64,000 nucleotides of DNA from an uncultured virus (IMG/VR IMGVR_UViG_3300009093_000038). Lineage: Duplodnaviria; Heunggongvirae; Uroviricota; Caudoviricetes. The stretch lies in IMG/VR virus record IMGVR_UViG_3300009093_000038; one strand, given 5' to 3'. Positions 1 through 64,000 of this stretch are shown piece after piece (the first letter of the stretch is position 1; every line of letters begins with the position of its first letter). The notes under the pieces are model-generated. The model worked only from the letters and a program-made list of their open reading frames with translations, was not told the DNA's origin and did not search any database. The position numbers and the translations under genes were made by a program.

Positions 1-87
1 CGGTCTTCAGGTCGATCAGGTAGATCGTGAAGAAGTCTGTCCAGGGGGTCCGGGTGACGAAAAAAGTAAACGATTTAGGGGCTTCGT

Positions 88-765
88 TCATCCCACGAGT
101 CTTCGGAAATTCGCGAAGATCGTTTTACCGTCTCCTTGAACGTGTTCGGGCATCGAGCCGCCTTCAGAAGCAGGCACCATGCTGGCGGCGGCTTTGGCTT
201 TCACTTCGATAGGATTGATCACGTGCATGAATGACTCAGCCGTGATTCCAGGATCGCGACCGAGGATCGTGTCCATGGCTCCTGCGGCAGGCGGCGCGCC
301 AGGCGTCACCGTGGGAGCACCAGCGGGTGGCGGCTCAGGTTTCGGCGGCTGTGGGACGGCGGAGGGATCAATCAGTTTGAAAATGTTGGGCGTCACGTCC
401 GGCGCAACCAGGGCGGCGGTCGGAGGAATCAATTCTTCACCGTGGGCCAGCGTGGATGGTTCAGCGGGTGAGCCTGCGTTCAAATTCGGCTGTTCACGCA
501 TTCCAGGAATCTGGCCGGTGTTGAACGGGTCAATGCGTTTGGCGTCGGCGGGAATGATCGCTTCTTCGTCGCTCTCAGCCACGGTGCCAATGATACCGGC
601 AATAACGGAACGCTTGCGCGCCGCCGCCTTTACCAGTTTTTCCTGCTCCTCGTCTTCGGGCGGAAGGCGACGGGCCGGTGATGCCGGTTTGGGCCGGGCA
701 GTCTGGACGGGCGGGGAATCTTCGCGAACGGGTTTCCGTCCGATGATTTGATCAATCATGCTCAT
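88..765 (-). CDS. Hypothetical Pro/Ala-rich protein, possibly virion-associated
   Basis: 225-aa ORF coupled to 762..1160; repeated IIGR/ILGR motif. Confidence 0.6.
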   Translation of the reverse strand: MSMIDQIIGRKPVREDSPPVQTARPKPASPARRLPPEDEEQEKLVKAAARKRSVIAGIIGTVAESDEEAIIPADAKRIDPFNTGQIPGMREQPNLNAGSPAEPSTLAHGEELIPPTAALVAPDVTPNIFKLIDPSAVPQPPKPEPPPAGAPTVTPGAPPAAGAMDTILGRDPGITAESFMHVINPIEVKAKAAASMVPASEGGSMPEHVQGDGKTIFANFRRLVG

Positions 766-1160
766 GGCGGCATCACGTGGGGTCGTCCGATAATTTCCCT
801 GACGGCGTCGTTCTCATGTTCAGGCGGTTCGACGCGCTCGGGTTCAGTGGTGTCTTCATTGCCGGTTGATCCTAGCTCGATGGCTTGGTCCACCATACGG
901 GCCAGTTCGATAGCTCCATCACGGCCAATGGCGAAGACAAGTTTCACGGACTTTTCGTTGTCCATTTCCATGAATCGACGAACCACTTCACCCTTGTTGC
1001 CAGTCTGCCACATGTTGGTGATTTCGTCGATCTCCGCATCTTCTGGCGCAGCAACAGGAGCGGCTTCTCCGGCAGGAACTTCAGCCTGATTAGGCTTTTC
1101 CTGCGGTTCTTCCTGCTCACCACGTGCTTCGCCAAGAATCTGCTTGATGGTGCTATCCAT
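762..1160 (-). CDS. Hypothetical acidic protein, possibly virion-associated
   Basis: 132-aa ORF; GTAATTA motif just upstream of ATG. Confidence 0.6.
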   Translation of the reverse strand: MDSTIKQILGEARGEQEEPQEKPNQAEVPAGEAAPVAAPEDAEIDEITNMWQTGNKGEVVRRFMEMDNEKSVKLVFAIGRDGAIELARMVDQAIELGSTGNEDTTEPERVEPPEHENDAVREIIGRPHVMPP

Positions 1161-1169
1161 ACGCCCTAA

Positions 1170-2066
1170 TTACGCGGGCGCGTCGGCAAGAACGTAACGT
1201 CCCAAATTGTCAACCGGAATACCGTTGCCGCCGAAGCCAGCGACTTTGGGAACGCGGAGAGCAAACTGGCGGTAAATTGGGTCCTGCCCGTAGCGACTGG
1301 CCACCTGGCGCATGACGCGCACAGACTCAATGTCAGCGAGCTGGCGCTCGGACCCGGTGACGCTGGTTTCGACTTCCTGATGTTTTAGCACAGGCGGGTT
1401 GCATTCGAGATCGAGCTGCACCTGGGGCTGGCCGTCGAGATTCAGGAAACCACCAAATCGGGCGCGATTCATGTAATCGCAGTGCTCCTCACCGAACTTG
1501 CCGAAGCGCGCATCGAAGTAGCCGATCCGATTGATGACCGGGCGAGTGATCGACATCATGATGCCGGTCATGCGCGGGCACATCTTTACGCGGTAGCCTC
1601 GGGAGTTCACCGTCATCCAGCGATAGCTGTCATGGTGGGTGAAATCGCAGAAGGAGAACATGCCGACTTCCAGGTCGTCGTGGGCCTTGCCGTAAAAGTT
1701 TACAAAATCTCCTAGCACGTGGAGATCGTCATTGAGCAGGCACAGGTGATCGCACTCGCTGTCAAAAAACCATTTGAGCGCCCGGTTCGAATTGCCCGCC
1801 ACGCCCAGGTTGGTCGTGCCCATGAACACACTGACATCCTTGCCAAGGTGAGGAGCGCGATACTCCAGCGCCAGAAGGTCAGGGCGGCTGATGCCTTTTT
1901 CCTGGGTGATGTCGCCAGGCCGGAGAAAGGTTTCTGTCCCGTCGCGCTGGCCGCAGTCTTCAAAGATTGCCAGCGGATAGTCGGGACAGAATTTCGTCAG
2001 TCCGGTCAGGGTTTCTTTCAGTGCGTGTACACGGTTGTACGTAATGATGGCGATGGCGGATTTCAT
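1170..2066 (-). CDS. Glycosyltransferase family 2
   Basis: AIITYNR start, NLGVAGNSN, LLNDD (DxD), IGYFDARFG motifs. Confidence 0.85.
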   Translation of the reverse strand: MKSAIAIITYNRVHALKETLTGLTKFCPDYPLAIFEDCGQRDGTETFLRPGDITQEKGISRPDLLALEYRAPHLGKDVSVFMGTTNLGVAGNSNRALKWFFDSECDHLCLLNDDLHVLGDFVNFYGKAHDDLEVGMFSFCDFTHHDSYRWMTVNSRGYRVKMCPRMTGIMMSITRPVINRIGYFDARFGKFGEEHCDYMNRARFGGFLNLDGQPQVQLDLECNPPVLKHQEVETSVTGSERQLADIESVRVMRQVASRYGQDPIYRQFALRVPKVAGFGGNGIPVDNLGRYVLADAPA

Positions 2067-2069
2067 GGG

Positions 2070-2369
2070 TTAGGTGGCCGGACCCGAGATGGCGGCCTTG
2101 AGGTTTTTACCGACTTTGAATTTCACGACGCGGCGCGCCGGAATCTGGATAGGGCCAGCTTCAGGGTTGGCCGGATTGCGACCGACGCGTTCCTTGCCCA
2201 GGCGGACTTCCCAGATGCCGAAGCCCCGGAACTCCACACGGTCACCGCGTGACAGCGCGTCCTGGACTCCGCCCAGGAAAGTGTCGATCACGGTTTCCGC
2301 TTGTTGTTGGGAAATGTTGAGTTTGTCGGCGAGTGCCTTGATGGCGTCAATTTTTGCGAAGGTGTTCAT
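2070..2369 (-). CDS. HU/IHF family DNA-binding protein
   Basis: VEFRGFGIWEV...GRNP...IPARRVVKFKVGK signature; start moved to ATG 2369. Confidence 0.93.
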   Translation of the reverse strand: MNTFAKIDAIKALADKLNISQQQAETVIDTFLGGVQDALSRGDRVEFRGFGIWEVRLGKERVGRNPANPEAGPIQIPARRVVKFKVGKNLKAAISGPAT

Positions 2370-2370
2370 T

Positions 2371-2751
2371 TTATTTCTTTCGTGCTGGTTGCTGTCCTTG
2401 TAAGAACGCGACGGCGATGCGCGCAGATTCTTCCGGCATGACAGCCACGTCGGCATTCAGGCGCAGGACGAACCAGGAGCAGCGAAAAATAAGAAAGATT
2501 CCCCACACGAGTTTGACGCTGACGTTGACCAGCAGGAAAGCAATCAAACCTTCTGTCGTCGGGTTGCCGAAGATTTTCCAGTAGATGAAAGTCACCCACA
2601 GCATGGCGATCAGTACCAGGAAGGTCCAATCCGCGTTGGTCCACCATCCGGCTTGTTTCAGCGCGGACCATTGGGACATGGGTTGCTGAACAACCACCGT
2701 GGACTGCGTCGGTGGTTGTTTACCTTCGGGTGTGGGGATTGCGTCGGCCAT
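2371..2751 (-). CDS. Hypothetical membrane protein
   Basis: Two hydrophobic segments; abuts neighbouring genes. Confidence 0.6.
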   Translation of the reverse strand: MADAIPTPEGKQPPTQSTVVVQQPMSQWSALKQAGWWTNADWTFLVLIAMLWVTFIYWKIFGNPTTEGLIAFLLVNVSVKLVWGIFLIFRCSWFVLRLNADVAVMPEESARIAVAFLQGQQPARKK

Positions 2752-2754
2752 AAA

Positions 2755-4218
2755 TCAGGCTTTGGTGAAAGTGATCTGGGCGTGGGCGCGGATCAGGTTG
2801 ATACACTCGTCCACGTTCACGATGCCAATCGGGAGATACCAGGAGGGGCGGCCACCCTTCTCACCGGTCTCAGGCTTCAGGGATTCCTTCAGTTCCTCGG
2901 CGGGATTGATGAAGCGCAGGCGCAGCGGGGAAGCCTGGTCCACAGCAAAGATCATGGATTCGTTGCCGACCGAGGTCTTGTCCTTGTGCCGGAAAAACGT
3001 GCCGTCGTCCTTTTCAACGCGGCGGAAATTTTCATCCATGAAACTCATCACTTCTTCTTCGTCCTCGCTGGAGAATGCGACTTCGGAGATGCGACGCGTG
3101 GGGCGCACAACGGGAACGCGGGCGTGGCGCGCACCCAGGAGTTTGTGGCTGATGGTGATCTCGCCCAGGCCGAAGTTGGATGCCTTCAGTTCGCACGCTT
3201 CCTTCACGCCGCAGTTCTCGCACGTGCGGTGGTGTTTCTGAAACATGATGCCGAAGCATTTGAAGCGGTCGTTGCGGACTTCAGGAACTGGAATGTTGCA
3301 GGTCGTCAGCGCGTCGATGATTCCGGGGTTATCTTTGAAGTGATCGAATTGGTGCTGCGCCGCCAGCATGAGCGCCCGTTTGCGGGTCATCTCGTCGATG
3401 CTGCGCGGAATCTGCACTCCAAAAAATTGAACAAGGGTCGCCATCGCGGCGGCATAGCGCGGTTCTTCTTCCTCACGGTTCATCTTCATAAAAATGCACT
3501 TCTCTTTGATTGTCTCATGGACCTGGCGGAACTGTTCAACGCTGATACCGATGCCTCGGGCCAGGTGTTCGTAGCGAATCCGCACGCGAAGCTCGCTGTC
3601 GGCTTTCCTGCCGATCTCGGCTTCCTGGCGGGCATAAAAAAGAGCTTCTTCGTTGGGCGAGAGGAGCTGGCTGAGCACCCCTTGCTCCAGGTAATTGAGG
3701 CGAGTTGAGACTTCTTCCAGCAGCTCGCGGAAGGCGGAAGAATCGTCGCCGGAGTCCATTTCGGAAAGCTGAACGTTCGCGTCTGGGTCGTCGATCCTGA
3801 CCTCCATGGGGCGACTGGAAACCTGTTCGCCGTTGTTCACGTGGCGCTGGCCCTTGGGCGGCGGTTTGACGCCGGTACGCTTTTCCGTGAAGCGATATTT
3901 CTGCACCAGGCTGCAAACGTGATTAGAGATCGCGGTTTTATACTGGGCGAAGTACTCACTGCGAGTGCGACTTCTTCGCAGCAGACCTTTGTTGTTCATC
4001 TCGGTCGTCTTCAGCCAACATTCGGCCACCAGCTCCTCGAAGTGCAGTTCCATGCACGACGGGTCCACGTAGCCCGCCACCACCTTGTTGATGATATTGC
4101 CCATGTCCTGGACCATTTCTTCGTACACGGGAGGACGAAGCTCCGGGTTCGCAAAGATCAGGAAGAACCTGTGCGACGGAGGCAAGATGGCTGATTGCCA
4201 ATCAGTGAGTGTCGTCAT
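2755..4218 (-). CDS. Putative sigma-factor-like protein with Cys-rich C-terminal part
   Basis: FEELVAECWLK...YFAQYKTAISNH resembles sigma region 2; YEHLARGIGISVEQ resembles the region 4 HTH; CFG...CENC...C cluster; start approximate. Confidence 0.5.
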   Translation of the reverse strand: MTTLTDWQSAILPPSHRFFLIFANPELRPPVYEEMVQDMGNIINKVVAGYVDPSCMELHFEELVAECWLKTTEMNNKGLLRRSRTRSEYFAQYKTAISNHVCSLVQKYRFTEKRTGVKPPPKGQRHVNNGEQVSSRPMEVRIDDPDANVQLSEMDSGDDSSAFRELLEEVSTRLNYLEQGVLSQLLSPNEEALFYARQEAEIGRKADSELRVRIRYEHLARGIGISVEQFRQVHETIKEKCIFMKMNREEEEPRYAAAMATLVQFFGVQIPRSIDEMTRKRALMLAAQHQFDHFKDNPGIIDALTTCNIPVPEVRNDRFKCFGIMFQKHHRTCENCGVKEACELKASNFGLGEITISHKLLGARHARVPVVRPTRRISEVAFSSEDEEEVMSFMDENFRRVEKDDGTFFRHKDKTSVGNESMIFAVDQASPLRLRFINPAEELKESLKPETGEKGGRPSWYLPIGIVNVDECINLIRAHAQITFTKA

Positions 4219-5233
4219 ATACGTCATATTCACCGGACCGGCGAGGGTCTTGGATTTCCACCATTTCGTTGTAAATGTCAGTTGCAGTTCGGGCGTTCTT
4301 GCCATGCCGTCCGCCCACTTCGGCGACCGAATCGGGGTCTTTGTCCCCGTTGTCGATCTCGTCGAAAATTCTTTTGGCTTCCACCAGGCTGTCGATCTGG
4401 GAAATGGTGGGTATCTTGATGCGCTTACCGCCGTGAACGGCAACGAGATATTTGCCATGCTCGTTCCAGGTGAATGGGGTGTTCGCCGCATCGAAAAGTG
4501 ACACGAAATCTGTATAACTGTACGCTGCCCGGACCAGGTCTTCTTCCGTGAAGGGAACGCGAATTTTTTTATACATCTGGTCGCGCATCATGACCAGGGC
4601 GGAGGAGTAAAAGAATTTGGAAAGTTCAATCGAGATGCCGTAGGCGTAGGCGGCACCCTTGATGGCGGATTGCTTGTCGTGATCTTCCTCCAGGATGCAC
4701 TCAATCAGGAAGTGGATCGCGCCGATCTCCTGCGGGCTGCCCCAACGGCACGTCAGGTTCGCCAGGCGCGCCCGAGCTTCGGTGGCGAGGTCCTTCTTGT
4801 CGATCTCATGGTCCTCGCTCGGAAAGAATTTTTCCAGCGTGTCGCTGGTGACGTGATAGCGCTTGCGGAACTGATTCACCTTCACCAGCTCGCTGCGGAA
4901 TGCGTTCTTGGCGCATTTTGAAAACCACGTGAATAGCTTGCCCTTCTTGCGCTGCCAGCGGAGTAACCACTTGACTACTTTCTCCTGCGCGGCAGAGACG
5001 AGGATGTCTATGTCCACAGTATAGTGGTAGCCTTCGTGGAGGGCGAGGCGCTGGAACATCTGAGTAGAGCCGACTACTATTTCTTCCAGAACCAGCATGG
5101 CTTCAGCGGTCTTGTTCTGGGCGTGGAGTTCTTTCCACTTAAGCGCCAGCGGTTCAAGGTAGCTGGCCGCGAAAAGGTGTTCGCCCTGGACAGTAGAGCC
5201 TGCTGTCTGTTGTTCTTTCGGAAGTTTGCCCAT
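4202..5233 (-). CDS. Putative phage sigma factor (gp55/sigma70 region 2-like)
   Basis: LVSAAQEKVVKWLLRW...LFTWFSKCAKNAFRSEL resembles sigma region 2. Confidence 0.6.
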   Translation of the reverse strand: MGKLPKEQQTAGSTVQGEHLFAASYLEPLALKWKELHAQNKTAEAMLVLEEIVVGSTQMFQRLALHEGYHYTVDIDILVSAAQEKVVKWLLRWQRKKGKLFTWFSKCAKNAFRSELVKVNQFRKRYHVTSDTLEKFFPSEDHEIDKKDLATEARARLANLTCRWGSPQEIGAIHFLIECILEEDHDKQSAIKGAAYAYGISIELSKFFYSSALVMMRDQMYKKIRVPFTEEDLVRAAYSYTDFVSLFDAANTPFTWNEHGKYLVAVHGGKRIKIPTISQIDSLVEAKRIFDEIDNGDKDPDSVAEVGGRHGKNARTATDIYNEMVEIQDPRRSGEYDVYDDTH

Positions 5234-5237
5234 CGAC

Positions 5238-6080
5238 TTAAGAGCCTACTTTAATCTGGTCACAAGTAACGAGATAATCTTTCAGCAAACTCTCAAGTTT
5301 TTTCTGACGGTCGTCATATCCGGGATACTTCTCGAAATGCTCCGAGAGGTTCAACGCGGAGAGTAACAGGCAGTAAACCGAGTTTTGGACATCATAGTGC
5401 GGCCACTTAGAAGAATCAAACTCCCGAGGTAGGCGCAGCGGCTGGCGTTCAGGCGGAAGTTCGCTTTCCGGCATTTCTGCCTCAGCCTGAGCAGCTACTT
5501 GTGACTTAGTAGAAGCTTCAGCTTCGGCTTCATCCTCCGGTTTTCCGTTTTTGGTAGCCTTGGAACCCTTCGCTGGCCTGACGGTTGAGGCTACTTCTGG
5601 TGCTTTGGCCTTCGGTTTGACCGGCGCGGCAGGCTTGGGTTTCGCCTGGGCTTTCGTTTCTTCAGCGGTTTCCGGTTTGGCAGCGCCTTTGCGCTTGGGC
5701 GCGGCCACAGGAGCTGTTTGAACCGGAGAAGCAGGCGGCGGAGGCGGAGCCACGGCGACCGGTGCCGAGATCGCCGCACGCAGTTCGAGATTTCCAGGTG
5801 CATTCTTCATGACGACCATGGCGACGCGCAATACCTCGTTTTTACCGAGCTTTTGCGCATCTTTCCCTTCAGCATGAATGGCTTGGGTGACGGCGACCAC
5901 TTCCTTGGAGTAACACATTTTCTCTCCGAAGCGGCTGTCGATGGGCTGATTTTTGGGGCTGAGCAGCGGACCAAGCGCCGGGTCTTTTTCCAAAATCTGC
6001 TGAATGCGCTCGTAGCGCATCGAAGAAGGCAGCTTGGTTTGCTGCTTCTGTAAAACTTGAGCGGTGGTTGCCGACGACAT
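5238..6080 (-). CDS. Hypothetical protein with Ala/Pro/Lys-rich linker
   Basis: 280-aa ORF in co-directional cluster. Confidence 0.6.
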   Translation of the reverse strand: MSSATTAQVLQKQQTKLPSSMRYERIQQILEKDPALGPLLSPKNQPIDSRFGEKMCYSKEVVAVTQAIHAEGKDAQKLGKNEVLRVAMVVMKNAPGNLELRAAISAPVAVAPPPPPASPVQTAPVAAPKRKGAAKPETAEETKAQAKPKPAAPVKPKAKAPEVASTVRPAKGSKATKNGKPEDEAEAEASTKSQVAAQAEAEMPESELPPERQPLRLPREFDSSKWPHYDVQNSVYCLLLSALNLSEHFEKYPGYDDRQKKLESLLKDYLVTCDQIKVGS

Positions 6081-6134
6081 AAAATTTGATTTAGCGGGAC
6101 ACTAAATTTTGTCCACAATTTTTTGAAAAAATGT

Positions 6135-6620
6135 TTACGCTTTCGCTTTGGTGTTTTCCACGAACTGTTTGGCAGAGCGCTGGAAAGCCTGGCGGAAGTC
6201 CAAAAGGTTCTCGGTGTAGGCCCCGTAGCGCGCCACCGTGCTGCGGAATTCCTGCACTTCGGGTTTGCGGGTGCCGAGCTTGATGGCACCCTTCTTCGTC
6301 TTTTCCACGTTGATCTGCATCAAGGCGTGGTGTAGTGCGGCCTTCTGCTGCGTGCCGTCCGCGTGGTTCCAGAAGTAATTGTCGCAGACCAGCAGGTAAT
6401 GCGCCTTGGTCAGGGCTGTGAACAGCGGGGAAATCTTCTTGCAGACGATAGGTTTTCCCTTGGGTTCTTCCTCCTCGCCGTCCGTGTTGGTGCGAACGAC
6501 GACCAGGCTTAATACGGTGATGTCCTGCTCGCGGATCGGGTTGAACTCCACGACGGACACGTCGGACAGCATTTCTTCAACAGCGTCCGAGAACTCTTTG
6601 TGCTCAATATACTCAATCAT
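6135..6620 (-). CDS. Phage metallopeptidase-like protein, degenerate HExxH
   Basis: WN...QQKAALHHALMQI...KPEVQEFRSTVARYG resembles the phage putative metallopeptidase family. Confidence 0.55.
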   Translation of the reverse strand: MIEYIEHKEFSDAVEEMLSDVSVVEFNPIREQDITVLSLVVVRTNTDGEEEEPKGKPIVCKKISPLFTALTKAHYLLVCDNYFWNHADGTQQKAALHHALMQINVEKTKKGAIKLGTRKPEVQEFRSTVARYGAYTENLLDFRQAFQRSAKQFVENTKAKA

Positions 6621-8089
6621 TTTACATCCTCATCTTCAAGAACGGGAGCGAGGGAGCGGCGACGACGCGGAGCGGGAGTGGTTTCTTCCGGGTCTGCATC
6701 TTCGCCAGTTTTTTCTTCGCCCGCAGGTTTATAGAACTCATCCAGCCCTTCAGTAGAGTTGGCTTTTTCAACGGCGACCTGCCACAGCTTGTCCAGGTCA
6801 GCGCGGTGCGCCCGGTAGAACGCGGGCCATTGCCACCGATCTTCGATCTCAGGGTCTTCGACTTTTTTCTTGCGGCGGTTGCTGCTGGCCGCGTCTTTAG
6901 TCGCTTCTTCATCGGGTTTGACGTTCTCGGCGAACGTGGTGGTCTCGATGCCGTACTTGCGGAACAGGAAGCGCACGGTGCCACCCTTTCCCTCGTCCTC
7001 GTCGCCACGGCCAAACTCGGCCACGCGCAGGAAGACCAGGCTGTCCAGGAGACTGAAGATGTTGTGGAGGCCGCCCTGCTCCTCGTCGAACAGCAAAACC
7101 ATACGTGCTTCACGCAGTGGTTTGCGCAGGCGGTTTTTGATGGTCCTGAAGCCGACCAGGAATCCGGCAGCGAACTGCGCGCCCTTGACCAGGGTGTACT
7201 TGATCGGCACCTGGAACATGAATATGCGGTGGGTGGCGTAAAATGCGAGAGCCTTGCCGCCGAACGTGGAAAAATCCTTGTCCTGCGGCGTGCTGTAGCG
7301 AACCCGGTAACCACCGTTTCCCTGGTTGTAATTTGTCCTGACCTGGTTGGTGCAGACAATGGCCACATTGTGGCGAGTGATCTCGGCGCGCAGACGGCGG
7401 AAGCCTTCACTGATCTTGGCGGCAGCACGCGGATAATCCCGTTCGCCCCAATCGCGTTCCATTTCGTCTTTGGAGCTGGTGCCTGCGACCGTGTCCACGA
7501 TGAGCATTCCGAAAACGAGTTCGTCGCTTTCGTCTTCCTCGATCTCCTTTTCCGCCTGGCGGATGATCTTGAGGAATTTGTCCACGGCGAGAAAGACCTG
7601 CTCGATGGTGTCGGTCAAACCGACCGCACAACCTTCCAGCTCGGTTTCTTCCGTGACCTCCTGGCCGTTCTCATCGAAGCGAGTGTCGCGGATGCCGAGC
7701 TTGAAACCCTTCTCCAGCGAACCTTCGTTGTCGATGTAAACCATGATGTGCCGGATGCGCTTGGTATCGACACGTTTCAGGGAGTAGATGAACCCCTGCT
7801 TGTTCACGACCTCGTAGATGTGATGCGCCTGGAAACGGCACATGGAGCGAATCATCAGGGCGCTCTTGCCGCAGTTTTCCAAGCCGAAAACTTCACTGAT
7901 ACGACCCATCGGGAACCCGCCTGTGAACTGGTCAAAAGGCTCGTTACCGGTGAGGACGATGTATTTCACGTCACCGTAAATGTCCTTGTCGCTCATTGTG
8001 AAGTCGAAGGTGGCTGCCCCGACCTTTTTAGGCCGGGACAGGTTCACCGACGAGACATACATCTCGGTCAGATTTTTTTGCTTCGCCAT
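6617..8089 (-). CDS. recA: RecA/UvsX-like recombinase
   Basis: GGFPMGRISEVFGLENCGKS Walker A, LIVDTVA Walker B, TNQVR, GGKALAFYA. Confidence 0.93.
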   Translation of the reverse strand: MAKQKNLTEMYVSSVNLSRPKKVGAATFDFTMSDKDIYGDVKYIVLTGNEPFDQFTGGFPMGRISEVFGLENCGKSALMIRSMCRFQAHHIYEVVNKQGFIYSLKRVDTKRIRHIMVYIDNEGSLEKGFKLGIRDTRFDENGQEVTEETELEGCAVGLTDTIEQVFLAVDKFLKIIRQAEKEIEEDESDELVFGMLIVDTVAGTSSKDEMERDWGERDYPRAAAKISEGFRRLRAEITRHNVAIVCTNQVRTNYNQGNGGYRVRYSTPQDKDFSTFGGKALAFYATHRIFMFQVPIKYTLVKGAQFAAGFLVGFRTIKNRLRKPLREARMVLLFDEEQGGLHNIFSLLDSLVFLRVAEFGRGDEDEGKGGTVRFLFRKYGIETTTFAENVKPDEEATKDAASSNRRKKKVEDPEIEDRWQWPAFYRAHRADLDKLWQVAVEKANSTEGLDEFYKPAGEEKTGEDADPEETTPAPRRRRSLAPVLEDEDVK

Positions 8090-8091
8090 GA

Positions 8092-9714
8092 CTACTTGCC
8101 TTTCTCAGTGAGACGGGCCAGACGGGACTGAAGGTCCGAAGCGTTTCCGCGTTTCGGAGTGGGCGCAGCGGCGCTAACTGCCGGAGGAGCGTCCTCCACT
8201 TTTTCACGAGTGACAGGCGCGTGATCTTTGCGTTCTTCCGTGACCGTCTCCTCATCTTCAGCGATAGGAGGTTCAGCGTGTGCAGCAGCGGCGCGGCGAG
8301 CGGGAGGGCGCGCAGGTTCGGCACTTTCTTCAGCCGGAGCTTCTTCCTGGGCCGCAGGAGCGGAGCGACGGGCAGGCGCGGGGCCAGCGGCAGCGACTTT
8401 GCGAGTCGGCGGAGGCGGGGCATCAGGCGAAGCGTCCTTTTGCAGGTCTTCGTCTGCGATTTGATCCTGGGCAGCCGGTGCTGTACGGCGCGCCGGTGCG
8501 GGAGCGGAGGCGGCAGGACGACGGGCAGGTGCGACTTCTTCAGCCGGAGCCTGTTCTTGCTGCGCTTCTTCAGTCGGAGCTTCTTCCTGAGCTGCGGGAG
8601 CGCTGCGGCGTGCCGGAGGCGGCGCGGATGCGGACGTGCGACGCGGAGGCACTGCTGATTCAGCCGGTTCTTGCGGCGCGGCTTCTTCCTGGGCCGGAGG
8701 GGCAGCGCGGCGGCTGCTGCGAGTTACGGGAGCGTCGTCAGCCGGAGTTTCTTCAGCCGGAGCTGACCGGCGATTACGTGCTGCGACATCGGCGTCTTCA
8801 TCTTCACCGCTGAAGCGGGAACGACGGGAGCCGCCGCGATCATCTTCATCGCGGCCACGGTCATCGTCACGACCACGATCATCGTCACGACCACGGAATC
8901 CACCGCCGCGACTGCTGCGGCGCGAACCACCACGGTCGTCTTCATCCTGGCGACCTTTGCGGCCACCGTTTTCGGCGTATTCTTCGATCTTGATCGCCGC
9001 TTCCAGGAGCTGCTTTTCGCTCGGGATAATAATCGACGGTTTGCGCAGGCGTTCCCAAATCTTCGCGATGTAGTCGTCGAAGCTCTTGTCGTTGAGATCA
9101 AAAATTGGCGACGGGTCCGAACGTTCCAGGCGGACACCTTTGGCACCGTGGGTGGCCAGAAGGTTGCAGCCGGTTTCCAGATCGAGCAGGCCCCATTCGG
9201 ACGGGTCCTTGCGGCGCGTGGTCGCCCACTTCTGGTACTTCTTGAAATCTTCCCAGGTGGTTTTGTACATGTCGAACTCGTACGGATTGAGCACTTCATT
9301 CATCGGGAGTTCGTCGATGCGACCACGGGCGTCTTCCATGTCGAACACCACGCACCAGAAACGGAAGCGCAGGACGCAGCGCGCCGAGTAGCCGAGATCG
9401 CGGATTTCCTTGGCGCTGCTTTCGTTCAGGCGGTCGGAAAGTTCGCAGATCGGGCACGCCTGGTCGGGATTGCCGCCGAAACCCTTCGGCGTGAAAGTCG
9501 GACAGGTGATGGGAGCTTTGTTCCACCAGTGTTGCGCGAGGCGCACGTACGGCATTTTGTCCGGTCCCATCTGCACAGGCAGGAGCCGGATGTTCCAAGT
9601 GTGATTTTCTTCGATTTTGACGCGGCGCGCCGTTTTGGAAAGAGATGATACGACTGCTTCATCTTCATCCAAATGCCGCATCAGTGCTGTGGGTCTAACG
9701 TCTCGGTCACTCAT
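8092..9714 (-). CDS. gp32-like single-stranded DNA-binding protein with long disordered tail
   Basis: IRLLP...HWW...CP...CPICE Zn-binding pattern; lies between recA and the uvsY-like gene. Confidence 0.75.
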   Translation of the reverse strand: MSDRDVRPTALMRHLDEDEAVVSSLSKTARRVKIEENHTWNIRLLPVQMGPDKMPYVRLAQHWWNKAPITCPTFTPKGFGGNPDQACPICELSDRLNESSAKEIRDLGYSARCVLRFRFWCVVFDMEDARGRIDELPMNEVLNPYEFDMYKTTWEDFKKYQKWATTRRKDPSEWGLLDLETGCNLLATHGAKGVRLERSDPSPIFDLNDKSFDDYIAKIWERLRKPSIIIPSEKQLLEAAIKIEEYAENGGRKGRQDEDDRGGSRRSSRGGGFRGRDDDRGRDDDRGRDEDDRGGSRRSRFSGEDEDADVAARNRRSAPAEETPADDAPVTRSSRRAAPPAQEEAAPQEPAESAVPPRRTSASAPPPARRSAPAAQEEAPTEEAQQEQAPAEEVAPARRPAASAPAPARRTAPAAQDQIADEDLQKDASPDAPPPPTRKVAAAGPAPARRSAPAAQEEAPAEESAEPARPPARRAAAAHAEPPIAEDEETVTEERKDHAPVTREKVEDAPPAVSAAAPTPKRGNASDLQSRLARLTEKGK

Positions 9715-9736
9715 AGTTTTGATTTTTTAACAGTGG

Positions 9737-10237
9737 TTATTCTGGATCGTCGTTGATTAACTTTCGTTTGGTCGCTTCCACGGACCGCAGCATGTCCAGC
9801 TTCATCCGCAGGTTCTCCTGCATGTTGGACAATCTGCTCACGTAGCTCTTTAGAACGGAATAGTTGCGAGCCACTTCCGAGAGGTCCTTATCCTGGAGCA
9901 CCGCCATCTCCAAAGCCTTCTCAGTCATCTTTTCGGCGAATTTGGTGCTCCAGTCTTGACGCAGTGCGGTGTACGTCTCCGCTTCCATGGCGGCGAGATC
10001 GCGTTTTGCGTCGCTGGCCGCGATGGCGGCGCGCTGGAGAGATTCGTTGATATATTCGATGACGACCGGCAGCTCGTTGGCGGCCTCCATCACGTCTTCA
10101 TACCTCTTTTTGAAGAAGTATTCGGGATTGAGGACGATGATGTCGTTTTCGATTTTCTCTAGCACCGGCAGCTCAGGACGTTCAGGACGAGCCGGGCGCT
10201 TGGGAGCATCGGACTGGGTTTTGGCGGCAGCAGGCAT
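9737..10237 (-). CDS. UvsY-like recombination mediator
   Basis: Helical protein with KMTEKALEMAVLQD motif; adjacent to SSB/recA. Confidence 0.55.
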   Translation of the reverse strand: MPAAAKTQSDAPKRPARPERPELPVLEKIENDIIVLNPEYFFKKRYEDVMEAANELPVVIEYINESLQRAAIAASDAKRDLAAMEAETYTALRQDWSTKFAEKMTEKALEMAVLQDKDLSEVARNYSVLKSYVSRLSNMQENLRMKLDMLRSVEATKRKLINDDPE

Positions 10238-10240
10238 AGG

Positions 10241-11506
10241 TTATTTTGTCGGCACCGGCGCGATAAGTTTTGGATTGCGACTTTCGGCCTGCTCGACCTT
10301 TTTAAGAACGTCATCGGGATTGATGTAATTCATGCAGGCGCAAATGCTCTGTGATGCGCCCGTGGGGCACTTATTTTCCGGGAACTTGGCCCACGCAAAG
10401 CAGGGACTGTGCGCGCAAACGCGCTGTTCCCAGATCGCCAGGTCCATGTAGTCCTTGTCGTAACCAATGCGGACAGCCGGATCGTGCGTGCCCCACATAG
10501 AGACGCACGGAACACGGAAGGCTTCAGCGATGTAGAGAGGAGCCGAGTCAAGACCCACGACGCAGTTCGCTTTAGAGATCAACTGCATCAAATTCCTGAC
10601 CTGAGTCTTCCCCAGGAGGTTGATTACGCGCCCGCCACGCACCAGGTTGGTGCCCATCTCTAAATTGTTTACAAATTCTCCTGCCGTCATGTCCATGCTC
10701 GGCATCCGCTCGCGCAGCGCGCCGACAATCAGGACCGGGCGCTTGCGCGAAAGAGCTTCGATGACGTGCAGCCACATGGCGTACGTCGCTGACCGCAAGG
10801 CGCTGTTCGCGAAGGGAGCCACGACGTAGTAGCCGGTTTTGCGAAGGTCAATACCCGGTCGCGTGTTGTTGAACACCCAGAAGAAGAAATCGTCCAACTG
10901 ACGCAATTCCTCTTTGGCGAGTTGGGCCACGGGACGTTTGAATTTCGGGTCCACCGAGGCCGGGTCAATACCCAAGCTGTGAAACAACGCGTCGTAAACG
11001 TTCAACTGATCGCGGTCCTCCGAGTACTCGGTGATGGTGTCAATGAACCAGTGGAAATTGAATTCGGCGAGATCGTTGTAGAGGATCGGTCCTACCAGCG
11101 GGCCTTCGTAGGCGATATATGGACAATGGTTGAGCACCGCACCGCGCTCCGCGTAGGCATAGCAGACATTTTTGATGTCGTTGCTTGTGACGTGGTTGAG
11201 GTAGGCCATGACGCCGGTGGTAAAGAGGAGATCGCCGATTCCACGGTCACGGTACCTTTCGATCAGGATTGATGAACCCGGCAGACGCACGCGTGAGGCT
11301 GATACCAGGGGACGGTACAGCGGTGAAGCTTGCAGGTCGGACATGGTTTCGATGTATTCCGAAAGCGGCTCCAGCGTGTCCGCATTGAGGATGTAACGCC
11401 GGTGCGGATTCAGCAGCCAGATTTCATCGTCAGATTTGCGGGCCATCACGGGTTTGTTTACGGAAACGATCACCCAACGGGCGTTATGTGGTATGCGTTC
11501 GCTCAT
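10241..11506 (-). CDS. Glycosyltransferase family 9 (heptosyltransferase-like)
   Basis: RGIGDLL, INLLGKTQVRNLMQLIS, VGLDSAPLYIAEAF motifs. Confidence 0.85.
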   Translation of the reverse strand: MSERIPHNARWVIVSVNKPVMARKSDDEIWLLNPHRRYILNADTLEPLSEYIETMSDLQASPLYRPLVSASRVRLPGSSILIERYRDRGIGDLLFTTGVMAYLNHVTSNDIKNVCYAYAERGAVLNHCPYIAYEGPLVGPILYNDLAEFNFHWFIDTITEYSEDRDQLNVYDALFHSLGIDPASVDPKFKRPVAQLAKEELRQLDDFFFWVFNNTRPGIDLRKTGYYVVAPFANSALRSATYAMWLHVIEALSRKRPVLIVGALRERMPSMDMTAGEFVNNLEMGTNLVRGGRVINLLGKTQVRNLMQLISKANCVVGLDSAPLYIAEAFRVPCVSMWGTHDPAVRIGYDKDYMDLAIWEQRVCAHSPCFAWAKFPENKCPTGASQSICACMNYINPDDVLKKVEQAESRNPKLIAPVPTK

Positions 11507-11524
11507 GTTTATTGGAGAACCGAT

Positions 11525-11794
11525 TTAACGGTGGACTTCTGATATACGGACGTAGCCTTGCGAGGAGCGTGGCCTGCGGTTGGTCATGGTGGCGCGCCGG
11601 TAGCGCACAACTTTCTGCTCACGGATGAGAGCGGACAGACAGGACAGGAGTTTGCCGCGCACCTGCCGCGATTTAGTTCGTTCCCGGACGCGTCGGCTCA
11701 AGTCCGAGATCATCCGCATTGTCTCAGTCAACTTTTCGCGGCGATTGCGGAGGTATTCCAGGATGTCTTCCGAGTAATCAACGTCACTTGCCAT
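11525..11794 (-). CDS. Hypothetical basic protein
   Basis: 89-aa ORF overlapping the upstream stop codon. Confidence 0.45.
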   Translation of the reverse strand: MASDVDYSEDILEYLRNRREKLTETMRMISDLSRRVRERTKSRQVRGKLLSCLSALIREQKVVRYRRATMTNRRPRSSQGYVRISEVHR

Positions 11795-13328
11795 TGATCG
11801 CGAGGTATTGGTGAATCGTGGTTGGGATGTCCGCGAGTTCTGCCGCGCTCCAGGACCGGACCTCCGGCCAAATCTGATAGCGCTTGTACATGTGCGCGTT
11901 CCTCATGCCGGGTTTGACGTTCGGAAGCACGTTGCGGAGCCAGCCTTCGAAATCGTACTCGGGGTCATCGAAGTGACCGCTTTGACGATGCTTTTCGATG
12001 GTCTCCTCCATCGTTCGGCGCGTACTGGTGAAGTGAAACACTGTGGCTCGGTTTTCGTAATAAACGGGACCAAGCGGAGTGCGGCAATCGCGGAAGGTGC
12101 AGCCCTGTCCGACGTAGGAAATAACGCGGTCGGTGGCACCTTGAACGGGATAACCAGGGAATCCAAGCACGGGAGTCATCGGTAGCGAGATCGCCAGCGG
12201 GTTCGTGGAATCCACGAGTTCTTTGATGATCGCCAGTGTTCCAGTCGGCCACAGCTCATCACTGTCCACCACGCAGATTTTGTGAAATCCGCTTTGTCTC
12301 ACCCAGGAGAGCGCGTCATTGCGCACGCGAGTTTCCACAGCGATGCGGTTATCACCAGGGAAACGGAAATCGGAAACGCAGAAGATTTTGGTGGCGGCCT
12401 TGGCACCTTTTTCTTGAAGGCGCGCCGCTGCGGCTACAACCTGGTCGATGTCGGTCTGCGGGGTTGGCTTGCCAGACCAGTATTCGTCAGGGATGCAGAA
12501 GAAAAAGTTTCTGACGCCCTCGTCAAACAGCCGACCGCAGACCTCATTCAGGCAAAGGTCATCGCGGGTGGCCTGGAGATAGGCGGCGTAATCCCCGTAA
12601 GGTTGTCCAGGTTCTCCAAGCTCGCCCTGGTGCCCGGCAGGACAGCCGCAGGGTCCGGCTTTGGGGCCGTCATCCACGGGAAAACCTTTGTGGCTGCGGT
12701 AATTGAACAGCATCTCACCGCGCTGCCAGCGAGCGGTGCTGGCGTGGTTGGTGTCGAAATCATCACGCGGTCGCTTGTTGCAGTCCGGGTGCATGTGCTC
12801 CATTAAAATGTGCTTGGCGTCGATGACGCGGCCCTCGCGGTAGGCGACTTCCGTGAACTCGGTGTCGCAGAACATGGATTCGTACTGCGGGTAGAAAAGG
12901 TAGCCGAAGCGATCGTACCGTTTGCGGGTGAGGATCGAGAGCACGCAGATGTTGTGGACGTAGCCGTCCTCCGTATGCGCGACCCAGTCCTCGTCTGTCC
13001 AGCCAGGTTTTAATGTAAACAATTTCTCGTCCCAGTCCTGGCAGGGGTTGAAGTCGTCGGCGACGGCGATGATCACTTTGCCGGTGGTCTTGGACGCGGC
13101 CAGATTCCATCCGCGAACGGAATTGAACGGAGCCTCATTTTGCACCACTACCGTTGCGTTTGGAACGGATTCCGCCGCTTTCAGGCACTCCGCGTTTCCG
13201 CCGTCCACCGCAATGACAATTTCGATTGGGTATTTTCCAGAGGAAGTCTTTCGCCACATTTCGGCGACGGACGGGATCAGTTGGGCACGAACGCTCGTGT
13301 AGGCCAGTGAAAAAATAGGTTCGCTCAT
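11784..13328 (-). CDS. Two-domain glycosyltransferase family 2-like protein
   Basis: IVIAVDG, AVADDF, SMFCDTEFT; second VVDSDELW motif. Confidence 0.75.
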   Translation of the reverse strand: MSEPIFSLAYTSVRAQLIPSVAEMWRKTSSGKYPIEIVIAVDGGNAECLKAAESVPNATVVVQNEAPFNSVRGWNLAASKTTGKVIIAVADDFNPCQDWDEKLFTLKPGWTDEDWVAHTEDGYVHNICVLSILTRKRYDRFGYLFYPQYESMFCDTEFTEVAYREGRVIDAKHILMEHMHPDCNKRPRDDFDTNHASTARWQRGEMLFNYRSHKGFPVDDGPKAGPCGCPAGHQGELGEPGQPYGDYAAYLQATRDDLCLNEVCGRLFDEGVRNFFFCIPDEYWSGKPTPQTDIDQVVAAAARLQEKGAKAATKIFCVSDFRFPGDNRIAVETRVRNDALSWVRQSGFHKICVVDSDELWPTGTLAIIKELVDSTNPLAISLPMTPVLGFPGYPVQGATDRVISYVGQGCTFRDCRTPLGPVYYENRATVFHFTSTRRTMEETIEKHRQSGHFDDPEYDFEGWLRNVLPNVKPGMRNAHMYKRYQIWPEVRSWSAAELADIPTTIHQYLAINGK

Positions 13329-13353
13329 ATTTCAGTTCTACAGAACAGAATCT

Positions 13354-13599
13354 ATGGATGACCTTAGTAAGAGACTGATTGAATGCCGCCTGGCAGCGCA
13401 GCAGGCAAATGCCGTTGCCGTCAAGGCCGCTCCTCTGATCGCTGCTGTGGCTGTTCTCCAGGAGTCGGTGAACGCCAACAAGCTGCTTTGCGAGAAGGTC
13501 ACGTCATTGATTGAAGGGATCGAGAATGAACGAAAAAACAGAAGTGCTGACCCTGATGGTCAGAAAGTTCCAGGAGAAACACAACCGAAGTCCGCTTAG
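13354..13599 (+). CDS. Hypothetical protein
   Basis: 81-aa helical ORF, divergent, preceded by GTTCT motif. Confidence 0.5.
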   Translation: MDDLSKRLIECRLAAQQANAVAVKAAPLIAAVAVLQESVNANKLLCEKVTSLIEGIENERKNRSADPDGQKVPGETQPKSA

Positions 13600-13807
13600 G
13601 ATCGTGATTGCGCCGGTTGCGCTGGTCGCGCTCGGGATGAAGAAAAGTGTGGCTCCGACCTGGAATGGGATTCCCGTCGAGTGCCGATTATTCAAGGACG
13701 CGGAAGTGGCGTCCCGGTACGATCGAGCCAAGGTGAGCAGCCTGGGGATATTCGTGAAGGAAAATCGAGGTCGTATGCGCCTCGTGGCGTGTGACCTGAA
13801 AGGTTAG
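13526..13807 (+). CDS. Hypothetical protein
   Basis: ORF from ATG 13526 converging on the PAPS-reductase genes. Confidence 0.5.
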   Translation: MNEKTEVLTLMVRKFQEKHNRSPLRIVIAPVALVALGMKKSVAPTWNGIPVECRLFKDAEVASRYDRAKVSSLGIFVKENRGRMRLVACDLKG

Positions 13808-14904
13808 GCGGCCAGGGCTTCGGGATAGCAGATCGAGTCGATCCAATCTTTCCAGTTATTGTGGCCGAGCACCAGGAAGTCGTTGTGGGTGAGCGGCTGC
13901 GTCGGCGTTGCGGCAATCAGCCGATCCACTTCTTCAGACGATAGCAGGTTATTCTCACGGATGTATTCAGTCATGCTGCCAGGCCGGGCGATGGCACCTC
14001 GCATTCCTTTGACACGTTTGCGCCAGATGCCTTCAGTGAGCGGTTTACCGTTCCATTCCCAGTTCTGCCACGCACTTTCGGTCGAGATCGCCATTTCCTT
14101 CAAGCTGTCCATTACGGCTTTGCGCGTACGCTTGTGGACTTTATTGTCAGCCGGAACACTGGCGGGGTCGATCAGCCAGGCTTTCAAGGTGCTGAAGCGG
14201 TTGGAGGCGTAATCCAGGTGGCGTTGGTGGGCGCGGGCTTCCAGGATCACGATCAGCTTGAGTTTGTCTTCCGGCAGCTCGTTGACTTCCCAGGGCTTCA
14301 TCGCGGTGCAGAAGAAGCAGGAGGATTTGCTCGGCACCGGCAGACCGGCCAGGGTGATTTCCAGCTCGCAGCGGGCGCGGTTCCATTTCCACTCCTGGAG
14401 TGGGAACCAGATGTCGTACTTGTCCAGTTCCTCGTCCTGGACGGCGAATGTGTTGCAGCGGGTGGCGCGGCGCAGCTCATGGGGAGAGAATTCGAAGCCG
14501 ATGGCCTTGCGGACCTTGCCACCAGCGGCCCAGGTTTCCACGGCAGGCTGCCACGCGTCGATGTATTCGTTCATCGGCGAGATTTTCCATTTCGCAGAGC
14601 AGGTGTGGCCGCCATAGGCGATGGCCGCGAGCGACGTGTTGGTCAGGATGTTTTCGGTGATCGTGGTGTACTGCGGCCAGTGCTTGAAGTCGCGTGGTTG
14701 GTAGCGAACGATGGTGAGTTGCAGGCCCCAGACACGCATGAGCCATTCCTGGAGCACGGGGATGTAATCGTAGGTGGCTTGACGCTCGGCTCCCACGTCG
14801 GCGAACAGGATCAGGTCCGGGCGGATGCCGCGTTGGTGCATTCCCACGAGCATGGCGACTGAATCGACGCCGACTCCACAGCAGATGACGAGAGGTTGTT
14901 TCAT
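13804..14904 (-). CDS. PAPS-reductase/adenine nucleotide alpha-hydrolase family protein
   Basis: CGVGVDS PP-loop, ILFADVGAE, CSAKWK, FPLQEW, KSSCFFC. Confidence 0.8.
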   Translation of the reverse strand: MKQPLVICCGVGVDSVAMLVGMHQRGIRPDLILFADVGAERQATYDYIPVLQEWLMRVWGLQLTIVRYQPRDFKHWPQYTTITENILTNTSLAAIAYGGHTCSAKWKISPMNEYIDAWQPAVETWAAGGKVRKAIGFEFSPHELRRATRCNTFAVQDEELDKYDIWFPLQEWKWNRARCELEITLAGLPVPSKSSCFFCTAMKPWEVNELPEDKLKLIVILEARAHQRHLDYASNRFSTLKAWLIDPASVPADNKVHKRTRKAVMDSLKEMAISTESAWQNWEWNGKPLTEGIWRKRVKGMRGAIARPGSMTEYIRENNLLSSEEVDRLIAATPTQPLTHNDFLVLGHNNWKDWIDSICYPEALAA

Positions 14905-15698
14905 GCCATTTTCCAATCAGAAGCAGTTTTGACACGTTCGCCGCGATCCAGACGTTCCTTGATGCTGGCTATTTTGAAGCCGTGACGAAAGTCGTGGCCA
15001 GTGGTGGTTTCGACACGGACGTACTCGGTCAGGAGTTCCGGGTTGTGTTCGCCTGCTACCATCAGCGCGTCTTCCGGGGCGAAGATGCAGAAGCAGCAGG
15101 ACAGGCGGGGCATACCGAGATCGTAAGCGTAGTGATATTTCACGCCGCTTTTCTTGATGCAGTCCCAGACGTGAGTCAGGGTCCAGGCGTGAATCGGAAG
15201 CCAGTCGAAAACCTGGCGTTTGCCGTTGGTGAGGCGCTTGTTGACCTGGAAGGGCTGCTTCTTGGCGCGGGCCGGAGATTCCTCGGCGCGCAGACCCATG
15301 CAGTTCAGGACGCGCACCGGGCGGTCGAGGCTGACGTGATTTTCGATGAAATCGTTCACCAGGCTGGTCACCAGCTTGGCGACCTGGTCGCGCTTCTGGT
15401 CGCTCGTGCAGTAGCGGTTATTGTTGTCGGGCCACATGCCGCGTTCTTCAACTTGCTGAAGAAGATCACCGAGCACTCGGCTCACGATGTGCAGGTGCAG
15501 GCCGTAGTGCGCGCAGTGTTCCTTCGCGAGTTCGGCGGTGCCCTTCCATTCGACGCGACCGAGATCGCAGTGAACCGCGATCACTCGGTCCAGGACGCCC
15601 GCCGTTTTGGCGAGGCCGACCACGTATTCCATCATCGCCTGGCTGTCCTTGCCAGCGCTGGTGTTGATCAGAATCACGTCGTAGCTTTTCAGGTCCAT
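14901..15698 (-). CDS. Phosphoadenosine phosphosulfate reductase family protein
   Basis: SAGKDS, RYCTSDQK, GLRAEESPAR, LPIHAW, RLSCCFC. Confidence 0.9.
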   Translation of the reverse strand: MDLKSYDVILINTSAGKDSQAMMEYVVGLAKTAGVLDRVIAVHCDLGRVEWKGTAELAKEHCAHYGLHLHIVSRVLGDLLQQVEERGMWPDNNNRYCTSDQKRDQVAKLVTSLVNDFIENHVSLDRPVRVLNCMGLRAEESPARAKKQPFQVNKRLTNGKRQVFDWLPIHAWTLTHVWDCIKKSGVKYHYAYDLGMPRLSCCFCIFAPEDALMVAGEHNPELLTEYVRVETTTGHDFRHGFKIASIKERLDRGERVKTASDWKMA

Positions 15699-15704
15699 AA
15701 AATC

Positions 15705-16211
15705 TTATTCCGGGATTTCGACGACATCGACGAAAATCTGGTAGTCCTTGCAGCTCGGAACATTCTTGCGCGTCTGGTGCCAGGAGCAGACGACGACTTT
15801 ATCGAACTCAGGCTGCGGGCCAGAAGCCAGGCGGGTGATTTCTTTTTCGAGGCGAGTGATGTCTTGGTCTGCATGGTCTGCCCATTTAAGAACTTCGCCG
15901 TTGGCGATGTAATCGCGGTGCCATTGTTGGGACTGGAAGGAAGCGACGCGGCCTTGGCTGTCGGTGCGGATGAATTTTTCGCGGGCACCGGGAGCGTCGT
16001 TGACCACGGCGCGGTATTCAGCGGCTTTCTTGGTTTGATAGACCAGAGATTCTTTGGCGCGCATGAGGGCGTGAGCCTGATTGCCTTTGGTCAGGAGGGC
16101 GAAGCGGTAAAGGCGGGCGCTGGTGCGCTTGCCGATTTCGACGCCGTCGAGCAGGATGCGGACTTCGATTTTGCCGCTTTTGACTTTCTTTTCGATCTGG
16201 TAGTTGTTCAT
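15705..16211 (-). CDS. Hypothetical early protein
   Basis: ATG 16211 lies just below a sigma70-like promoter. Confidence 0.6.
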   Translation of the reverse strand: MNNYQIEKKVKSGKIEVRILLDGVEIGKRTSARLYRFALLTKGNQAHALMRAKESLVYQTKKAAEYRAVVNDAPGAREKFIRTDSQGRVASFQSQQWHRDYIANGEVLKWADHADQDITRLEKEITRLASGPQPEFDKVVVCSWHQTRKNVPSCKDYQIFVDVVEIPE

Positions 16212-16220
16212 CACGCGTAA

Positions 16221-16249
16221 AATGTAAACATTTTCGCGTAAGTTGTCAA
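16221..16249 (-). promoter_or_regulatory. Sigma70-type promoter
   Basis: TTGACA-N17-TACATT on the minus strand. Confidence 0.7.
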
Positions 16250-16268
16250 TAGTCAAAGTGCAAATAGT

Positions 16269-17033
16269 TTAATCAATCTGCACAGGCGGAAAAAGCTGCA
16301 TATTTTGGAGCTTTTCACGCAATTTGTCGATCCTGGTCTGGGCGTTATTGCGCTTCTGCTGGTCCAAAATGAGGGGCTGGAGCGGCCCTGGGATGGCTCC
16401 GCTGTACTTGGCCAGAAACTCGCCGTAGGTGTAACGCGCCTGCTCCAGGGCGTATTCCTTGACCCAGATCGAACCGGTCAGGTCCAGGTCTTCGGTCCGG
16501 TTCCAGGGGCCGTACATGAACACCCCGGCCTGGTAGCGCTCGATGGGGTTGTGGATGAAAAGAATCTTCCGGGCGTCGTCGTAATACCAGTCCGGTTTGA
16601 TCGAGGTTACCCGCGACCAGACCTTGCGCCAGCGGAGGAAAGTGTCGTATTCGTCCAAGCCGGTGCGGAATAGCGGGGCAGGGTTGATCAGGTTGCCGTA
16701 AAAGATTTCGGTGGGCACCGGGTTGGGTTCCACGAAGTCGATCTGGACAATGCCCATGTAAACGTTTGCATTTTCCAGGTACTGGTAGATGCCTTTGACG
16801 AGCTGGACATTACCGACTCGGATCGTGGGCCGCCACATGGAGAAAAGGCCGAGCGCGTCCTGGATGGAGTCGAGAATCTGCTGCTTGGTTTCTTCGACGT
16901 TCCAAAGGGGAGAGCCAAGCTGACGGTAGATGTAGTCAGCGAGCTGGTCGCAGGTGTAGCCCTGGAGCGGCAGCGTATTCGGAGAATTCGCTGATGTTCT
17001 TACCGGTTCACTGGCATTGCTGGTGATAGCCAT
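16269..17033 (-). CDS. Neck/head-completion protein (T4 gp13-like)
   Basis: LADYIYRQLGSP...VE...QILDSIQDAL N-terminus; WVKEYAL...GEFLAKYSG motif. Confidence 0.75.
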   Translation of the reverse strand: MAITSNASEPVRTSANSPNTLPLQGYTCDQLADYIYRQLGSPLWNVEETKQQILDSIQDALGLFSMWRPTIRVGNVQLVKGIYQYLENANVYMGIVQIDFVEPNPVPTEIFYGNLINPAPLFRTGLDEYDTFLRWRKVWSRVTSIKPDWYYDDARKILFIHNPIERYQAGVFMYGPWNRTEDLDLTGSIWVKEYALEQARYTYGEFLAKYSGAIPGPLQPLILDQQKRNNAQTRIDKLREKLQNMQLFPPVQID

Positions 17034-17047
17034 GCCTTAACTACCCG

Positions 17048-18178
17048 CTATTCGGGCGGATAAGCGGCCATGAGCGCTTTTTCCATCTGGGGATACTTGC
17101 GGCGCACGTGGCGTTCGAGATCGGAGCGGAAAGGAAAAGACCTTCCATCGGCGGCACAGACAAAGTGTTTCCCTGGTTCACCTTCAGCCGGAGTCTCGGC
17201 CACGGTGCTTTCGGACGGAGATTCATCCATGCTCTGGATGACGCCAGAACCTGCTTCGCTGCCAGTTTCTTCTGGGGCCGCTTCAGCCGGGACTTCCACC
17301 TGGGCCTCGGTGATGACCTCGGCGTGTTCTTCCACCGGGGCTTCCGGCTCAGGAGCCGGAGTTGATTTCTTTTTCACGACGGCGGCCACTTTGCGCTTGG
17401 GCGTGACCTTTTTGGGCGCGGTGACGCCGGGCACGATGCCGGTTGGTTCAGCAGGTGCGCGCAAAGCAACCGGCGCGGTGGCCGGAAGCGGACTGACTCG
17501 GCTTGGATCAAAATTCTCGCTGGCACCCGTGGATGCGGCACCGGTGATGGTTTTTTGCAGAGCGATGCGGCGTGATTTCTCAGTCGGGGAAAGGTCTTCG
17601 TCCGCTTCAGTCAGCTCGGGACGGAGCGGGGCAGCGGTGTTGACGCGGGGTCGGCTTTCCGTGGAATACCTGATCTCAGGAAGCTTATCCGCACGTTCGG
17701 GCGCGCCGGAGGTTTCGTCAGCGCCGTATTCTTCCGGGATGAGTTTGGGTTTTCCGATCAAACCCATTTGACGCGCTTTTTCCACCGTCATGCCGATGAT
17801 GGGTGTTTTGTTGGCGTTTCCGTCCGTGGGAACTTCGATGGGCTGCTTCTTGTAGTGCGGCACCACCTGGCCATCGTCTCGGCGAACGAAACCAGAAGCC
17901 TGGGTGACTGCGTGCGCCGGGCGCGTGGAGCGGACGATCCGGGGAGCAAAAACAATCGGCACCGCCGTTTTGCTCACGGCCTTGCTCAGGCCCTTCGGAT
18001 TGACATAATCCTCGAAGATCGGGTCGTTGATTTTCTCGCCGTTGCGGTTGCGGATATAGATTCCTGGTTTCAGCTCCACCTTGAGATTGATTTCAGAAAT
18101 CTCAATCAGGATCGGGTATTTTTGCGGGTTAAAATACCCAACGACATTTGTCACGCTCTGGCTTTTCGTATCGCTCAT
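17048..18178 (-). CDS. Hypothetical protein with degenerate C-terminal zinc-finger-like motif
   Basis: FVCAADGRSFPFRSDLERHVRRKY. Confidence 0.6.
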   Translation of the reverse strand: MSDTKSQSVTNVVGYFNPQKYPILIEISEINLKVELKPGIYIRNRNGEKINDPIFEDYVNPKGLSKAVSKTAVPIVFAPRIVRSTRPAHAVTQASGFVRRDDGQVVPHYKKQPIEVPTDGNANKTPIIGMTVEKARQMGLIGKPKLIPEEYGADETSGAPERADKLPEIRYSTESRPRVNTAAPLRPELTEADEDLSPTEKSRRIALQKTITGAASTGASENFDPSRVSPLPATAPVALRAPAEPTGIVPGVTAPKKVTPKRKVAAVVKKKSTPAPEPEAPVEEHAEVITEAQVEVPAEAAPEETGSEAGSGVIQSMDESPSESTVAETPAEGEPGKHFVCAADGRSFPFRSDLERHVRRKYPQMEKALMAAYPPE

Positions 18179-18219
18179 GGTCAAAAGAACGGATTACCAA
18201 CGTTTTATTGATTGAAAGA

Positions 18220-18492
18220 TTATGTAAACAAATTTACGAACACGGGGCCGTTTTCGCCGACCCCGCAGCCCAGGGTGTTGAACTCAAAAAATTCCACGGC
18301 TTCTTCGTGGTCCATGCCGTCGCGGTCCATCAGCTTTTTAATGCACGCGTCGTAGTCGTAGCACGCAACCGTGGGCCGACCGAATTGATAAGCCACTCCG
18401 ACCAAGCAGTCTTCGTAGCCATCAAAAACGATTGCAGTTTCATTTTCGGACCGGAGTTTTTCCAGCGCTTCGTCAGGTGTCATTTTCGGCAT
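18220..18492 (-). CDS. Conserved phage-type hypothetical protein
   Basis: DGYEDCLVG...YDYDACI...DGMDHEEAVEFFEFN pattern. Confidence 0.7.
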   Translation of the reverse strand: MPKMTPDEALEKLRSENETAIVFDGYEDCLVGVAYQFGRPTVACYDYDACIKKLMDRDGMDHEEAVEFFEFNTLGCGVGENGPVFVNLFT

Positions 18493-18992
18493 ACGGAGAA
18501 TAGAACGAAGTCACTGGCGTTTTTCCGGGCGGGATTATGAAAATAATGTAAACAATTTTGTATGGGTTAATACGCGTGGGGAAAGTGCCTGATTGATTTT
18601 TAACCCTCCGGTGTATCCCCCGCTACCAAACTGTGGGCGATCAGGTATCGTCCAGCCTTAACCATGAGAAAGAAATCATTTGAGAATTTTAATACGAAAA
18701 GTAAACACAAAATTGTTCATGAACTCAGGGGACTGGGTTGAGGGGACGGAAAAAGCGCACGTTTTTAGGGCCGGAGTGGACGCGCTTGATTTTGTAATTC
18801 AAAACCGATTGGTCGGAACGGAAGTGTTTTATGATTTTGGAAACGCACGCTACGATTTTGGCTTGCCGGTGCATTTGTGAATAACGTGTGAATTGGGTTC
18901 CACGTGGAACATTCCGTTCTGTGAGTATGTAAATCGTGCCGAGCATGGTGCCCGGCACGCTAAAAGTCCGCGAACGCGGCAAGAAAGGTTAC

Positions 18993-19844
18993 ATGCTCAA
19001 CAACGGGTTCGAGCTTGTCGTCGAAGTTGACGGCAGGCGCATTCCAGAATACGGCCACAAAGGTCGTACCTACATTGAAGGTCGCAAGTTCCACCGGTAT
19101 CAACTGAAATTCCGAAACAATCGCGCCGAGCGCGTGCTCGTCGTTCCAACTGTGGACGGATTGTCAGTGGTGGACGGAAATCCATATCACTTCGACTCCT
19201 CCGGCTACGTCGTGCAGGCTTACAGCAGTGTCACGATCAGCGGCTGGCGCACGTCACTGACGGAAGTGAGGGGATTCGAGTTCAGCGATAAAAGTGGCAG
19301 CTATTCAGGGAAGACCGTGGGCCAGCAAAACTGCGGTGTGATCGGCGCGCTGGTTTATGCCGAGCTGAAGCCGCAGCCGACTGAAATCCACTATCATCAC
19401 TGGATCGCCGCACCCATCCAGGTGGTTCCTCCGTCAACTCCAAGCTATCCGACGATCACGTGGCAATCCACGCCTACCTGGACGACGAAGATAGATAACA
19501 GCTCAGGTGTTGCAGGCACGGTCGGCCCTTCGGGTCCCATCGGAACATCGTTTCAGAATCAGTTGTCCGCGAAGCTGATGGCGTCAGAACCGAGCGAAAG
19601 CATCATGTACTGCGCTTCGGCCAGTAACTCGGCTCCTGACTTCAACCTGGGGACGGCATTTGGTGCGCCGATTCCAGATCGGGTGAATGAGGTTGATTTC
19701 AAACGGGGTCTCTGCTTGGCAACGTTTGAAATTCATTATTCCGACCGGGACGGACTGATGAAGGATGGTATCCAGGTGGACAAGGCTCCCGAGCTTGCAA
19801 CGTTTCCGCAAGCTTTCGGCGGATTCTGCAAACCGCCTGCTTAA
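18993..19844 (+). CDS. Hypothetical protein
   Basis: Long ORF, AAGAAAGG RBS-like sequence before ATG 18993; VDGLSVVDG...GVIG pattern. Confidence 0.7.
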   Translation: MLNNGFELVVEVDGRRIPEYGHKGRTYIEGRKFHRYQLKFRNNRAERVLVVPTVDGLSVVDGNPYHFDSSGYVVQAYSSVTISGWRTSLTEVRGFEFSDKSGSYSGKTVGQQNCGVIGALVYAELKPQPTEIHYHHWIAAPIQVVPPSTPSYPTITWQSTPTWTTKIDNSSGVAGTVGPSGPIGTSFQNQLSAKLMASEPSESIMYCASASNSAPDFNLGTAFGAPIPDRVNEVDFKRGLCLATFEIHYSDRDGLMKDGIQVDKAPELATFPQAFGGFCKPPA

Positions 19845-20051
19845 ACAGCCATTGCGACCGTGGCTTCCGCGTCTTCGGGCGCGGGAGTCTCGGACACGTC
19901 TTCCTGGTAGTTCACCGGCGCGGGGTCTTCGGACACATTGGGCCAGCAAAGTTCACAGGTACACTGCCTTGGTTCGTGCTGTGCGTTCATGACCTGAATG
20001 TCGCACAGAAAAATAAAAAGTAAACTATTTTTGAAATAAATTGTTTACTAT

Positions 20052-21206
20052 CTAAACATCAACCTGGTTCCAGCCGGTCGGACCTTTTTTGAAGTAGTGC
20101 GCGAGATCGGGGCGCGCTTTAGCGACGGCCTCAGCGTACGGTTTGGGAAAATCGCGCAGGCTGAAATTGCTGCCAGGTGCGTGTCCTTCCTGGTTGTCGG
20201 CGTGCAGGGTGCCTTGGATGGGCTTATAGGTGATGAACAGATCGCGGATGTAAGGCCACAGGCGCGGGGACGGCTTCTGGTTTTTGCGGCCTTTCATTTC
20301 GCCGAGCTGGCCGTCCTTATGCAGGACGAACATGGCGTGGTGCTTCCATTTGGTGCCGTTGTTATCCAGCGGTTCAACCAATTCCAGAAGGGTGACGTTG
20401 CCTTTGGCGGCCACGTTGGCGCAGTGACCGGTCATGGCGGTATTTGACGGTGCTGTGCGATCATCCCGCATTTCGCTACAGTTACGGTGGAGATTGAACC
20501 AGCGCCAGCCGTTGGGGAATTCCAGGATGGTTTCGACTGGTCCTTCGTCGTCCCGCATGTCGTAAGGTCCTTCAGGAGTGGGGTAGGTTTTGATGAACTT
20601 CGCCTGGAAGCGCATCAGTTCCAGTTCACCGCGTCGGAACTGAGAAACGATCTCGCCGTAGGACTGCCGTAAAAATTGTAAACGATTTATGATGTTGTCC
20701 GGCGAACTCTCACCGTAGGTGGCCGCCACGTTCAGATAGTGCCCCAGGCGTTCGTTGATCGCGCTGATCGTGGAAAATCCAGAGTAGGGTGATTCCATGC
20801 CGTCATCATCATTTTCAGCAAACGGGCTGATGTCCACGTCATTGAGTTTTTGAATCTGGCGCTGGAGATCGCTTTGATCCGGTGCCGGAGGCGCGCCGAA
20901 CTTGCGTTCGAAAAGGTGCGCTTCGTTCTCAGTCATCCACAACAGTTGAGCCAGGAGTGATTTTTTGTAAAACCTGAGCGCCCAGATGATGCGATCCTCA
21001 CGTTTGAGCGTGCGGCGGGTCTCATCAACCTTGCGGGCGACATCCGGGTCTAGCTGAGTGACTTTGACGCGCTGCCCGTTGGCAAGCGGTACCGAGATCG
21101 AGTCGATCATCGGCAGATACTTGTCCGCAGCTTCGCAGATAAACAGGAACGCATGGACACCGGTGGTGTTTATGACGTTCTCAACGATTTGGCCAGCACT
21201 TGGCAT
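20052..21206 (-). CDS. Hypothetical protein with PcfJ-like C-terminal domain
   Basis: MTGHCA and EMKGRKNQKP motifs; GTAGTTA upstream. Confidence 0.5.
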   Translation of the reverse strand: MPSAGQIVENVINTTGVHAFLFICEAADKYLPMIDSISVPLANGQRVKVTQLDPDVARKVDETRRTLKREDRIIWALRFYKKSLLAQLLWMTENEAHLFERKFGAPPAPDQSDLQRQIQKLNDVDISPFAENDDDGMESPYSGFSTISAINERLGHYLNVAATYGESSPDNIINRLQFLRQSYGEIVSQFRRGELELMRFQAKFIKTYPTPEGPYDMRDDEGPVETILEFPNGWRWFNLHRNCSEMRDDRTAPSNTAMTGHCANVAAKGNVTLLELVEPLDNNGTKWKHHAMFVLHKDGQLGEMKGRKNQKPSPRLWPYIRDLFITYKPIQGTLHADNQEGHAPGSNFSLRDFPKPYAEAVAKARPDLAHYFKKGPTGWNQVDV

Positions 21207-21275
21207 GTCTGCTGGTAACTACCACGAAGCCAACGGCCCTCCCAGAAAAATCCAGGAGGGCCGGTTTCACGGAGG

Positions 21276-21848
21276 TTACCGAATTAGGAACGGGTCCCAC
21301 TCGGGCCGGTCAGCGCGTGGCTCGATCAGCAGGGTAGCCGGGACTTCACGCAGGGCCTTGGGCTTGCGCACAAGCTTCAGACCAGCTTCCTCGGGCGTTT
21401 TGTTCGCCTTGATCTGGTTGATCTTCTTGTCGCACCAGGCCAGGTTTTCCCAGGTGGACTGGCCGCCGCGTGACTGCGGGATGACGTGGTCCAGATTGCC
21501 TTCGCCGGGTCCGAGCAGCCGGTTGGTGTACTGACACCGGTTACCGTCGCGCTTCTTCACGTTCGCCGTGGTGAGCTTCGGCGTCTTCTTCGGCATCCGG
21601 GCGAAAGTGACGCAAGCGATCACGGTTGGAACGCGGACCGGCCCGCGAGTTGTGCCCACAGACCGGTCCCCTTCCCGGATCGGCAAAGTGCGCCATTCGT
21701 CGAAAGTCACCGGTCGCATGGAGTCGGTGTCAATCGCCGTAGCCACGCCACGCACGAGATTGCAGAAGGCCGTCTCGACATTCATCGTGTCGATGGCCTG
21801 CCAGTTCTTGTTCAGAACGAGTACGCTCTCAGTCAGTACGCTGTTCAT
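21276..21848 (-). CDS. HNH endonuclease
   Basis: VLVLN N-terminus; RDGNRCQY, LDHVIPQSRGG, WENL, NQIKANKTP. Confidence 0.92.
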   Translation of the reverse strand: MNSVLTESVLVLNKNWQAIDTMNVETAFCNLVRGVATAIDTDSMRPVTFDEWRTLPIREGDRSVGTTRGPVRVPTVIACVTFARMPKKTPKLTTANVKKRDGNRCQYTNRLLGPGEGNLDHVIPQSRGGQSTWENLAWCDKKINQIKANKTPEEAGLKLVRKPKALREVPATLLIEPRADRPEWDPFLIR

Positions 21849-22036
21849 AAATTATTCAGATCAATTACGATGTGCTCCACCGGCTTTGGGAGTACGATCG
21901 CGCTCTCGATCACCAGGACGCCGTCTTCGTCCACGCTGAAGGTCCGTTTGACCTCCTTTGCTCCGTGCTGCTCGCAGACGCCTCTGATAAGCGCATCGAC
22001 CATCGCGGCTTCTAACTGTTCGGGCGCGTTTCCCAT
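21845..22036 (-). CDS. Hypothetical protein
   Basis: 63-aa ORF translationally coupled to the HNH gene. Confidence 0.5.
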   Translation of the reverse strand: MGNAPEQLEAAMVDALIRGVCEQHGAKEVKRTFSVDEDGVLVIESAIVLPKPVEHIVIDLNNL

Positions 22037-22058
22037 GGTGTACGTTCTTTGTTGAAAT
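22035..22058 (+). repeat. 24-bp inverted repeat, copy 1
   Basis: ATGGTGTACGTTCTTTGTTGAAAT; exact reverse complement at 45211..45234. Confidence 0.85.
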
Positions 22059-22363
22059 TAGTTTGGAGCAGGTTTTCCCTGCTCTTTCCGCAAAGCTCTT
22101 AAAGCCTGGTCGGTGCTCAAAAACAGTTTGCCTTTCTTTCTGCCTGCCTTCGGCGGCCTGCGCCAATACCAGGACATGATTTCGTCATTCTTGCCTACCG
22201 CGTGGGAGGTCCAGCCCGATAGCCAAAGTTCAATGGCTTTGTCGAGATAGCCGTCCTCTCGTTCTTCCCGGATGTCGTCAGAGAGCTTTCTTAGAGCTTC
22301 CTTATCGACTTTGTTCCCCTGGAACAACTTCCTTCTCAGTTCCTCTCGTTCCTCTGGTGTCAT
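22058..22363 (-). CDS. Hypothetical protein
   Basis: 101-aa ORF. Confidence 0.55.
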   Translation of the reverse strand: MTPEEREELRRKLFQGNKVDKEALRKLSDDIREEREDGYLDKAIELWLSGWTSHAVGKNDEIMSWYWRRPPKAGRKKGKLFLSTDQALRALRKEQGKPAPN

Positions 22364-22441
22364 GCAGCATTACCCATAATCACTGCCCCATTTCAGCACA
22401 GGGCTATTAGTAATAACAGAACTGGTTTTCGTAAACAAAAA

Positions 22442-22516
22442 TGGCAGCCTGCTCCGGTTATGCTCCGGCTCCTCTCGGGTCAAAGCCGAGTGCGCTACTG
22501 ATTACGCTATCAGGCC
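22442..22516 (-). tRNA. tRNA-Gln(TTG)
   Basis: Cloverleaf; CTCGG-CTTTGAC-CCGAG arm; encoded CCA. Confidence 0.85.
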
Positions 22517-22615
22517 AAAAAGTACGGATAGCATTGAGTATCTAATTCTGCTGTCTTATAGGGACTGCACAAAAACTAATAACCTACTCAATGCAGTAAA
22601 AACAAAGGGAAAAAC

Positions 22616-23452
22616 ATGAAAGAAAAACTAATCACGTTCGCATCAGCCATCACGCTGTTCGCGGGAATACTCGTCTCAACCGCTCAACCAGTTCCGTGCC
22701 CGGATTGTCCTCCGTGTACGAACTGTCCACCGTACACAAATAATTTTACACCGGCTGAATTTCCAACAAATGCGCTGTTGGTTCGGCAGGCTCAGATCAT
22801 AACGGACGGTACTGTGATCTATGCCGGGAATCCTTGGATACTCGACACGAACAACCTTTTGATGAGCGGCGGAGGTAACTGGACAAGCAACTCACCGACC
22901 AGCACAAATTGGACATACGTCCTGGCCGTAACGAATACGCTACCGGACAGAGTTTACACTATCGAGTACCGGTCGAGCCTAGCTATCACCGGCACAAATA
23001 TAACCGGCTACTTTATCGGGTCTTCAAACGGTATGGAGCTGTTTTTCACCAACACCGTGCCGGGTTTGATAAACAGCGGTTTTTGGCTGGTTGACCAGCA
23101 GCCGGGATTTATTTCTTACGGGATCGGAGCCAGCCGGGCACAGGGCATGGGTCAATTTTTCGGCTGTCCTGGAGCTTATGTTGGTTTCATCGACTTCACG
23201 AATTGGCCGAATACGAAGCGTTTTTATGAAGTCGATACGAACTACGCCACTCATTCAGTGACCGACTTCTATCGTCCCACGAACCACATCCAGCTTTTTT
23301 ATCCCAACGGCGTGGACTGTGCGGTGGGAACAGCCAGCGTGTCGGTGCCAGGAGATTACACGGCGTGGCCATCGGTTTATTTTTTCAACAATTATCCGAC
23401 GAACAAATCGTACTACCTCTGGTTTCAGGGGTTTGTTGAACCCGCTCCGTAA
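22616..23452 (+). CDS. Secreted Thr/Asn-rich hypothetical protein
   Basis: Signal peptide, CPDCPPCTNCPP stretch, followed by a terminator. Confidence 0.7.
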   Translation: MKEKLITFASAITLFAGILVSTAQPVPCPDCPPCTNCPPYTNNFTPAEFPTNALLVRQAQIITDGTVIYAGNPWILDTNNLLMSGGGNWTSNSPTSTNWTYVLAVTNTLPDRVYTIEYRSSLAITGTNITGYFIGSSNGMELFFTNTVPGLINSGFWLVDQQPGFISYGIGASRAQGMGQFFGCPGAYVGFIDFTNWPNTKRFYEVDTNYATHSVTDFYRPTNHIQLFYPNGVDCAVGTASVSVPGDYTAWPSVYFFNNYPTNKSYYLWFQGFVEPAP

Positions 23453-23468
23453 GCGAAACTTTTTCATC

Positions 23469-23499
23469 AACCGACCGGTCGCAAGCCGGTCGGTTTTTT
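23469..23499 (+). terminator. Intrinsic terminator
   Basis: AACCGACCGG-tcgcaag-CCGGTCGGTT plus T-run. Confidence 0.8.
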
Positions 23500-23510
23500 A
23501 TTTTTCAAAT

Positions 23511-23587
23511 TGGTGCCACCCGTGGGATTTGCACCCACTCCCGCCCGGTTAAAAGCCGGATGCTGCATCTATATGAGCTTCGGTGGC
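23511..23587 (-). tRNA. tRNA-Lys(TTT)
   Basis: Anticodon loop CTTTTAA; CCA. Confidence 0.85.
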
Positions 23588-23605
23588 AAAGAAAGTATGT
23601 AGAGC

Positions 23606-24364
23606 ATGAGCAGAAGCGTTAAGTATTACGGCTGGAGGCCAGACGTTCCAGATCATCGCGATTTTCATTACGGCGCTGTCCTTCACGCGGCGGAACAGCT
23701 TCCCATCCCGGACCAGATTGATCTGCGCCCGCTCATGCCGCCAGTTCAAGATCAGGGGGATATTGGTTCCTGCACTGCGCACGCGACAGTGGCCGTCCTG
23801 GAGCATAATATGATCGTGCAGCAGAGGCCGTTCTCCTCTCGGTCGCGCCTGTTCGCCTATTTCAATGCCAGGGCCGCCGAAGGCGCTGAGTCTGGTGACA
23901 ACGGGGCGACGTTGCGTGACATGGTGAGCAGTTTGGCGAGCACAGGCATCTGTGACGAGGACTTGTGGCCGTATGACGTGAGCCAGGTCTTGACCAAGCC
24001 GGTCGATACCTGCTACACGGCGGCGTCTCCGAATAAGATTCGTCTTTATGCGCGCCTGAACTCGCTCGATGACATGCTCGTGTGCCTGGCGGCAGGATTT
24101 CCCTTTATCTTTGGATTCACTGTTTACGAAAAGTTCGAATCCGATGAAGTTGCTCAGAGCGGTATTCTCAGCATTCCGACGTTGGATGAAGCATCGGTCG
24201 GCGGCCACGCTGTCTGCGCGGTTGGGTACGATCGTACCAAGAACATGCTGCTCGTGCGAAATTCCTGGGGTCCTGCGTGGGGCCAGCAGGGCTATTTTTG
24301 GATGCCGTTCGCCTACGCGACAAATCGGAATTTGTCCGATGACTTCTGGACGATCCGGTTGTGA
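23606..24364 (+). CDS. C1 family (papain-like) cysteine protease
   Basis: QGDIGSCTAHA, GGHAV, VRNSWG catalytic motifs. Confidence 0.93.
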   Translation: MSRSVKYYGWRPDVPDHRDFHYGAVLHAAEQLPIPDQIDLRPLMPPVQDQGDIGSCTAHATVAVLEHNMIVQQRPFSSRSRLFAYFNARAAEGAESGDNGATLRDMVSSLASTGICDEDLWPYDVSQVLTKPVDTCYTAASPNKIRLYARLNSLDDMLVCLAAGFPFIFGFTVYEKFESDEVAQSGILSIPTLDEASVGGHAVCAVGYDRTKNMLLVRNSWGPAWGQQGYFWMPFAYATNRNLSDDFWTIRL

Positions 24365-24366
24365 AA

Positions 24367-24450
24367 TGGTGCGCGGAGAGGGAATTGCACCCTCAAGGCT
24401 GACAGGCTCTCGACCTGTACCGTCTTCTATTCCGGTTTAACCACCCGCGC
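24367..24450 (-). tRNA. Atypical tRNA-Leu(GAG)
   Basis: Acceptor and T arm intact, loop TCGAGAG, extra helix, no long variable arm. Confidence 0.7.
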
Positions 24451-24451
24451 A

Positions 24452-24528
24452 TGGTGGACTCGCTCGGGATTGCACCGAGAACCCCCGGCTTATGAGGCCG
24501 ACGCTCTGGCTGGTTGAGCTACGAGTCC
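24452..24528 (-). tRNA. tRNA-CAT (Ile2 or Met)
   Basis: Loop CTCATAA; GGACTCG acceptor is Ile2-like. Confidence 0.85.
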
Positions 24529-24546
24529 TAAATTGTTCTAACCTGC

Positions 24547-25293
24547 ATGAATTTACTCGGTGTTGACGTAGGATTTTCTAAAACGCAGAAAAGCACGGGC
24601 GTTGCTGTTTTCCACAACGACGAGCTGACGGTCTATCGCGCCAACTCCACCTGGGAGGATCGGAAATCCCAACTGCCTGTTGATTTCGTTCCAGAGGCGA
24701 TTGCGATTGATGGGCCTTTACTTCCTGATCTCGTCTTGACGGAATCTGTGCGCCCGTGCGAGCAATTCTTTTCACGCGGCCTGTTTTGCAAGCGGTGTAA
24801 GCCAGGTCTCAGCCACTTTGGAACTGGTTACAGCCTGCGCAGTGCGGCCTTTGATGCCGTCCATCAGTTTGCCGGGCACTGCTACGGTCCAGACTTTCGC
24901 CTGGGTCACGAGATTGCCGAAGCGTTCCCGAACCTTTTTCTCGGAGTCATGGTGGAGGACGGCTGCTATCGGGCGATGCCGAAATTGATTCGCGGCCAGA
25001 AGTTCGACTGGCTTTACGACAACTGTTTGAAAAAGCTCGACCAGCTTCGTGAGTTCGTTCCGCTCACAGAAAAAGTTTACAGTCAGATTCAGGTTGAGAA
25101 CGACCATGAGATGCGCGCCGCCTTGGTTTGCCTGTTGACGGCAGGGCTGGCCGCCAAGAAAACGGCAGTGCGCGCCGGGTGCGATCTCGGCGGTTGGTTT
25201 TGGCTGCCGCCTATGCCGCTATGGGAGCCGTGGGCGATTGAAGCGGCGGAGGCGAACTTTGGGTCATTGCCTCAACCTGCTTCCTCGGAATGA
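24547..25293 (+). CDS. DUF429-like (RNase H-fold) putative nuclease
   Basis: LLGVDVG, IAIDGPL, R..E, AEAFP motifs. Confidence 0.7.
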   Translation: MNLLGVDVGFSKTQKSTGVAVFHNDELTVYRANSTWEDRKSQLPVDFVPEAIAIDGPLLPDLVLTESVRPCEQFFSRGLFCKRCKPGLSHFGTGYSLRSAAFDAVHQFAGHCYGPDFRLGHEIAEAFPNLFLGVMVEDGCYRAMPKLIRGQKFDWLYDNCLKKLDQLREFVPLTEKVYSQIQVENDHEMRAALVCLLTAGLAAKKTAVRAGCDLGGWFWLPPMPLWEPWAIEAAEANFGSLPQPASSE

Positions 25294-25465
25294 TGCACCA
25301 GTCAAGCCCTGGGAATTGAACGGCCACGAACGGGCTGGCCGGATCAGACTTGATCCCTGGGAATTTGATCATCACAACGGAGACCGAAACCAGCTCGCCG
25401 ACCGTGCCCTTTGGCACCAGCGTATCGCCGATCTTGATGGGATATTTTGCTCGGACCTGTTGCAT
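25211..25465 (-). CDS. Small hypothetical protein
   Basis: ATG right after tRNA-Ser; beta-rich sequence; 3' end overlaps the DUF429-like gene. Confidence 0.35.
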   Translation of the reverse strand: MQQVRAKYPIKIGDTLVPKGTVGELVSVSVVMIKFPGIKSDPASPFVAVQFPGLDWCIIPRKQVEAMTQSSPPPLQSPTAPIAA

Positions 25466-25470
25466 AGAAA

Positions 25471-25559
25471 TGGCGGCGGGCGCAGGCTTCGCTCCTGCGT
25501 CGGTGTTACCCGGACTCTCTTTAGCAAAGAGGCACATTACTGGACTCTGTCAGCCCGCC
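25471..25559 (-). tRNA. tRNA-Ser(GCT)
   Basis: Loop TTGCTAA, long variable arm, G73, CCA. Confidence 0.88.
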
Positions 25560-25606
25560 AATTACTAACGAACTACTAATTTGGTATCAATTAGTAGCAA
25601 ATTGAT

Positions 25607-25648
25607 AGTTGGGGAAGAACTCCCGCTCGCGCAGGGTCTTCCCCAACT
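25607..25648 (-). terminator. Stem-loop directly after the Ro60 stop codon
   Basis: AGTTGGGGAAGA...TCTTCCCCAACT inverted repeat; no clear U-tract. Confidence 0.45.
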
Positions 25649-25652
25649 TTGA

Positions 25653-27302
25653 TTAGATGTCACCGCGACAGAAGTCAGCGATGAGCGACGGCGTGGAGGC
25701 GTCGAAACCTACCACGTCGAGCGAACCGGAGTCGTTCGGGTCCGCGATGGTGAACGCGTTGGCCACCATGCCGACTACGACCGAGCGCGCAGCGTTGCCG
25801 CTGGTGCTGCGGTACCGGTTGAGTTCCTGAGCCGGGTGGCTCGAACCCGCGTAGGTCTCGCTGTCGGTCGTTACGACGAACGCGCCGACATCAGCCTTGT
25901 TCTCCCGCGCCCAAACGAACGGGAGCGAGCAGTCGGTGCCTCCGCCGTTGATGCTGTCAGTGAACTTCATGGCGTCCACGAGGCTCATATTCTTGCGAAT
26001 CTTCAGCTCGCGGAAGCCCGTGTCGAAGGCCATCACGTGGATGTTGTCTTCGATGTTCAGGTGGACGAGGGCCAGTGCCGTCTCGGCCTCGCAGCACGAG
26101 AGACACGTTCCCGCCATCTTCTGGGTCATCGAGGCGGACACGTCCAGGCCGAACAGCATCGGCTTGCCGACCGGCTGCACGTTACCGAAGCTGGCGTAGA
26201 ACGCCTGCTCCAGCGCGGCCACGACGGATTGATCTGCTTCCCAGGTCAGCTTGCCCTTCTCGCCGTGCCCCTGGTTGTACACCTTGGAGGCGATCAGGAA
26301 CTGGATCGGATGCACGCGGGACTTCTTCAGCCACTCGGTGTCCTTCAGCTTCTGAACCAGCGACCGGGACGCCTGGGACAGCGGCTTCACGAGACCGACC
26401 GCCGTCATCTTGCCCAGGTTACGGATCATGGCCGTCGCAGGCATCTCTGCCAGCAGCGCTTCCCAGACCTTCACGCTGTTTAGATGCTGCGTCGGAATCG
26501 CTTCGCGGGGCAGGTCGTGCTCCGTGATGAGTGTGATCAGGCGCTTCTCGTCACAGCTCTTGGCTTCCTCGAAGGCTTCGATCAGCTTCGGCAGGCTGTC
26601 CTTGACGGACTCGAAGTTGCGGTCCTTCGGCTCCTTGCCGGGCTGCTTGCGGCCCTTGACGGTGCGGTCACCGAGCGCGTCCTTGCCGCCGACCATCCAG
26701 CGGAAGACTGCGTCCTGGACCTTGTCGTCCGTGCGCGGGTGTGCCAGGCGCAGGAGGTCGGCGTGCGACCATCCATCACGCTGCTGGTATTTGACTGCCT
26801 GCATCGCGAGCTGGTCCACCTTCTTGGAAGTGTACCAGTTGCCCACGGCGCGGCAGAGACCACGGCCCCATCCCCGCTGAGAATTCACATACTGAGCGAA
26901 GTGGAACAGGTGAGTGCCGATGCGTGCGACCTTCGGCAGCGACTCCAGGGCGAATTTCCGCGTTTCCTCGTCCTTGTCCGCGCAGGCCATGGCGAGCGCG
27001 AAAAGAGCAGCTTCATTGCGGTAGGCCAGACCCTTGTCAGAAACTTCGACGATCATCTCGACCGTCTTGCGGCCATTGGCCTTCAGACAGCGCTTGATCA
27101 CGTCGTGGTTTTCCTTCAGGAGGTCCTTCTCCTGGATGTAGTAAGTTCCGCCCTCGGAGCCGAGGATCAGGAACCGGCGAAGACGACCCCAGTCATCGAG
27201 CGCCCAGGAGAATCCGCCTGCGGAGTTCTTGACCTGGTTCGAGTCGGGGATCGGTTCAGTCTGCGGCGTGCGCCGCTTATTCGGTACAGAGTACACTGCC
27301 AT
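25653..27302 (-). CDS. rsr: Ro60 / TROVE-domain RNA-binding protein
   Basis: NSAGGF, RFLILGSEGGTYY, GWGRGLCRAV, KYQQRDGWSHADLLRLAHP, TAMIRNLGKMT, DVSASM vWA MIDAS, GGTDC, DVVGFD. Confidence 0.97.
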   Translation of the reverse strand: MAVYSVPNKRRTPQTEPIPDSNQVKNSAGGFSWALDDWGRLRRFLILGSEGGTYYIQEKDLLKENHDVIKRCLKANGRKTVEMIVEVSDKGLAYRNEAALFALAMACADKDEETRKFALESLPKVARIGTHLFHFAQYVNSQRGWGRGLCRAVGNWYTSKKVDQLAMQAVKYQQRDGWSHADLLRLAHPRTDDKVQDAVFRWMVGGKDALGDRTVKGRKQPGKEPKDRNFESVKDSLPKLIEAFEEAKSCDEKRLITLITEHDLPREAIPTQHLNSVKVWEALLAEMPATAMIRNLGKMTAVGLVKPLSQASRSLVQKLKDTEWLKKSRVHPIQFLIASKVYNQGHGEKGKLTWEADQSVVAALEQAFYASFGNVQPVGKPMLFGLDVSASMTQKMAGTCLSCCEAETALALVHLNIEDNIHVMAFDTGFRELKIRKNMSLVDAMKFTDSINGGGTDCSLPFVWARENKADVGAFVVTTDSETYAGSSHPAQELNRYRSTSGNAARSVVVGMVANAFTIADPNDSGSLDVVGFDASTPSLIADFCRGDI

Positions 27303-27448
27303 TTGATACGCACAGGCGCGCCCCAACTAAGGCACGTTACTGGATTTTCACCATTGGCCGCTGCGGGCGACCTGTTTTCTCACTGCATGACGAATAAGTT
27401 GGCGAACCATCCTCCTCCTCACTAAAGGCGGTGGTTAAGTCCGATTCG

Positions 27449-27673
27449 TCACTTCAAAAGTTCTGGATCGACAAAGACGATGCTGCGACCGTCCTGGCCG
27501 ATCTGAAGATGGCGGGTTGTGTTCCCCTCCGTAATGGAAATGGTTTTGTCGCCGAGGACGACGCTGCCTGGTGCCAGGTTCAACTCACGGGCGATCTTGT
27601 TCGCGGAGTCAGCGGTTGTCGGTTTGAAAATGTTGTCGAGGATTACGGTCTCGATCTCGGTTTTACTTAACAT
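27449..27673 (-). CDS. Small hypothetical protein
   Basis: 74-aa ORF coupled to the upstream ORF; strand chosen from operon context. Confidence 0.45.
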   Translation of the reverse strand: MLSKTEIETVILDNIFKPTTADSANKIARELNLAPGSVVLGDKTISITEGNTTRHLQIGQDGRSIVFVDPELLK

Positions 27674-27875
27674 ATTCTTTGAGCTTCGAAAAGGTTTCGT
27701 TGGTCATCAGCAGCACTTCCTGTGTCTGCCAGTCAATAGTAGAACCGGAAATCGGATGGTCTTCTCGCGAAATGTTTCCGGGAGAAAAATCCACCTTGGC
27801 CGTGAAATCCACCCGGAAGTTCGCGCACTGTGGCGGAAGCTGATCCAGGAGTTTTTTCAGATCGGTCACAGTCAT
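27663..27875 (-). CDS. Small hypothetical protein
   Basis: MTVTDLKKLLDQLP phage-type N-terminus. Confidence 0.55.
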   Translation of the reverse strand: MTVTDLKKLLDQLPPQCANFRVDFTAKVDFSPGNISREDHPISGSTIDWQTQEVLLMTNETFSKLKEYVK

Positions 27876-27883
27876 AAAAAATC

Positions 27884-28027
27884 GCGGGCAAGTTATTAGA
27901 GTCGGAAATCTCCCTTACGGGAGACCGCTGCTCTGCCAGTTGAGCTAACCCCGCCGAGTTTGGGCGGAGTCCTGGAATCGAACCAGGAACCAACGGTTTG
28001 ATAGATAACCAACTACATTCGGCCCGC
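27884..28027 (-). ncRNA. yrlA: Y RNA, YrlA-like (Ro stem plus permuted T-arm/acceptor/D-arm module)
   Basis: GCGGGCCGA...CTTGCCCGC bulged-C stem; GGTTCGATTCC precedes TAGCTCAACTGGCAGAGC. Confidence 0.88.
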
Positions 28028-28341
28028 TAAATTGATGCGCCACGAAGGCGTTCGAGGCGGGGATCGCCGCCACCCGAGCGATAAATCTCGCTTCCAGGGA
28101 TTTCGCTTACGCTGTCGTCTTCATTGGTGATTGTCAGGACCATGCTGTCCTCGTCCCAGGTCCAGCCTTTATCACCGCAGCCTGCGGAGTTGTTGGCGTC
28201 TCGAACCCATTTGGCGATACCGGCTAGTTCCGAGTTCGGGTCTGGTTCCAGGCTGCCCTCAACGCTTTTAGTCAGATCGTCTTCACCAGGAAGATCAGTT
28301 TCCAGCACAAAGCGAACGATTCGATTGATTTCTCCGCGCAC
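28027..28341 (-). CDS. Hypothetical acidic protein
   Basis: GTG start after GTAGTTA; WTWDE segment resembles WDWDG in 49912..50742. Confidence 0.55.
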   Translation of the reverse strand: MRGEINRIVRFVLETDLPGEDDLTKSVEGSLEPDPNSELAGIAKWVRDANNSAGCGDKGWTWDEDSMVLTITNEDDSVSEIPGSEIYRSGGGDPRLERLRGASI

Positions 28342-28351
28342 GATTTAACTA

Positions 28352-28536
28352 CTGGCAAACAAGTGGTGAAAAGGGATCGGTTGTTATGGCCTTCCTTACG
28401 GGACCCTCACGGGTTTGCCGCAGTCGAAACGAGTCCTCATTCTCAGAGAGAACTTTGGACGCTCCCTATGCCCTGTCGCCAGGTGGTCAGTACCTTAGGG
28501 CCGTTATATGGATAACCCTCATCATCGGCTCGCCAG
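28352..28536 (-). ncRNA. Y-like RNA with multi-GNRA-hairpin domain
   Basis: CTGGCGAGCCGA...GGTTATC...CTTGTTTGCCAG; internal GCGA, GTGA and GTAA hairpins. Confidence 0.75.
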
Positions 28537-28540
28537 AAAT

Positions 28541-28953
28541 TGGTGGAGATGGCGGGAGTTGAACCCGCGTCCTTGGCGCTAATGCCAGCTACCACTACAC
28601 GCTTATCCGGTCTTTAGAGCAGTCTGGACAGTCCCGGATTCTGTTAATCCAAACAGGCTCGGTTCTTCGTCCCGAAAAGAAGCGCCGATTTGTCCGCTCG
28701 GCACCCACACTTGACCTGCTGTTGCGTTCATCCACCGTAGCAGGAGTCCAGCGGTGAACGTCGAAGCATTTAAGCTACGAGGTCGGCTTCAACATAGCCG
28801 AACTGAGCAAGGATCGCGTCAGCTTCGGCCAGGGAAGGAGCCATTTCATTTGCGTTAGCATTTGAGTTTTGATGAGAGGATTAACGTGGCCAACCCATCA
28901 TCCACGGCGTGCGGTTTCAGTCACTAACACTAAGTCGAAACCAGTACATCCCC
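28541..28953 (-). ncRNA. ssrA: tmRNA
   Basis: 5' GGGGATGTACTGGTTTCGAC; 3' GGGTTCAACTCCCGCCATCTCCACCA; G3-U70; tag ORF 28859..28770. Confidence 0.95.
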
Positions 28954-29155
28954 ACAAAGATTCAAAGATCAAAAATAAACCACCGCCCTCCGGCCTCATG
29001 CGCCTCCACCCCTGAAAGTCACGCAGGCCGAGTGACGGCGGAAGTTCAAAATCGGTTGCCGCCAGCAAGTCCGTGGAAAAAACCCGCTGCGCCGATTTTT
29101 CGTCCACGGTCTTTCGGCGGGCTACTCATACGTGTCACCACGGCTAATCGAAAAC

Positions 29156-29215
29156 GGCGGGCAAGTAGTTGATGCAGGGGTTTATTCCAAGATAACCCTG
29201 CGCCTTCGGCCCACC
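29156..29215 (-). ncRNA. Minimal Y-like RNA (about 60 nt)
   Basis: GGTGGGCCGA...GGGTTATC...CTTGCCCGCC. Confidence 0.75.
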
Positions 29216-29355
29216 TAAAACAGGGCAGCTTTCGCCGCCTCCACCATCTGGTGAATGCACCAGAACAACTCAGAGAGGAAAGGGACTGTCATTGGACCTT
29301 ACCGCTTAGCGCCAGTCACCTTCATCCGGTCGCATGGGACTTCCCTCTGAGAAAT

Positions 29356-29432
29356 TGGTAGCGGGGGTTGGATTTTAACCAACGACCTCCAGGTTATGAG
29401 CCTAGCGAGCTAACAGGCTGCTCCACCCCGCA
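29356..29432 (-). tRNA. Initiator-like tRNA-fMet(CAT)
   Basis: TGCGGGGTGGAGCAGCC 5' end, 1-72 mismatch, loop CTCATAA. Confidence 0.88.
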
Positions 29433-29459
29433 GTCCAGAAATTCAATGAACTGCCAATA

Positions 29460-29487
29460 CATCTAGCAGGAAGGAAAAAGGTGTCAA
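29460..29487 (-). promoter_or_regulatory. Possible internal sigma70 promoter for the fMet/tmRNA/Y RNA/Ro60 block
   Basis: TTGACA-N16-TAGATG; weak -10 element. Confidence 0.4.
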
Positions 29488-29517
29488 CTTATTTTGTAAA
29501 CCTTTTCCAGTTTGAAA

Positions 29518-29601
29518 TGGTCGCGGTCGAGAGAATTGCACTCTCAAGGCTCACTGTTTTTGAAACAGGCCCCTCTGCTGTTCGGGGTAAACCAGACCGC
29601 G
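29518..29601 (-). tRNA. Atypical tRNA-Leu(CAA)
   Basis: Loop TTCAAAA; extra GGTTTA/TGAGCC helix; CCA. Confidence 0.7.
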
Positions 29602-29602
29602 T

Positions 29603-29678
29603 TGGTACTCCAGGTCGGGGTTGCACCGACAACGCACGGGCTTTAAGGCCGTCGCCTCTGCTGTTGGGCTACTGGAGC
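29603..29678 (-). tRNA. tRNA-Leu(TAA), short variable loop
   Basis: Loop CTTAAAG; CCA. Confidence 0.8.
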
Positions 29679-29754
29679 AAAATATGTTCAGTGATCGTAG
29701 TTATATAGTCGCCCACTGGGCGGTGAAACAGAAACAAAACGAAAGGTAAATAAC

Positions 29755-30075
29755 ATGTTAAACCTCACAGATTCACAGCAGGTGGCCCTCACGGTTGCTT
29801 TTGCTGATAAGGCCGGAAACCCGGCTCCTGTGGATGGCGCGCCTGTTTGGACCAGCTCAGACGAAACCGTTGTGACGGTGACGGCTGCGGCGGATGGTCT
29901 TTCAGCAGTCGCGACCGCTGTCGGCAAACTGGGCACGGCCCAGGTGTCGGTCGCGGCGGACGCCGATCTCGGCGCTGGCAACACGACCATCACGGGTGTC
30001 ATTGACATCACGGTGTTGGCCGGTGCCGCTGTCGCAGCGGTCGTCTCGGCGGGCGCTCCCACGGAGAAGCCCTAA
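29755..30075 (+). CDS. Ig-like domain protein
   Basis: PVWTSSDETVVTV...GKLGTAQVSV pattern of Big_2-type domains. Confidence 0.75.
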   Translation: MLNLTDSQQVALTVAFADKAGNPAPVDGAPVWTSSDETVVTVTAAADGLSAVATAVGKLGTAQVSVAADADLGAGNTTITGVIDITVLAGAAVAAVVSAGAPTEKP

Positions 30076-30123
30076 TTCAAATCGGATGGGCGCGTGTAAT
30101 GCGCGTCCATCCACCAATTTTAC

Positions 30124-30270
30124 GTGAAACCTTTTTGGGGATTTTTATCGGGCCTCGTGATAGGCATCGCTTTTACGGCTTTCTATTTTCTCAAAAAGAA
30201 GTCGAACGCTTCGAACAATAAGGCAGTGAAGGTCATCATCACTGCGGGAAAGCCGACTGAGAAGCCGTAA
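30124..30270 (+). CDS. Small membrane protein (48 aa, not in the ORF track)
   Basis: N-terminal TM helix; C-terminus AGKPTEKP mirrors AGAPTEKP of the upstream gene. Confidence 0.55.
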   Translation: MKPFWGFLSGLVIGIAFTAFYFLKKKSNASNNKAVKVIITAGKPTEKP

Positions 30271-30271
30271 A

Positions 30272-30347
30272 TGGTACCGGGAACAGGAATCGCACCTGCA
30301 ACATCTGGTTCCTAAGACCAGCGCCTCTGCTATTGGGCTACCCCGGC
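30272..30347 (-). tRNA. tRNA-Leu(TAG), short variable loop
   Basis: CTGGT-CTTAGGA-ACCAG; CCA. Confidence 0.85.
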
Positions 30348-30352
30348 TGAAA

Positions 30353-30436
30353 TGGTCGCCGCGAGACGAATTGCACGTCCAAGGCTCACTGATTCTGAAT
30401 CAGGCTCGTCTGCTGTTCCGAGTAAACCACGCGGCG
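30353..30436 (-). tRNA. Atypical tRNA-Leu(CAG)
   Basis: Loop TTCAGAA; extra GGTTTA/TGAGCC helix; CCA. Confidence 0.7.
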
Positions 30437-30438
30437 GA

Positions 30439-31635
30439 CTAAGAAGTTTCTTCGACTGCTGGAAAGGTTTTTATCGCGGCAGCGAGCGTCGATCGTACCT
30501 GGCCGAAGCGATGGGTCGCACACCAATACCAGGTTTTGCCGTTCACCACTGACTTGCGAATGGCGGGCGTTGCTGCGCCGTCGAGACCGTGGTGCCAGAC
30601 TGCGCCAGCTTTCATCACCTGAGATCGTTCTGCCGGATCGAGCTGACGAGTGTGCTTTTTCAGCGTCTTGATCTCGGGAGATTCGTTCAGCCGGGATTCC
30701 GCAAACGAAACTTCATCGGGATTCTCCGGGGGATGGTCGTGAACAGTGTAGCCGAGCTTCTGGAAAACCAGCTTCGTCTTTTCGTGCCATTTCTCAGGGT
30801 CATTCGGATCACCGTGGACCAGTTCAACCGTGCGCTTGTTTTTGTCGATGTGATAGACCTGGCCGGTGGCCGGAACGACCCACTCAGCTTCTGACCGGAG
30901 CGTGCGGAGCATGTTATTGAACCAGGCCAGCACGTGCGGCGAGGGTTCCCATCCTTCCATCGTCTCCAGGAGGAAATCTGCGAACGGAAAGTTTGCCGAT
31001 TCTTTTACTTCGCCGGTGTTCTTCTTCACGCTGACTGCTTTATCGTCCCACAGCTCGATCATGTGATGGTCCTTCAGATTGGTGATTTCGAGGTCCGGCA
31101 GTTCATTGTCCTTCAGCCATTTCTTGATGGCGTTGACTGACTTCTCATCATCTGCCCGAGCTGTGAAAATTTTGACTTTCTTTCCGTGGCCGACCCACCG
31201 GCGAATGCGCGCCACCATTTTTGGCACCGGTTCACCGATCTTCGTGGCTCCCTTGTAACCGGTGTATTTCGCCAGGGTGCCGTCGAGATCGACGCCGATC
31301 CAGCCTTCTTCGTCCTCGCTGTCCAGGAGCGCTGACACGATGGATTCCGCAGCTCCAACAATGCTTTGATTCTTGACCGGAAAGTAAGTCAATACCTTTC
31401 GACCGGATGTATCAGAGATGTGCCAGCCTTCACTGTCGAGAACTACAGGCATTCCCAGTCGGTGCGGCCAGGTGAGATGGGATGTGAAATCTTTGGTTTT
31501 GAAAATGGCCTCTTTCGGTGTGTTTTCCAGCACCGTTACTTCTTCCGGCGCGCTTGCACGTGGGTTCACGTGGTTCGTCCTGATCCAGCGACTGCCGGGC
31601 AGCATTGCTTTCTTGAACTCTGAGGCAAAATTCAT
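30439..31635 (-). CDS. Multidomain protein with HAD-superfamily (PNKP phosphatase-like) domain
   Basis: WIGVDLDGTLA, IFTAR, LWDDKA motifs. Confidence 0.75.
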   Translation of the reverse strand: MNFASEFKKAMLPGSRWIRTNHVNPRASAPEEVTVLENTPKEAIFKTKDFTSHLTWPHRLGMPVVLDSEGWHISDTSGRKVLTYFPVKNQSIVGAAESIVSALLDSEDEEGWIGVDLDGTLAKYTGYKGATKIGEPVPKMVARIRRWVGHGKKVKIFTARADDEKSVNAIKKWLKDNELPDLEITNLKDHHMIELWDDKAVSVKKNTGEVKESANFPFADFLLETMEGWEPSPHVLAWFNNMLRTLRSEAEWVVPATGQVYHIDKNKRTVELVHGDPNDPEKWHEKTKLVFQKLGYTVHDHPPENPDEVSFAESRLNESPEIKTLKKHTRQLDPAERSQVMKAGAVWHHGLDGAATPAIRKSVVNGKTWYWCATHRFGQVRSTLAAAIKTFPAVEETS

Positions 31636-31653
31636 GCGTCACCGTACTTACAT

Positions 31654-31730
31654 TGGCGCTCCGAGCAGGACTTGCACCTGCAACCTTCGGTTTCGAAGAC
31701 CGCCGCTCTGTCTCTTTGAGCTACCGGAGC
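31654..31730 (-). tRNA. tRNA-Arg(TCG)
   Basis: Loop CTTCGAA; CCA. Confidence 0.87.
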
Positions 31731-31750
31731 AAATCTGTTCTAAAATTGCG

Positions 31751-32449
31751 ATGAGTAAAGAAAACCTTGAGCGAGTGCTAGAAAACGCCAACCAGGCGGA
31801 CTGGGAAATTGCCAGCCAGGCGTGGTTTCGTTACAACAAGATCGTGGGCGGCATTGCAGAAAGATGTAATGCCACGACCCGCGTTGGAGCGGCTGTTTTC
31901 GCTGCTCTCAGCCCGAACAATGATTACCTTGGTAATTTACGCGACACGGCGCGCTTGCTGATCGCTGCTGACGGCGGTTTGAGCATCGACGATTTCAAGG
32001 TCTCAACTTACGGTGCAAACAAGGCCAAAGCGTGGCAGATCGCGCACGGGGTCGAACCTCTGCATTTGATCGTTGCACCGAAGACGCGCAATTTCTTTTT
32101 GAACGTGGCCAATCCGATGGACCCTCACCCAGTAACCGTGGACGGTCATATTTTTAACGCGTGGGCGGCTAAGCGAATCCCGCTCAACAGCGCTCAGATG
32201 AAAGGGTTTTCCAAGCAGTACGATCGCGTGGCGGATACCATCCGTGAGATCGGACTGGAGCGTCGTCTTCTGCCGAACTTCGTTCAGGGCCTCATTTGGT
32301 ACTGCTGGAAGCGAATGCACGGGATCAAGCTCGACGGCCAGATGGAATTTTGGGGTTCGGACTACCTGGTGGCCGGTCTTGGCTTTGAGATCGAGAGCAA
32401 GCCGGTCAAGGACTGGCAGCAGGAGATCGCTGGTCAATTTGCTGCGTAA
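31751..32449 (+). CDS. Phage protein with HhH DNA-glycosylase-like motifs
   Basis: AALSP, KTRNFFLN, VTVDGH, VQGLIW; start ATG 31751. Confidence 0.6.
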   Translation: MSKENLERVLENANQADWEIASQAWFRYNKIVGGIAERCNATTRVGAAVFAALSPNNDYLGNLRDTARLLIAADGGLSIDDFKVSTYGANKAKAWQIAHGVEPLHLIVAPKTRNFFLNVANPMDPHPVTVDGHIFNAWAAKRIPLNSAQMKGFSKQYDRVADTIREIGLERRLLPNFVQGLIWYCWKRMHGIKLDGQMEFWGSDYLVAGLGFEIESKPVKDWQQEIAGQFAA

Positions 32450-32450
32450 A

Positions 32451-32525
32451 TGGTGGAGACAACAGGAGTTGCACCTGAAACCTTCCGCGTGTCGAGCGGG
32501 TGCTCTACTTCAGAGCTATGCCTCC
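32451..32525 (-). tRNA. tRNA-Val(GAC)
   Basis: Loop TCGACAC (C33); CCA. Confidence 0.83.
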
Positions 32526-32536
32526 GTAATTAAGGT

Positions 32537-33193
32537 GTGAAAGTCGGCGAATTCGATGTCGAAGTGCAAAGCGCCCGCGTTGGCGGAGGCTGGCAGGCTG
32601 TGGGTATTCTTCCCGATGGAAAAAAGATCGTTTCCGGCCCGTGCAGCTCTCGTGAGACCGCAGAGCATGACATTAAGCAGCAAGCGCTTGCCCGGCTTTA
32701 CGTTCAGCGTAAGTATGATGTAAACAGACCGTTTGAATCTATGAGCAAGCTTGGCGAAAATAAATTTCTGAAGGGCGCGATCAATCCTGATCACAAGGGT
32801 TATTGCACGCCGATGAGCAAGAGCACCTGCACTCCGCGCCGCAAGGCGCTGGCGCGTCGTTTCAAAAAGGGCGGCGATCTGCACCACGAATCTCTCAGTG
32901 AAGCGGACATGGCCATCGTGCTGCACCAGGCGGACCAGCTCCTGGAAGATGCTCGCGATTACCTTGAACTTTCGCTCGACGGCAACCAGATCGAGCGTCC
33001 AGAATGTCCGCATTGCGGCGGTGATCAGAGCGAGCCGGTCGGCGACGGTCGTCATAATTGCCCGCAATGTGGCGGCGTGTTCAGCGCCAATGTGAATCAG
33101 TATCCGGCAGGTCCGCTGCCTCCAGGTAAAGCTTCGTTTTACCCGAGCGACGGCGGCGGCACTGGTGGCGGCAGCGGTATGGCAAACATGTGA
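32537..33193 (+). CDS. Hypothetical protein with Zn ribbon
   Basis: CPHC...CPQC; GTAATTA upstream. Confidence 0.6.
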   Translation: MKVGEFDVEVQSARVGGGWQAVGILPDGKKIVSGPCSSRETAEHDIKQQALARLYVQRKYDVNRPFESMSKLGENKFLKGAINPDHKGYCTPMSKSTCTPRRKALARRFKKGGDLHHESLSEADMAIVLHQADQLLEDARDYLELSLDGNQIERPECPHCGGDQSEPVGDGRHNCPQCGGVFSANVNQYPAGPLPPGKASFYPSDGGGTGGGSGMANM

Positions 33194-33933
33194 AACCGAT
33201 AGGCAAAGGGTACGGCGGATTTGATATTTATCCGACAGTCGAGAAGCGCTACAAGTGCGACCGCTGCGGGTATATCAGCAAACAGTCCACGAACACGTTT
33301 GAACCGACGTGGTCATGGGACCGCGTGAATGTTTGTCCCAACTGCCCGCCCTGGGCAAAGTACCCTCAGTTCGGCGGCCAGACGACGTGGACTTGCATCG
33401 ACACGCCGGACATGTTTCCAGACGAGGAGGCCGGAGAGCAGTCCATGTCGGAAGCAATCTTTCAGGAGGCCGATGCGTTGCTTCCATCACCTTCACAGGA
33501 TACTGTTCTATTTGAGATGGGTGACGAGACCATAGAGCGAATGGACGTTTACGAACTTCCTAGCGATGAATCCATCGGTTTTACGGCCAAGGTTGATGGC
33601 GAATACATCGAAGGAGCGCAGCGCGGAGGTAATGGATTCCATCAGGGAATGATTATCGTAAGCAACCCGCAAAAGGCTCTCCAGATAGGTGAGCAAAAGG
33701 CTAAAAATGACGGTAAGAAGAAAGCTTACGTCGAGGTCCGCGATTTCAATTACAAGCAATTAAGGGCGGTTCTACAGGCGACCGGGGAGGGGGTATGGAT
33801 GGATAGGGACGTATTCATCAAGTTCAGGGATGCTTCCGATAAAGCAGGTGAACTAGGTCCAGACGACGCTCTTAGGAAATATCCTCTCGACGGTAAAAAT
33901 TACTGGATTCAGCTTCCTCCAGGCCGAAGCTGA
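33190..33933 (+). CDS. Hypothetical protein with N-terminal Zn ribbon
   Basis: CDRC...CPNC; coupled to the upstream gene. Confidence 0.6.
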   Translation: MKPIGKGYGGFDIYPTVEKRYKCDRCGYISKQSTNTFEPTWSWDRVNVCPNCPPWAKYPQFGGQTTWTCIDTPDMFPDEEAGEQSMSEAIFQEADALLPSPSQDTVLFEMGDETIERMDVYELPSDESIGFTAKVDGEYIEGAQRGGNGFHQGMIIVSNPQKALQIGEQKAKNDGKKKAYVEVRDFNYKQLRAVLQATGEGVWMDRDVFIKFRDASDKAGELGPDDALRKYPLDGKNYWIQLPPGRS

Positions 33934-33934
33934 G

Positions 33935-34010
33935 TGGAGCCAGTCGCAGGAATTGCACCCGCCGTCTCCCGATTACAAGTCGGGCGCATCGCTGTCAATG
34001 CTTGACTGGC
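33935..34010 (-). tRNA. tRNA-Thr(TGT)
   Basis: CCCGA-CTTGTAA-TCGGG; CCA. Confidence 0.87.
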
Positions 34011-34083
34011 ATTTGTAAACATTTTCTAGTTGTGGGCACATCACCCACTGGTTGTCAACGAGGATAGGAACCAGATTGACGCC

Positions 34084-34347
34084 ATGAACCTCATGCACGT
34101 TGTACCCGCGTTTGGAGAAGTTACGTTCGGCGGTGGCGGAGACGGACTTGTCCACTCACTTTTCCTCGTTTTAATTATCGGCATCTGCGTCGCTCTCATT
34201 TGGGCGGTCGGACGCTGGTTCATTCAGAAGCTCGGCGCGCCAGCGGTGGTAATGACCATCTGGAACGGTTTCTTCATCCTGGTCGGGTTGATCGTCGTGG
34301 TGAACTTCCTGCTCAGCCTCGCTGGACACCCGTTCATTCGGTTTTAG
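34084..34347 (+). CDS. Small two-TM membrane protein
   Basis: Two hydrophobic helices; start uncertain. Confidence 0.6.
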   Translation: MNLMHVVPAFGEVTFGGGGDGLVHSLFLVLIIGICVALIWAVGRWFIQKLGAPAVVMTIWNGFFILVGLIVVVNFLLSLAGHPFIRF

Positions 34348-34423
34348 TGGTGGGCCGCCTCGGTAATGCTCCGAGTTCTCCGGGGTAAAAGCCCGGTTCT
34401 TCGCTTTTCAAAGTTTGCAGCCC
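34348..34423 (-). tRNA. tRNA-Lys(TTT), second divergent copy
   Basis: CCGGG-CTTTTAC-CCCGG; CCA. Confidence 0.83.
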
Positions 34424-34429
34424 GTAAAT

Positions 34430-34505
34430 TGGTGCGTTGGGTCGGCAATGATCCGACACGCTTCCGGGTAAGAACCGGGTGCTCTGCCAGTTGAGCTACC
34501 AACGC
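34430..34505 (-). tRNA. tRNA-Lys(CTT)
   Basis: Loop TTCTTAC; CCA. Confidence 0.87.
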
Positions 34506-34530
34506 AAAAAAGGTCAATGATTTGATATTG

Positions 34531-34651
34531 TTTTAGGAAAACCCATTGTTTTACTAAATCAGTAAAACAATGGGTTTTCCTAAAACCAAGAGTCGATTTC
34601 ACTAAAAAGGGTTGTTTCACTGCGCAGTAAAACAACCCTTTTTAGTGAAAT
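34531..34651. repeat. Two adjacent long AT-rich palindromes
   Basis: 34531..34585 perfect 25-bp arms; 34596..34651 27-bp arms with one mismatch. Confidence 0.9.
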
Positions 34652-34726
34652 TGGTCGCTCCGGGTGGACACGATCCACCGACCTTCAGCTTATGAAGCTG
34701 CTGCTCTCCCTCTGAGCTACGGAGCG
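34652..34726 (-). tRNA. tRNA-CAT (elongator Met or Ile2)
   Basis: Loop TTCATAA; CCA. Confidence 0.85.
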
Positions 34727-34794
34727 TTCGCCCGGCCTTGGTTCGCACCGTGTCTTCTGCACCACCACGCCAAGACAGGGCCGGGTTTGAAAAG

Positions 34795-34870
34795 TGGAGC
34801 CTGCTGACGGAATTGCACCGTCCATTACCCGGTTACCGACCGGGGCCACCGCTGTCTGTGGGTAGCAGGC
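34795..34870 (-). tRNA. tRNA-Thr(GGT)
   Basis: CCCGG-TCGGTAA-CCGGG (C33); CCA. Confidence 0.8.
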
Positions 34871-35276
34871 TTTCGAGAGGTTCGATGACGACATCGGCCT
34901 CGACTGTAAAAATTGGAATGACCTCCTGGAACTTTGCCGCCTTCAGCATGTCATTGCTGTATCGTGCCTCGACACCGTCAGCGACCGAGATCGTAATGTG
35001 CGGAAATTGATTTTCACTTTTCGCGCCAACCAGGACGGCTTGGGCTTTTTCATCGGAAGCGAATCCGAATACCGGTATCCGCAGGCGCTCACCTTCCAGG
35101 CTTTTATAGCGCTCCAGCGTTTGCGCGTCCGGTTTGAAGGCCATCGTGACGTGGTGTGCGTAAACAACCGCGTGCTGCGGTGGAAAACGGCGCAGCAGCT
35201 CTTGGTGGCTTTCCGGCGTCAGCACGGCACTGATGAATACGCCAGGTTCGTTCAGAGGTAATCGTTCGGTTGACAT
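34833..35276 (-). CDS. 2H phosphoesterase (2',3'-cyclic phosphodiesterase-like)
   Basis: Two HxT motifs, HHVTMAF and PHITISV. Confidence 0.8.
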   Translation of the reverse strand: MSTERLPLNEPGVFISAVLTPESHQELLRRFPPQHAVVYAHHVTMAFKPDAQTLERYKSLEGERLRIPVFGFASDEKAQAVLVGAKSENQFPHITISVADGVEARYSNDMLKAAKFQEVIPIFTVEADVVIEPLESLLPTDSGGPGR

Positions 35277-35488
35277 GGTGGTTCAGGTTGCGGCCAGCCG
35301 CCTTCAGGAGGCATCGCTGGAGGCCATGCTGGCCCAGGGTAACAGTACCGGCAAAAAGCCCTTTCCTCGTTATATCCAGGAACGTCCTTGCGAACGTAAA
35401 CAGTGTGGCCGCAGCTCAGTCCGAACTTTGCCAGAACGACTGTTCCGGTGCCTTCTTCACCGTGTTTGCAGACTATTTTCCTGAACAT
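35252..35488 (-). CDS. Small putative Zn-binding protein
   Basis: LSCGH...CRYC. Confidence 0.45.
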   Translation of the reverse strand: MFRKIVCKHGEEGTGTVVLAKFGLSCGHTVYVRKDVPGYNEERAFCRYCYPGPAWPPAMPPEGGWPQPEPPCQPNDYL

Positions 35489-35491
35489 AAA

Positions 35492-35566
35492 TGGTGCGCC
35501 ATGTCGGTGCTGCCCCGACTTATCCTGTTTGGAAGACAGGCTCCTTAGCTGTTGGGATAATGGCGC
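35492..35566 (-). tRNA. tRNA-Gly(TCC)
   Basis: CCTGT-CTTCCAA-ACAGG; CCA. Confidence 0.83.
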
Positions 35567-35567
35567 G

Positions 35568-36311
35568 TTAAGCTGGTATTTCGCCGCGTGAGCGATAAAC
35601 TTGATCCATGTGGGCTTTGACCTCCTGGTCGTGCGTGGCGAAATCTTTTCTACCGAGCGAAGCCACGATCTCGGGATGCTCGGCCAGATCAGGAGGAAAC
35701 TTTTCGTCCGGCATCTCCATGATCTTTTTGATCAGCGGTTCAATGCGATCCTTGTTGTTCGCATTGTGCTTGATGATGTCTTTGTACGAATCAATCGTGT
35801 GCCGCTTGCAGTTGCCGTGGGAGGCGTTCGGGTCATGCACGCCGAATTCACGCTCGCACATGCCGCAGGACCGCCGCTCCGCTTCGATGACGAAGTTGAC
35901 GATGCTTTCGACGCACTCTGAAAAGTCGCTGCTCAATTTATCTAGCTCAGCGCGTTGAGTATCCAGCTCGCTTCGCCTTCCAGAAATATACTCATTTGCC
36001 AGAAAAGCAACAGCTTTTCTCAGCGTGTTCAAGGCGTCAGGCGGAAGCTTCTCGGTCTCCTGGGCCATCCGGGAAATTTTCACGATGTCGGACAGTGCCC
36101 GGCCAGGACCTTGGCGCAGAATGTTGTTCAGATCGGTTTTGGTGACCTTTCTGAATTGCTGGAGCCAGTTGACCAAGGCGTCGGCTACTGATCTTGGAGA
36201 TTCCTGTGCGTCCACGGCGGCCTTGAGAAAGAGGTAGCCTGGACTCCAGATGTGGTCTGGATTCGTTTTGCCGCCCAGGTCGCTCCATTTGACTGCGCCG
36301 TATTTCTTCAT
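35568..36311 (-). CDS. Hypothetical protein
   Basis: 247 aa; CGMC...SHGNC motif; GTAGTTA upstream. Confidence 0.65.
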   Translation of the reverse strand: MKKYGAVKWSDLGGKTNPDHIWSPGYLFLKAAVDAQESPRSVADALVNWLQQFRKVTKTDLNNILRQGPGRALSDIVKISRMAQETEKLPPDALNTLRKAVAFLANEYISGRRSELDTQRAELDKLSSDFSECVESIVNFVIEAERRSCGMCEREFGVHDPNASHGNCKRHTIDSYKDIIKHNANNKDRIEPLIKKIMEMPDEKFPPDLAEHPEIVASLGRKDFATHDQEVKAHMDQVYRSRGEIPA

Positions 36312-36323
36312 CGCTTTAACTAC

Positions 36324-36399
36324 TGGAGGCCGGTATCAGAATTGCACTGATGTAATGCGGTTTTGCAGACCGCTGCCTTGCTTCTCGAACCAACCGGCC
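36324..36399 (-). tRNA. tRNA-Cys(GCA)
   Basis: GCGGT-CTGCAAA-ACCGC; U73, CCA. Confidence 0.88.
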
Positions 36400-36403
36400 A
36401 AAG

Positions 36404-36479
36404 TGGAGCCTCCGGTCAGAATTGCACTGACCATCTCCAGTTTACGAAACTGGCGCACCGCTGGCTGTGCGTCGGAGGC
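36404..36479 (-). tRNA. tRNA-Thr(CGT)
   Basis: CCAGT-TTCGTAA-ACTGG; CCA. Confidence 0.85.
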
Positions 36480-36483
36480 AAAA

Positions 36484-36557
36484 TGGTACCCCGTGACGGA
36501 ATCTCACCGCCTCCATCACTTTGTAAGAGTGAGGCACTGATGTTATGCAAACGGGGC
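36484..36557 (-). tRNA. tRNA-Val(TAC)
   Basis: TCACT-CTTACAA-AGTGA; CCA. Confidence 0.83.
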
Positions 36558-36562
36558 TGAAA

Positions 36563-36693
36563 TGGCGGGGATGATAACCGTTAAATATCGGTCCGTAAAC
36601 GGACAAGGAGGTTCCAACGACTATTTGAGACTGGATTCGAACCAGCGACCTCCCGCTTTTCAGGCGGGCGCTCTACCGCTGAGCTACATCCCC
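36563..36693 (-). ncRNA. tRNA(GAA)-Y RNA chimera
   Basis: Complete cloverleaf with CCA; 56-nt insert after the T arm holding a permuted Ro stem CTTGTCCG-TTTA-CGGACCGA. Confidence 0.8.
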
Positions 36694-36699
36694 ATAAAA

Positions 36700-36776
36700 T
36701 GGTGCTCCAAACAGGACTCGCACCTGTGACCTTTGGCTTCGCAGACCAACGCTCTATCTAACTGAGCTACTGGAGC
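36700..36776 (-). tRNA. tRNA-Arg(GCG)
   Basis: Loop CTGCGAA; CCA. Confidence 0.85.
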
Positions 36777-36782
36777 AGAAAG

Positions 36783-36859
36783 TGGTACTCGCGGCTGGAA
36801 TCGCACCAGCGGCCTGTTCCTTCGGAGAGAACCGCTCTGTCTAACTGAGCTACGCGAGC
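36783..36859 (-). tRNA. tRNA-Arg(CCG)
   Basis: Loop CTCCGAA; CCA. Confidence 0.87.
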
Positions 36860-36961
36860 ATAAAAAACGAGGATTATTTTTCGCGGAGAGATACCTCTCG
36901 TTCAACAACTTGATGGCTGTTTGCCATCGAAAAACGATGATCTTCGCGAGGATGTTAAAAA

Positions 36962-37039
36962 TGGTATCCGTGACCGGACTTGCACCGGTTAGGCCCTGCT
37001 TGAAGGGCAGGATGCGCGAGCTGCTTTGCATTCACGGAC
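36962..37039 (-). tRNA. tRNA-Glu(TTC)
   Basis: CCTGC-CCTTCAA-GCAGG (C33); CCA. Confidence 0.8.
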
Positions 37040-37085
37040 TGAAAATCTTGTCAGAAAAAGTGGTGTGTTTTTCGGACAAAAAGCT

Positions 37086-37162
37086 TGGCGTCCCTGGCGG
37101 GGTACGATCCCGCAGTCTTCTGGTTGAGAACCAGATATGCTGACCAGTTGCACCACAGGGAC
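37086..37162 (-). tRNA. tRNA-Glu(CTC)
   Basis: TCTGG-TTCTCAA-CCAGA; CCA. Confidence 0.87.
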
Positions 37163-37179
37163 GCGCCGAGGGTTAAGCT

Positions 37180-37241
37180 CACGGGCAAGATGGTTAGCGT
37201 GGGGTTTTCGATGAATGATAACCCATGCTGTTCGGTCCGTG
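37180..37241 (-). ncRNA. Minimal Y-like RNA (about 62 nt)
   Basis: CACGGACCGA...GGGTTATC...CTTGCCCGTG. Confidence 0.75.
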
Positions 37242-37245
37242 AAAT

Positions 37246-37308
37246 TGGCGGGGCCGCCTGTCGATTCAGGTCACTGAGGACTCAGGCGGCTGGCCGGGCC
37301 GCAGCCCC
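37246..37308 (-). ncRNA. Short CCA-ended acceptor-stem RNA
   Basis: GGGGCTGC...GCGGCCCC-G-CCA, 63 nt, no cloverleaf. Confidence 0.5.
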
Positions 37309-37315
37309 ATAAAAG

Positions 37316-37392
37316 TGGTCCCAGGGGTCGGTATCGCACCGACGTACTCCGGTTTTTCAGACCGGCGCTAATACTATCTCAGCTACCCTGGG
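37316..37392 (-). tRNA. tRNA-Phe(GAA)
   Basis: CCGGT-CTGAAAA-ACCGG; CCA. Confidence 0.87.
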
Positions 37393-37446
37393 ATTTCGAG
37401 GCATCCTCCTTGCGAACCAGTTTGATGAAAAGCCTCGTGTCGAAGA

Positions 37447-37520
37447 TGGTCCCCTATCGTGGTAACGCTCCACGGTCAACCGCTTATCAAGCGGACGCTC
37501 TGCTTTTGAGCTAATAGGGG
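37447..37520 (-). tRNA. tRNA-Ile(GAT)
   Basis: Loop TTGATAA; CCA. Confidence 0.85.
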
Positions 37521-37521
37521 G

Positions 37522-37893
37522 TCAAGGTGGAAAATCCTGGCGGAGGCGCTTTTTCATGGCACCGGCCAGATTCGCGAACGGCAGATCGGCCAGCCACGGA
37601 AATTGCTTCGCGTCTGGGTGGTCTGGATTCGTTCGTTCGACCGTGGCCATGCTGTTCCAGGCTCCGGCCTTTTTTACTCTGAGCGCTTCGTCGTAAGTCG
37701 GACACATGACGTAAACGTCGCTCTCGTGAAAATGGATTCGGTCGGCGCTGATGCCCATGTCGATCAGAGCGGAGACAACATCGTCGTGAACGCCGCCGAG
37801 TTTGTCAGGAATGCCGCTGACATCTTTCATGTCGTCATCCTCAGACTCTGTGACGAATGCGATGATGTGCTTAATTGAGTCGGTGCTTTGCAT
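37522..37893 (-). CDS. Hypothetical protein
   Basis: Likely start at MQSTDSIKH; HFHESDVYV motif. Confidence 0.55.
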   Translation of the reverse strand: MQSTDSIKHIIAFVTESEDDDMKDVSGIPDKLGGVHDDVVSALIDMGISADRIHFHESDVYVMCPTYDEALRVKKAGAWNSMATVERTNPDHPDAKQFPWLADLPFANLAGAMKKRLRQDFPP

Positions 37894-38404
37894 CTTTCGA
37901 TCTGAAAGCGATGGCGGCGCGCCGCGTGGTTTCTTTTTCCTGGTCAGTAAAACTGCGCCAGGCTGCGAGAGCGTCTTCAAAAGGTTCGTCAATGCCAGCC
38001 ATCTTTTGTAGTTGCTGGATCAGCTCCACACCTTCCCGCTCCTGCTTTGTAGGCGGTCGTGCTTTGGGCGGGCGCGGCGGAGGGTCTTCAGGAATATCCC
38101 GAGGCGCTTCCTGCCATGCCGTGAATTTCACTCGTTTGACGTAGTCCTCATCAAAATCTCGCTTTCCCTTGCGATACTCTGCGTTCAAGCGGTTAGCGAC
38201 CCACTGGGCAACGTAGCGATCCTTGGCACCTGGGTTCAGCCCGACAGAGACCTCTACGAAAATCCGGGTGTTAATGCCAGGATCAGGCGATGAATTGACT
38301 GTGACGTAAATGGCATGGCCCGCATGGTAAATGTGAAAGGGCCAGTCCTTGGCTTCACTTAAGATCGCCTGGACGATGTTGGCCGCATCTTCTTTGATGT
38401 TCAC
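37871..38404 (-). CDS. Hypothetical protein
   Basis: GTG start after GTAGTTA. Confidence 0.6.
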   Translation of the reverse strand: MNIKEDAANIVQAILSEAKDWPFHIYHAGHAIYVTVNSSPDPGINTRIFVEVSVGLNPGAKDRYVAQWVANRLNAEYRKGKRDFDEDYVKRVKFTAWQEAPRDIPEDPPPRPPKARPPTKQEREGVELIQQLQKMAGIDEPFEDALAAWRSFTDQEKETTRRAAIAFRSKDAKHRLN

Positions 38405-38547
38405 GCCTTTAACTACAGCGTAAACATTTTATAGTTCAGGGGGATATACCCCTCTATGGCCGGTTTCGTTTTTATGCGAGAAATAGGAGTTGGGGTTTAA
38501 TGGTCGGCTCTGACCTCGTACTGAACACAGACCTGAAACTAAAATCT

Positions 38548-38922
38548 ATGAAAAAACACGAAACTACCGCTGTTGCGGACAAACCGGAACATGCAACTAC
38601 CGCTGTTGTGGATAAAACGGTCAGCTCGTTTGAAGCTGACCTCACTGCCATTGACAAGCAGATTGCTGATCTGAAAGCGAAACACCAGGCTCTGAATCCG
38701 AAAATCACTGCGGCCCTGGTGGAAGCTCAAAAAGCGTCGGCCACGCTCCGTGACAAAATCAATCCCCCGAATTCACCCACGCTCGCTGACTTGCAGGAAC
38801 CGACACGGGCACTGAATCATCAGATTCAGATCGTTCCTGTTCCGACGAAGGCTGAATCAAAAAAGGCTTTGGAAGACATCCAGGCCGCTTCGTTGGCTCT
38901 CCTGGGTGAAGTTGGCGAATAA
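38548..38922 (+). CDS. Hypothetical coiled-coil protein
   Basis: Start MKKHETT; duplicated HxTTAVxDK; followed by a hairpin. Confidence 0.6.
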   Translation: MKKHETTAVADKPEHATTAVVDKTVSSFEADLTAIDKQIADLKAKHQALNPKITAALVEAQKASATLRDKINPPNSPTLADLQEPTRALNHQIQIVPVPTKAESKKALEDIQAASLALLGEVGE

Positions 38923-38971
38923 ACGTGTGGTTCTTGCTCGCTCCGTTGATTCAGCGGAGCGGGTCTAAAAT

Positions 38972-39060
38972 TGGCGGATGGTGCAGGAGTTCCACCTGCG
39001 CTGCCCGTGGGGCAGTCCACCGCTTTCGAGGCGGGAGCCTTGGTACTCGGCCAACCATCC
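38972..39060 (-). tRNA. tRNA-Ser(CGA)
   Basis: Loop CTCGAAA, long variable arm, CCA. Confidence 0.87.
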
Positions 39061-39066
39061 AAAAAC

Positions 39067-39198
39067 TGACGGGCAAGTATCGCAGAGGATGTTTTAGCGC
39101 TTTACCGTTAAGCTATCCCGGCACAAAGCCGGGACTGGGATTCGAACCCAGAACTCCTCATTTTCCAGTGAGATAACCCTCCAACATTCGGCCCGTCA
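39067..39198 (-). ncRNA. yrlA: Y RNA, YrlA-like
   Basis: TGACGGGCCGA...GGTTATC; GGGTTCGAATCCC then TAGCTTAACGGTAAAGC; CTTGCCCGTCA. Confidence 0.88.
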
Positions 39199-39203
39199 AA
39201 AGA

Positions 39204-39343
39204 TTTGGTGGACAAGTAGCGGCGACGGTGTTTTAGGTGCTCTACCGTTAAGCTACTCTGCGGTCTGTGGTCGCAGAGCAAGGATTCGAACCTCGACAAC
39301 CCGCTTTATGATGCGATAACCATCATCCAGTCGGCCCACCAAA
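39204..39343 (-). ncRNA. yrlA: Y RNA, YrlA-like
   Basis: TTTGGTGGGCCGA...GGTTATC; AGGTTCGAATCCT then TAGCTTAACGGTAGAGC; CTTGTCCACCAAA. Confidence 0.88.
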
Positions 39344-39431
39344 ATTAAAAAGCAACCTGCGCTGGTCATCCGCTCGCTACCCATGTCGATTTTACGACCC
39401 AAAGCCTCGTCCGATGCGCGCAGGCTGTAAA

Positions 39432-39521
39432 TGGCGGATGGTGCAAGCTTCGCTCTTGCGCAGGTGTGACCCTGATCTCTGCCTTCCAAGCAGGTGCCTT
39501 GCTGGACTCGGCCAACCATCC
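39432..39521 (-). tRNA. tRNA-Ser(GGA)
   Basis: Loop TTGGAAG, long variable arm, CCA. Confidence 0.87.
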
Positions 39522-39537
39522 AAAAAAGTTTACAAAG

Positions 39538-39625
39538 TGGCGGAGGGCACAGGAGTTCAACCTGTTCTGGTTTGACCCAGGCGTCGAGTTTCAAGCTCGC
39601 CCCGTTAGCGTTCCGGCAGCCCTCC
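39538..39625 (-). tRNA. tRNA-Ser(TGA)
   Basis: Loop CTTGAAA, long variable arm, CCA. Confidence 0.87.
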
Positions 39626-39668
39626 ACGTGGGGTATTGACAATAAATGGTTAGCTCGTAGTTAATCTG

Positions 39669-40130
39669 ATGGCAACCGCAGAAATTAAAGAAACGCAGCA
39701 TTCTGAAACACTCGCGTATCGGCTGTTGGAAAGATTTTCGTCCGAACGCGAGCAGGTTGAACGGTACACCGCTGTCGCTGAATTTTGTCCGATTCCTGCG
39801 TTTGTTGTAGCCCACGACGGCAGGACCGTCGTTTATGTCAACAAAGCTTATTACGACATGATGGGCGTCACACCGGAAGAAGGAAAGAATCTCCAGTGGA
39901 AAAAATCCATTCACCCTGATGACATAAACCGCGTGGTCTGGGAATGGGAGCACATGATCGAGACCGAGCAGCCGCTTCATTCCGAACGCCGGTACATTGA
40001 TCACACCGGCCACGAATTCAGCGCAACGCTGGTAGCGCGCCGGGTCGAGAACAACGGTTTTGTCGGCTTCATCGTGCCTCACGAAATCAGCAGAGTGGTG
40101 CCCTCGGCAGGATTCTCACCTGCAACCTGA
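39669..40130 (+). CDS. Stand-alone PAS domain protein
   Basis: VYVNKAYYDMMGVTPEE...WKKSIHPDD PAS signature. Confidence 0.85.
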   Translation: MATAEIKETQHSETLAYRLLERFSSEREQVERYTAVAEFCPIPAFVVAHDGRTVVYVNKAYYDMMGVTPEEGKNLQWKKSIHPDDINRVVWEWEHMIETEQPLHSERRYIDHTGHEFSATLVARRVENNGFVGFIVPHEISRVVPSAGFSPAT

Positions 40131-40171
40131 GTTTTAGGAAAACCCCGCGCTGTAATTTGCGCCACGAGGGC
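40096..40171 (-). tRNA. tRNA-Arg(CCT)
   Basis: Loop TTCCTAA; CCA; overlaps the 3' end of the PAS gene antisense. Confidence 0.83.
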
Positions 40172-40175
40172 AAAG

Positions 40176-40251
40176 TGGTGCTCTCGGCTGGAATCTCACC
40201 AGCGACATCCCGCTTAGAAGGCAGGCACTCTGATAACTGAGCTACGAGAGC
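40176..40251 (-). tRNA. tRNA-Arg(TCT)
   Basis: Loop CTTCTAA; CCA. Confidence 0.87.
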
Positions 40252-40257
40252 AGAAAA

Positions 40258-40332
40258 TGGCTCCAGGAGTTGGACTCGCACCAACACTAAACCGCTTAAC
40301 AGGCGGACGTGCTACTTTAACACTACCCTGGA
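40258..40332 (-). tRNA. tRNA-Asn(GTT)
   Basis: TCC start, loop CTGTTAA, G73, CCA. Confidence 0.88.
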
Positions 40333-40407
40333 TGGCAGCCCCGACTGGTTATGCTCCAATGCCTTTCGAGTCAGAGTCGAACGCGCTGCTGATTACGCTA
40401 CGGGGCC
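40333..40407 (-). tRNA. tRNA-Gln(CTG)
   Basis: TTCGA-CTCTGAC-TCGAA; CCA. Confidence 0.87.
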
Positions 40408-40416
40408 AATAATAAA

Positions 40417-40492
40417 TGGTCGGGATGGTCGGGTACGATCCGACAACCTCCGGGTCCCAAACCCGGCGCGCTGCCAATTACGCCACATCCCG
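40417..40492 (-). tRNA. tRNA-Pro(TGG)
   Basis: CCGGG-TTTGGGA-CCCGG; CCA. Confidence 0.9.
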
Positions 40493-40511
40493 CTTGTCAT
40501 TCAAAAATAAA

Positions 40512-40760
40512 ATGTTTACTTTTCTGATCATGAACTACGTTGCGCTCGCGGTCGCCTTTTTGATGATCACATTTCTCGGTCTCGACGCCACTTTGATCGT
40601 GATGATGTGGGGCGTCTTTGCCTGTATCGGTCTCGGCCTGATCGGCGAATTTATCATCACGCCGTGGCGCGACGAAATGCGCGAGAGAAAAAAGGGAAGC
40701 CCTTGCGTGCGCGACTCCATATCCGTGGCCCCGGAATCTGGCCGAGCTGATAAGCTCTAG
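40512..40760 (+). CDS. Small membrane protein
   Basis: Two hydrophobic segments from MFTFLIM. Confidence 0.5.
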   Translation: MFTFLIMNYVALAVAFLMITFLGLDATLIVMMWGVFACIGLGLIGEFIITPWRDEMRERKKGSPCVRDSISVAPESGRADKL

Positions 40761-40840
40761 TTCGCTGTGCATTACAAGTGGTCTGGACTCGCCGTCCTCC
40801 CACCGGCCCGGATAAACACCGGGGGACTTCTCATAACAAA

Positions 40841-40917
40841 TGGTCAGTGTGGTGGGCTTCGATCCCACAGCCTCGTGTACCCGAAACACGCGCTCTACCA
40901 GGTTGAGCTACACACTG
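40841..40917 (-). tRNA. tRNA-Pro(CGG)
   Basis: CGTGT-TTCGGGT-ACACG; CCA. Confidence 0.9.
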
Positions 40918-40925
40918 TTGAAAAA

Positions 40926-41000
40926 TGGTCGGGACGGTGAGGATTGCACTCACGATCTCCAGCACCCCATGCTGGCGCGTTACTGCTTCGCTACGCCCCG
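40926..41000 (-). tRNA. tRNA-Pro(GGG)
   Basis: CCAGC-ATGGGGT-GCTGG; CCA. Confidence 0.9.
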
Positions 41001-41003
41001 GAG

Positions 41004-41135
41004 CTGATGAGCAAGTGGCAGGAAGGGAGATACACCGATCAAAGATCGGCTGCCTTACCAATCGGCGGTCATCTCCACGAAAGAGATGACAGGATTCGAA
41101 CCTGTTATAGATAACCCTCACTTACGGCTCATCAG
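41004..41135 (-). ncRNA. Y-like RNA with permuted tRNA module that keeps an anticodon-like arm
   Basis: CTGATGAGCCG...GGTTATC; T arm, closed acceptor hairpin, D arm, CCGATC-TTT-GATCGG; CTTGCTCATCAG. Confidence 0.8.
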
Positions 41136-41138
41136 AAA

Positions 41139-41215
41139 TGGCGGGACTGACCGGACTCGCACCGGCTTACTTGGTCGTGACAGGACCCTGATTCGACTCC
41201 TTCATCTTCAGCCCC
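41139..41215 (-). tRNA. tRNA-Asp(GTC)
   Basis: Loop CTGTCAC; G73, CCA. Confidence 0.85.
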
Positions 41216-41221
41216 ATAAAT

Positions 41222-41303
41222 TGGCGTGAGGGGATGGACTTGAACCACCGACCTCCCGATGCCGGTTAAGGCACCAGGTGCTCTTTCACTGAGCTACCCC
41301 CAC
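41222..41303 (-). tRNA. tRNA-like RNA with extended anticodon stem, identity undetermined
   Basis: Canonical D and T arms and CCA; 9-bp anticodon stem with loop TTAACC. Confidence 0.7.
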
Positions 41304-41308
41304 AAAAT

Positions 41309-41394
41309 TGGTGCGCCAGGCAAGACTTGCACTTGCGAAGCCCGAAGGCAAGGGATTTACAGTCCCTCGGTTTTGCTGCTCCCACCACTGGCGC
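41309..41394 (-). tRNA. tRNA-Tyr(GTA)
   Basis: AGGGA-CTGTAAA-TCCCT, long variable arm, CCA. Confidence 0.9.
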
Positions 41395-41496
41395 GTCCCG
41401 CCTCCATCCAAGCACTGCGGCATTGTCTCCGTTACTTCGAGTGTGCTCTCTGGGAGACTTCAACCGTTTTTCGGACGGGGCGTGAGTATCTAAAAC

Positions 41497-41934
41497 ATGA
41501 ATATCACTGAAAATACCGGTATCGCGAATCTGGCTGAGGTTGAAGGAAATATCCTTCGTGGCGGCCAGCCGAATGCCGCAGGTTGGGACTTTCTTAAAAC
41601 CTCCGGTATTACGCGTGTGATAAAATTGAATTTGGATGGCGATTCACCGGATAAGCCCGGCGACGGCACCGAGCTGGTGAAGTGTCCCATTGATCTCGCG
41701 GATCAGATTATTTTCAGACCGAACTACGATCTGGTCATGCAGGCCGTCAACGCCATCCAGCCGGGCACCTTCATTCACTGCACGCACGGCCAGGATCGCA
41801 CGGGTCTCGTGGTGGGTTGCTACCGCGTGTTGAAGCAGGGTTGGACGAAAGATGCGGCTTGGGCGGAAATGCTCCAGCACGGGTTTCATACTGAACTGCT
41901 TGGCCTCACTCTCTTTTGGGAGTGGGCGATCTGA
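41497..41934 (+). CDS. Tyrosine/dual-specificity phosphatase family protein
   Basis: RGGQP and HCTHGQDRTG (CX5R) motifs. Confidence 0.9.
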   Translation: MNITENTGIANLAEVEGNILRGGQPNAAGWDFLKTSGITRVIKLNLDGDSPDKPGDGTELVKCPIDLADQIIFRPNYDLVMQAVNAIQPGTFIHCTHGQDRTGLVVGCYRVLKQGWTKDAAWAEMLQHGFHTELLGLTLFWEWAI

Positions 41935-41939
41935 AAGCG

Positions 41940-42018
41940 GCGGGCAAGTTGGCGCACTGGGTCGTTTCGGAATGGCTTAAGAGGCCACTGATGGCGATAA
42001 TCCAGGGCATCGGCCCGC
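41940..42018 (-). ncRNA. Small Y-like RNA
   Basis: GCGGGCCGA...GGATTATC...CTTGCCCGC. Confidence 0.72.
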
Positions 42019-42023
42019 TAAAT

Positions 42024-42099
42024 TGGCACGGCGGGTCGGCAATGATCCGACAACCTTCGGTTTTGGAGACCGGTGCTCTGCCAGTTGAGCTACCGCCGT
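42024..42099 (-). tRNA. tRNA-Trp(CCA)
   Basis: Loop CTCCAAA; G73, CCA. Confidence 0.9.
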
Positions 42100-42283
42100 A
42101 TTGAAATCGCTCCCGTTGGGGACTTTTACCCCGATGCGTCGTTGTGTCCACGGGAATTCACGAACACCACGCGTTCTGCCCGACGAGGCATCTGCTCGTC
42201 GGAATAAAAATTGTTGACGAAAAAGTTTTAGGCCCCAAAGTGGTGCCGCCAACAGATTCTCAGCCGCGATCCAGGGAGCGCGG

Positions 42284-42742
42284 CTAACATTTTTCCCACA
42301 GGTTGCAGCAGCCGCCGCCTTCGATCGTACCTTCGACTTTGCCGCATCCAGCCTTCTCGTGAATGTCGGTGTCGGGATTGTCTTTTTCTTTGCCGCCCCA
42401 GTATTCGCAGATCGCGCACTTGGTAGGACCTTCCTGCACGTATCCAGCCGAGGTCTTCGGCAGCAGCTTCAGCGGAGTGCCGCCGTTTTTGAAAATCGAG
42501 TCGCCACCCAGGAATGCTGCGCAGACGCCGTGTTTTGCATTGCAGGCAGCGGGGGAGGTCAAGAGGCATTCACTGCGATTGGCGTTGAAAAAGATGCAGG
42601 CCCCGCAGTGCGCGCCTTTTTCGTCGCCGATCTGTTCGGGTGTCAGGTAAACCGCAGCAGCCTGTTCGACTCTGCCGCCTTTACTTTCCTCAGCTTCTTC
42701 GCCTTCGCGAAGGCCGAGAATCCGTTTCAAAGTGGTATCCAC
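42284..42742 (-). CDS. Cys-rich protein with two HiPIP-like repeats
   Basis: CGACIFF...C...C and CAICEYW...CGKVEGTIEGGGCCNLW. Confidence 0.55.
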   Translation of the reverse strand: MDTTLKRILGLREGEEAEESKGGRVEQAAAVYLTPEQIGDEKGAHCGACIFFNANRSECLLTSPAACNAKHGVCAAFLGGDSIFKNGGTPLKLLPKTSAGYVQEGPTKCAICEYWGGKEKDNPDTDIHEKAGCGKVEGTIEGGGCCNLWEKC

Positions 42743-42755
42743 GCCGTAAATACGC

Positions 42756-43001
42756 GGTGACTCAGGCAGGGTTGTGCCTGCTTACTGTTTCAGTTTTTCG
42801 GCACCCGGAAGCAAAGTTGATCCTGGCGCTGCTTTGATCCAGGGACTCGTCACGTAGCATCAAATGCCGGACGTTAAGCTTATTTGCGTCGGCTGGCAGA
42901 TAGTCAATGCCGCACTCAAGGACGCCGGACCTACTCCAGTTCCTCGTACGACTGTCACTGGAAACCGAGAGGGATTACCGTCCCCCTATCGCTGAGTCAC
43001 C
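42756..43001 (-). ncRNA. Unclassified structured RNA candidate
   Basis: Closed by the 10-bp stem GGTGACTCAG/CTGAGTCACC; no credible ORF. Confidence 0.5.
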
Positions 43002-43144
43002 AGTGGAAAGAACTGAACGAGGCTTTGGGGCGCAGTGTATTCTGCCAAAGCGTTGATGTGGAGTTCATCGTCAGGCTGTGGGAACGCCTAGCCAATACAG
43101 GGGACTCCTTTTCCATCCGTGACCGTGTTTCAGGCTCGCTCAAA

Positions 43145-43270
43145 TGGTGGACCTTGCGGAAATCGCATCCGCTCGGCGCGCCCCCGTAGGGAAGCGCGCC
43201 TTTCTCTGGCCGGTCGCAAGCGGAGTGATTACCGCTGCCTTGATCGGTTTTATGCGCCGGATGAAGGCCC
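43145..43270 (-). ncRNA. Alanine-acceptor tRNA-like RNA (126 nt)
   Basis: GGGCCTT/AAGGTCC-A-CCA with G3-U70, T arm; no standard D or anticodon arm. Confidence 0.65.
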
Positions 43271-43279
43271 GAAAGGGAG

Positions 43280-43618
43280 GCGTGCGGCGGGGGTCGAACC
43301 CGCTCCCCCAGATAAGTGTCATCGTCCGGGATTTAGTGCGGCTTCCCTTGGCCAACCAGCCCTGTGACACAAGAACTGGCCAGTTGTAGCCGCCACAGCC
43401 ATACGAAGGTGCTGCTGCCAGCCTTTTGGGCCAGCGTCTTCTTCCCGCTCACGCCCAGACCAGGTCTCAGCTCACCTGGGCGCTTATGGACTTGAAGCAA
43501 CAGTTATCCCCACCGGACACCTGGTCTAAGACCGCCAGGCGCTATGTGCCGAGGCCCCGTGTCCCTGCGCAGAAACACAAGGCAAATGCCGTACCGGCTC
43601 AGAAGGATAACCCGCAGC
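43280..43618 (-). ncRNA. Unclassified ~340-nt structured RNA ending in a T arm
   Basis: 5' GCTGCGG can pair with 3' CCGCAcGC; GCGGG-TTCGACC-CCCGC; many internal hairpins. Confidence 0.5.
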
Positions 43619-43623
43619 ATAAA

Positions 43624-43702
43624 TGGTGGAGAGCACGGGAATTGCACCCGTCTGAAATTCTCATTGCAAGTGAGACGACCACGCTAAGCAGTCCCGCTCC
43701 CC
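43624..43702 (-). tRNA. tRNA-Ala(TGC)
   Basis: G3-U70; TCTCA-CTTGCAA-TGAGA; CCA. Confidence 0.87.
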
Positions 43703-44584
43703 TTAAAGTGTCGCGATGAACGCGTCGATCAAGTCTGATGAATCGGCCACGCATTTCGCTGCCGCTGCTTTCAAGTTGGCGATGTCATCGTCAGATGCAC
43801 CGTCAATCGGCAGTGGCTGGTCGAGACGTGGAGAAATGCGAACATAACCGCCTTTCGTCATCAGTCGTTTCAAAATGTAATCCGGCAGATCGTCGTTGGC
43901 GTCGAACAGCAGGCTCAGTGTTTCCAGGCCGGTGTGGAGCAGACCGCTGTCCACGAGTTTGTCCGCTGAAAATTTGCTCTGGGCCTGGCCGCATCCAACC
44001 GAAAAGATGTTGAGTGATTCGCCGGGCCAGTCACGGATGGCTTCAGCCGCCGCGCACGCTGCCGGATTGTTGGCGACGTTGCCGCCATCCCAGAGTTGTT
44101 TATTGTCCAGGATGAAGGCCGGGAAGTAGGTCTGCGCTGCTGACGTGGCTCGGGATACCTGCCAGAGCGCGTAATCGTCATCCATCACCGGCGACTTGAA
44201 AAAGTAAGGATCGTAGGAGACCAGGTCGAACGCCGGAACGAGCAGAAACTTTTTCAGATCGGAGAGACGGGTGTTGCCCAGGCGCGCCTTGAGGCAGTCT
44301 TCGATCTTGTTTGATCCGTAGCGGGCTTCGAAAATACCGTCGTGTCCAAAAATACGTTCGTGACCGAAGATCGTCGGACCATCCACTGTGAAAAACTCCA
44401 GGGCTTCAGTCGCTGACTTGCCGGAAGCGAGCAAGCAGGCCAGGATGCCGCCGATGGAGGTTCCGGCGAACATATCGAACATGTCGAAGCAAGCTTTGCC
44501 GGTGCGCTTTTCCAGCTCAACCAGGACGGAGCAGGGGATGTAACCCTTCATGCCGCCGCCATCAATGGACAGGATGTTCTTCAT
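43703..44584 (-). CDS. Patatin-like phospholipase
   Basis: DGGGMKG, GTSIG, SAAQTYF, DGG motifs. Confidence 0.92.
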   Translation of the reverse strand: MKNILSIDGGGMKGYIPCSVLVELEKRTGKACFDMFDMFAGTSIGGILACLLASGKSATEALEFFTVDGPTIFGHERIFGHDGIFEARYGSNKIEDCLKARLGNTRLSDLKKFLLVPAFDLVSYDPYFFKSPVMDDDYALWQVSRATSAAQTYFPAFILDNKQLWDGGNVANNPAACAAAEAIRDWPGESLNIFSVGCGQAQSKFSADKLVDSGLLHTGLETLSLLFDANDDLPDYILKRLMTKGGYVRISPRLDQPLPIDGASDDDIANLKAAAAKCVADSSDLIDAFIATL

Positions 44585-44600
44585 GTCCTATTTACGAAAG

Positions 44601-44674
44601 TGGTGCGGGCGGACGGTAATGCTCCGTCGTCTCAGCGTTGGCAACGCCGTGTTCTGCTATTAAACCACGCCCGC
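44601..44674 (-). tRNA. tRNA-Gly(GCC)
   Basis: Loop TTGCCAA; CCA. Confidence 0.87.
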
Positions 44675-44679
44675 AGAAA

Positions 44680-45033
44680 TTAAGGAACGATATGGAGCAT
44701 CATCGGCGCTCCAGGGTATGCAAATGAGATTGTGTCCGACAGATCGCTGTGGAGGCCGGTTGTCGGGTCCTGGGCGTCCACGTTGCACCAGTAAGTCATT
44801 CCACTTACCAGGTTGCTGACGACCGCATTGGTATCGGTGACCGGAACAATCTGGATGGCCCCGTTGGTGCCGGTGCCTGCCGGATTGTTCGTGTAAATGT
44901 AAACGTTGTACGTGAGTACCGGAAAATCGTCATTCGTGGAGGAGTTCCATTGGACATGGACGCTCTTGGCCATGGCGACGATGGCGGTGATTAGGATCGC
45001 TCCTATAAGCATTGTTTTGCGTAATGTCTTCAT
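44680..45033 (-). CDS. Secreted fibronectin type III domain protein
   Basis: Signal peptide; VQWN, YNVY, VSNLVSGMTYWCNVDA. Confidence 0.75.
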   Translation of the reverse strand: MKTLRKTMLIGAILITAIVAMAKSVHVQWNSSTNDDFPVLTYNVYIYTNNPAGTGTNGAIQIVPVTDTNAVVSNLVSGMTYWCNVDAQDPTTGLHSDLSDTISFAYPGAPMMLHIVP

Positions 45034-45055
45034 GCCCTACATACGCAGTCTGAAA

Positions 45056-45132
45056 TGGGGTGTCGTACGGGTTTCGATCCCGTTCTGCAAGTTTCACAAA
45101 CTTGGGTGCTAAGCCATCACACTCACGACACC
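45056..45132 (-). tRNA. tRNA-His(GTG)
   Basis: G-1/C73 pair; CAAGT-TTGTGAA-ACTTG. Confidence 0.88.
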
Positions 45133-45210
45133 ATTCACCAGGGAGCGAGGCTCGACCTGGGATGGAAATTGTAAGGGTACTGCGCCACGGTAAACATGGC
45201 CGCAGTACCC

Positions 45211-45234
45211 ATTTCAACAAAGAACGTACACCAT
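45211..45234 (-). repeat. 24-bp inverted repeat, copy 2
   Basis: Exact reverse complement of 22035..22058. Confidence 0.85.
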
Positions 45235-45370
45235 TCCTCCGGTCTTTTTACGGACCTTGCCCACATGTATTGCTGGCGTCTTCGGCTTCCCTCGCCTGGA
45301 CACCTTCGCGGTGGTCTTCACCAGATTATCGGCCTGGCTCTCGGCGCTTGCGCGCATAAATTCAAATCCT

Positions 45371-45417
45371 AAAAACGAAAAACCCTGCTATCTCATCGAG
45401 GTAGCAGGGTTTTTCGT
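45371..45417 (-). terminator. Attenuator terminator
   Basis: CCCTGCTA-cctcgatgaga-TAGCAGGG followed by TTTTTCGTTTTT. Confidence 0.85.
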
Positions 45418-45433
45418 GAAATTTCCTCGTGCC

Positions 45434-45580
45434 TTATCCTGCTACCTCCGATTTTGGTTCGAGTGTGCTACGCACGCTAAAGCACATCGTACCGACGCGA
45501 TTCCACCCTTGAATCGGGGCAGAATACTGCGCCCTATCCAAGCTAGGTTTCGCTGACGACGTTATGTGACTTAATTTCAT
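45434..45580 (-). CDS. Putative attenuation leader peptide (48 aa, not in the ORF track)
   Basis: MKLSHITSSAKPSLDRAQYSAPIQGWNRVGTMCFSVRSTLEPKSEVAG; last codons form the antiterminator. Confidence 0.7.
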   Translation of the reverse strand: MKLSHITSSAKPSLDRAQYSAPIQGWNRVGTMCFSVRSTLEPKSEVAG

Positions 45581-45590
45581 TTTCGAGGCC

Positions 45591-45618
45591 ACTCTAAATC
45601 TTTTTTGTTTACAGTCAA
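45591..45618 (-). promoter_or_regulatory. Sigma70-type promoter of the RNA array
   Basis: TTGACT-N16-TAGAGT; -10 box ends 10 nt before the leader ATG. Confidence 0.65.
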
Positions 45619-45637
45619 TAGTTTTCTCAAAAATTCT

Positions 45638-46159
45638 TCATTTATTTTTGTGATGGTCCTTAAAGTGGCTGCTACGCTTGATGATTTCGACTGCGTAGTC
45701 AAAGGCAGCTTGCAGCCCTTTTTCCATAAAGCGCTTACCGATTTCGACTTCAGCCTGCGCTCCTGTGGTAAAACCAGCCGACGCGAGGTTCTGGTTGGTG
45801 GCCAGATTCGTTGCACACAAAAAGTAAACGGACGAGAGCGCGATCTCCTTAGCAACAACACGCGCCGCCAGGTTTACGATGGCATCTCCCAGGTGTTCGA
45901 GCTGGCGCATTTCGATAGGTGACCTCACCTTGGTCGAAGGGACTTTCGGTAGGCGGCTTAATGGTGCCGCAGGTTCTTGCTTGCGCTGAAGGATAGCGGA
46001 CATGCTTTGAGGAACGCAGCGCCAGTCGATTACGTTTCGCTTGCCGTTTTCACTGGGCATGAAAACGGGAGTGAAGCCGAAGATTCTTCCGATCTCGTGC
46101 CACTCGTCACGACTGATCATCAGCTTGAGCTGTTTGCGTGTGATCGTGTCAGGGGTCAT
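45638..46159 (-). CDS. Minimal RNase III-domain protein
   Basis: QLEHLGDAIVNL resembles the RNase III signature; TNQNLA, EVEIG; no dsRBD. Confidence 0.7.
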   Translation of the reverse strand: MTPDTITRKQLKLMISRDEWHEIGRIFGFTPVFMPSENGKRNVIDWRCVPQSMSAILQRKQEPAAPLSRLPKVPSTKVRSPIEMRQLEHLGDAIVNLAARVVAKEIALSSVYFLCATNLATNQNLASAGFTTGAQAEVEIGKRFMEKGLQAAFDYAVEIIKRSSHFKDHHKNK

Positions 46160-48171
46160 TCCTCAAGAGCCTCGCGGTGCATGACGGGCATCGGTTCACC
46201 CATCATGATGTAAAGCTCCTCCTCGCTGATTGTGCGCGTGCCCCATTTGGTCGCGGCTGCTGACTTGTTGTTTCCACCCCCGATGCCCTGCACTAAAAAG
46301 TCAACATTTTTGGTGACAGTGCCTTTGACCACTCCGCCTTTGGATTCAATCAGTGCGCTCACGTCATCGCGCTTGCCGCTCATCATGGTGCCGGTGATGC
46401 AGAAGGATTTTCCGCTGAGCGGCCCGGCAGACTTGCGGTCTTCGACGAACACAAATCCAAGCTCGGCCAGCCGCCTGATCTCATCGAAGTTGGTTTCGAG
46501 AAATTCCAGGAATGTGTCACTGTTCACTTCCCCGATCAGTTTCCTCAGTTCGTCCAGGTCGCCGAGCATGGCGTCAAGGCTGGCGTAGCGAGTGGCGAGA
46601 TTTTGGCAGGTGACTTTGCCAATGCCTTCGATGTTGAGCGCCGAGAGCTTCCTCCAAAGCGGTGCAGCTTTGGCTTTGGCCAACCCGTCTTCGACTTTCT
46701 TGCGTTGCGCGGGTTTGAAGAAGCTGAAATCCGTGATGGCAAATAGATCAGAGAGTCGTTTGGCTCCAGCCTTGTTCACGAGCATGTGGACGCCCACTTC
46801 ACCGCAGCCGTCGATGTTCAGCGCGTCTTTGCCCACGGCGTACACGAGTCGGGCCAGGACCTGGTCGTAGCAGTCGGTGTTGGGGCAGTAATAATGAACT
46901 TCTTTTTCTTTGCGCTTGAGGATGGGCGTGGCACAGCAAGGACACACCTTCGGCAGACGATAGGATTTGTTGTGGTCAGTCTTGGAGGACGAAGGGCGCG
47001 CCAAGGCGACGATCTTCGGAATGACTTCGCCGCTGCGCTGCACCATCACGTAGTCACCCACGTCGATGCCGAGCCGGTCGAGTTCATCCTGGTTGCAGAC
47101 CGATGCGCGCCGCACCATCGCGCCGCCGAGGGAGACCGGTTCCACTTCAGCCACTGGAGTAATCTGTCCGGTCTTGCCGACCTGCACTTTGATGCCAAGC
47201 AGGCGCGTTTCCTTCGCTTCAGGAGGAAACTTGTAGGCGCAGGCCCATTTTGGAGAGCGTGTTCCTTCACCGATGTCGCGTTGTGCCGCCAGGGAGGAGA
47301 TTTTGATCACCAGCCCGTCAGTGTCCATGTCCAGCGCTTTGCGGTAGCTGTCCAGGAACTCGATGGAGGCCGTGAGATCGACCGGCTCGATCAGCGTCGT
47401 CACGTAGGGCAGGCCGTACATGTCTTTCGTCACGTCCAAGGTCATGGTGCTTCTGAAACCCAGGAATTCCAGGAAGGCCAGCATATCCTCCTGGGTCTCG
47501 ATCTCGGCAGGCAGATCGGTCGGGACGCTGTAGGCCACGAAATCCAGGCGCGCCTTGGCCACTTCTTTGGAGTCGATCTGGCGCAGTACGCCGCTGGCAC
47601 CGTTGCGTGGATTGGCGTATTGCTCAGACTCCGGCACGCTCTCATTGTAGCGGTTGAAATTTGACAGCCTCCAGTAAGCCTCGCCTCGCACGTTCAAGGT
47701 GTAGGGTTTTCGAAGCTGGAGCGGAATGGTGCGGATGGTGCGGGCGTTTTCCGTAACGTCCTCGCCTTCGGTGCCATCGCCGCGAGTGACGCCCTGTTTC
47801 AACACGCCATTCTCGTAGCGGAGGTCAAGACTCAGCCCGTCAATCTTCATTTCGATGGTGGCTTCCTGGCCACGATATTTGTCGAGGAAGCGCAAGGTGT
47901 CGTCTAAGCTCTCGACGTTGTCCAGGGACAGCATTCGCACCTTGTGCTTCACCTTTCTCAGCCCTGTCGGTATCGGGGAACCCACGCGTACGGTCGGCGA
48001 GTTCAGGTCCGCCATCTCAGGGTGGTCTTTTTCAAGTTCCACCAGCTCGCGAAAAAGCTCGTCGTATTCCCGGTCGGAAATGATCGGGGAGTTGGAGACG
48101 TAGTAGCGGTAGCAGTGTTCGGTAAGTTGTTCGCGCAGTTCGAGAATCCGTTGGGCATCAGTGACGCTCAT
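46156..48171 (-). CDS. ligA: NAD-dependent DNA ligase
   Basis: KIDG motif, TRGDG, ANPRN, Zn finger, HhH, C-terminal BRCT. Confidence 0.97.
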   Translation of the reverse strand: MSVTDAQRILELREQLTEHCYRYYVSNSPIISDREYDELFRELVELEKDHPEMADLNSPTVRVGSPIPTGLRKVKHKVRMLSLDNVESLDDTLRFLDKYRGQEATIEMKIDGLSLDLRYENGVLKQGVTRGDGTEGEDVTENARTIRTIPLQLRKPYTLNVRGEAYWRLSNFNRYNESVPESEQYANPRNGASGVLRQIDSKEVAKARLDFVAYSVPTDLPAEIETQEDMLAFLEFLGFRSTMTLDVTKDMYGLPYVTTLIEPVDLTASIEFLDSYRKALDMDTDGLVIKISSLAAQRDIGEGTRSPKWACAYKFPPEAKETRLLGIKVQVGKTGQITPVAEVEPVSLGGAMVRRASVCNQDELDRLGIDVGDYVMVQRSGEVIPKIVALARPSSSKTDHNKSYRLPKVCPCCATPILKRKEKEVHYYCPNTDCYDQVLARLVYAVGKDALNIDGCGEVGVHMLVNKAGAKRLSDLFAITDFSFFKPAQRKKVEDGLAKAKAAPLWRKLSALNIEGIGKVTCQNLATRYASLDAMLGDLDELRKLIGEVNSDTFLEFLETNFDEIRRLAELGFVFVEDRKSAGPLSGKSFCITGTMMSGKRDDVSALIESKGGVVKGTVTKNVDFLVQGIGGGNNKSAAATKWGTRTISEEELYIMMGEPMPVMHREALEE

Positions 48172-48230
48172 ATTTCGTTCTTTTCAAAACGACATTACGA
48201 GTCTGATAAAAAAAGTAAACATTTTTTTCT

Positions 48231-48632
48231 ATGATGCACGAATTGTTCCTGAATGTGGCGTACGTGTGTGGAATTGTGATCTGCGTGGTCGCCACGGTGA
48301 TCGCAGTGAAGTTTTCATTCTGCTATGTCGTAAAGCGAAAAGAGTCTTTCGTTCCTGATAATCCGAAGGTTGAGGAGCGCACGCGGGCCGAGCATGTGTT
48401 GGAGATTTTGAAGCACGTGAAGACCGGGCCGCCTGAACTCAGGAAAAAGCCGATTCGTGTGAGCCTGCCGGAGCCTGCGCCCGCACCGAAGCAGGAACCT
48501 GAGCCGGAAATCGAGTGCGGTAATTGCGGCAAAGTGATCAACTCGGAACCAGTTGGTGGCGAGGCCAGAGACGGGAACGTATTCGTGCAAATTTATGAGT
48601 GCGCAAACTGTGGCGCTAAAGTCGAAGTCTAA
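48231..48632 (+). CDS. Membrane-anchored Zn-ribbon protein
   Basis: N-terminal TM; CGNC...CANC. Confidence 0.6.
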   Translation: MMHELFLNVAYVCGIVICVVATVIAVKFSFCYVVKRKESFVPDNPKVEERTRAEHVLEILKHVKTGPPELRKKPIRVSLPEPAPAPKQEPEPEIECGNCGKVINSEPVGGEARDGNVFVQIYECANCGAKVEV

Positions 48633-49915
48633 TCGGCAAGGTCGTCGCTCTCAATCACCCGGCGCACAATTTCCTGCGCCTCCTCAAACTGGCCGCCTTC
48701 ATCACCGGCCAGCTCAGTTTTGATTTGAGCAGCGAGATCGCGCAGCATTTTCATGCCTCTCGGAGACTTGGCCAGGACTTCGCGCATGAAGGCGTTGAAC
48801 TGGTCGTTGTCCATTCGCTGGATCGCTGAGTAAAGGTGGAAGGTCAGCTCGCGCTCGTTCTCTGCGTCCACGGCCTCCACAAAGCTGTCCCAGAGTTTCG
48901 GCCCGAGCAGCATGTGCCAGGCTTCCATGTCAGTGAGATCGGTTTTGTTCAGGATTTCTGCACGGTCTTCCGGGTCGTTTGGCAGACCGGCCATGGAAGA
49001 AAGCGAAGCCAGCTCGGTGAGACCTTTGATGAGTTCCTGGATCAGCACGGGGAAGCAGGCGGCCTGGGCTTGGACAATGGGACGGCCTTGAGGCGGTGGA
49101 GCTTCTTCTCCCATCTGCTCCTCTGGCGCTTGTTCTTCAGGTTCTTCGCGACGCACCTGGGAGACGCCCACGTGCGTTTTTTCTTTCGCGCCTTGGAGCA
49201 CTTTGCTCTGCGGAAAAATCCAATAACCGATCTCAGTGGCCACCATCAGGATGCCGTAAGCGTTGCGCAGACCAGGGTGAATCCGGTCGAGCTGCTGGCC
49301 CGCCAGTTCAAAGAGAAAGTCGTTGCTGACGGCTGAACCCTGGATCATGGCGTTCGTGAAGTGACGCCGTTGGACCATTTTCTCCATCCACTCCTGTTCA
49401 GCCGGAGTGCGCTGCTTTTCAGGCCGGTTGAGCGGGGCCTGGGCTTCCGGTTCATCGGAAGTCATCATGTCATCCGTGTTCAGCTCGCTCGTGTCGCTGA
49501 CGATATTGGCGTCGATGAGAATTTCTTGATTCTCGTAAGCCTGGCGCGCCGTCTTAAATTCCGGCAGCGAGAACACCAGTTCGATGGCGAGGTTTTGTAA
49601 GTCTTCCTGGTGCTGGCTCTCAGCCTCCTGGATTGCCTGCATGGCCTCGATGGTCTTGATCTGGATGAGGCGCAAAGACTGGCGAGTGAGTGGGACGCCC
49701 AGGTAGCGTTGAGCCTTCTGAAGAATCTTCTGCCATTGTTTGCTGGCCAGAACCTCCTCATAGTTTTCAGCCGTGCCCTCCGCGCCGCGCTGGAATTGGG
49801 GATAGGCAGGGTGCCGACCGAGCGGGTGCTGGCCGGTGGCAAAAGCTTGGTGACGCTCCGGGTGAATCAGGCCGCTTGGATCGTCGATAGCCTCGATAAG
49901 CTGCCAGATTTTCAT
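48629..49915 (-). CDS. Hypothetical protein, possibly virion-associated
   Basis: 428-aa ORF coupled to the upstream gene. Confidence 0.7.
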   Translation of the reverse strand: MKIWQLIEAIDDPSGLIHPERHQAFATGQHPLGRHPAYPQFQRGAEGTAENYEEVLASKQWQKILQKAQRYLGVPLTRQSLRLIQIKTIEAMQAIQEAESQHQEDLQNLAIELVFSLPEFKTARQAYENQEILIDANIVSDTSELNTDDMMTSDEPEAQAPLNRPEKQRTPAEQEWMEKMVQRRHFTNAMIQGSAVSNDFLFELAGQQLDRIHPGLRNAYGILMVATEIGYWIFPQSKVLQGAKEKTHVGVSQVRREEPEEQAPEEQMGEEAPPPQGRPIVQAQAACFPVLIQELIKGLTELASLSSMAGLPNDPEDRAEILNKTDLTDMEAWHMLLGPKLWDSFVEAVDAENERELTFHLYSAIQRMDNDQFNAFMREVLAKSPRGMKMLRDLAAQIKTELAGDEGGQFEEAQEIVRRVIESDDLAD

Positions 49916-50742
49916 TCGTCGTCTTTTTCGTCGTCCTTTTTGTCCTTGGATTTGTCCTCGTCCTTGTCCTCTTTTTTGTCCTTGGACTTCTTCTCTTTCT
50001 TGGACTTATCCTTTTCTCCATCGGAATCTTTTTCCTTTTTGCTGTCCTTTTTGTCCCCGGATTCGTCGTCACCTTCTCCACCCTCGCCGCCCACGGTGCC
50101 GATGATCGCTTTCACAAGGTCGCTGACGGCACCCATGATCTCGCCAGCCTGGCTTCCGTCGATCTGAATGACCTCGATCGTACCTTCCTCGCCACCAGCA
50201 GCCGGTTCAGCCGGAGTGGGCGTGCGCCCTAAAATCATGTCGAGAGTGCCGTCCGCCGACTCCTTGGGTTCATCTTCACCTGCGGCGACCATCGCTTCGC
50301 CTTCGCCGAAGGGTGGATCGTCATTATCCAGGAAATCAGCTTCAGGCGGCATCGGCAGTCCTTCTTCGCTTTCAGCAAAGGCCATCTGGCCACCAAAAAC
50401 ACCGATTTCTTCAAGTTGGCCGCGTGAATAGACTTCGGTCGTGCCGTCGTCCAGCGCCAGGCGCAATTCATTGCCGTCCCAGTCCCAGTCGCGGATGGGT
50501 TGCTCGGTTGCTTCGAGCCAATTCTCGATCTCGGCAGATTCATCCTCGGCTTTGGGGCGCGGTTCCTGGCCTGGCTCCATGTCGGGCGGCATGGTCCACG
50601 GACTGCGGGACGGTCGCCGGGTCGGCCTTTCGGTCGGTCTCTCCGTGGGAGGGGCCTCGGTCGGTTCAACGGTAGGTTCGGCCACCGTCGCTTCGTCCAG
50701 AGAGGCGATCCGGTCAATAATGTCGCGTGGATGCAGTTGCAT
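49912..50742 (-). CDS. Hypothetical acidic low-complexity protein
   Basis: PTE repeats, K/D-rich tail, GTAGTTA upstream. Confidence 0.65.
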   Translation of the reverse strand: MQLHPRDIIDRIASLDEATVAEPTVEPTEAPPTERPTERPTRRPSRSPWTMPPDMEPGQEPRPKAEDESAEIENWLEATEQPIRDWDWDGNELRLALDDGTTEVYSRGQLEEIGVFGGQMAFAESEEGLPMPPEADFLDNDDPPFGEGEAMVAAGEDEPKESADGTLDMILGRTPTPAEPAAGGEEGTIEVIQIDGSQAGEIMGAVSDLVKAIIGTVGGEGGEGDDESGDKKDSKKEKDSDGEKDKSKKEKKSKDKKEDKDEDKSKDKKDDEKDDE

Positions 50743-50754
50743 ACGCTCTAACTA

Positions 50755-53700
50755 CTACTTCTTTTTCTTAGGTTGCAAAAGCTTCTCCCAGTCGGGGCTG
50801 TCACCGGATATTTTGTTGGTTTCCAGGTAATTCAGGCCCACTTCGCTGTCGCCTGCGAACGGCACGATCATCCAGGAAGTGTCGTAGTCTGGCAAGGTGC
50901 TTTCGATCACCGTGGGGATGTTGTTCATGACGCCGTTCACGATGGCGTGAACGTCCGGCAGCTCCGGGCGGTAGGCGTCGATGACCAAGCTGTCATGCAC
51001 GGTCGATACCAGCAGGGACTTGAGATTAGCCTCGCGCATCATGGCTTCGATGGTGAACAGGCAGATGAGCATCATGTCCGACGCTGTGCTTTGAATCAGG
51101 TGATTGCAACCTGCGCGCAGGGCCTTACTGCTGGCCTCGCGATCCTCGCTGTAAACTTCTTCGAAGTCACGAACACGACCAAAGAGTGAGACGGCGCGCC
51201 CATTTTCCTCGATGAAAGATTTGTAAACACCGAGGAACTTCTTCAGGGCCGGGTAGGCGTCAAAGAAGGTCGCGATGATGTCTTCGCACTCCTCCAAAGA
51301 AATGTAAACTTCGGCGTTCGCCAGCACGTTTTGCAGGCCGAACGCGCCACCGCCGTAACCGGTCAAAAAGTTTACAGTTTTTGCGACCTTGCGTTTCAGC
51401 TCCAGCTCTTTGGCCTGATCGCTCTTTCCGTGCTTTTGCAGTTCCTCCATGTGCTTCTTCGTGAACTGCTCGTACGGAATCTTGAAGACCTTGCTGGCAG
51501 TGAGTGAATGGATGTCGATGTCTCGCTGGTAGGCGTCCACCATCGACTTGTCACCGCAGACGGCAGCCATCAGGCGCAATTCAATCTGGCTCAAGTCCGC
51601 CGCGTAAATGCAGCCGCGATCTCGGAACCGAGACGTGAACACCCGTTTGACCAGACCTTCGTTGGGAAGCTGCTGGAGGTTGGGGTCGCGGCACGAGAGA
51701 CGACCCCCGCGTGTGCCGGTCAAGAGGAAGCTCGCGTGGATGCAGTGATCGACGGAGAGATGCGGCTCTTTTTCCCGCTGCTTCTTATCCAGGTGCGCGG
51801 ACATCATGTTGCGCATAGGCCGGACGTAGGTGCTGTAGAGTTTGAACACTTTCCGGTACTCCTGGAGCGGGCGTAGGTTGGGATGATCCACAGCCAGCCG
51901 GTTCAGCGTGTATTTGTCCACGGCGGCCAGCTCTTTCTGCTCCTCATAGGTCAGGTGCTGCCAATCACCAGGATCATCGCCGTAAAGCTTGCGACCGGCC
52001 TTGGTGAGGCGCTGAATTGGGCAGTGCAGCACGTCAAACAGCAGCTCTTTGAGCTGGCCTTTGTTTTCCAGATCGAGTTCCCATAGTGGCAGTTCACCCG
52101 CGCCAGTTTCCGCTCGCTTGAGCTTTGACTCCTGGAGCTTTTGCTGGCACCAGCGCTCGATGTCGGGATCGGCGTCACGCAGCTTGCGCTTGGCGGCCTG
52201 CACCATTTCAGGATAGGTTCGTTCCTGGATCGACAGTTCTTCCGGGTCAATGTACATGCCACGCGCCATCATTTTGGTGAGCGTGCGCGAGGCGACTGAA
52301 ACGACGTTGCGATAAACCCAGTCGCGACTTGGGCATTGATAATAGCGGAAACTGCCTGGGCTGCCGGGTTTGGTCAGAGGTATTTTGTAAACTTTTGTTG
52401 TGGCCAGTTTTGCAGCGATGCCGTCACGCGCCTGGTAGGTCACTTCCACGTCGCCCATGACGTACGGTTCCAGATGTGATTTCCAAAGCTCCTTGGGGCA
52501 CATGGCGTAGTGTCCGCCTTTACCGCTGGCCGGGTCCATGGCGTCGCCGTGCAGCTCGATCAGCAGCGTCATTTCTTCTTCGTAACCGGCGAGATCGTGG
52601 ACCCAGTCGTAGGCCAGCACTTCGAGGCCGAGGCTGCCACGTTTCTGGAGCAGCGTGAAGGCCATGTGCCAGGTATCCCATTTTCCTTTTTCCGCGATTA
52701 GGTTGATGCGGTCCTGAAGGCACAGCCAATTCTCATTCCAAGTGCCGTCCGAGTTGAACGGCACGTATTCGTTCTCACGCCTACCCACGGTGGCGATGGT
52801 GAACAGCGCGTCGAAGGTATAGTTGTGGCCAACGATGTCGGCGAGCGCCAGCAGCCGGATCACATAGGGGCTGATCGTGTTCAAATGCGGGAGCAAGTCG
52901 CTTGTGGGATAATCCCAGGGGAAGCCGATGGATTCCGGTTTTCCGGTTTCCGGGTTGGTCCAGCGGAACATCATGAAGACGATGGCCGGTGGCTTCGATG
53001 TTTCAATGAGGTCTTCGTCCTCTGGGTTGTCCGCGATGGCAGAGGTTGCGTCGCTTTTAGTGGCGGCGCGCACATGCCGGAAAAACGACCATGGTTTCAG
53101 GCCGGTGGTTTCCGTGTCGTAGGCAACGATGAAATTGTCGTAGGTCTCAGCAAACTTGATGGCGCGCTCCAGCGACTCCAGGATCACGCCAACATCTGTT
53201 GAAATGTTGTACCACGACCGGATATAATTTGGAGGCGGAACATTTTTCTTTCCGATCTGAAGCGCGTAAATCAATTCCTTTTCCCACCGCGCTGTCACCA
53301 GTTCGTTCTGCGCTGCCAGGATCAAACGCGGCGTCTGGAGCGGCACCATCGGGATGCGCGTGGTCGGCGATGGCCCAAAGAGCGGATGGCCGCGAATGAA
53401 CTTTCCTTCGTTCAGTGGATCAGGCCGGTCAAGGACGTAGTCTTTATCCGTGAGCCAGTCGTCAGGCCAACCGCGCCAGGTCAAGAGGCGACCGCTCCAA
53501 TCGCCAGCGTTGCTCTTGTGCGAGAGCAGGCCGAGGGAAACGGTGCCAATGGGAATCACCACCTTGGGTGGGTGGTTCATCAAGTCTTGAACTGCGTACG
53601 TGCGGCACCAGTTGCCTTTGGTTTTGAAATTGGGAATTTTGGGTCCGCGCCCGGCGCAGCGAGTCACAGGAACCCAACGTATTTCGGCCAGGCTGACTCC

Positions 53701-54126
53701 GTGCTTTTCTTTCAGCTTGTGGATCAGAGCCGACATCCAGGAAGTGATGCCGCCCGCACCTATTCTGCCGGTCTCGTCTTCTTTCTTGCTGATGGCGTCC
53801 ACGAGGATGGTGACGGTTGGGTTGGTCGGTCCGATGAACTCCATGTAGGGGTTACGGCTTCCCGTTTGGTCGAGAGCGCAGGCCGCACAGATCGGTTGGC
53901 GAGGTCCCGGCACCAGCGGTTCTGGTCCGATGGGAGCGTACGCGTCCGGGAGAATGACGACTTCTGATTTTCCTTCTTCCTTCGCGCCGTAATGTTCACG
54001 CAGCGTGTCGCGGAAAAATTTGTCAACGCCTTTGTAGTTGACCGTAGTTCCGTCTTCGAGACGAAAGATTACCTTTGGTTTTGCTGGTTTTCTTTTCTTC
54101 TCCACGACTGTTTCTTGCTCTGGCAT
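50755..54126 (-). CDS. polA: Family A DNA polymerase with UDG-like N-terminus and 3'-5' exonuclease
   Basis: AYDTETTGL ExoI; GRLSCRDPNLQQLP; ADLSQIELR; RKVAKTVNFLTGYG; TVHDS. Confidence 0.95.
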   Translation of the reverse strand: MPEQETVVEKKRKPAKPKVIFRLEDGTTVNYKGVDKFFRDTLREHYGAKEEGKSEVVILPDAYAPIGPEPLVPGPRQPICAACALDQTGSRNPYMEFIGPTNPTVTILVDAISKKEDETGRIGAGGITSWMSALIHKLKEKHGVSLAEIRWVPVTRCAGRGPKIPNFKTKGNWCRTYAVQDLMNHPPKVVIPIGTVSLGLLSHKSNAGDWSGRLLTWRGWPDDWLTDKDYVLDRPDPLNEGKFIRGHPLFGPSPTTRIPMVPLQTPRLILAAQNELVTARWEKELIYALQIGKKNVPPPNYIRSWYNISTDVGVILESLERAIKFAETYDNFIVAYDTETTGLKPWSFFRHVRAATKSDATSAIADNPEDEDLIETSKPPAIVFMMFRWTNPETGKPESIGFPWDYPTSDLLPHLNTISPYVIRLLALADIVGHNYTFDALFTIATVGRRENEYVPFNSDGTWNENWLCLQDRINLIAEKGKWDTWHMAFTLLQKRGSLGLEVLAYDWVHDLAGYEEEMTLLIELHGDAMDPASGKGGHYAMCPKELWKSHLEPYVMGDVEVTYQARDGIAAKLATTKVYKIPLTKPGSPGSFRYYQCPSRDWVYRNVVSVASRTLTKMMARGMYIDPEELSIQERTYPEMVQAAKRKLRDADPDIERWCQQKLQESKLKRAETGAGELPLWELDLENKGQLKELLFDVLHCPIQRLTKAGRKLYGDDPGDWQHLTYEEQKELAAVDKYTLNRLAVDHPNLRPLQEYRKVFKLYSTYVRPMRNMMSAHLDKKQREKEPHLSVDHCIHASFLLTGTRGGRLSCRDPNLQQLPNEGLVKRVFTSRFRDRGCIYAADLSQIELRLMAAVCGDKSMVDAYQRDIDIHSLTASKVFKIPYEQFTKKHMEELQKHGKSDQAKELELKRKVAKTVNFLTGYGGGAFGLQNVLANAEVYISLEECEDIIATFFDAYPALKKFLGVYKSFIEENGRAVSLFGRVRDFEEVYSEDREASSKALRAGCNHLIQSTASDMMLICLFTIEAMMREANLKSLLVSTVHDSLVIDAYRPELPDVHAIVNGVMNNIPTVIESTLPDYDTSWMIVPFAGDSEVGLNYLETNKISGDSPDWEKLLQPKKKK

Positions 54127-54156
54127 ACGTCAAAGAACGAAATCGTTCTATCATGG

Positions 54157-55200
54157 GTGGAACGACAAGCGATTGAAGCACCGAGAAGATGTTTTGGCCT
54201 GGAGCAGAATCCAGAGAATGAGAATTGCCCGGCGTGTCCCCACCGAAAAGATTGTGAGAGTCTGATGGGACATTTGGTGGATCGCATCGAAGTGGACAAA
54301 GCGCGGTTTCAACTAATCCCTCCAGGACTTATTAAGCGCCTGAACATTCCCGATGTTTATGATTGGGACCCCGACATGATGAACATCGAAAAGGTTTACG
54401 CCTTCTGCCACAAATGGGTTTTCGGAATGGAGCCTTTGAGAAACATCGGTAATCATCGCAAGCTGATTCTCCGGCGCGTGCGCGAGGCTAATACTTCCAT
54501 CAAGATGTTTTTCCTGGCGAACATGTTCGGCTGGAGGGAGAGCCGGGCACACCAGATATTCAGCCCAGTGGTCTTGACGAGGGATATGGCGGTTGGTCAG
54601 GTAAAGACCTTTGCTTCGGTTTGTCACAACAAATACGGTGCGTTTGATACCAGCGGGCTTGACCTCCTGATGAAGTCCGAAGCTGCCACTCAGGACTTTG
54701 AAAGTCATTTGTTAAACTCCGAGATCGCGACAGGAAGCTGGATCGTCGGCTATAAGCTGTTTCACCAGGGGAATATCATCGAGAACATTTACCGGGAGAT
54801 TGAGATCGAGCTGCATCCCTGGTGGCTGGCCACCGAGGAGTCTTACTTCAACCAGATTTTGAAACCGCATCTGGATAACCCGGATGCGTGCGACGACCAG
54901 GTAATTAAAAAGCATCGCTGGAATGCGCTGCAAGTGCGCGGACGATTGTTGCGTGAACCTCGGCGCGCTTTGCACGTTTTTTCGCGCAGGCAAGTGGTGG
55001 CAAAAAACGCCATACTGAAAGTTTTGGGAATGCGCGGGCTAAGACCCGAGCACTTTTTAATGGAAGACATCCCCGTTGTAAACATGTTCAAGTTCTGGGC
55101 GCGCCTGGGCCAGGCGGTCCAGCACTACGAGTGCTTGAAATATGTTGAAGGTTTTCCGTCCGCGTTCGACGCGAAAATTCGTTCTGCCTTAACACTCTGA
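54157..55200 (+). CDS. Hypothetical protein upstream of the helicase
   Basis: GTG start; N-terminal CFG...CPAC...C cluster. Confidence 0.65.
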   Translation: MERQAIEAPRRCFGLEQNPENENCPACPHRKDCESLMGHLVDRIEVDKARFQLIPPGLIKRLNIPDVYDWDPDMMNIEKVYAFCHKWVFGMEPLRNIGNHRKLILRRVREANTSIKMFFLANMFGWRESRAHQIFSPVVLTRDMAVGQVKTFASVCHNKYGAFDTSGLDLLMKSEAATQDFESHLLNSEIATGSWIVGYKLFHQGNIIENIYREIEIELHPWWLATEESYFNQILKPHLDNPDACDDQVIKKHRWNALQVRGRLLREPRRALHVFSRRQVVAKNAILKVLGMRGLRPEHFLMEDIPVVNMFKFWARLGQAVQHYECLKYVEGFPSAFDAKIRSALTL

Positions 55201-55202
55201 CG

Positions 55203-56624
55203 ATGTACGATAAATACAGCTTCACGACAGACCTTCAGGACGCAATTCTGGCGTGCATGGTGGCGCATCCCGCCAAATTCATGTCCTACCAGCAGACGCT
55301 CAACACCGCGTACTTCACCGGTGTCCAGAGAATTTCTGCTGCCCGAGCTATCTTCGCTTACTGGCGCAAGCACACCCGGTTTCCAAGTTGGGACGTGCTG
55401 GCTGACGTGGTTTTCGACGCGATCATGCGGACCTCCGAGGAAAAGGAGTCGCAGTCGATCATGGAGTACGTCAACCGGCTGCGCGGCATGGACACCGGCG
55501 ACGCGGACTACGTGGCCAGCAAGGTCGTCGAATTCGCCAAGGAGCGGGCGCTGTACCTGGCGGTCAGTGAATCGGCCAAGGCTCTGGAAGCTAATGAGAC
55601 TCCGCCGAAAGGTTTCATCTCGCTGTTTGAGGACGCGTTGAAGGTCGGGCAGAACCTCGGCGACATGGGCTATATCATTGGCCCAGAGAAAAACGACATC
55701 CAGAAGATCGTTAGTGAGTACACTGCTGAGGGCTACTCCATCTCCACAGGTTTTCCAGAGTTGGATAAAATCCTTCCGGCAGGCGGCATGGAGCCGGGAT
55801 GGCTCATTTCTATTCTGGCTCCTCCGAAGCGATACAAGACGACTTTCTGCATCAACATGGCGATGCGGATCGCCGGGCGCGCCATCTCCAGGCCGGTGTT
55901 TTACTATCCCTGCGAAATCACGCAGAAGCTGGCCGGTGTGCGCGCTCTTTGTAACCTGACCGGTCTGTCGATGGATTACGTGCGTAAGAATCCCAAGCAT
56001 TTCACGGAGTCAGCGCTGGCGGAAGCTGAGGACAAGCTTGGTGCAAGTCTGCTCATTAAAGGTTATCCATCTCGTGGTGCCACGATCAGTGGTGACATCC
56101 GGCTGCACGCCATGAACTCGCGGCAGCAGCTCGGAATGGAGCCAGGGGCCATCTTCATCGACTTCGCGGAAACCGTGAAACCAAGCTCAGACCCCAAGCG
56201 GACGAGCGAGCACCGCGCCCAGGGTGAAATTTATATCGAGGCCCGCGCCCTGGCGGCAGAGATGAATTGCCCTGTGATCCTGCCGGATCGTTGCAACAAG
56301 GAAACAGTCGGACGCGCCGTGCCGAGCATGAAAAGCTTTCAGGGCAGCTTCGAGAAGGCAGGTATCGTGGATTTGGCGATTGGCCTGTGCTCCTCAGAGG
56401 AGGAGTACATGATGAACGTCATCCGCTACTTTGTGTTCCTCAACCGCCACGGTGAAGCTAATCAGCACTTTCGCGGTACGATCACGGCCAAGACCATGAC
56501 GATGACTATGGACGAGAAGATACCGTGGAATCCAGAGGACGAAGACAATGACGGAGGGAGAGAGGGCGGCGGCCACAGGAGAAGGGGACCACGCAGACCG
56601 CCGCCCGAGAGGATCGACGAATGA
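55203..56624 (+). CDS. dnaB: DnaB/gp41-like replicative helicase
   Basis: ISTGFPELDKIL, APPKRYKTT (variant Walker A), IFIDFAE, LNRHG. Confidence 0.88.
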   Translation: MYDKYSFTTDLQDAILACMVAHPAKFMSYQQTLNTAYFTGVQRISAARAIFAYWRKHTRFPSWDVLADVVFDAIMRTSEEKESQSIMEYVNRLRGMDTGDADYVASKVVEFAKERALYLAVSESAKALEANETPPKGFISLFEDALKVGQNLGDMGYIIGPEKNDIQKIVSEYTAEGYSISTGFPELDKILPAGGMEPGWLISILAPPKRYKTTFCINMAMRIAGRAISRPVFYYPCEITQKLAGVRALCNLTGLSMDYVRKNPKHFTESALAEAEDKLGASLLIKGYPSRGATISGDIRLHAMNSRQQLGMEPGAIFIDFAETVKPSSDPKRTSEHRAQGEIYIEARALAAEMNCPVILPDRCNKETVGRAVPSMKSFQGSFEKAGIVDLAIGLCSSEEEYMMNVIRYFVFLNRHGEANQHFRGTITAKTMTMTMDEKIPWNPEDEDNDGGREGGGHRRRGPRRPPPERIDE

Positions 56625-56876
56625 TCAGGCTTTGGCTTTTTCGGCGCGGATCAGTCTCCAGCGTTTGCGCTGAGCTGCCGCGATCTTGCGACGGGCGCTG
56701 GCCGACATGGTGCGGGTCGGCGCGATGATGTTGGGAGTGACACGAACTAGCTCGTTAAATTCGTGTTGCAGGCCGTCGATCTTTTCGCGCAGGTCGGCAG
56801 CTTGGCGCAGTTTAGCGGACGAGAGCGTCATGAGAATGTTGCCGTGTCCGTTGTGAGTTGTGGTCTTTGTTTTCAT
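56625..56876 (-). CDS. Small basic nucleoid-protein-like protein
   Basis: N-terminal coiled coil plus MSASARRKIAAAQRKRW. Confidence 0.65.
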   Translation of the reverse strand: MKTKTTTHNGHGNILMTLSSAKLRQAADLREKIDGLQHEFNELVRVTPNIIAPTRTMSASARRKIAAAQRKRWRLIRAEKAKA

Positions 56877-56907
56877 TTATTTTGATGTGTATAAACTACG
56901 GAGCAAA

Positions 56908-56936
56908 AAAGTAAACAAATTCGCTTTAACCGTCAA
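56908..56936 (-). promoter_or_regulatory. Sigma70-type promoter
   Basis: TTGACG-N17-TACTTT. Confidence 0.55.
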
Positions 56937-56987
56937 TACCCAAGTTGCATATTCGTCTCAGAGTATTTTAGTTCTACAAACCAACGT

Positions 56988-57590
56988 ATGGCATATTCTC
57001 AAAACAACGAAGAAGAAGTAATCCTCCAGTTACTCACTGAATCCGGCGTTTCTATTGGTCGTTTTCTGGATATTGGGGCTTACGACGGCAAGGCTTTCTC
57101 CAACACAATGCGTCTCACCGAACTCGGATGGGGCGGCGTTTGCGTCGAACCTTCACCCAGTGTATTTCCGGCTTTGATGAAGCTTCACGGTCAGAATCCG
57201 AACATTGACTTGGTCCAGGCGGCCATCAGCCCTTCCTCAACTCTGGTGGAGTTTTACGACTCAGGCGGGGACGCGATCTCTACTACTTCGGCGAACCACC
57301 GGGACAAGTGGCAGCGGGGCTGGAACGTGAATTACACGAAGTTTTTTGTCTTCACCCTTCCGTTGTCCGTGTTGTTTGCACGCTTTGGATTCAACTTCCA
57401 GTTCATCAACATCGACGTTGAGTCAACCAACTGGAGTATTTTCGAAAATCTTCCTTTCGCGCTGCTCACGGCGACACGGGTCATCTGTGTGGAGCACGAC
57501 AACCACATTGACCAGATGGCCAGCCTGGCCGCGCCTTACGGTTATCGGATCGCGCACACAAATGGCGAGAACCTTATCCTGGCGCGATGA
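56988..57590 (+). CDS. FkbM family methyltransferase
   Basis: YSQNNEE, FLDIGAYDG, VEP, INIDVE. Confidence 0.88.
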   Translation: MAYSQNNEEEVILQLLTESGVSIGRFLDIGAYDGKAFSNTMRLTELGWGGVCVEPSPSVFPALMKLHGQNPNIDLVQAAISPSSTLVEFYDSGGDAISTTSANHRDKWQRGWNVNYTKFFVFTLPLSVLFARFGFNFQFINIDVESTNWSIFENLPFALLTATRVICVEHDNHIDQMASLAAPYGYRIAHTNGENLILAR

Positions 57591-58276
57591 AAGTCATCAG
57601 TTTTTCTGCCTGGGGCCGCGATCCTGCCTTTTATCAGGGCGCTTTGGCTAACGTTGAGCTGGCGAAGAAGATTTATCCCGATTGGACGTGTTGGTTTTTC
57701 GTGGATCACGACACGCCGTTGAGCATGGTTACGCCCCTCATCGACAACGGGGCCATGGTCTATTGGCGAAGCATTATGAGTGGACCATGGGAGGGGCTGT
57801 TTTGGAGGTTCGAGCCGATCTCTGATCCGTTCGTCACGCACACGATCGTACGGGACTGTGACAGCCGGGTGAATCCCAGAGAAGCTGCTGCCGTCGCTCA
57901 GTGGCTCGCGTCTGGCAAGATGTTTCACGTCATGCGTGATCATTACGAGCACAACGTTCCCATCATGGGCGGAATGTTCGGATCGCTGCACTGGCCTCTG
58001 ATGGAGACCTTCATGAAGGAGTGGAAGGATTTCGGCAGCAAAGGCTGTGACCAGCGTTTTCTGGCTGAGCGCGTGTGGCCTACCGTTAAGCGTTCTACTA
58101 TCGGGCACGACCGCTACGCTCAGGGGCTTTCCATGCCAAACCGCGACGGAGTTGGCACATACGAGTATAAGCCGCTGGAACAGTTGGGTGATCACGACCT
58201 GCGGTTCTTTCCAGACCATGACATCTTTGATCCGGTTGTGTTTGGAGAACACGTCGGCGCACGCGTAGGAATCTGA
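57587..58276 (+). CDS. Glycosyltransferase-like protein
   Basis: KVISFSAWG, FWRF, VRDCDSR, DQRFL. Confidence 0.6.
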   Translation: MKVISFSAWGRDPAFYQGALANVELAKKIYPDWTCWFFVDHDTPLSMVTPLIDNGAMVYWRSIMSGPWEGLFWRFEPISDPFVTHTIVRDCDSRVNPREAAAVAQWLASGKMFHVMRDHYEHNVPIMGGMFGSLHWPLMETFMKEWKDFGSKGCDQRFLAERVWPTVKRSTIGHDRYAQGLSMPNRDGVGTYEYKPLEQLGDHDLRFFPDHDIFDPVVFGEHVGARVGI

Positions 58277-58875
58277 TGAATCACAGGTACAAATTTCGTG
58301 TTGATGACATCAGCCTGAACACTGACGCTCTCAAACTGGCGGCGATGATCGCCTTCCTTCAGGATTACTTTGGTCCTGAGTGGGTTGAGGTTGAACTGGC
58401 TGTTTCACCGGCAGTGTTCGACATGTCGAACTACGAGGGCCTGGAGAAGGAGCGCGCTTTCCCGGCCACTTTGAATCGTGAAGCGGACTTTCGGAAGTTT
58501 TACCGGGTGGAGAAAGTTGGCGTTCCTGAGTTTATCTGGGAGTACCGAAGCAAAGGGCCTTTTTTCACCATCTCAGCTCATGGCATGGTCCACGTCGATC
58601 ATCGCCTGCTGTCAGGGAAGGCCCAAGAGCTGAGCATCGTGACTTCCTGTGCGCTGACGAAATCAGATTCGTTCGTTCCTCCGTTCCACAAGTGGAATGA
58701 GAAAACCGAAGCCGCGTGCCAAAGGAACCGAATCCATCTGGAGAAGCTGGAGTCCGTGAACACGAGCCACCTGCTGTACCACAAGTTTGATCCTAACACC
58801 TACCACTATTACTTCCACACCCATGACTTCACCTACGAACAATTCGTCCAGCGTTTTTCATCGCCTCCTCATTGA
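58276..58875 (+). CDS. Polysaccharide deacetylase-like protein
   Basis: FRVDD, HGMVH, FVPP motifs. Confidence 0.65.
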   Translation: MNHRYKFRVDDISLNTDALKLAAMIAFLQDYFGPEWVEVELAVSPAVFDMSNYEGLEKERAFPATLNREADFRKFYRVEKVGVPEFIWEYRSKGPFFTISAHGMVHVDHRLLSGKAQELSIVTSCALTKSDSFVPPFHKWNEKTEAACQRNRIHLEKLESVNTSHLLYHKFDPNTYHYYFHTHDFTYEQFVQRFSSPPH

Positions 58876-59470
58876 CGAGAATGGCATTGATAAAGCCACT
58901 GGTTTTAGTCAGGAGGGTCAGGACCAGCGCTTTCGCGTCATTCTCAATCGGTGTCTTCGCACGCCCATAACCGGTAAGAAGATTCTGGATTACGGATGCA
59001 ACGTAGGCGGTCTCCTGGATTACGTCTGGCCGCACGGAGAGTATCCGGTTCAGTTAGATTATACCGGTGTTGATCTCGTGCCTGAGTTTTTGGTGAGGCT
59101 TAAAGATAAGTTTCCAACAGCCAAAACGTTCGTGGGCACGGTTTCCGATGATGACGATTTTGCTCATCTCAAGAGTCAGGGGCCTTACGATTACACGATT
59201 GCTTCAGGGGCTTTTTGCTACGCAGATCAAAAATCTGAGCACAAGCTGATGTTGCAAAGGCTGTGGGAGTTGACCTCGGACACTCTGGTCGTGAATTTTC
59301 TGAGCAGCTATGTTTCGACTGAACGACGCACGTCGAAGATCGTTCATGTTTTGTATCCGCCGTATTTCGGCATCGTGGTGGCTGAGAGTTTGAGCTGCAA
59401 GTTTTTCACCTTACAGCACGACTACCGGGAAAATGATTTCACATTGACGCTCTATCGAAAATCAGCATGA
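58823..59470 (+). CDS. Class I SAM-dependent methyltransferase
   Basis: ILDYGCNVG, YTGVDL, YDYTIASG; start uncertain. Confidence 0.85.
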   Translation: MTSPTNNSSSVFHRLLIDENGIDKATGFSQEGQDQRFRVILNRCLRTPITGKKILDYGCNVGGLLDYVWPHGEYPVQLDYTGVDLVPEFLVRLKDKFPTAKTFVGTVSDDDDFAHLKSQGPYDYTIASGAFCYADQKSEHKLMLQRLWELTSDTLVVNFLSSYVSTERRTSKIVHVLYPPYFGIVVAESLSCKFFTLQHDYRENDFTLTLYRKSA

Positions 59471-60033
59471 GGGTCGCCATCCATCAGCCCAACTTCATGC
59501 CCTGGCTGCCATTTTTTGAGAAGATGGCTGCGGTGGATCGGTTCGTGATTCTTTCCCGTTGCCAGTTTGAGAAGGGAAAGTACCAGAATCGCTTTCGATT
59601 CAATGAGGCGTGGTACACCATGAGTGTTAATCACGGGATGGACCCGATCATTGAAAAAGTTTACACGCGCCCGCAGGAGGACTGGCAGAAGATTAAAACT
59701 CGCCTGCCCCAGTTCGAAAAAGTCTTCGGCCAGTTTGACGAGTGCATCGGTCACCGGCTTTGGCTGACCAATTTCAGGATCATTTTGAAAATGGCGAAGA
59801 TGTTGGGGATCACGACCGAGATCATTCTCGATCCCATCACTTCGTTAAAGGGCACCGACCGTCTGGTTGAGATTTGCCGGGCGCTGGAAGCCGATACCTA
59901 TCTGGCCGGGCAGAGCGGGGCGCACTACATGGAACCAGAGAAGTTTGCCGCTGCTGGCATCAAAGTGGAAAATCAGGACCTGTCGAAGGCTGACAAACGT
60001 CATTCTCTGGAAAAGCTGCATGAACTCATTTGA
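59467..60033 (+). CDS. WbqC family protein
   Basis: IHQPNFMPW, YQNR, RLVEIC, YLAG. Confidence 0.88.
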   Translation: MRVAIHQPNFMPWLPFFEKMAAVDRFVILSRCQFEKGKYQNRFRFNEAWYTMSVNHGMDPIIEKVYTRPQEDWQKIKTRLPQFEKVFGQFDECIGHRLWLTNFRIILKMAKMLGITTEIILDPITSLKGTDRLVEICRALEADTYLAGQSGAHYMEPEKFAAAGIKVENQDLSKADKRHSLEKLHELI

Positions 60034-60805
60034 TCGTGTTATTTTAAGCTGTGATCCAAATCCAAAGTTCTTGGATTTCTGGCCGGTGGTGGCGCAGGCA
60101 TGGCAGAAGCTTTTCGGCGTCTCGGTCCGTCTGGCTTTGGTTGCGGACATCAAGGCTTTTCCGGCACCGCAACTTTACGCTTACGGGCCGGTAGATTATC
60201 TCCCGCCTGTTGAAGGCATCCCCGTAGCCAACCAGGCGAAGGTGGCGCGCTACTGGGTGGCTGCCGCTATGCAGGACGATCACGTCACGATGATCAATGA
60301 CATCGACCTGCTGCCTCTTTCCAAAGACTACGTGAATACGCTTTTGGGGAATCGTCCCAAAGGCACTCTGGTCACTCTGGGAGCAGAGCTGTATCGAGGC
60401 GTGGAAAAGGGCAAGCACATGGCCGGTTACCTCACGGGGGAGACGAGCGTGTTCAAGCAGATGGTGAATCCAAAGGGTCTCGGCTGGACTGACTGGGTGC
60501 GCAGCTTTTCAGGTCTCCAGCGCTTCGATCACAAGGAAGACATTTCCAATCCAACGAACAGCGAGAACCCGGATTGTTTCTCTGATGAGTCGCTGCTGCG
60601 CTATCTCCAGTGGATAAACCCGGTTCCTTTTGAGAATCGCCGTATGCCGTTCTGGCCGTACACCGAGCAGGCGCTCGACCGAGCTGATTGGAAATTCGAT
60701 GCGCAGAAATTGAAAGATGGTGTTTACAAAGAGGCGCACCTGCCGCGTCCGTATTCGGAAAACGTGGACAAAATCAAGCCTCTTACTGACTACCTGGGAA
60801 TATGA
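60020..60805 (+). CDS. Glycosyltransferase-like hypothetical protein
   Basis: FWPVVAQAW, NDIDLLPL (DxD), SDE. Confidence 0.55.
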   Translation: MNSFDRVILSCDPNPKFLDFWPVVAQAWQKLFGVSVRLALVADIKAFPAPQLYAYGPVDYLPPVEGIPVANQAKVARYWVAAAMQDDHVTMINDIDLLPLSKDYVNTLLGNRPKGTLVTLGAELYRGVEKGKHMAGYLTGETSVFKQMVNPKGLGWTDWVRSFSGLQRFDHKEDISNPTNSENPDCFSDESLLRYLQWINPVPFENRRMPFWPYTEQALDRADWKFDAQKLKDGVYKEAHLPRPYSENVDKIKPLTDYLGI

Positions 60806-61029
60806 CGAAAGATGATAAGTTGACATTGTTTTTAGGACAGCTCGCAGATCGCAGAGATGAGCTGGACCCGAAGCCGTCTGTTAAGGAATATGGTTTTGCC
60901 GATGACTGCCGATTCGCTATGAGCCTGTCTCCGCGAATGCGTGATTATGCCCTGGCGATCTTCGAGAAGTACGGGAAGCAGCTTGGCTGGCGCTCGCTTG
61001 ACGAGCCTCCGCGCCCTCAGAGACGATAG
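60802..61029 (+). CDS. Hypothetical protein
   Basis: 75-aa coupled ORF. Confidence 0.5.
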   Translation: MTKDDKLTLFLGQLADRRDELDPKPSVKEYGFADDCRFAMSLSPRMRDYALAIFEKYGKQLGWRSLDEPPRPQRR

Positions 61030-61032
61030 CCC

Positions 61033-61545
61033 ATGTTTTTCAACTACCAGGATTTTTACGCGCAGGTTGCGGCTCGTGCCGACTTCAAGACATTCGTGGA
61101 GCTTGGAGTTTACGCTGGTGATTCGCTGGCCTTCCTGCACAGCGCGCTTGAGAAGCGCGGCACTCCGTACACTCTTTGCGGGATCGACCTGTGGGAGGAG
61201 GGGTACGCAAGGACGGGTTATCATCGTCATCTGCCGCAAGGATTACGGCAAATGGTCGAGAAGCGATTTGAAGATGCGAAGTCAGTGTTCCTCGTCCAGG
61301 ATGAGTCAGCAGCGGCTGCTAGTCGTTTCACTGACCAGTCGGTTGATTTCGTATTCATTGATGCGAATCACAGCGAGGAATTCGTTACGCGTGACATCGC
61401 GGCGTGGCTGCCCAAAGTCAGACCTGGAGGAATGATCTCAGGTCACGACTTTCGTGAACCCTGCGGAGTGGAAGCGGCGGTCGTGAAGGCGTTCGGCGAA
61501 GGCAATTTTTCCGTGATCGGGACGGTCTGGCATAAAACCGTATGA
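61033..61545 (+). CDS. Class I SAM methyltransferase (Methyltransf_24-like)
   Basis: VELGVYAG, DFVFIDANH, PGGMISGHD. Confidence 0.9.
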   Translation: MFFNYQDFYAQVAARADFKTFVELGVYAGDSLAFLHSALEKRGTPYTLCGIDLWEEGYARTGYHRHLPQGLRQMVEKRFEDAKSVFLVQDESAAAASRFTDQSVDFVFIDANHSEEFVTRDIAAWLPKVRPGGMISGHDFREPCGVEAAVVKAFGEGNFSVIGTVWHKTV

Positions 61546-62411
61546 AGTGGCTGGTTATTCAATCTGACGGCGCACACAAGGGGCAGGACTCCTGGACGCC
61601 GAACTGGTACCTGCGTGAATGCTACAGCCTGGCTGATGCGCTGCGCAGCCAGGGCCATCAGGCCGACATCTGGGGAGCGGGCCACGGTAATTTTCATGTT
61701 CCTCCTGATTTCAACTCTTACGACGGCATCCTGTTGGTTGAGAATTATGATTTCGGTTGGATGCCGGAGTTCAGCGAGATCACCAAGCCGATTAAGGTTC
61801 AATGGATCATCGACCTGCACACGCAACCCTGGTCAAATTATCTGCGCTGGAGCCGAGATATGGACATGGTGATGCACTCCTCCATTCGGATGCTGGAGGA
61901 CTACGAGCGGCAGATGCCCAGTGCCAAGCACATCTGGTTTCCGAACGCCATTGACGACCGCTATTTCAATCTCGGAGTTGAGGAATTTCCGCGCACCACC
62001 GACATCCTGTTCATTGGCGGCAAAGGGTCTCGGGAAAAGACTATCGACCGAATGGTGGCCGAGGCTGGCATGACGTACGGCTACGGCATCACGGGAGCGT
62101 CTTACATCGACGCTCTGCGCCGGACCAAGATCGGATTCAACAAAAATCTCTCCTGGGACATCAACTACCGGACGTTTGAGACTATCGCGTGCGGAGCTTG
62201 CCTCTTGACCGAGCGGGATTGGGACCTGGAAAAGCTCGGTTTCGTTGACGGAAAGAATTGTGTTCTTTACGAGAGCGACAGCGGGGCGGTCGAGCGGACC
62301 AAAGACCTGCTTGGCAGTGGACAATGGCAAGGAATTGCTCGCGGCGGTTTGGAGCTGGCTAAGAGGCACAGCTACACGGAACGAATAAAATTACTGATCG
62401 GTCATCTATGA
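61542..62411 (+). CDS. GT-B glycosyltransferase (CgeB-like)
   Basis: DILFIG, KIGFN, INYRTFETIACG. Confidence 0.85.
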   Translation: MKWLVIQSDGAHKGQDSWTPNWYLRECYSLADALRSQGHQADIWGAGHGNFHVPPDFNSYDGILLVENYDFGWMPEFSEITKPIKVQWIIDLHTQPWSNYLRWSRDMDMVMHSSIRMLEDYERQMPSAKHIWFPNAIDDRYFNLGVEEFPRTTDILFIGGKGSREKTIDRMVAEAGMTYGYGITGASYIDALRRTKIGFNKNLSWDINYRTFETIACGACLLTERDWDLEKLGFVDGKNCVLYESDSGAVERTKDLLGSGQWQGIARGGLELAKRHSYTERIKLLIGHL

Positions 62412-63124
62412 ATAAAACCTGTGTTATCAATTTTGCAAAGGGCGCGTGGTATCCTCGTGGCCAGGCGCGCCTGGGCCAGTCTCTGAAGGATGTTGGCTAC
62501 GACGGAGACTATTACCCCTGGAACGATGAGCGGACGCTTTTGGTGCCTCCGCATGAGATGCAGCCGTATGCCTTCAAGATCGGTGCTTTCCAGGAGGCCA
62601 AGCGCCTCGGTTATCGAAGGATTCTCTGGTGCGACGCCGCCGTCTTTGCCATCAAGTCCATTCAGCCGATCTTCGATCACATCGAGCGCGAGGGTCACCT
62701 TTTTTTCCAGAGCGGATTCAACTGCGCCCAGTGGACGAGCGACGTGTGCCTGAACACCATGGGCGTCAGCCGGGACGAGGCGGAGAAGATGACCATGTAC
62801 ATGGCGTGCTGCATGGGTCTCAATCTCGATCATCCACGGTCAGTCGAGTTCCTGGATCGTCTGACGCATTACTCCATGACCGGCGTCTGCCTGCCGGGCG
62901 CTTGGCGCAACGAGAATCACGAAGTCTCGATGGACCCGCGCTGCCAGGGCCACCGTCATGACCAGAGCATCGGCAGCATTGTGGCCGCGCAGCTTGGCAT
63001 GGAGGTCATTGTGGCGCATCACAGCTATTTCGCCTATTACACGAAAGGCGTTTATCAATACGGACAACCAAACGATATGACGGACATCAAAGACAGTGTC
63101 GTCATGCTAACACAAGGAATGTAA
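62408..63124 (+). CDS. Glycosyltransferase-like protein
   Basis: YAFK, LWCDAA, HRHDQS. Confidence 0.6.
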   Translation: MNKTCVINFAKGAWYPRGQARLGQSLKDVGYDGDYYPWNDERTLLVPPHEMQPYAFKIGAFQEAKRLGYRRILWCDAAVFAIKSIQPIFDHIEREGHLFFQSGFNCAQWTSDVCLNTMGVSRDEAEKMTMYMACCMGLNLDHPRSVEFLDRLTHYSMTGVCLPGAWRNENHEVSMDPRCQGHRHDQSIGSIVAAQLGMEVIVAHHSYFAYYTKGVYQYGQPNDMTDIKDSVVMLTQGM

Positions 63125-63130
63125 ACAATT

Positions 63131-63742
63131 ATGGGCGTCGTACCTCACAGTCTCAGAATGCTTCAGACCCACATCGGCAGTGTGGGCGGTTTTAACGGAT
63201 GCCGGATGCTCGAACTGGGTGATCAGCAGATGTACTGTCATCACAACATCCCGGAAGCCAGCGCCGCGAAGTCCTACTTCGAGCAGCTTGGAGTGAAGCA
63301 CACGTCCGTTGACCTCAACGGGGAACTGGGCGCATTGCCGCTCAATCTTTCCACGCGGATCGACAACATTGACGGTGAAAACCTCTTTGATGTGGTCACT
63401 GATTTCGGCACTAGCGAGCACGTCGGGCCGGAAGTGAAGCACTTGCACGCCTGCCGCGAGAACGTTCACCGGTTCTGCCGACCGGGTGGCCTGATGATTT
63501 TCATGAACCCGAAGATCGGCAACTGGCCGGGCCATGGGTATCACTATTTCACGCTCCAGCACTATGCCAGCCTGGCCGCCGCCATGGGTTACACCATACT
63601 GGAGATTTCAGAACACCCGACTCTTGGAAACTCGGTCGATGGGTGGCAGATTCATGCTGCCCTGCTGAAGAACGGCGACGCGCCCTTCGTCAGCCTGGAA
63701 CAGTTTGATCAGCTTTGTCAGGGGACGGTGTTTCGGAAATGA
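63131..63742 (+). CDS. SAM-dependent methyltransferase
   Basis: MLELG, SVDLNG, FDVVTDFGTSEHV. Confidence 0.8.
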   Translation: MGVVPHSLRMLQTHIGSVGGFNGCRMLELGDQQMYCHHNIPEASAAKSYFEQLGVKHTSVDLNGELGALPLNLSTRIDNIDGENLFDVVTDFGTSEHVGPEVKHLHACRENVHRFCRPGGLMIFMNPKIGNWPGHGYHYFTLQHYASLAAAMGYTILEISEHPTLGNSVDGWQIHAALLKNGDAPFVSLEQFDQLCQGTVFRK

Positions 63743-64000
63743 CCGGTGCGTCCACCACGCGGGATTTCACAAAGTAAATCTCCATCCAGCGGAAGACGTA
63801 GTCGATCACTGAGGATGCGTTCCTGATCTCGGGGTTTCCGGTGAAGCCAGAAGGTTCAAAGCGCTGATGAGAGAACTTCTTGGCCAGCGTCTCGATGCTG
63901 ACGCCGTATTGAAGGGACAGGCTGGTGAGTGTGCCGATGGTATCCATCAGTCCGCCGATAGTTGATCCCTCCTTGGCCATGGTGACAAACAGCTCACCGG
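63690..64000 (-). CDS. nrdJ: C-terminal TSCPD domain, probably class II ribonucleotide reductase (partial, runs off window)
   Basis: ELFVTMAKEGST...LQYGV...RFEPSG...SSVIDYVFR. Confidence 0.75.
   Translation of the reverse strand, partial: GELFVTMAKEGSTIGGLMDTIGTLTSLSLQYGVSIETLAKKFSHQRFEPSGFTGNPEIRNASSVIDYVFRWMEIYFVKSRVVDAPVISETPSPDKADQTVPG

Follow-up and report, generated by a model that had tools for sequence, protein, structure and literature searches.

Several described systems resemble the locus studied here. L-arrays, such as the trn operon of Anabaena PCC 7120 with its HNH gene all8564, are long tRNA clusters beside an HNH gene of the same family as that of our phage, and they have RNA-repair partners (PMC8421152, available part); the counterparts are Ro60 and YrlA in the phage and RtcB beside its bacterial relatives. 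However, the Anabaena operon has T-loop TTC in 21 of 23 tRNAs, and the available text reports no T-loop rewrite. Other phages, too, encode replacement tRNAs that are altered at the site of an anticodon nuclease and so evade it (PMC10264068); the PARIS-resistant T5 tRNA (PMC11464382) is of this kind. In the accessible text of these two papers the changes concern the anticodon arm of single isotypes, whereas in the phage described here they concern the T-loop of a whole set; T-loop terms do not occur in the accessible text of PMC10264068.

The CRISPR-associated Schlafen nuclease Cash targets the very motif that the phage tRNAs lack. According to the available part of the report, CbCash recognizes the T-loop UUC and cuts 5' of U55, a single change of U54 or U55 abolishes cleavage, some anticodon loops are also cut, and whether phage tRNAs are targeted is left open by the authors; a single C56 change is not reported there (PMC13462974). 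Cash comes from type III CRISPR loci of Chloroflexi, whereas the presumed host of the phage belongs to Verrucomicrobiota. CdiA-CT E479 is a second, unrelated T-loop tRNase, which cuts between T and pseudouridine, but it is described in the available text as an interbacterial toxin (PMC9086364). In staphylococcal non-proteogenic tRNA-Gly, TGC or TGT replaces TTC; as far as the available text goes, these are three Gly isoacceptors for cell-wall synthesis, whereas the phage has a whole translation set (PMC7826273). A T-loop rewrite of a whole tRNA set was not found in the literature searched.

Results

The window is a stretch of 64,000 nt from the uncultured virus IMGVR_UViG_3300009093_000038, part of a 143-kb virus record (G000) that is 83% complete. 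Default ARAGORN found 30 tRNAs and a tmRNA in it, and a relaxed run together with a motif scan found 43 ordinary tRNAs, including Gly-TCC, all on the minus strand (22442-45131). L-arrays are defined by about 20 or more co-oriented, dense tRNA genes on a mobile element, and this virus record carries 43 on one strand. Logan contigs of run X1, possibly the source sample, match the tRNA stretch piece by piece with 0-1 differences each, so it is not a mis-assembly.

The 43 tRNAs represent all 20 amino acids and the initiator, and CCA is encoded. By anticodon count, only the sense codons ATA, GCT and GCC have no simple-wobble reader in the set; ATA could be read by a lysidine-type CAT tRNA, and GCT and GCC by superwobble of UGC. 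As in RF00005 cloverleaves, acceptor, anticodon and T stems are paired, with 7/7 acceptor pairs in nearly all of the tRNAs, and only Leu-GAG and Leu-CAG have atypical D-arms. G53-C61 is kept in 43/43 (counted in 42/42 and visible in the 43rd). For 16 of 40 tRNAs the nearest canonical tRNA body shares the amino acid (shuffle mean 2.3, maximum 8), so the phage set did not arise by copying a single odd tRNA.

The first-pass annotation had claimed that no ordinary tRNA has T-loop TTC, and this was borne out: the RF00005 combination of T54-U55-C56 with G18-G19 is missing, with TTC at positions 54-56 in 0/43. Features below are on the minus strand unless marked otherwise. TGC is found in 22 tRNAs: Lys(TTT) second copy (23511..23587), Leu(GAG) (24367..24450), a tRNA(CAT) that is probably Ile2-like (24452..24528), Leu(CAA) (29518..29601), Leu(TAA) (29603..29678), Leu(TAG) (30272..30347), Leu(CAG) (30353..30436), Arg(TCG) (31654..31730), Val(GAC) (32451..32525), Thr(TGT) (33935..34010), Thr(GGT) (34795..34870), Cys(GCA) (36324..36399), Thr(CGT) (36404..36479), Arg(GCG) (36700..36776), Arg(CCG) (36783..36859), Glu with anticodon TTC (36962..37039), Phe(GAA) (37316..37392), Asn(GTT) (40258..40332), Pro(GGG) (40926..41000), Asp(GTC) (41139..41215), Tyr(GTA) (41309..41394) and Ala with anticodon TGC, which keeps G3-U70 (43624..43702). 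AGC is found in seven: Gln(TTG) (22442..22516) and Lys(TTT) (34348..34423), both with A54-T58, Ser(GCT) (25471..25559), Ile(GAT) (37447..37520), Ser(GGA) (39432..39521), Gln(CTG) (40333..40407) and Gly(GCC) (44601..44674). ATC is also found in seven: Lys(CTT) with A54-T58 (34430..34505), elongator-type Met(CAT) (34652..34726), Glu(CTC) (37086..37162), Pro(TGG) (40417..40492), Pro(CGG) (40841..40917), Trp(CCA) (42024..42099) and His(GTG) with C73 (45056..45131). Three have TGA, namely Val(TAC) (36484..36557), Arg(CCT) (40096..40171) and Arg(TCT) (40176..40251). The others are initiator-type fMet with TTA (29356..29432), Ser(TGA) with TTG (39538..39625), Ser(CGA) with TGG (38972..39060) and Gly(TCC) with GGC and G54-G58 (35492..35566).

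The D-loop changes together with the T-loop, as had also been proposed. A18-G19 is found in 28/30 tRNAs that have G55 and C56, and the ATC type retains the D-loop GG in 7/7. A56 goes with T19 in fMet and, as A18-T19, in Val-TAC and Arg-TCT; G56 goes with C19 in Ser-CGA (A18-C19) and Ser-TGA (G18-C19). In Arg-CCT the register is ambiguous for the 19/56 pairing. In a permutation test made without manual numbering (5000 shuffles), the T-loop predicted D-loop positions 18-19 in 41/43 tRNAs (shuffle mean 23.0, sd 2.25, maximum 32), and 0/5000 shuffles reached 41. Inspection of the D-loops showed that both exceptions, Leu-GAG and Leu-CAG, fold atypically. A third covarying pair, absent from the first-pass annotation, is 54/58: T-A 28, A-T 10, A-A 4 and G-G 1 (n=43). 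The partner changes at 58, 18 or 19 likely keep the tRNA elbow folded.

TTC is retained by the other RNAs of the region, as claimed. Between 21 and 46 kb of the window there are eight perfect TTC T-arms, none of them in an ordinary tRNA: in the tmRNA (28541..28953), four YrlA-like RNAs, an acceptor-less chimera, an odd tRNA and one unannotated RNA. Three YrlA-like RNAs (27925..28042, a permuted tRNA mimic that also keeps GG, E 0.0019; 39067..39194, E 3.4e-4; 39207..39341, E 0.42) reach, in descending order, 34.8, 32.3 and 24.1 bits against RF02553, below its gathering score of 69 bits, and are thus labelled YrlA-like. The fourth Y-RNA-like RNA (41003..41135), read by eye, has paired ends, and its TTC T-arm precedes a hairpin that resembles a D-arm. 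As in YrlA, the permuted tRNA-like domain (T-arm before D-arm) lies near a gene for Ro60/Rsr (TROVE and vWA domain matches, 25653..27302), the protein partner of YrlA RNAs. The chimera (36623..36694) has a GAA anticodon and retains GG; it has a counterpart in the same place after Arg-GCG in relative G006, and this mimic of a Phe anticodon at a shared position looks purposeful. The odd stop-codon tRNA (41222..41303) carries TTA in a loop of 6 nt, and its anticodon stem is predicted to be 9 bp long. The tmRNA and YrlA-like RNAs may retain TTC for reasons of their own.

Protein genes of the region encode the array-linked HNH endonuclease P0001 (190 aa, 21276..21848), a HAD/polynucleotide-kinase-like phosphatase domain protein (30439..31635) and a dual-specificity/PTP-type phosphatase (41497..41934, plus strand), both possibly healing RNA ends, and a 2H cyclic-phosphodiesterase-like protein (34833..35276; weak Pfam match, E 2e-4). 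As in L-arrays, the adjacent HNH belongs with the Anabaena type: P0001 is 31% identical (E 2e-12) to the pCC7120delta HNH (all8564 family).

All 10 array-bearing members of the phage family that were counted, including the window phage, avoid TTC. It occurs in 1/24 tRNAs of G006, 0/25 of G011, 3/16 of G012, 0/36 of G007, 1/37 of G013, 6/38 of G014, 0/39 of G015, 3/31 of G032 and 4/39 of G024. Most comparison loci were chosen by the TGC pattern, and G024/G025 is the sole unselected lineage, G024 having been retrieved via a core gene and not via the T-loop. In G024 the main route is A54, not G55 (ATC 23, TTG 6, TTA 3, TCC 2, ATT 1). Since all ten members avoid TTC, one of them mainly by A54 instead of G55, what is selected against seems to be the UUC motif as such. 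The avoidance persists over a GC range of 47-68% among the phages. The near-complete relatives G022 (93%) and G026 (89%) have only 1-2 tRNAs each, so the array is accessory in the family.

Similar TTC-less arrays are present in Verrucomicrobiota chromosomes, often adjoined by RtcB and Ro60. On one chromosome, that of Nibricoccus (G001), TTC is found in 26/26 housekeeping tRNAs and in 1/27 and 1/21 tRNAs of its arrays. Other reference sets besides the Anabaena operon have TTC in 28/30 (Tunturi_5), 22/22 (S-CRM01) and 34/38 (pACHL01). The Atlas clusters closest to P0001 are mostly from Verrucomicrobiota, and among the best 120 Ro60 matches the three that are taxon-named are all from Verrucomicrobia. 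We infer that the phage host is a Verrucomicrobiota bacterium.

Discussion

The first-pass annotation had proposed that the elbow is rewired by selection to escape a nuclease or sensor. Selection on a rewired yet intact elbow is strongly supported, because three tertiary pairs covary, the routes of the relatives differ and the lost motif is that required by Cash. Escape itself is a reading of these sequence patterns: we consider it somewhat more probable than the contrary that the phage set escapes a host RNase that requires U54-U55-C56, the specificity published for Cash. The motif needed by this known tRNase (PMC13462974, available text) is absent from all 43 tRNAs. Several findings count against escape. 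The anticodon loop contains TC in 22/43 window tRNAs and TTC in 12/43, which counts against escape from a Cash-type enzyme; the Schlafen domain PF04326 was found in only 1/5 array-bearing Verrucomicrobiota genomes, and Verrucomicrobia are not named in the available supplementary text files on Cash (n=6). The tmRNA must be charged, yet it retains TTC; the G024 array has seven chargeable tRNAs with TTC (four Leu, Tyr, Ser, Cys), and TTC also persists in the G014 array. The responsible RNase need not be a Schlafen. In addition, all window T-loop variants break the TruB consensus site 53-GUUYRANYC-61 (PMC7912444), and because this site is lost by the same changes, any T-arm reader fits as the selecting agent.

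The RNase could instead be a product of the phage: either the array-linked HNH or some other phage-encoded enzyme would destroy host tRNAs, with the array as an immune replacement set. Total TTC avoidance suits such a self-made threat. The HNH, which retains its catalytic D-H-N-N (D120, H121, N135, N144) and has lost 3/4 zinc cysteines, is present in 10/10 array-bearing family members, was not found in the array-less G022 and G026, and is the commonest neighbour of bacterial TTC-less arrays (24/31). However, members of the same Zn-less subfamily with identical catalytic residues adjoin canonical arrays (TTC in L415 8/9, L417 9/9, L425 10/12, L427 15/15, L460 16/18 and L470 15/15), as the Anabaena homologue does, and a residue comparison gave no diagnostic active-site difference between the two groups. 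Fold matches of the HNH were to DNase-type HNH domains only. Searches for Schlafen and CdiA tRNase domains were negative in the 83%-complete G000, as were those for a Schlafen domain in five relatives; PF18664 had no match in the phage or in 20 array-bearing genomes, and no control genome matched it either. The earlier claim that a phage enzyme destroys host tRNA is thus weakened, the HNH being the only family-wide nuclease found, and we regard it as unlikely.

That the elbow became independent of modification is, in our judgement, quite unlikely. In this case A18-G55 and the 54/58 swaps would fold without m5U54, pseudouridine 55 and Gm18, and tRNAs made in a burst would work at once. The broken TruB consensus and the recurrence of A18-G55 (769/841 TGC tRNAs) are consistent with it, as is the induction of L-arrays by translational stress given in the available text of PMC8421152, but the stress-induced Anabaena array retains TTC. 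Nor does it account for the tolerance of any substitution by which UUC is lost, among them A54 with an unchanged G18-U55 (as in G024) and A56-U19.

Pressure on the DNA, from a homing endonuclease, an integrase or a TTC-PAM CRISPR nuclease aimed at the T-loops of tRNA genes, is improbable. An HNH flanks the array, and T4 SegB cuts preferentially within tRNA genes (cited in the available part of PMC8421152); however, the eight perfect TTC T-arms persist in the array region, GTTCGA is not depleted in the phage genome (128 observed vs 120.5 expected), and host chromosomes bearing the same HNH have 60-91 GGTTCRANTCC sites each. It is very improbable that the tRNAs are non-ribosomal or decaying, as the staphylococcal precedent (PMC7826273, available text) and the low G51-C63 count (8/43 window tRNAs vs 14/26 G001 housekeeping tRNAs) might suggest, since the set is complete, stems, CCA and identity elements are intact, compensation is triple, the avoidance is kept over a wide GC range, G51-C63 is low in TTC array tRNAs as well (0.43 vs 0.34), and in place of a single amino acid and the weak EF-Tu T-stem A49-U65, U50-A64, A51-U63 there are 20 amino acids and G-C at 49-65 in 28/43.

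A wider reading, which we consider unlikely, is that a broad, uncharacterised T-loop tRNase, possibly the array-linked Zn-less HNH, shapes both the phages and their Verrucomicrobiota hosts. The phage would then replace the whole tRNA pool of the cell by an orthogonal, UUC-free one, the TTC mimics (acceptor-less or Ro60-bound) would be decoys, and the deliberately canonical stop-codon tRNA would act as a fuse, stopping readthrough when the nuclease is triggered. In the narrower reading that we favour, the starting point is that U54, U55 or C56 is replaced in every tRNA of the set, usually with a change of partner 58, 18 or 19, and that relatives have arrived at UUC loss through different substitutions. 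This loss probably removes the site needed by a host T-loop RNase. Such an RNase would act in the Verrucomicrobiota host, the phage tRNAs would be charged and resistant, and phage translation would go on after the host tRNAs are cut.

Results

The minus strand carries 43 ordinary tRNA genes between 22442 and 45131, all with an encoded CCA. As the first-pass annotation had claimed, none carries TTC (UUC in the RNA) at T-loop positions 54-56; the triplets are TGC (22), AGC (7), ATC (7), TGA (3) and TTA, TTG, TGG and GGC (1 each), and G53-C61 is retained. Forty-one are altered at 54 or 55, and the remaining 2 at 56. Four reference tRNA clusters had a TTC share of 89-100% (Anabaena trn operon, 21/23); these counts, like those for the HNH-selected control, the Nibricoccus arrays and the 31 bacterial array groups, demanded A58, so that A54-T58 tRNAs were dropped and the TTC share is overstated. 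Counts for the window, the phage family, the 2192 array tRNAs, the deduplicated groups and the ATC groups demanded encoded CCA and strict stems, and missed some tRNAs.

The D-loop had also been proposed to compensate for the T-loop. When bases 18-19 were predicted from bases 55-56, with the dinucleotide sought at any allowed D-loop position, the prediction was correct in 41/43 tRNAs, compared with 23.0 ± 2.25 in 5000 shuffles (maximum 32), which bears out the proposal for pairs 18/55 and 19/56. Base 58 tracks base 54 (T-A 28, A-T 10, A-A 4 and G-G 1 among the 43), a covariation absent from the earlier annotation. Pairs 54/58, 18/55 and 19/56 are key elbow contacts (PMC7912444). Among 2192 distinct array tRNAs from the fetched loci, which are related sequences and not independent, the D-loop had AG in 769 of 841 TGC types and GG in 750 of 779 TTC types. 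The avoidance of TTC is real and strongly non-random. ARAGORN at default settings detects 29 of the 43 genes; standard tRNA finders overlook about one-third of such genes, so UUC-free sets are under-annotated.

Judged by sequence, the window tRNAs look like working tRNAs. The set covers 20/20 amino acids and includes an initiator-type tRNA, and simple wobble would read all sense codons but ATA, GCT and GCC. With 3 atypical Leu tRNAs left out, the nearest canonical body shares the amino acid in 16/40 tRNAs, against 2.3 by shuffling, which points to bodies that keep their isotype character. None of the five Leu tRNAs (within 24367-30436) has a long variable arm, and the D-arms of three are unusual. 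Lysidine, superwobble, Ile2 and the Ro60-YrlA partnership are general background here.

Eight perfect TTC T-arms occur at 21-46 kb of the window. They belong to the tmRNA, three YrlA-like RNAs whose Rfam hits are weak, a fourth YrlA-like RNA recognized by eye, an acceptor-less Phe-anticodon tRNA mimic (36623-36694, 3' acceptor strand missing), the odd tRNA at 41222, whose predicted anticodon stem is 9 bp, and one unannotated RNA. The YrlA-like RNAs, chimera, tmRNA and 41222 tRNA previously said to keep TTC are all among them. The acceptor-less mimic has a counterpart at the same place in the relative G006, after Arg-GCG (locus L585, near 11363). Outside the window, a minus-strand amber (CUA) tRNA (G000:82640-82714 of the phage record, L001:19640-19714) has canonical GG and TTC and adjoins a PTH2 peptidyl-tRNA hydrolase gene. 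CUA tRNAs with TTC occur in four relatives (G013, G014, G024 and G032), a lone CUA tRNA in G023 and G029 (no array found in either), and a lone UUA tRNA in G026. The stop-codon tRNA is the single tRNA class that the family consistently leaves canonical.

Other RNAs accompany the array. Y-RNA-like RNAs that have a GAGGGTTATC stem also lie at 28367-28535 and 41003-41135, neither with a YrlA match in the Rfam search; elements of this kind, followed by a TTC T-arm, recur within the relatives' arrays. Two long, gene-free, hairpin-rich minus-strand stretches (43100-43620, with a perfect TTC T-arm near 43299, and 28960-29350) matched no Rfam family above threshold and are possible undescribed non-coding RNAs. 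The tmRNA (28541-28953) encodes a long, acidic tag of 29 residues, and the tag of the relative G022 is similarly long.

The phage record is 143,414 bases long (estimated completeness 83%), with the window as its bases 1-64000, and its genes include those for PolA, NAD ligase, RecA, DnaB and baseplate proteins. No isolated phage is near it (highest blastn cover 3%); many of its genes are common to a family of uncultured 170-240-kb phages. The host is probably a member of Verrucomicrobiota, because most Atlas clusters closest to the array's HNH protein come from this phylum and, among the best 120 Ro60 hits, the 3 taxon-named ones are all Verrucomicrobia. Contigs of sequencing run X1 match the tRNA stretch with 0-1 differences per piece, and X1 may be its source sample. 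A 1383-aa polyvalent protein (L002:4685-8836) has InPase, ART-PolyVal, peptidase C39 and SH3-like domains. The many glycosyltransferase, methyltransferase, PAPS-reductase and GDP-sugar genes at 1170-14916 and 56988-63742, and also on locus L004, suggest DNA or surface modification.

TTC was also scarce among array-bearing relatives: G006 1/24, G011 0/25, G012 3/16, G007 0/36, G013 1/37, G014 6/38, G015 0/39, G032 3/31 and G024 4/39. G024 was recovered by core-gene search, unselected for T-loop. Pattern counts had made G024 and G025 canonical relatives, which full parsing overturned: G024 has ATC 23, TTG 6, TTA 3, TCC 2 and ATT 1, with GG kept where U55 is kept. Its chargeable array tRNAs with TTC number 7 in a T-arm scan, versus 3 plus the amber tRNA under the strict CCA and stem parse; four of its TTC-keeping tRNAs are Leu. 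One isotype took different substitution routes in different members. In an ATC-pattern scan, wholesale avoidance through A54 was found in 1 of 58 groups; the A54 route is usually partial and its wholesale use otherwise rare. The near-complete relatives G022 (93%, 2 tRNA matches) and G026 (89%, 1 tRNA match) lack array and HNH match, and the array is therefore an accessory module.

Pattern scans gave estimated totals of about 200 viral and 860 prokaryotic stretches with tandem TGC tRNAs. Among deduplicated groups of at least 8 tRNAs, from loci selected for TGC, TTC was 20% or less in 15/57 viral and 29/36 genomic groups. Verrucomicrobiota is named in the titles of 28/31 low-TTC genomic groups; of 300 genomes sampled from this phylum, 7 had at least 3 clustered hits, so the arrays are sporadic there. 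In a Nibricoccus genome, the dispersed tRNAs fetched have TTC in 26/26 cases, and its two arrays in 1/27 and 1/21. These paralogous arrays (L327 and L405, about 35 kb apart) are each accompanied by genes for an HNH protein, a sigma factor of FliA type and a LysR regulator. Genes often found alongside the 31 low-TTC arrays of bacteria encode HNH (24 arrays), RtcB (13), Ro60 (11) and, in 8 cases, an SPFH protein. An apparent specificity to TTC-less arrays was rejected for gene clusters 1, 2 and 5, which are off-frame shadows of the HNH gene.

Discussion

Our main argument is that selection appears to act against the UUC motif itself, not toward one new structure, because family members remove UUC by convergent, different routes, G024 mainly through A54; this argument rests on one unselected lineage.

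CbCash, a CRISPR-associated Schlafen (Cash) nuclease, cuts tRNAs chiefly in the T-loop, where UUC is the target and cleavage is 5' of U55; a single change at U54 or U55 stops it, and its filament engages anticodon loop and T-loop together (PMC13462974). CdiA-CT E479 cleaves between T and pseudouridine of the T-loop (PMC9086364). Given these specificities and the 41/43 tRNAs altered at 54 or 55, we somewhat favour escape of the UUC-free tRNAs from a host RNase that reads UUC. Such an RNase would need UUC, and phage tRNAs without it would survive; an enzyme needing the anticodon arm would spare tmRNA and YrlA, leaving both free to keep TTC. The first-pass annotation had ascribed the rewired elbow to escape from a T-loop nuclease of host or phage; the escape itself is what we favour, and its phage-enzyme branch was weakened by the HNH-selected control. 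Against host-Schlafen escape, the Schlafen domain PF04326 was found in only 1/5 array-bearing Verrucomicrobiota genomes, and against escape more generally, 22/43 window tRNAs still contain TC in the anticodon loop. PF04326 was found neither in the phage nor in 5 relatives. PF18664 gave no match in the phage or in 20 array-bearing genomes; in the 20-genome search the control genomes likewise gave 0, so that result does not demonstrate absence. The text-format supplements of the Cash paper do not name Verrucomicrobiota.

A T-arm reader other than an RNase would fit the loss of UUC equally well, since changes at 54-56 also abolish the TruB site. A self-made T-loop RNase, arising in a subclade of the array-linked HNH protein by changed specificity, is improbable. 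This 190-aa protein (P0001, 21276-21848, minus) is the only nuclease found to be common to all ten array-bearing members, and a tree of TGC-selected loci places it within a supported clade of low-TTC arrays. However, in loci selected by HNH and not by T-loop, close Zn-less homologues with identical catalytic residues adjoin canonical arrays, which weakens HNH as a sufficient cause of TTC loss. The fold of P0001 is predicted with confidence (pLDDT 95), and its structural matches, which span roughly one-third of the protein, are all to HNH domains of Cas9-type and other DNases. The best reading of P0001 is as the customary companion of such arrays, and array HNH proteins have been proposed as homing endonucleases (PMC8421152). 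The next gene (20052-21206) resembles PcfJ-like proteins and not a nuclease, and no other family-wide nuclease emerged when shared genes were compared across 15-18 phage records, several of them partial. Mutation bias cannot account for the pattern of persisting TTC T-arms, and GTTCGA is undepleted genome-wide (128 observed, 120.5 expected).

Escape from a UUC-reading host RNase would join known themes. tRNA arrays that carry HNH and repair genes are already known, phage tRNAs that evade anticodon nucleases are known (PMC10264068; a term search returned no T-loop matches), and TGC T-loops are known in staphylococcal non-proteogenic tRNA-Gly (PMC7826273). We found no description of whole tRNA sets without UUC in the mostly open-access literature, although preprint supplements and picture tables could hold one. 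New here are the covariation of bases 54 and 58, a convergent route through A54 within one family, the control loci selected by HNH, and a stop-codon tRNA that consistently stays canonical.

In conclusion, UUC-free sets extend two known kinds, tRNA arrays and nuclease-evading phage tRNAs, and the mechanism is directly testable. The T-psi-C loop is regarded as nearly invariant, and these arrays are whole natural sets with three covarying alternatives that map the tolerance of the elbow. Their tRNAs are ready substrates for the question, left open by the Cash authors, of whether phage tRNAs are targeted (PMC13462974). From the arrays, a T-loop RNase still to be discovered is predicted in Verrucomicrobiota or in their phages.

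Follow-up and report, generated by a model that had tools for sequence, protein, structure and literature searches.

Few RNA architectures are as conserved as the cloverleaf with its four-way junction, and its natural exceptions, i.e. Sec, Pyl, mitochondrial and allo-tRNAs, are informative on what synthetases and the ribosome tolerate. The type I tRNA-Leu(CAA) of Streptomyces coelicolor has a short variable loop, as is likewise reported for mitochondrial tRNA-Leu (Fan et al. 2019, PMC6614811). According to the same report, one bacterial LeuRS charges short- and long-armed tRNA-Leu, with U8–A14 as an identity element. Allo-tRNAs (Mukai et al. 2017, PMC5389517) have Ser identity, occur with many different anticodons and combine 8/4 or 9/3 acceptor/T branches with a long variable arm; that paper and a review (PMC7609411) also describe irregular tRNAs whose acceptor and D stems are separated by an additional loop. 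Long same-strand arrays of supernumerary tRNA genes are reported to spread horizontally, with Verrucomicrobia among the phyla concerned, and to adjoin a homing endonuclease; in Anabaena, such an array is induced together with rtcB under translational stress (2021, PMC8421152). That survey was based on a curated tRNA database, and its accessible text does not mention a non-cloverleaf tRNA-Leu, the absence of a text match to "Leu" being possibly a formatting effect. In the published cases of phage tRNAs that evade tRNA-targeting defences (van den Berg et al. 2023, PMC10264068), the anticodon loop carries point changes. The long variable arm is recognised by at least one family of toxins (Burman et al.).

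The locus described here lies in a 64,000-nucleotide stretch of an uncultured Caudoviricetes virus (IMG/VR IMGVR_UViG_3300009093_000038), referred to as the window in the following. Its tRNA array includes three 84-nt tRNA-like genes, here called H-type tRNA-Leu, and two 76-nt tRNA-Leu genes. The relevant features, all on the minus strand, are:

21276..21848, minus strand, HNH endonuclease gene at the array edge
22445..45131, minus strand, same-strand tRNA array with five Leu genes; 30 tRNAs called by ARAGORN, plus further Rfam and R1 matches
24367..24450, minus strand, H-type tRNA-Leu(GAG), 84 nt, with C33, A73 and encoded CCA; 92.8 bits on model R1
24397..24400, minus strand, 3' strand AGCC of helix H in the GAG copy (RNA positions 51–54)
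24439..24442, minus strand, 5' strand GGUU of helix H in the GAG copy (RNA positions 9–12)
25653..27326, minus strand, Ro60 gene (TROVE and vWA) within the array
29518..29601, minus strand, H-type tRNA-Leu(CAA), 84 nt; 94.1 bits on R1
29548..29551, minus strand, 3' strand AGCC of helix H in the CAA copy
29590..29593, minus strand, 5' strand GGUU of helix H in the CAA copy
29603..29678, minus strand, class-I-type tRNA-Leu(UAA), 76 nt, ARAGORN-called and Rfam-scored
30272..30347, minus strand, class-I-type tRNA-Leu(UAG), 76 nt, ARAGORN-called and Rfam-scored
30353..30436, minus strand, H-type tRNA-Leu(CAG), 84 nt; 97.7 bits on R1
30383..30386, minus strand, 3' strand AGCC of helix H in the CAG copy
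30425..30428, minus strand, 5' strand GGUU of helix H in the CAG copy

The three 84-nt genes carry the Leu anticodons GAG, CAA and CAG together with A73 and an encoded CCA, and share one layout. Their 5' half consists of a 7-bp acceptor stem, U8, the hexamer GGUUWA and a 4-bp hairpin with the 10-nt loop GAAYAGMAGA, followed in the 3' half by an anticodon arm of 5 bp and 7 nt, NAGCC, UU, a T arm with the loop UGCAAUU, A73 and CCA. An earlier note on this DNA, made from its letters alone, had claimed three Leu tRNA genes with a common non-cloverleaf fold; the sequences are present where it placed them, on the minus strand, and the 4-bp hairpin stems (ACCG/CGGU, CCCC/GGGG and CUCG/CGAG) read as it gave them, with the corresponding D-like helix covarying strongly across the family described below. 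Between the hexamer and the variable region, six pairs can be drawn in the CAA and CAG copies (GGUUUA/UGAGCC), and the GAG copy (GGUUAA/UCAGCC) contains an A·C mismatch. In the CAA copy, the extra helix H is present in the MFE fold (z −3.11). ARAGORN called none of the three genes in the window; with the Rfam tRNA model, the GAG copy reached 25.2 bits, under the gathering score of 29, and the CAA and CAG copies had no match at E ≤ 10. Model R1 gave 92.8–97.7 bits for the three genes versus at most 50.9 bits for all other tRNAs of the window. With these scores and 193 listed relatives, the H-type feature is well beyond chance.

The remaining two Leu genes are 76-nt cloverleafs with Rfam scores of 38.7 bits for Leu(UAA) and 52.6 bits for Leu(UAG), so that their description as short class I type holds. 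Leu(UAA) has the D loop AACAGCAGA and the T-loop type UGCAA in common with the H-type, and when aligned to R1 lacks the 6-nt region of the 5' strand together with 2 nt from the 3' region; Leu(UAG) is related to the H-type in the same manner. As these 76-nt tRNAs of the same arrays are without H, a short-armed Leu tRNA does not require the helix. A long-armed tRNA-Leu was not found by ARAGORN, Rfam or R1 in the window, which is part of a genome, in agreement with the claim that all five Leu tRNAs lack the long variable arm. With class II tRNA-Leu, the H-type has in common the Leu anticodon, the discriminator A73 and a D loop of Leu type, the latter reading GAAUAGCAGA compared to GAAUGGCAGA in the housekeeping Leu(UAG) of the Verrucomicrobiota genome G001. 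Its variable region, however, comprises 7 nt without a hairpin, where class II has a long arm with a hairpin of at least 10 nt.

Compared with the described systems, the H-type resembles type I tRNA-Leu (PMC6614811) in having no long arm and in coexisting with long-armed tRNA-Leu in one cell. Type I tRNA-Leu is an ordinary cloverleaf with a 5-nt variable loop, whereas in the H-type a 5-nt insertion after G9 pairs with the 7-nt variable region, T-loop position 55 is G and the D loop lacks GG. It is the 76-nt Leu(UAA) and Leu(UAG) of the window that resemble type I, with a canonical cloverleaf and a variable loop of 4–5 nt, properties that the 84-nt genes do not have. Allo-tRNAs and irregular tRNAs (PMC5389517, PMC7609411) are likewise non-canonical tRNAs of bacteria or phages, obtained from soil and peat data. 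Unlike these, the H-type, with its 7/5 branch, exclusively Leu anticodons and A73, shows neither the 8/4 or 9/3 branch nor the long arm and Ser identity of allo-tRNAs, and its additional bases are paired to the variable region instead of forming a separate loop.

At least 193 distinct 84-nt sequences of the H-type are present in viral, metagenome and genome collections. All listed members have a Leu anticodon (CAG 71, CAA 62, UAG 27, GAG 25, UAA 7 and AAG 1), and the Phe anticodons GAA and AAA, which the search pattern also permitted, do not occur among the 193. In the collection viral_contigs, the exact 39-base pattern had no match and looser patterns matched. Seventeen pattern matches with fewer than six acceptor pairs were set aside, several of them being variants with one additional nucleotide or chimeric contigs. 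Counted over a tally of 194, i.e. the 193 members and a chance match (L213) that was removed from the family, the discriminator A73 is found in 192, a 3' CCA in 183, U33 in 166 and a purine at position 37 in 193 sequences; C33 occurs in 24 of the 25 listed GAG copies. Thus, the H-type has the acceptor stem, discriminator and CCA of a cloverleaf tRNA, as well as its anticodon arm with a 5-bp stem and a 7-nt loop, U33 and a purine at position 37. It departs from the cloverleaf in the T loop, which is UGCRANU (with G55) versus UUCRANY, in the D loop GAAYAGCAGA without GG, and in the acceptor–D connector of 7 nt (U8 plus six) instead of the two nucleotides 8 and 9 leading into a four-way junction.

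Pairing was evaluated over 115 representatives. The acceptor stem (7 bp) has 99.0% of cells paired with two-sided changes at all seven pairs, the anticodon stem (5 bp) 91.8% with covariation at all five pairs, and the T stem (5 bp) 99.8%; acceptor, D-like, anticodon and T helices all covary strongly. Helix H comprises 4 bp between G9G10U11U12 and A51G52C53C54 (G9–C54, G10–C53, U11·G52 and U12–A51), for which 98.3% of cells are paired. Pairs 13–50 and 14–49 are each formed in 36 of the 115 representatives and, being unpaired in the other 79, were left out of the model. The claim that the extra bases pair with the variable region therefore stands for the helix as such, but its length of 6 bp does not, as only 4 bp are conserved. 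For the complete proposed structure, 96.0% of cells are paired versus 70.6% after shuffling, and the covariation score of 0.670 (versus 0.194) was reached by none of 500 shuffles; slid partners give at most 52% of cells paired. A best-register parse of 246 distinct sequences listed, anchored on the helices other than H only, found all four standard H pairs in 212, three in 29 and two or fewer in 5 sequences. Within this set, 41 low-score parses were counted separately and 205 rows score at least 15. The earlier note had spoken of a distinct, selected tRNA architecture, a view supported by the large family, the exclusively Leu anticodons, the four covarying helices and the complete H in 212 of 246 sequences.

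On these grounds, the three loci are likely to be working, Leu-decoding tRNA genes of non-cloverleaf shape, probably charged by the host LeuRS and carried in mobile arrays. An account that differs only in the helix would keep them as real Leu tRNAs without a formed H; the 5-nt insertion and 7-nt variable region would be single-stranded or engaged in other tertiary contacts, and both segments would owe their conservation to forming a surface that LeuRS or another protein recognises. Consistent with this, H is nearly invariant, GGUU/AGCC being found in 179 of the 205 rows scoring at least 15, and most of the support for H is accordingly conservation. Nearest-neighbour energies favour H by a mean of 0.25 kcal/mol only (−0.25 kcal/mol), which leaves the energy models neutral; H is part of the MFE fold in 65 of the 193 listed members, with a mean pair probability of about 0.24, and in an 85-nt UAA subfamily pair 12–51 is often C·A, C·C or U·C. 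Against an unformed helix, apart from the full pairing in 212 sequences, stands that changes in one strand are usually matched by the partner, as in the rarer forms GGAU/AUCC, GGAU/AUCU, GGGU/ACCU, GGUC/GACU, GACC/GGUU, GGGG/CCCU and GGCC/GGCC; the form GCCU/AAGC, with C–G at 10–53, keeps three of the four pairs. Such compensatory cases amount to some ten distinct sequences; these may be related by descent, and part of them were taken from an alignment that had been fitted to the model. The exchange of U·G for C·A is a wobble-isosteric change. At U11·G52 this two-sided exchange is seen in 5 of the 193 listed members and is hard to explain without base contact. Taken together, we regard an unformed H as unlikely.

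Still less probable is that the genes encode tRNA-like decoys or regulators rather than adaptors, e.g. toxin sponges or parts of an RNA-repair module with Ro60, Y RNA and RtcB. The surroundings would suit such a role, as H-type genes are found with Ro60, a Y-RNA-like element and tmRNA, and in G001 with RtcB, HipA and AbiEii genes, and so would the non-canonical elbow (G55, no GG). Conversely, decoys need no matched anticodons, while the family has the pattern that decoding would select, namely Leu anticodons in 193 of 193 listed members, five isoacceptors, 7-nt anticodon loops and A73 plus CCA; one phage record (G155, 238 kb, 96% complete) carries all five Leu anticodons as H-type. The silence of standard tools, with ARAGORN overlooking 191 of the 193 listed members and Rfam tRNA scores under the gathering score, could in principle be correct if these were decaying pseudogenes or chance tRNA-like sequences. 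This is very hard to reconcile with 193–246 distinct alignable sequences listed from three collections, a fixed length of 84 nt, compensatory changes in every stem and R1 scores of 93–98 bits versus at most 51 for other tRNAs, and we give it hardly any weight.

H-type genes are located within long tRNA arrays of jumbo phages and in islands of Verrucomicrobiota genomes. Since the latter arrays lie on chromosome-size contigs, the architecture is limited neither to this phage nor to phages as a group. That the relatives are viral rests on the IMG/VR classification (direct terminal repeats, CheckV 96–100%) and on the replication genes of the window. The setting agrees with the published long arrays (PMC8421152) in its same-strand supernumerary genes, sporadic distribution and neighbouring homing endonuclease, both in the window (30-gene array and HNH gene) and in the G001 island (HNH and RtcB). 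Homologues of the HNH gene adjoin arrays in L275, L284, L283, L012, L001 and L010. Homologues of the Ro60 gene, with 47–63% identity, are found in the arrays of G002 and G004 and in viral contigs, and the Ro60 protein as query of viral_contigs gave no match in that search. A near-identity search of 24000–31000 in the phage collection returned only a 33-base tmRNA match; the PolA protein search gave nothing above 30% identity, and the Terminase_6N search of five viral records no match. A search for RNA sequencing runs containing these genes returned none. For four runs (X13, X2, X3 and X4) contigs only were placed, and in the one labelled as transcriptomic, coverage of the window consists of the initiator tRNA-Met at 29352–29432 alone, a result that speaks neither for nor against expression.

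Outside its array, G001 has five canonical long-armed tRNA-Leu genes (84–88 nt) scattered over contigs, and H-type genes occur only inside the array. Among 151 sampled genomes of the phylum, with 30 candidates per genome scored by R1, one was positive, which is G001 itself. Within this scope, we reject the idea that the H-type is the housekeeping tRNA-Leu of Verrucomicrobiota, and the premise that bacterial tRNA-Leu normally has a long arm is true of the housekeeping set in this array-bearing genome. The G001 array is flanked by integrase, HNH, RtcB, HipA and AbiE genes. The AbiEii-family toxin gene adjoins the array.

Structurally, the H-type lacks the bacterial long variable arm and has five additional bases after G9, with a variable region of 7 nt. 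Helix H would then join both connector strands and enclose the D and anticodon arms, and with a helix between these strands the single four-way junction of the core is replaced by a pair of three-way junctions. As H equals the D stem in length and links the same two levels, it is probably placed beside the D stem, where it would replace the usual base triples. Charging by the host LeuRS is suggested by the D loop close to the housekeeping GAAUGGCAGA, by A73 and the encoded CCA, and by the published finding that LeuRS does not need the long arm, and use on the ribosome is likewise probable. Moving with the tRNA arrays of jumbo phages and of integrative Verrucomicrobiota islands, the H-type genes would form a second tRNA-Leu pool next to the canonical housekeeping genes.

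As a conjecture, possible though doubtful, we consider that selection for immunity evasion favoured an altered shape that escapes enzymes attacking canonical or long-armed tRNAs. The long arm would have been dropped and the core and elbow rebuilt (helix H, G55, no G18G19, C33 in the GAG copies), such that LeuRS still charges via A73 and the D-loop region while nucleases or nucleotidyltransferase toxins are blind to the H-type; phages and mobile array islands could then sustain translation once host tRNA-Leu is destroyed. As with defence-escaping phage tRNAs, these phage and array tRNAs differ from those of the host at sites read by nucleases or toxins, but they do so in the whole core architecture and not by point changes. 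In these hosts, no tRNA-Leu-targeting toxin is known. If the evasion reading is true, this would be the first remodelling of a whole tRNA architecture as counter-defence as well as a new natural tRNA fold.

A description of the fold was not found in the openly accessible literature searched, so that the H-type apparently is a conserved and undescribed tRNA shape: a tRNA-Leu that is widespread and strongly conserved in bacteria and phages and whose connector strands appear to pair as a helix of their own. It could provide a direct test of the demands that LeuRS, EF-Tu, RNase P and the ribosome place on the tRNA core, could serve as a new natural scaffold for orthogonal tRNA engineering, and may exemplify counter-defence through a change in tRNA shape. 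As ARAGORN misses 191 of 193 listed members and the scores of Rfam's tRNA model remain below threshold, current tRNA counts for these phages and arrays probably fall short, and their capacity to decode Leu codons is misjudged.

Three tRNA-Leu genes of the window share an 84-nt non-cloverleaf fold, referred to here as H-type, and two further Leu genes are 76-nt cloverleafs.

Leucine tRNA genes of the window
24367-24450, minus strand: H-type tRNA-Leu(GAG), hairpin stem ACCG/CGGU
29518-29601, minus strand: H-type tRNA-Leu(CAA), hairpin stem CCCC/GGGG
30353-30436, minus strand: H-type tRNA-Leu(CAG), hairpin stem CUCG/CGAG
29603-29678, minus strand: 76-nt class-I-type tRNA-Leu(UAA), found by ARAGORN and Rfam
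30272-30347, minus strand: 76-nt class-I-type tRNA-Leu(UAG), found by ARAGORN and Rfam

The 5′ half of all three H-type genes comprises a 7-bp acceptor stem, U8, GGUUWA and a 4-bp hairpin with the loop GAAYAGMAGA. This is followed by an anticodon stem of 5 bp with a 7-nt loop, NAGCC, UU, a T arm with the loop UGCAAUU, the 3′ acceptor strand, A73 and CCA. The earlier note had described these genes correctly with regard to coordinates, covarying 4-bp hairpins and anticodons, and its reading of Leu(UAA) and Leu(UAG) as short class-I-type tRNAs likewise holds. None of the three H-type genes was called by ARAGORN, or by Rfam at the gathering score; in E-value mode, Rfam matched only the GAG copy (25.2 bits vs. 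a gathering score of 29). The extra helix is present in the minimum free energy (MFE) folds of all three copies (z = -1.62, -3.11 and -1.18).

A pattern written from the three window copies retrieved 12 loci on 9 IMG/VR contigs. A second pattern left the extra helix free and constrained the anticodon only at A35 and R36, so that Phe anticodons (GAA, AAA) were acceptable. In viral_contigs it gave 33 loci, roughly half of which match by chance; it further matched at least 123 stretches in metagenome_contigs and 106 in genome_contigs. Requiring at least six of the seven acceptor pairs, and removing the chance match L213, left 193 distinct 84-nt members among the matches listed, counted as distinct sequences and not as independent lineages. 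Their anticodons are CAG (71), CAA (62), UAG (27), GAG (25), UAA (7) and AAG (1); thus, every listed member carries a Leu anticodon, though the pattern would have taken Phe. With L213 still included, the discriminator is A in 192 of 194 sequences and a 3′ CCA is present in 183. ARAGORN misses 191 of the 193 listed members and calls the other two with wrong boundaries. The near-universal U33 is replaced by C33 in 24 of the 25 GAG members (loop UCGAGAR), including 24367-24450 (minus strand) of the window. Insertions of 7-61 nt lie within or beside the T arm of some members (L187:2798-2942, L187:491-581, L245:2473-2563 and L190:2027-2117) and could represent interrupted genes, assembly chimeras or intron-like inserts.

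The fold was evaluated on a gap-free alignment (A1) of 115 representatives with less than 96.5% mutual identity. The proposed structure pairs 96.0% of cells, compared to 70.6% after shuffling, and slid partners pair at most 52%. The covariation score of 0.670 (0.194 shuffled) was reached by none of 500 shuffles.

Paired cells per helix in A1
Acceptor helix: 99.0%
D-like hairpin: 88.9%
Anticodon helix: 91.8%
T helix: 99.8%

Both-sided changes are frequent in these four helices. Together with the shuffling result, this upholds the distinct, selected architecture postulated in the earlier note, and the H-type genes encode tRNA-like RNAs whose fold is under selection.

In the extra helix itself, helix H (GGUU 9-12 with AGCC 51-54), pairs 9-54, 10-53, 11-52 and 12-51 are formed in 98.3% of A1 cells, yet scarcely vary. 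The helix had initially been drawn with 6 bp; the four pairs are kept, but 79 of the 115 representatives leave 13-50 and 14-49 unpaired, and the conserved helix is therefore 4 bp long. As the search pattern favoured close relatives, a covariance model of the family (R1) was built and run on the flanks of 96 loci. More distant members were gained in this way, giving a second alignment (A2).

Pairs of helix H in A2 (fitted to R1, so that the counts lean on the model)
Pair 9-54: GC 56, GU 6
Pair 10-53: GC 58, GU 3, AU 1
Pair 11-52: UG 50, CG 7, GC 2, AU 1, UA 1
Pair 12-51: UA 56, CG 3, GC 1

A model-independent parse was anchored on the other four helices only, with helix H read from the four bases that follow position 8 and the four that precede the UU linker. 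Four standard pairs were found in 212 of 246 distinct sequences, three in 29 and two or fewer in five, the last group including three mis-parses or truncated copies. Among the variant strand pairs are GGCU/AGCC, GGAU/AUCC, GGAU/AUCU, GGGU/ACCU, GGUC/GACU, GACC/GGUU, GGGG/CCCU and GGCC/GGCC; the compensatory cases are few and were counted as sequences, not as independent events. In five of the 193 listed members C11·A52 replaces U11·G52, a both-sided change that preserves wobble geometry. Besides the small number of compensatory cases, other results also speak against H. By nearest-neighbour energies its average advantage is only 0.25 kcal/mol; it appears in the MFE fold of 65 of the 193 members, at a mean pair probability of ~0.24. 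Pair 12-51 is often C·A, C·C or U·C in an 85-nt UAA subfamily. Weighing these data, helix H quite probably forms in the mature RNA.

R1 scores the short Leu(UAA) and Leu(UAG) of the window at 46.5 and 50.9 bits, respectively. Because it aligns the 76-nt genes with deletions of six bases after U8 and two in the 3′ strand region, both types are one gene family, with and without H. The type is not fixed by the anticodon: H-type genes carry GAG, CAA and CAG in the window and CAA, UAA and CAG in the array of the Verrucomicrobiota genome G001, where GAG is short. In the array of genome G004, GAG, CAA and UAA are short, and CAG is the one H-type gene. The short 77-nt GAG genes of both arrays have C33, and the housekeeping Leu(GAG) of G001 has U33. 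Both array types have a D loop (GAAYAGCAGA or CAAYAGCAGA) similar to the one in the G001 housekeeping Leu(UAG), GAAUGGCAGA, and the UU preceding the T stem is common to all three. They differ at the elbow, where the array types have A at the first G of the host's D-loop GG and the T loop UGCRA (G55) instead of UUCAAGU. In G001, the housekeeping Leu tRNAs keep the canonical form. The 76-nt genes of the window resemble the type I tRNA-Leu of Streptomyces and mitochondria. Non-canonical T loops (UGCRA with G55, AUC-, AGC- and UGA-type) occur in most array tRNAs of the window, not in Leu alone (22445-45131, minus strand). The D loops of these tRNAs lack GG, and UUCRA is found in only a few array tRNAs, e.g. 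the putative UUA suppressor and 36629-36687.

Titles are listed for 80 of the genome_contigs loci, 70 of which contain genuine members. By the MAG depositors' own labels, 58 of the 70 are Verrucomicrobiota (including Opitutaceae, Limisphaerales, Chthoniobacterales and Akkermansia-labelled MAGs), four are "uncultured bacterium" and eight bear other names. Of the last, seven lie on contigs below 17 kb and the eighth on one of 44 kb, and these contigs may be mis-binned. The contigs that carry family members are in some cases 0.5-1.1 Mb long. The strong R1 matches of G001 are three tandem genes (C5:803513-803768) embedded in a series of 15 or more tRNA genes; canonical long-armed tRNA-Leu genes for all five anticodons (84-88 nt) lie on other contigs or distantly on C5. 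The surrounding island (L275, G001:C5:795000-814000) reads, in order, BsuBI/PstI-type restriction enzyme and methylase, phage-type integrase, HipA, HNH, tRNA array, SPFH, RtcB and AbiEii/AbiEi; thus, the array sits amid toxin, defence and RNA-repair genes. R1 was also run on an even sample of 151 genomes of this phylum (scoring limited to 30 candidates per genome). As only G001 matched, the H-type is a sporadic accessory and not the standard tRNA-Leu of the phylum. In the phage record G155 (238 kb, 96% complete), each of the five Leu anticodons is carried by an H-type gene.

The genomic context fits that of the L-arrays, in which supernumerary tRNA genes form long arrays that have spread horizontally (Santamaria-Gomez et al., PMC8421152). 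Verrucomicrobia are one of several phyla in which L-arrays are reported, and a homing endonuclease adjoins them. In Anabaena they share their regulation with rtcB, and translational stress induces them. Proteins homologous to Ro60 (47-63% identity) and HNH of the window are encoded in arrays of G002, G004 and viral contigs. In summary, the H-type genes are conserved and tRNA-like, with Leu anticodons and a rebuilt core, and are located in mobile arrays beside RNA-repair genes.

The window (53-58% G+C) encodes a family-A DNA polymerase, NAD-dependent ligase, UvsX-like recombinase and DnaB-like helicase for replication, as well as glycosyltransferases, methyltransferases, PAPS-reductase-like proteins, an HNH endonuclease, a Ro60 (TROVE + vWA) protein and a patatin-like protein. 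None of its genes was identified as structural. Megablast returned no close named phage, only a 33-base tmRNA match, and the DNA polymerase is less than 30% identical to every phage record compared. Its relatives are IMG/VR records of 83-306 kb, two of which have direct terminal repeats and are 100% complete by CheckV, and the window is therefore read as part of a large (jumbo-type) phage. Contigs from two other DNA runs, X3 (soil) and X4 (freshwater), match 29482-29702 and 29517-29662 without one difference; therefore, the same or a very close phage is present in other samples.

The long variable arm is needed by SerRS and not by LeuRS, judging by their identity sets, and the long arms kept in the Ser (88-90 nt) and Tyr (86 nt) tRNAs of the window fit this rule. 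Host LeuRS would charge the H-type tRNAs, and translation would use them, because the H-type tRNAs retain A73, U8 and the Leu-type D loop and LeuRS tolerance is documented: one bacterial LeuRS charges short- and long-armed tRNA-Leu alike, unharmed by removal of the arm's base pairs (PMC6614811). The ends of H would join the same levels as the D stem, i.e. the U8/U48-like top and the D/anticodon junction at the bottom. Being of equal length, H could on geometric grounds lie beside the D stem, at the usual place of the triples formed by positions 9, 45 and 46. Conjecturally, the altered shape may protect from enzymes reading the canonical tRNA shape. Reported precedents are phage tRNAs escaping tRNA-cleaving defences (PMC10264068) and mycobacterial tRNA array units described as putative anti-defence systems (PMC12803027). 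The H-type is a tRNA with a new core helix, unlike every non-canonical tRNA in the available portions of a review (PMC7609411) and of Mukai et al. (PMC5389517). A full-text literature search that covered the main texts of freely accessible articles did not retrieve a description of the fold.

All 30 tRNAs placed by ARAGORN, together with a tmRNA, are on the minus strand at 24452-45131 of the window, and Rfam adds six tRNA matches. An RNA quality-control cluster (25653-28953, minus strand) and a phospholipase gene lie within this array.

Other features within the tRNA array
25653-27326, minus strand: Ro60 (TROVE + vWA) gene
27926-27995, minus strand: YrlA-like Y RNA match, 32.3 bits against a gathering score of 69
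28541-28953, minus strand: tmRNA with an unusually long tag peptide (ARAGORN)
43703-44584, minus strand: patatin-like phospholipase gene, between tRNA-Ala and tRNA-Gly

More tRNA-like genes, detected by Rfam or by R1 at 20-32 bits and not by ARAGORN, lie on the minus strand at 22445-22516, 23514-23587, 32454-32525, 34795-34870, 36487-36557, 36629-36687, 36962-37039, 40336-40407 and 41139-41215. Directly upstream of tRNA-Tyr (41309-41394), an 82-nt tRNA with the anticodon UUA and a canonical UUCAAGU T loop (41222-41303, minus strand) would read the stop codon UAA, which may point to stop-codon suppression or recoding in the phage.

Follow-up and report, generated by a model that had tools for sequence, protein, structure and literature searches.

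A putative ribosome-dependent transcription attenuator heading the tRNA and non-coding RNA region of a jumbo phage

The tRNA and non-coding RNA (ncRNA) region of an uncultured jumbo phage is headed by a compact element that we read as a ribosome-dependent transcription attenuator, with a probability of about 50%. The element, all features of which lie on the minus strand, has a promoter-proximal short open reading frame (ORF), an intrinsic terminator in front of RNA genes, an antiterminator that competes with this terminator, and an antiterminator strand that, by geometry and modelling, a ribosome that finishes the ORF could mask; a run of codons for a sensed amino acid was not found. This anatomy is conserved, together with its competing pairings and its maintained ORF, in three phage lineages. 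An earlier note on the sequence had proposed an attenuator of this kind that would sense almost any codon and control an entire tRNA array, and our analysis bears out the conserved anatomy and the ORF, which is open in 3/3 lineages, leaves the sensing of many codons at the level of a suggestion and gives no support to control of the whole array. In the proposed mechanism, a conserved promoter would give rise to an mRNA with its AUG at, or a few nucleotides from, the 5′ end, and as the polymerase advances an upstream strand (E) would pair with the core of the terminator 5′ arm (strand F), preventing the hairpin between F and the terminator 3′ arm (strand G). With the terminator avoided, transcription would enter a structured ncRNA and then tRNA-His, tRNA-Gly and tRNA-Ala, whilst a ribosome that sits over the final codons or over the stop would cover E, letting F:G form and transcription end at the T-tract. 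Prompt and full translation would in this way lead to termination, and slow, stalled or absent translation to read-through; in this scheme we infer where transcription starts, that the leader is translated, in which direction the switch works and which physiological signal it answers.

The source of the window (the whole stretch of 64,000 nucleotides that was analysed) is an uncultured large phage from soil. Metagenomes with the window DNA came from soil and rhizosphere, a blastn search found no match to the window among GenBank phages, and the proteins encoded include Ro60/TROVE, DNA polymerase A, a DnaB-like helicase, RecA and a phage metallopeptidase. ARAGORN called 31 genes in the window (30 tRNAs and a tmRNA), and further tRNA matches were obtained from Rfam. 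A metagenome contig of 151 kb carries a stretch identical to the window, and an IMG/VR contig of 238 kb carries a related one. Taken together, all scans yielded three lineages, namely the window (with L009 identical to it), L001, and L010/L011, the last two being nearly identical to each other. Scans with DNA patterns returned 2, 1, 5 and 5 loci, and each time the L001 contig, which was also retrieved as L003, L016, L023 and L025, was the only related one; a peptide profile run on viral contigs pointed to the same contig (1 of 41 stretches). The metagenome scan yielded 6 of 103 stretches, among them L009, equal to the window, and L010/L011 as one further lineage. Matches with nothing in common beyond the pattern itself were dropped (L002, L015, L017-L019, L020-L022 and L024, and from the metagenomes L012-L014). 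Genome contigs gave no match, nor was any of 50 stretches from them related; the same was true of the 11 stretches from viral contigs carrying the 173-aa protein that neighbours the element, and a ligase query gave five loci at 25–34% identity, none with tRNAs nearby. In all three lineages the small ORF and its terminator lie between a gene for an NAD-dependent ligase and a structured RNA of 130–190 nt, behind which come tRNA-His, tRNA-Gly and tRNA-Ala in this order, with tRNA-His absent in L001. The features in the window are, in the order of transcription:

45621..45630, minus strand: A-rich block TTGAGAAAAC, adjoining the −35 box on its upstream side, conserved between the window and L010
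45591..45618, minus strand: sigma-70-like promoter TTGACT-16-TAGAGT, found by consensus scan
45434..45580, minus strand: leader ORF of 48 codons plus TAA, with its ATG at 45580 and its stop at 45436-45434
45503..45522, minus strand: hairpin H1, CUGCCC(C) GAUUCA (A)GGGUGG, a nucleotide-invariant block
45464..45486, minus strand: hairpin H2, stem UGUGCU/AGCACA of 6 pairs, unchanged in 3/3 lineages, with a variable 11-nt loop at 45480..45470
45455..45461, minus strand: invariant linker CGAACCA, from H2 to the antiterminator strand
45438..45448, minus strand: strand E, GAGGTAGCAGG, the 5′ strand of the antiterminator and codons 45-48 of the leader, found by repeat search
45427..45433, minus strand: spacer segment GGCACGA, adjoining the stop codon on its 3′ side and complementary to the loop of H2
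45398..45417, minus strand: terminator 5′ arm with core strand F, CCTGCTACCTC (45408..45398), which can pair with E or with the 3′ arm
45371..45394, minus strand: terminator 3′ arm (strand G, GAGATAGCAGGG) and T-tract TTTTTCGTTTTT, found by repeat search
45166..45355, minus strand: structured ncRNA, its first covarying hairpin ~16-25 nt after the T-tract (RNAalifold)
45056..45131, minus strand: tRNA-His(GUG), first tRNA of the array (ARAGORN, Rfam), also first in L010, L011 and L009

The terminator has arms of 20 nt (45417..45398 and 45394..45375) that are 95% complementary, enclose a 3-nt loop and are followed by TTTTTCGTTTTT, with an energy of −21.2 kcal/mol, which agrees with the intrinsic terminator described earlier; its copy in L010 was likewise called, with 13 pairs. 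Strand E (45448..45438) repeats the terminator 3′ arm in direct orientation, and GAGGTAGCAGG and CCTGCTACCTC, separated by 29 nt, are 100% complementary over 11 nt. The perfect 11-bp pairing that had been claimed was thus recovered, between 45448..45438 and 45408..45398, and it is kept in 3/3 lineages, while by hand arithmetic the chance expectation of such an 11-mer complement within ~100 nt is ~2 × 10−5. E, F and G are nucleotide-invariant in the three lineages, the E-F spacer and the terminator loop vary, and in each of them the stop codon sits right at E's 3′ edge. In the window, L001 and L010, respectively, the E:F helix has a length of 11, 13 and 9 bp and an energy of −20.6, −24.3 and −15.4 kcal/mol, against −21.2, −14.2 and −21.5 kcal/mol for the terminator. 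The RNAalifold consensus picks E:F, which is also the minimum free energy fold of the nascent transcript up to F in all three lineages. No covariation was found in E:F or F:G across the three lineages; since the pairs never vary, the two stems are backed by conservation rather than by covariation. Strong terminators elsewhere in the window were too few to provide a control set for three-part arrangements of this type.

The effect of a ribosome was modelled on the RNA as it stands at the moment of termination, with the U-tract left out and a footprint of 30 nt. In L001, which defaults to the antiterminator, E:F has a probability of 1.00 as long as the A site has not arrived at codon 42-43 and of 0.00 thereafter. 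In the window it is 0.10 without a ribosome, because E then pairs upstream, and rises to 0.81–0.89 for stalls at codons 2-7 and to 0.64–0.98 for stalls at codons 34-40, before dropping to 0.00 from codon 41 onward. Geometry and modelling therefore agree in L001 and the window that a ribosome completing the ORF would mask E. In L010 the terminator always wins (probability of E:F ≤ 0.05), and E:F never prevails at equilibrium. Within these models the classical logic would fit two lineages at equilibrium, and the third (L010) would need kinetic trapping: given a dominant terminator in L010 and an antiterminator by default in L001, the set-points are not alike, and a kinetic argument has to be invoked.

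The promoter reported in the earlier note, TTGACT-N16-TAGAGT, is present at 45618..45591 and agrees with the consensus at 9 of 12 positions, a match that on its own is at chance level (3 sites per 10 kb vs 3.5 ± 1.9 in shuffled sequence). The −10 box of L010 is identical to that of the window, and L001 has TTGTCA-17-TACGGT as read by eye; both promoters fall below the threshold of the consensus scan. Variant contigs from runs X2, X4 and X5 part from the window at 45632-45638, just upstream of the TTGAGAAAAC block: the X4 contig has 231 other letters in place of 45638-45664, and the X2 and X5 contigs diverge at 45632 and 45638. As these contigs break just upstream of the promoter block, the conserved module starts with the promoter, and the TTGAGAAAAC block marks its left edge. 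A 173-aa ORF further upstream (45638-46159) belongs to the window lineage only and is absent from L001 and L010. Transcription out of the upstream ligase gene may also enter the leader element. As an observation in its own right, positions 45632-45664, directly 5′ of the promoter block, form a mosaic breakpoint.

The leader ORF was found at 45580..45434 as a near-leaderless frame of 48 codons, as had been claimed, with its ATG 10 nt past the −10 box and no Shine-Dalgarno sequence. It is open in 3/3 lineages (48, 49 and 48 codons) with a shared stop position (TAA, TAG and TAA), and an in-frame start codon lies 7–16 nt after the −10 box in each of them; the offset of the ATG is equal in the window and L010, and in L001 this ATG has become ATC, with an in-frame ATG two codons later. 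In nucleotide alignments, several +1/−1 indels within the ORF are compensated within 2–12 nt, restoring the frame. When the diverged 5′ part was shuffled, the chance that an ATG-initiated ORF from the 5′ end joins the conserved frame was 0.061, 0.046 and 0.065 per lineage, which puts the joint chance of a kept ORF at ~10−3 in order of magnitude, for lineages that are not fully independent. The leaderless start is itself a prediction, and translation of the leader would hinge on it. Separately, we observed that three of 43 long ORFs have GGAG, GAGG or AGGA in the 20 nt before the start of the longest ORF; either the true starts lie elsewhere or phage and host rarely use Shine-Dalgarno motifs, and their scarcity bears on the plausibility of a leaderless leader ORF.

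The peptide itself shows no trace of purifying selection, with neither a synonymous excess in the three lineages nor codon adaptation. Differences are spread over codon positions 1, 2 and 3 as 19/20/17, 16/14/14 and 13/13/14, and pS (0.32–0.42) is close to pN (0.27–0.39), giving a pN/pS of ~1. A CAI-like index of 0.505 for the leader compares with 0.715 ± 0.079 for the genes of the phage and 0.479 for random codons, and corresponds to the 0.8th percentile among windows of the phage's own genes. The residues common to the leader peptides (IQGW, CF, RST, EP and EVAG) fall in nucleotide-invariant blocks, inside which no synonymous change was seen. Neither Pfam nor PHROGs contained a family for the peptide. 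Among 1.84 billion protein representatives there was no homologue except L001's own ORF, which was the only full-length match (P0001) of seven, P0006 being a repeat protein; another protein database likewise gave no homologue. A variant that is 97% identical (X4) carries a single change in the leader, a synonymous AAA>AAG at 45452, and leaves E, F and G intact; the contigs X2, X3 and X5 span the element only partly. An open frame combined with a pN/pS of ~1 and random-like codon usage leads us to suggest that selection looks to act on translation rather than on the peptide. The same data weigh on the alternative of an ordinary 48-aa phage protein gene with its own terminator, in which the E copy would be left over from a duplication. 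The conserved length of the ORF and the residues held in common are what such a gene would offer in its favour; however, these residues are invariant nucleotide blocks without synonymous change, differences are even across codon positions, adaptation to the phage's codon usage and homologues beyond L001 are lacking, and the three-way conservation of E, F and G would be left unexplained, so that we consider it very improbable.

A frame that varies freely and nevertheless stays open is what characterizes a regulatory leader ORF; a non-coding RNA whose frame is open by luck would come close to the same picture, as a pN/pS of ~1 and random-like codon usage are expected of non-coding RNA too. For this reason we keep, as unlikely but deserving of serious consideration, the reading of the element as an untranslated independent small RNA of ~205 nt, equipped with a promoter and a terminator of its own and carrying the ORF by accident, in which the alternative between E:F and F:G and the contact made by H2 would be the fold of the small RNA or a switch set by a factor acting in trans. 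The strong predicted fold of the leader (z scores of −4.55, −4.06 and −3.88) is consistent with it, as are the long nucleotide-invariant blocks, the covariation of the H2 loop with the spacer described below, the lack of a protein family or homologue for the peptide and a neighbourhood rich in ncRNAs. It is countered by the ORF and its 5′-proximal in-frame start, kept in 3/3 lineages despite divergence and compensated indels where chance would allow 0.046–0.065 per lineage, and by the stop codon placed at the exact 3′ edge of E in all of them. Nor does the next RNA gene have a promoter-like site of its own: a consensus scan of the window, L010 and L001 found none from the terminator to the next RNA genes or tRNA-His.

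Within the leader, H1 and H2 are conserved, yet no single helix equivalent to the classical 1:2 pairing is, and E of the window pairs upstream at equilibrium. The loop of H2 can form a duplex with the spacer behind the stop codon, at −8.9, −10.8 and −10.1 kcal/mol in the three lineages (P = 0.074, 0.013 and 0.033 against shuffles), and in a 3 × 3 cross table each loop pairs best with the spacer of its own lineage, that is, the contact covaries. Judged from complementarity, the contact could be a kissing interaction that stabilizes the antiterminator, or part of an anti-antiterminator. It could also belong to a switch made of RNA alone, either riboswitch-like or sensing tRNA in the manner of a T-box, in which H1, H2 and the kissing contact would select E:F or F:G by binding a ligand or another RNA, with no ribosome taking part. 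The invariant blocks H1, H2 and CGAACCA, which have no coding explanation, the covarying complement of tertiary type and the position upstream of tRNA genes would fit such a switch, whereas the ORF maintained in 3/3 lineages would not. Moreover, Rfam returned no riboswitch or T-box match for 45000-46000 even at E ≤ 10, the GGGUGG block lies ~90 nt upstream of the terminator, unlike the T-box bulge, which adjoins it, and no candidate for a specifier or a ligand pocket was found, all of which makes an RNA-only switch distinctly unlikely. Readings of GAUUCAAGGGUGG and CGAACCA as a T-arm, a tRNA-like structure or a T-box had been made by eye and were dropped, Rfam giving no support.

Returning to the attenuator, we assessed what its leader would be able to sense. 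In the leader ORF of the window 40 different codons are used and none of the 20 amino acids is missing, exactly as counted in the earlier note, whose hand-calculated expectation of about 33 codons matches the 33.4 ± 2.3 obtained for uniform usage (probability of at least 40, 0.0025). Of 1538 windows of 48 codons from the phage's own long ORFs, none reached 40 (mean 28.8 ± 3.1). In frame, the window, L001 and L010 have 40, 38 and 41 distinct codons vs 33.4–34.1 (± 2.2–2.3) in composition-preserving shuffles (P = 0.0024, 0.068 and 0.0004), and the other two frames of the leader hold 32–36 distinct triplets. The 17 invariant codon columns are all mutually different, and a position-based test conditional on them gave P = 0.011, 0.13 and 0.0026. 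All 20 amino acids occur in each of the three peptides, compared with 1.7% of 48-residue windows in the phage's own proteins; as 18 of the 20 lie in conserved columns, this is essentially a single observation. No regulatory codon run was found, and no codon of the window leader is used more than three times. The codon excess is real and frame-specific, although its value for the window is post hoc, its repeat in L010 shares ancestry and its support in L001 is weak, and we regard it as suggestive. Thus, of what the earlier note expected to recur in related phages, the E:F complementarity did so in all three lineages and the codon excess in L010, and the proposed sensor of nearly all codons keeps a frame-specific, repeated excess on one side and a weak L001 and a post hoc window value on the other. 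For a general sensor of translation progress codon diversity is dispensable, though it would broaden the sensing range. That the leader is a deliberately codon-diverse "test message", diverse in each lineage and covering ~40 of 61 codons, on which slowing at almost any codon leads to read-through, is rather doubtful. If it were so, slowing caused by host tRNA cleavage, starvation or a shortage of ribosomes could trigger read-through, switching on an RNA-maintenance module in a jumbo phage that encodes Ro60, tmRNA and tRNAs. It is known that tRNA-cleaving defences can be overcome by phage tRNAs, which rescue the infection.

Read-through would first produce a structured ncRNA, located between the leader terminator and tRNA-His and found in L001 at about 1583-1745 and in L010 at about 836-1000. 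Its opening hairpin is formed by GCGC/GCGC, CUCC/GGAG and CCCC/GGGG in the three lineages, its closing helix GAGAGC/GUUCUU and the segment GUUCUUUGUUGAAA are invariant, and an anticodon-like arm with the loop CCGAUAA shows compensatory change (CCAGG/UCUGG vs CUGCG/UGCAG); in total, RNAalifold found compensatory changes in 11 of 46 predicted pairs. No Rfam family matched the ncRNA. It ends in a terminator-like hairpin (T2, ~45210..45175) followed by a U-rich stretch. Because T2 follows the ncRNA and because genes on the opposite strand interrupt the array (22 of 61 ORFs of at least 110 aa lie on the plus strand), control of the whole 23-kb array, as claimed in the earlier note, is not supported.

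Leader-peptide attenuation is textbook knowledge for amino-acid operons, with trpL, hisL, thrL, leuL, pheL and ilv as the enterobacterial examples. Like the trp, his and thr attenuators, the phage element has a promoter-proximal short ORF, an intrinsic terminator, an antiterminator that shares the terminator 5′ arm, and a stop codon placed such that a terminating ribosome would cover the antiterminator strand. Unlike them, its leader has 20 amino acids and 40 codons in place of a regulatory codon run, it would act on an ncRNA and tRNAs rather than on biosynthetic enzymes, its start is predicted to be leaderless, and it has a loop-spacer contact instead of a clear conserved 1:2 pause hairpin. 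The only Rfam model touching the element was RF00506 (Thr_leader), at 33.1 bits against a gathering threshold of 55 and mostly over the terminator, so that the element is not a member. In Sinorhizobium, the terminated attenuator transcript (rnTrpL/peTrpL) is said to be a stable RNA with a possible function; the terminated phage leader, at ~205 nt and with a strongly structured predicted fold, resembles it, and activity in trans is a property of the Sinorhizobium system of which the phage leader gives no sign.

In function, the element comes closest to the uORF-terminator of whiB7, to toiL and to the mycobacterial leaderless short ORFs. In the mycobacterial whiB7 5′ leader, a uORF precedes a terminator and stalling is believed to give antitermination; activation follows the loss of many amino-acid, tRNA and tRNA-synthetase functions, making it a broad sensor of translation stress, and the uORF, which varies between species and is alanine-enriched, controls a transcription factor (PMC10274678). 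The phage element likewise has a uORF and a terminator and a sequence that varies between lineages; it differs in having no enrichment and in an output of ncRNA and tRNA genes, and no sequence relation was found. The toiL leader of E. coli topAI-yjhQ is described as a "multipurpose" uORF on which stalls at different positions alter downstream RNA structure, acting through occlusion of the ribosome-binding site and Rho-dependent termination in response to antibiotics (PMC12121999), whereas the phage terminator is intrinsic and has a direct antiterminator. Mycobacterial polycysteine leaderless short ORFs are reported to be regulatory first cistrons that are Cys-enriched and control operon mRNAs (10.1101/834739). 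The phage leader shares with actinobacterial leaderless attenuators a short regulatory ORF as first cistron of a leaderless transcript, as predicted here, and departs from the polycysteine ORFs in that it is not enriched for one amino acid and its output is not an operon mRNA. The literature that we searched contained no report of leader-peptide attenuation ahead of tRNA or ncRNA genes, be they of phages or not, or in a phage at all; the phage element would then represent a familiar type of regulation at an unusual site. The timing and dosing of phage tRNA arrays could be explained in a simple way by a sensor that acts in cis and responds to translation performance. If the reading is right, an attenuator need not carry codon runs, and the maintenance of an ORF without selection on its peptide may be a general signature by which such elements can be found.

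Several further features of the tRNA/tmRNA region were observed alongside. A 557-aa protein at 25656-27326 (minus strand) has TROVE and Ro60 vWA domains (E = 2 × 10−46 and 8 × 10−53) and is a phage-encoded Ro60/Rsr orthologue inside this region; with Ro60 encoded by the phage, a Y-RNA-like role for the ncRNA is a lead only. The tmRNA at 28541-28953 (minus strand, 133.8 bits in Rfam) specifies an unusually long tag peptide, ANANEMAPSLAEADAILAQFGYVEADLVA. At 41222-41303 (minus strand) lies a tRNA with the anticodon UUA, of the ochre-suppressor type (Rfam tRNA, 44.3 bits); with 52 of 95 aligned columns shared with the neighbouring tRNA-Tyr, it is no recent copy of that gene, and among the 43 long ORFs 17 still end in TAA. 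Past its stop, the leader frame continues without interruption for another 23, 31 and 51 codons in the three lineages, across the terminator, and, speculatively, suppression of the stop would hence carry ribosomes across the terminator. Six tRNA matches on the minus strand were found by Rfam with ARAGORN silent (22445-22516, 23514-23587, 32454-32525, 36487-36557, 36629-36687 and 40336-40407; 34.9–54.1 bits, one covering model positions 7-64 alone), and these may be degenerate or tRNA-like RNAs. Finally, a patatin-like phospholipase (43703-44584, minus strand, E = 3 × 10−25) lies among tRNA-His, tRNA-Gly and tRNA-Ala, and a small fn3-like ORF (44680-45033, minus strand) is interleaved with the same three tRNAs.
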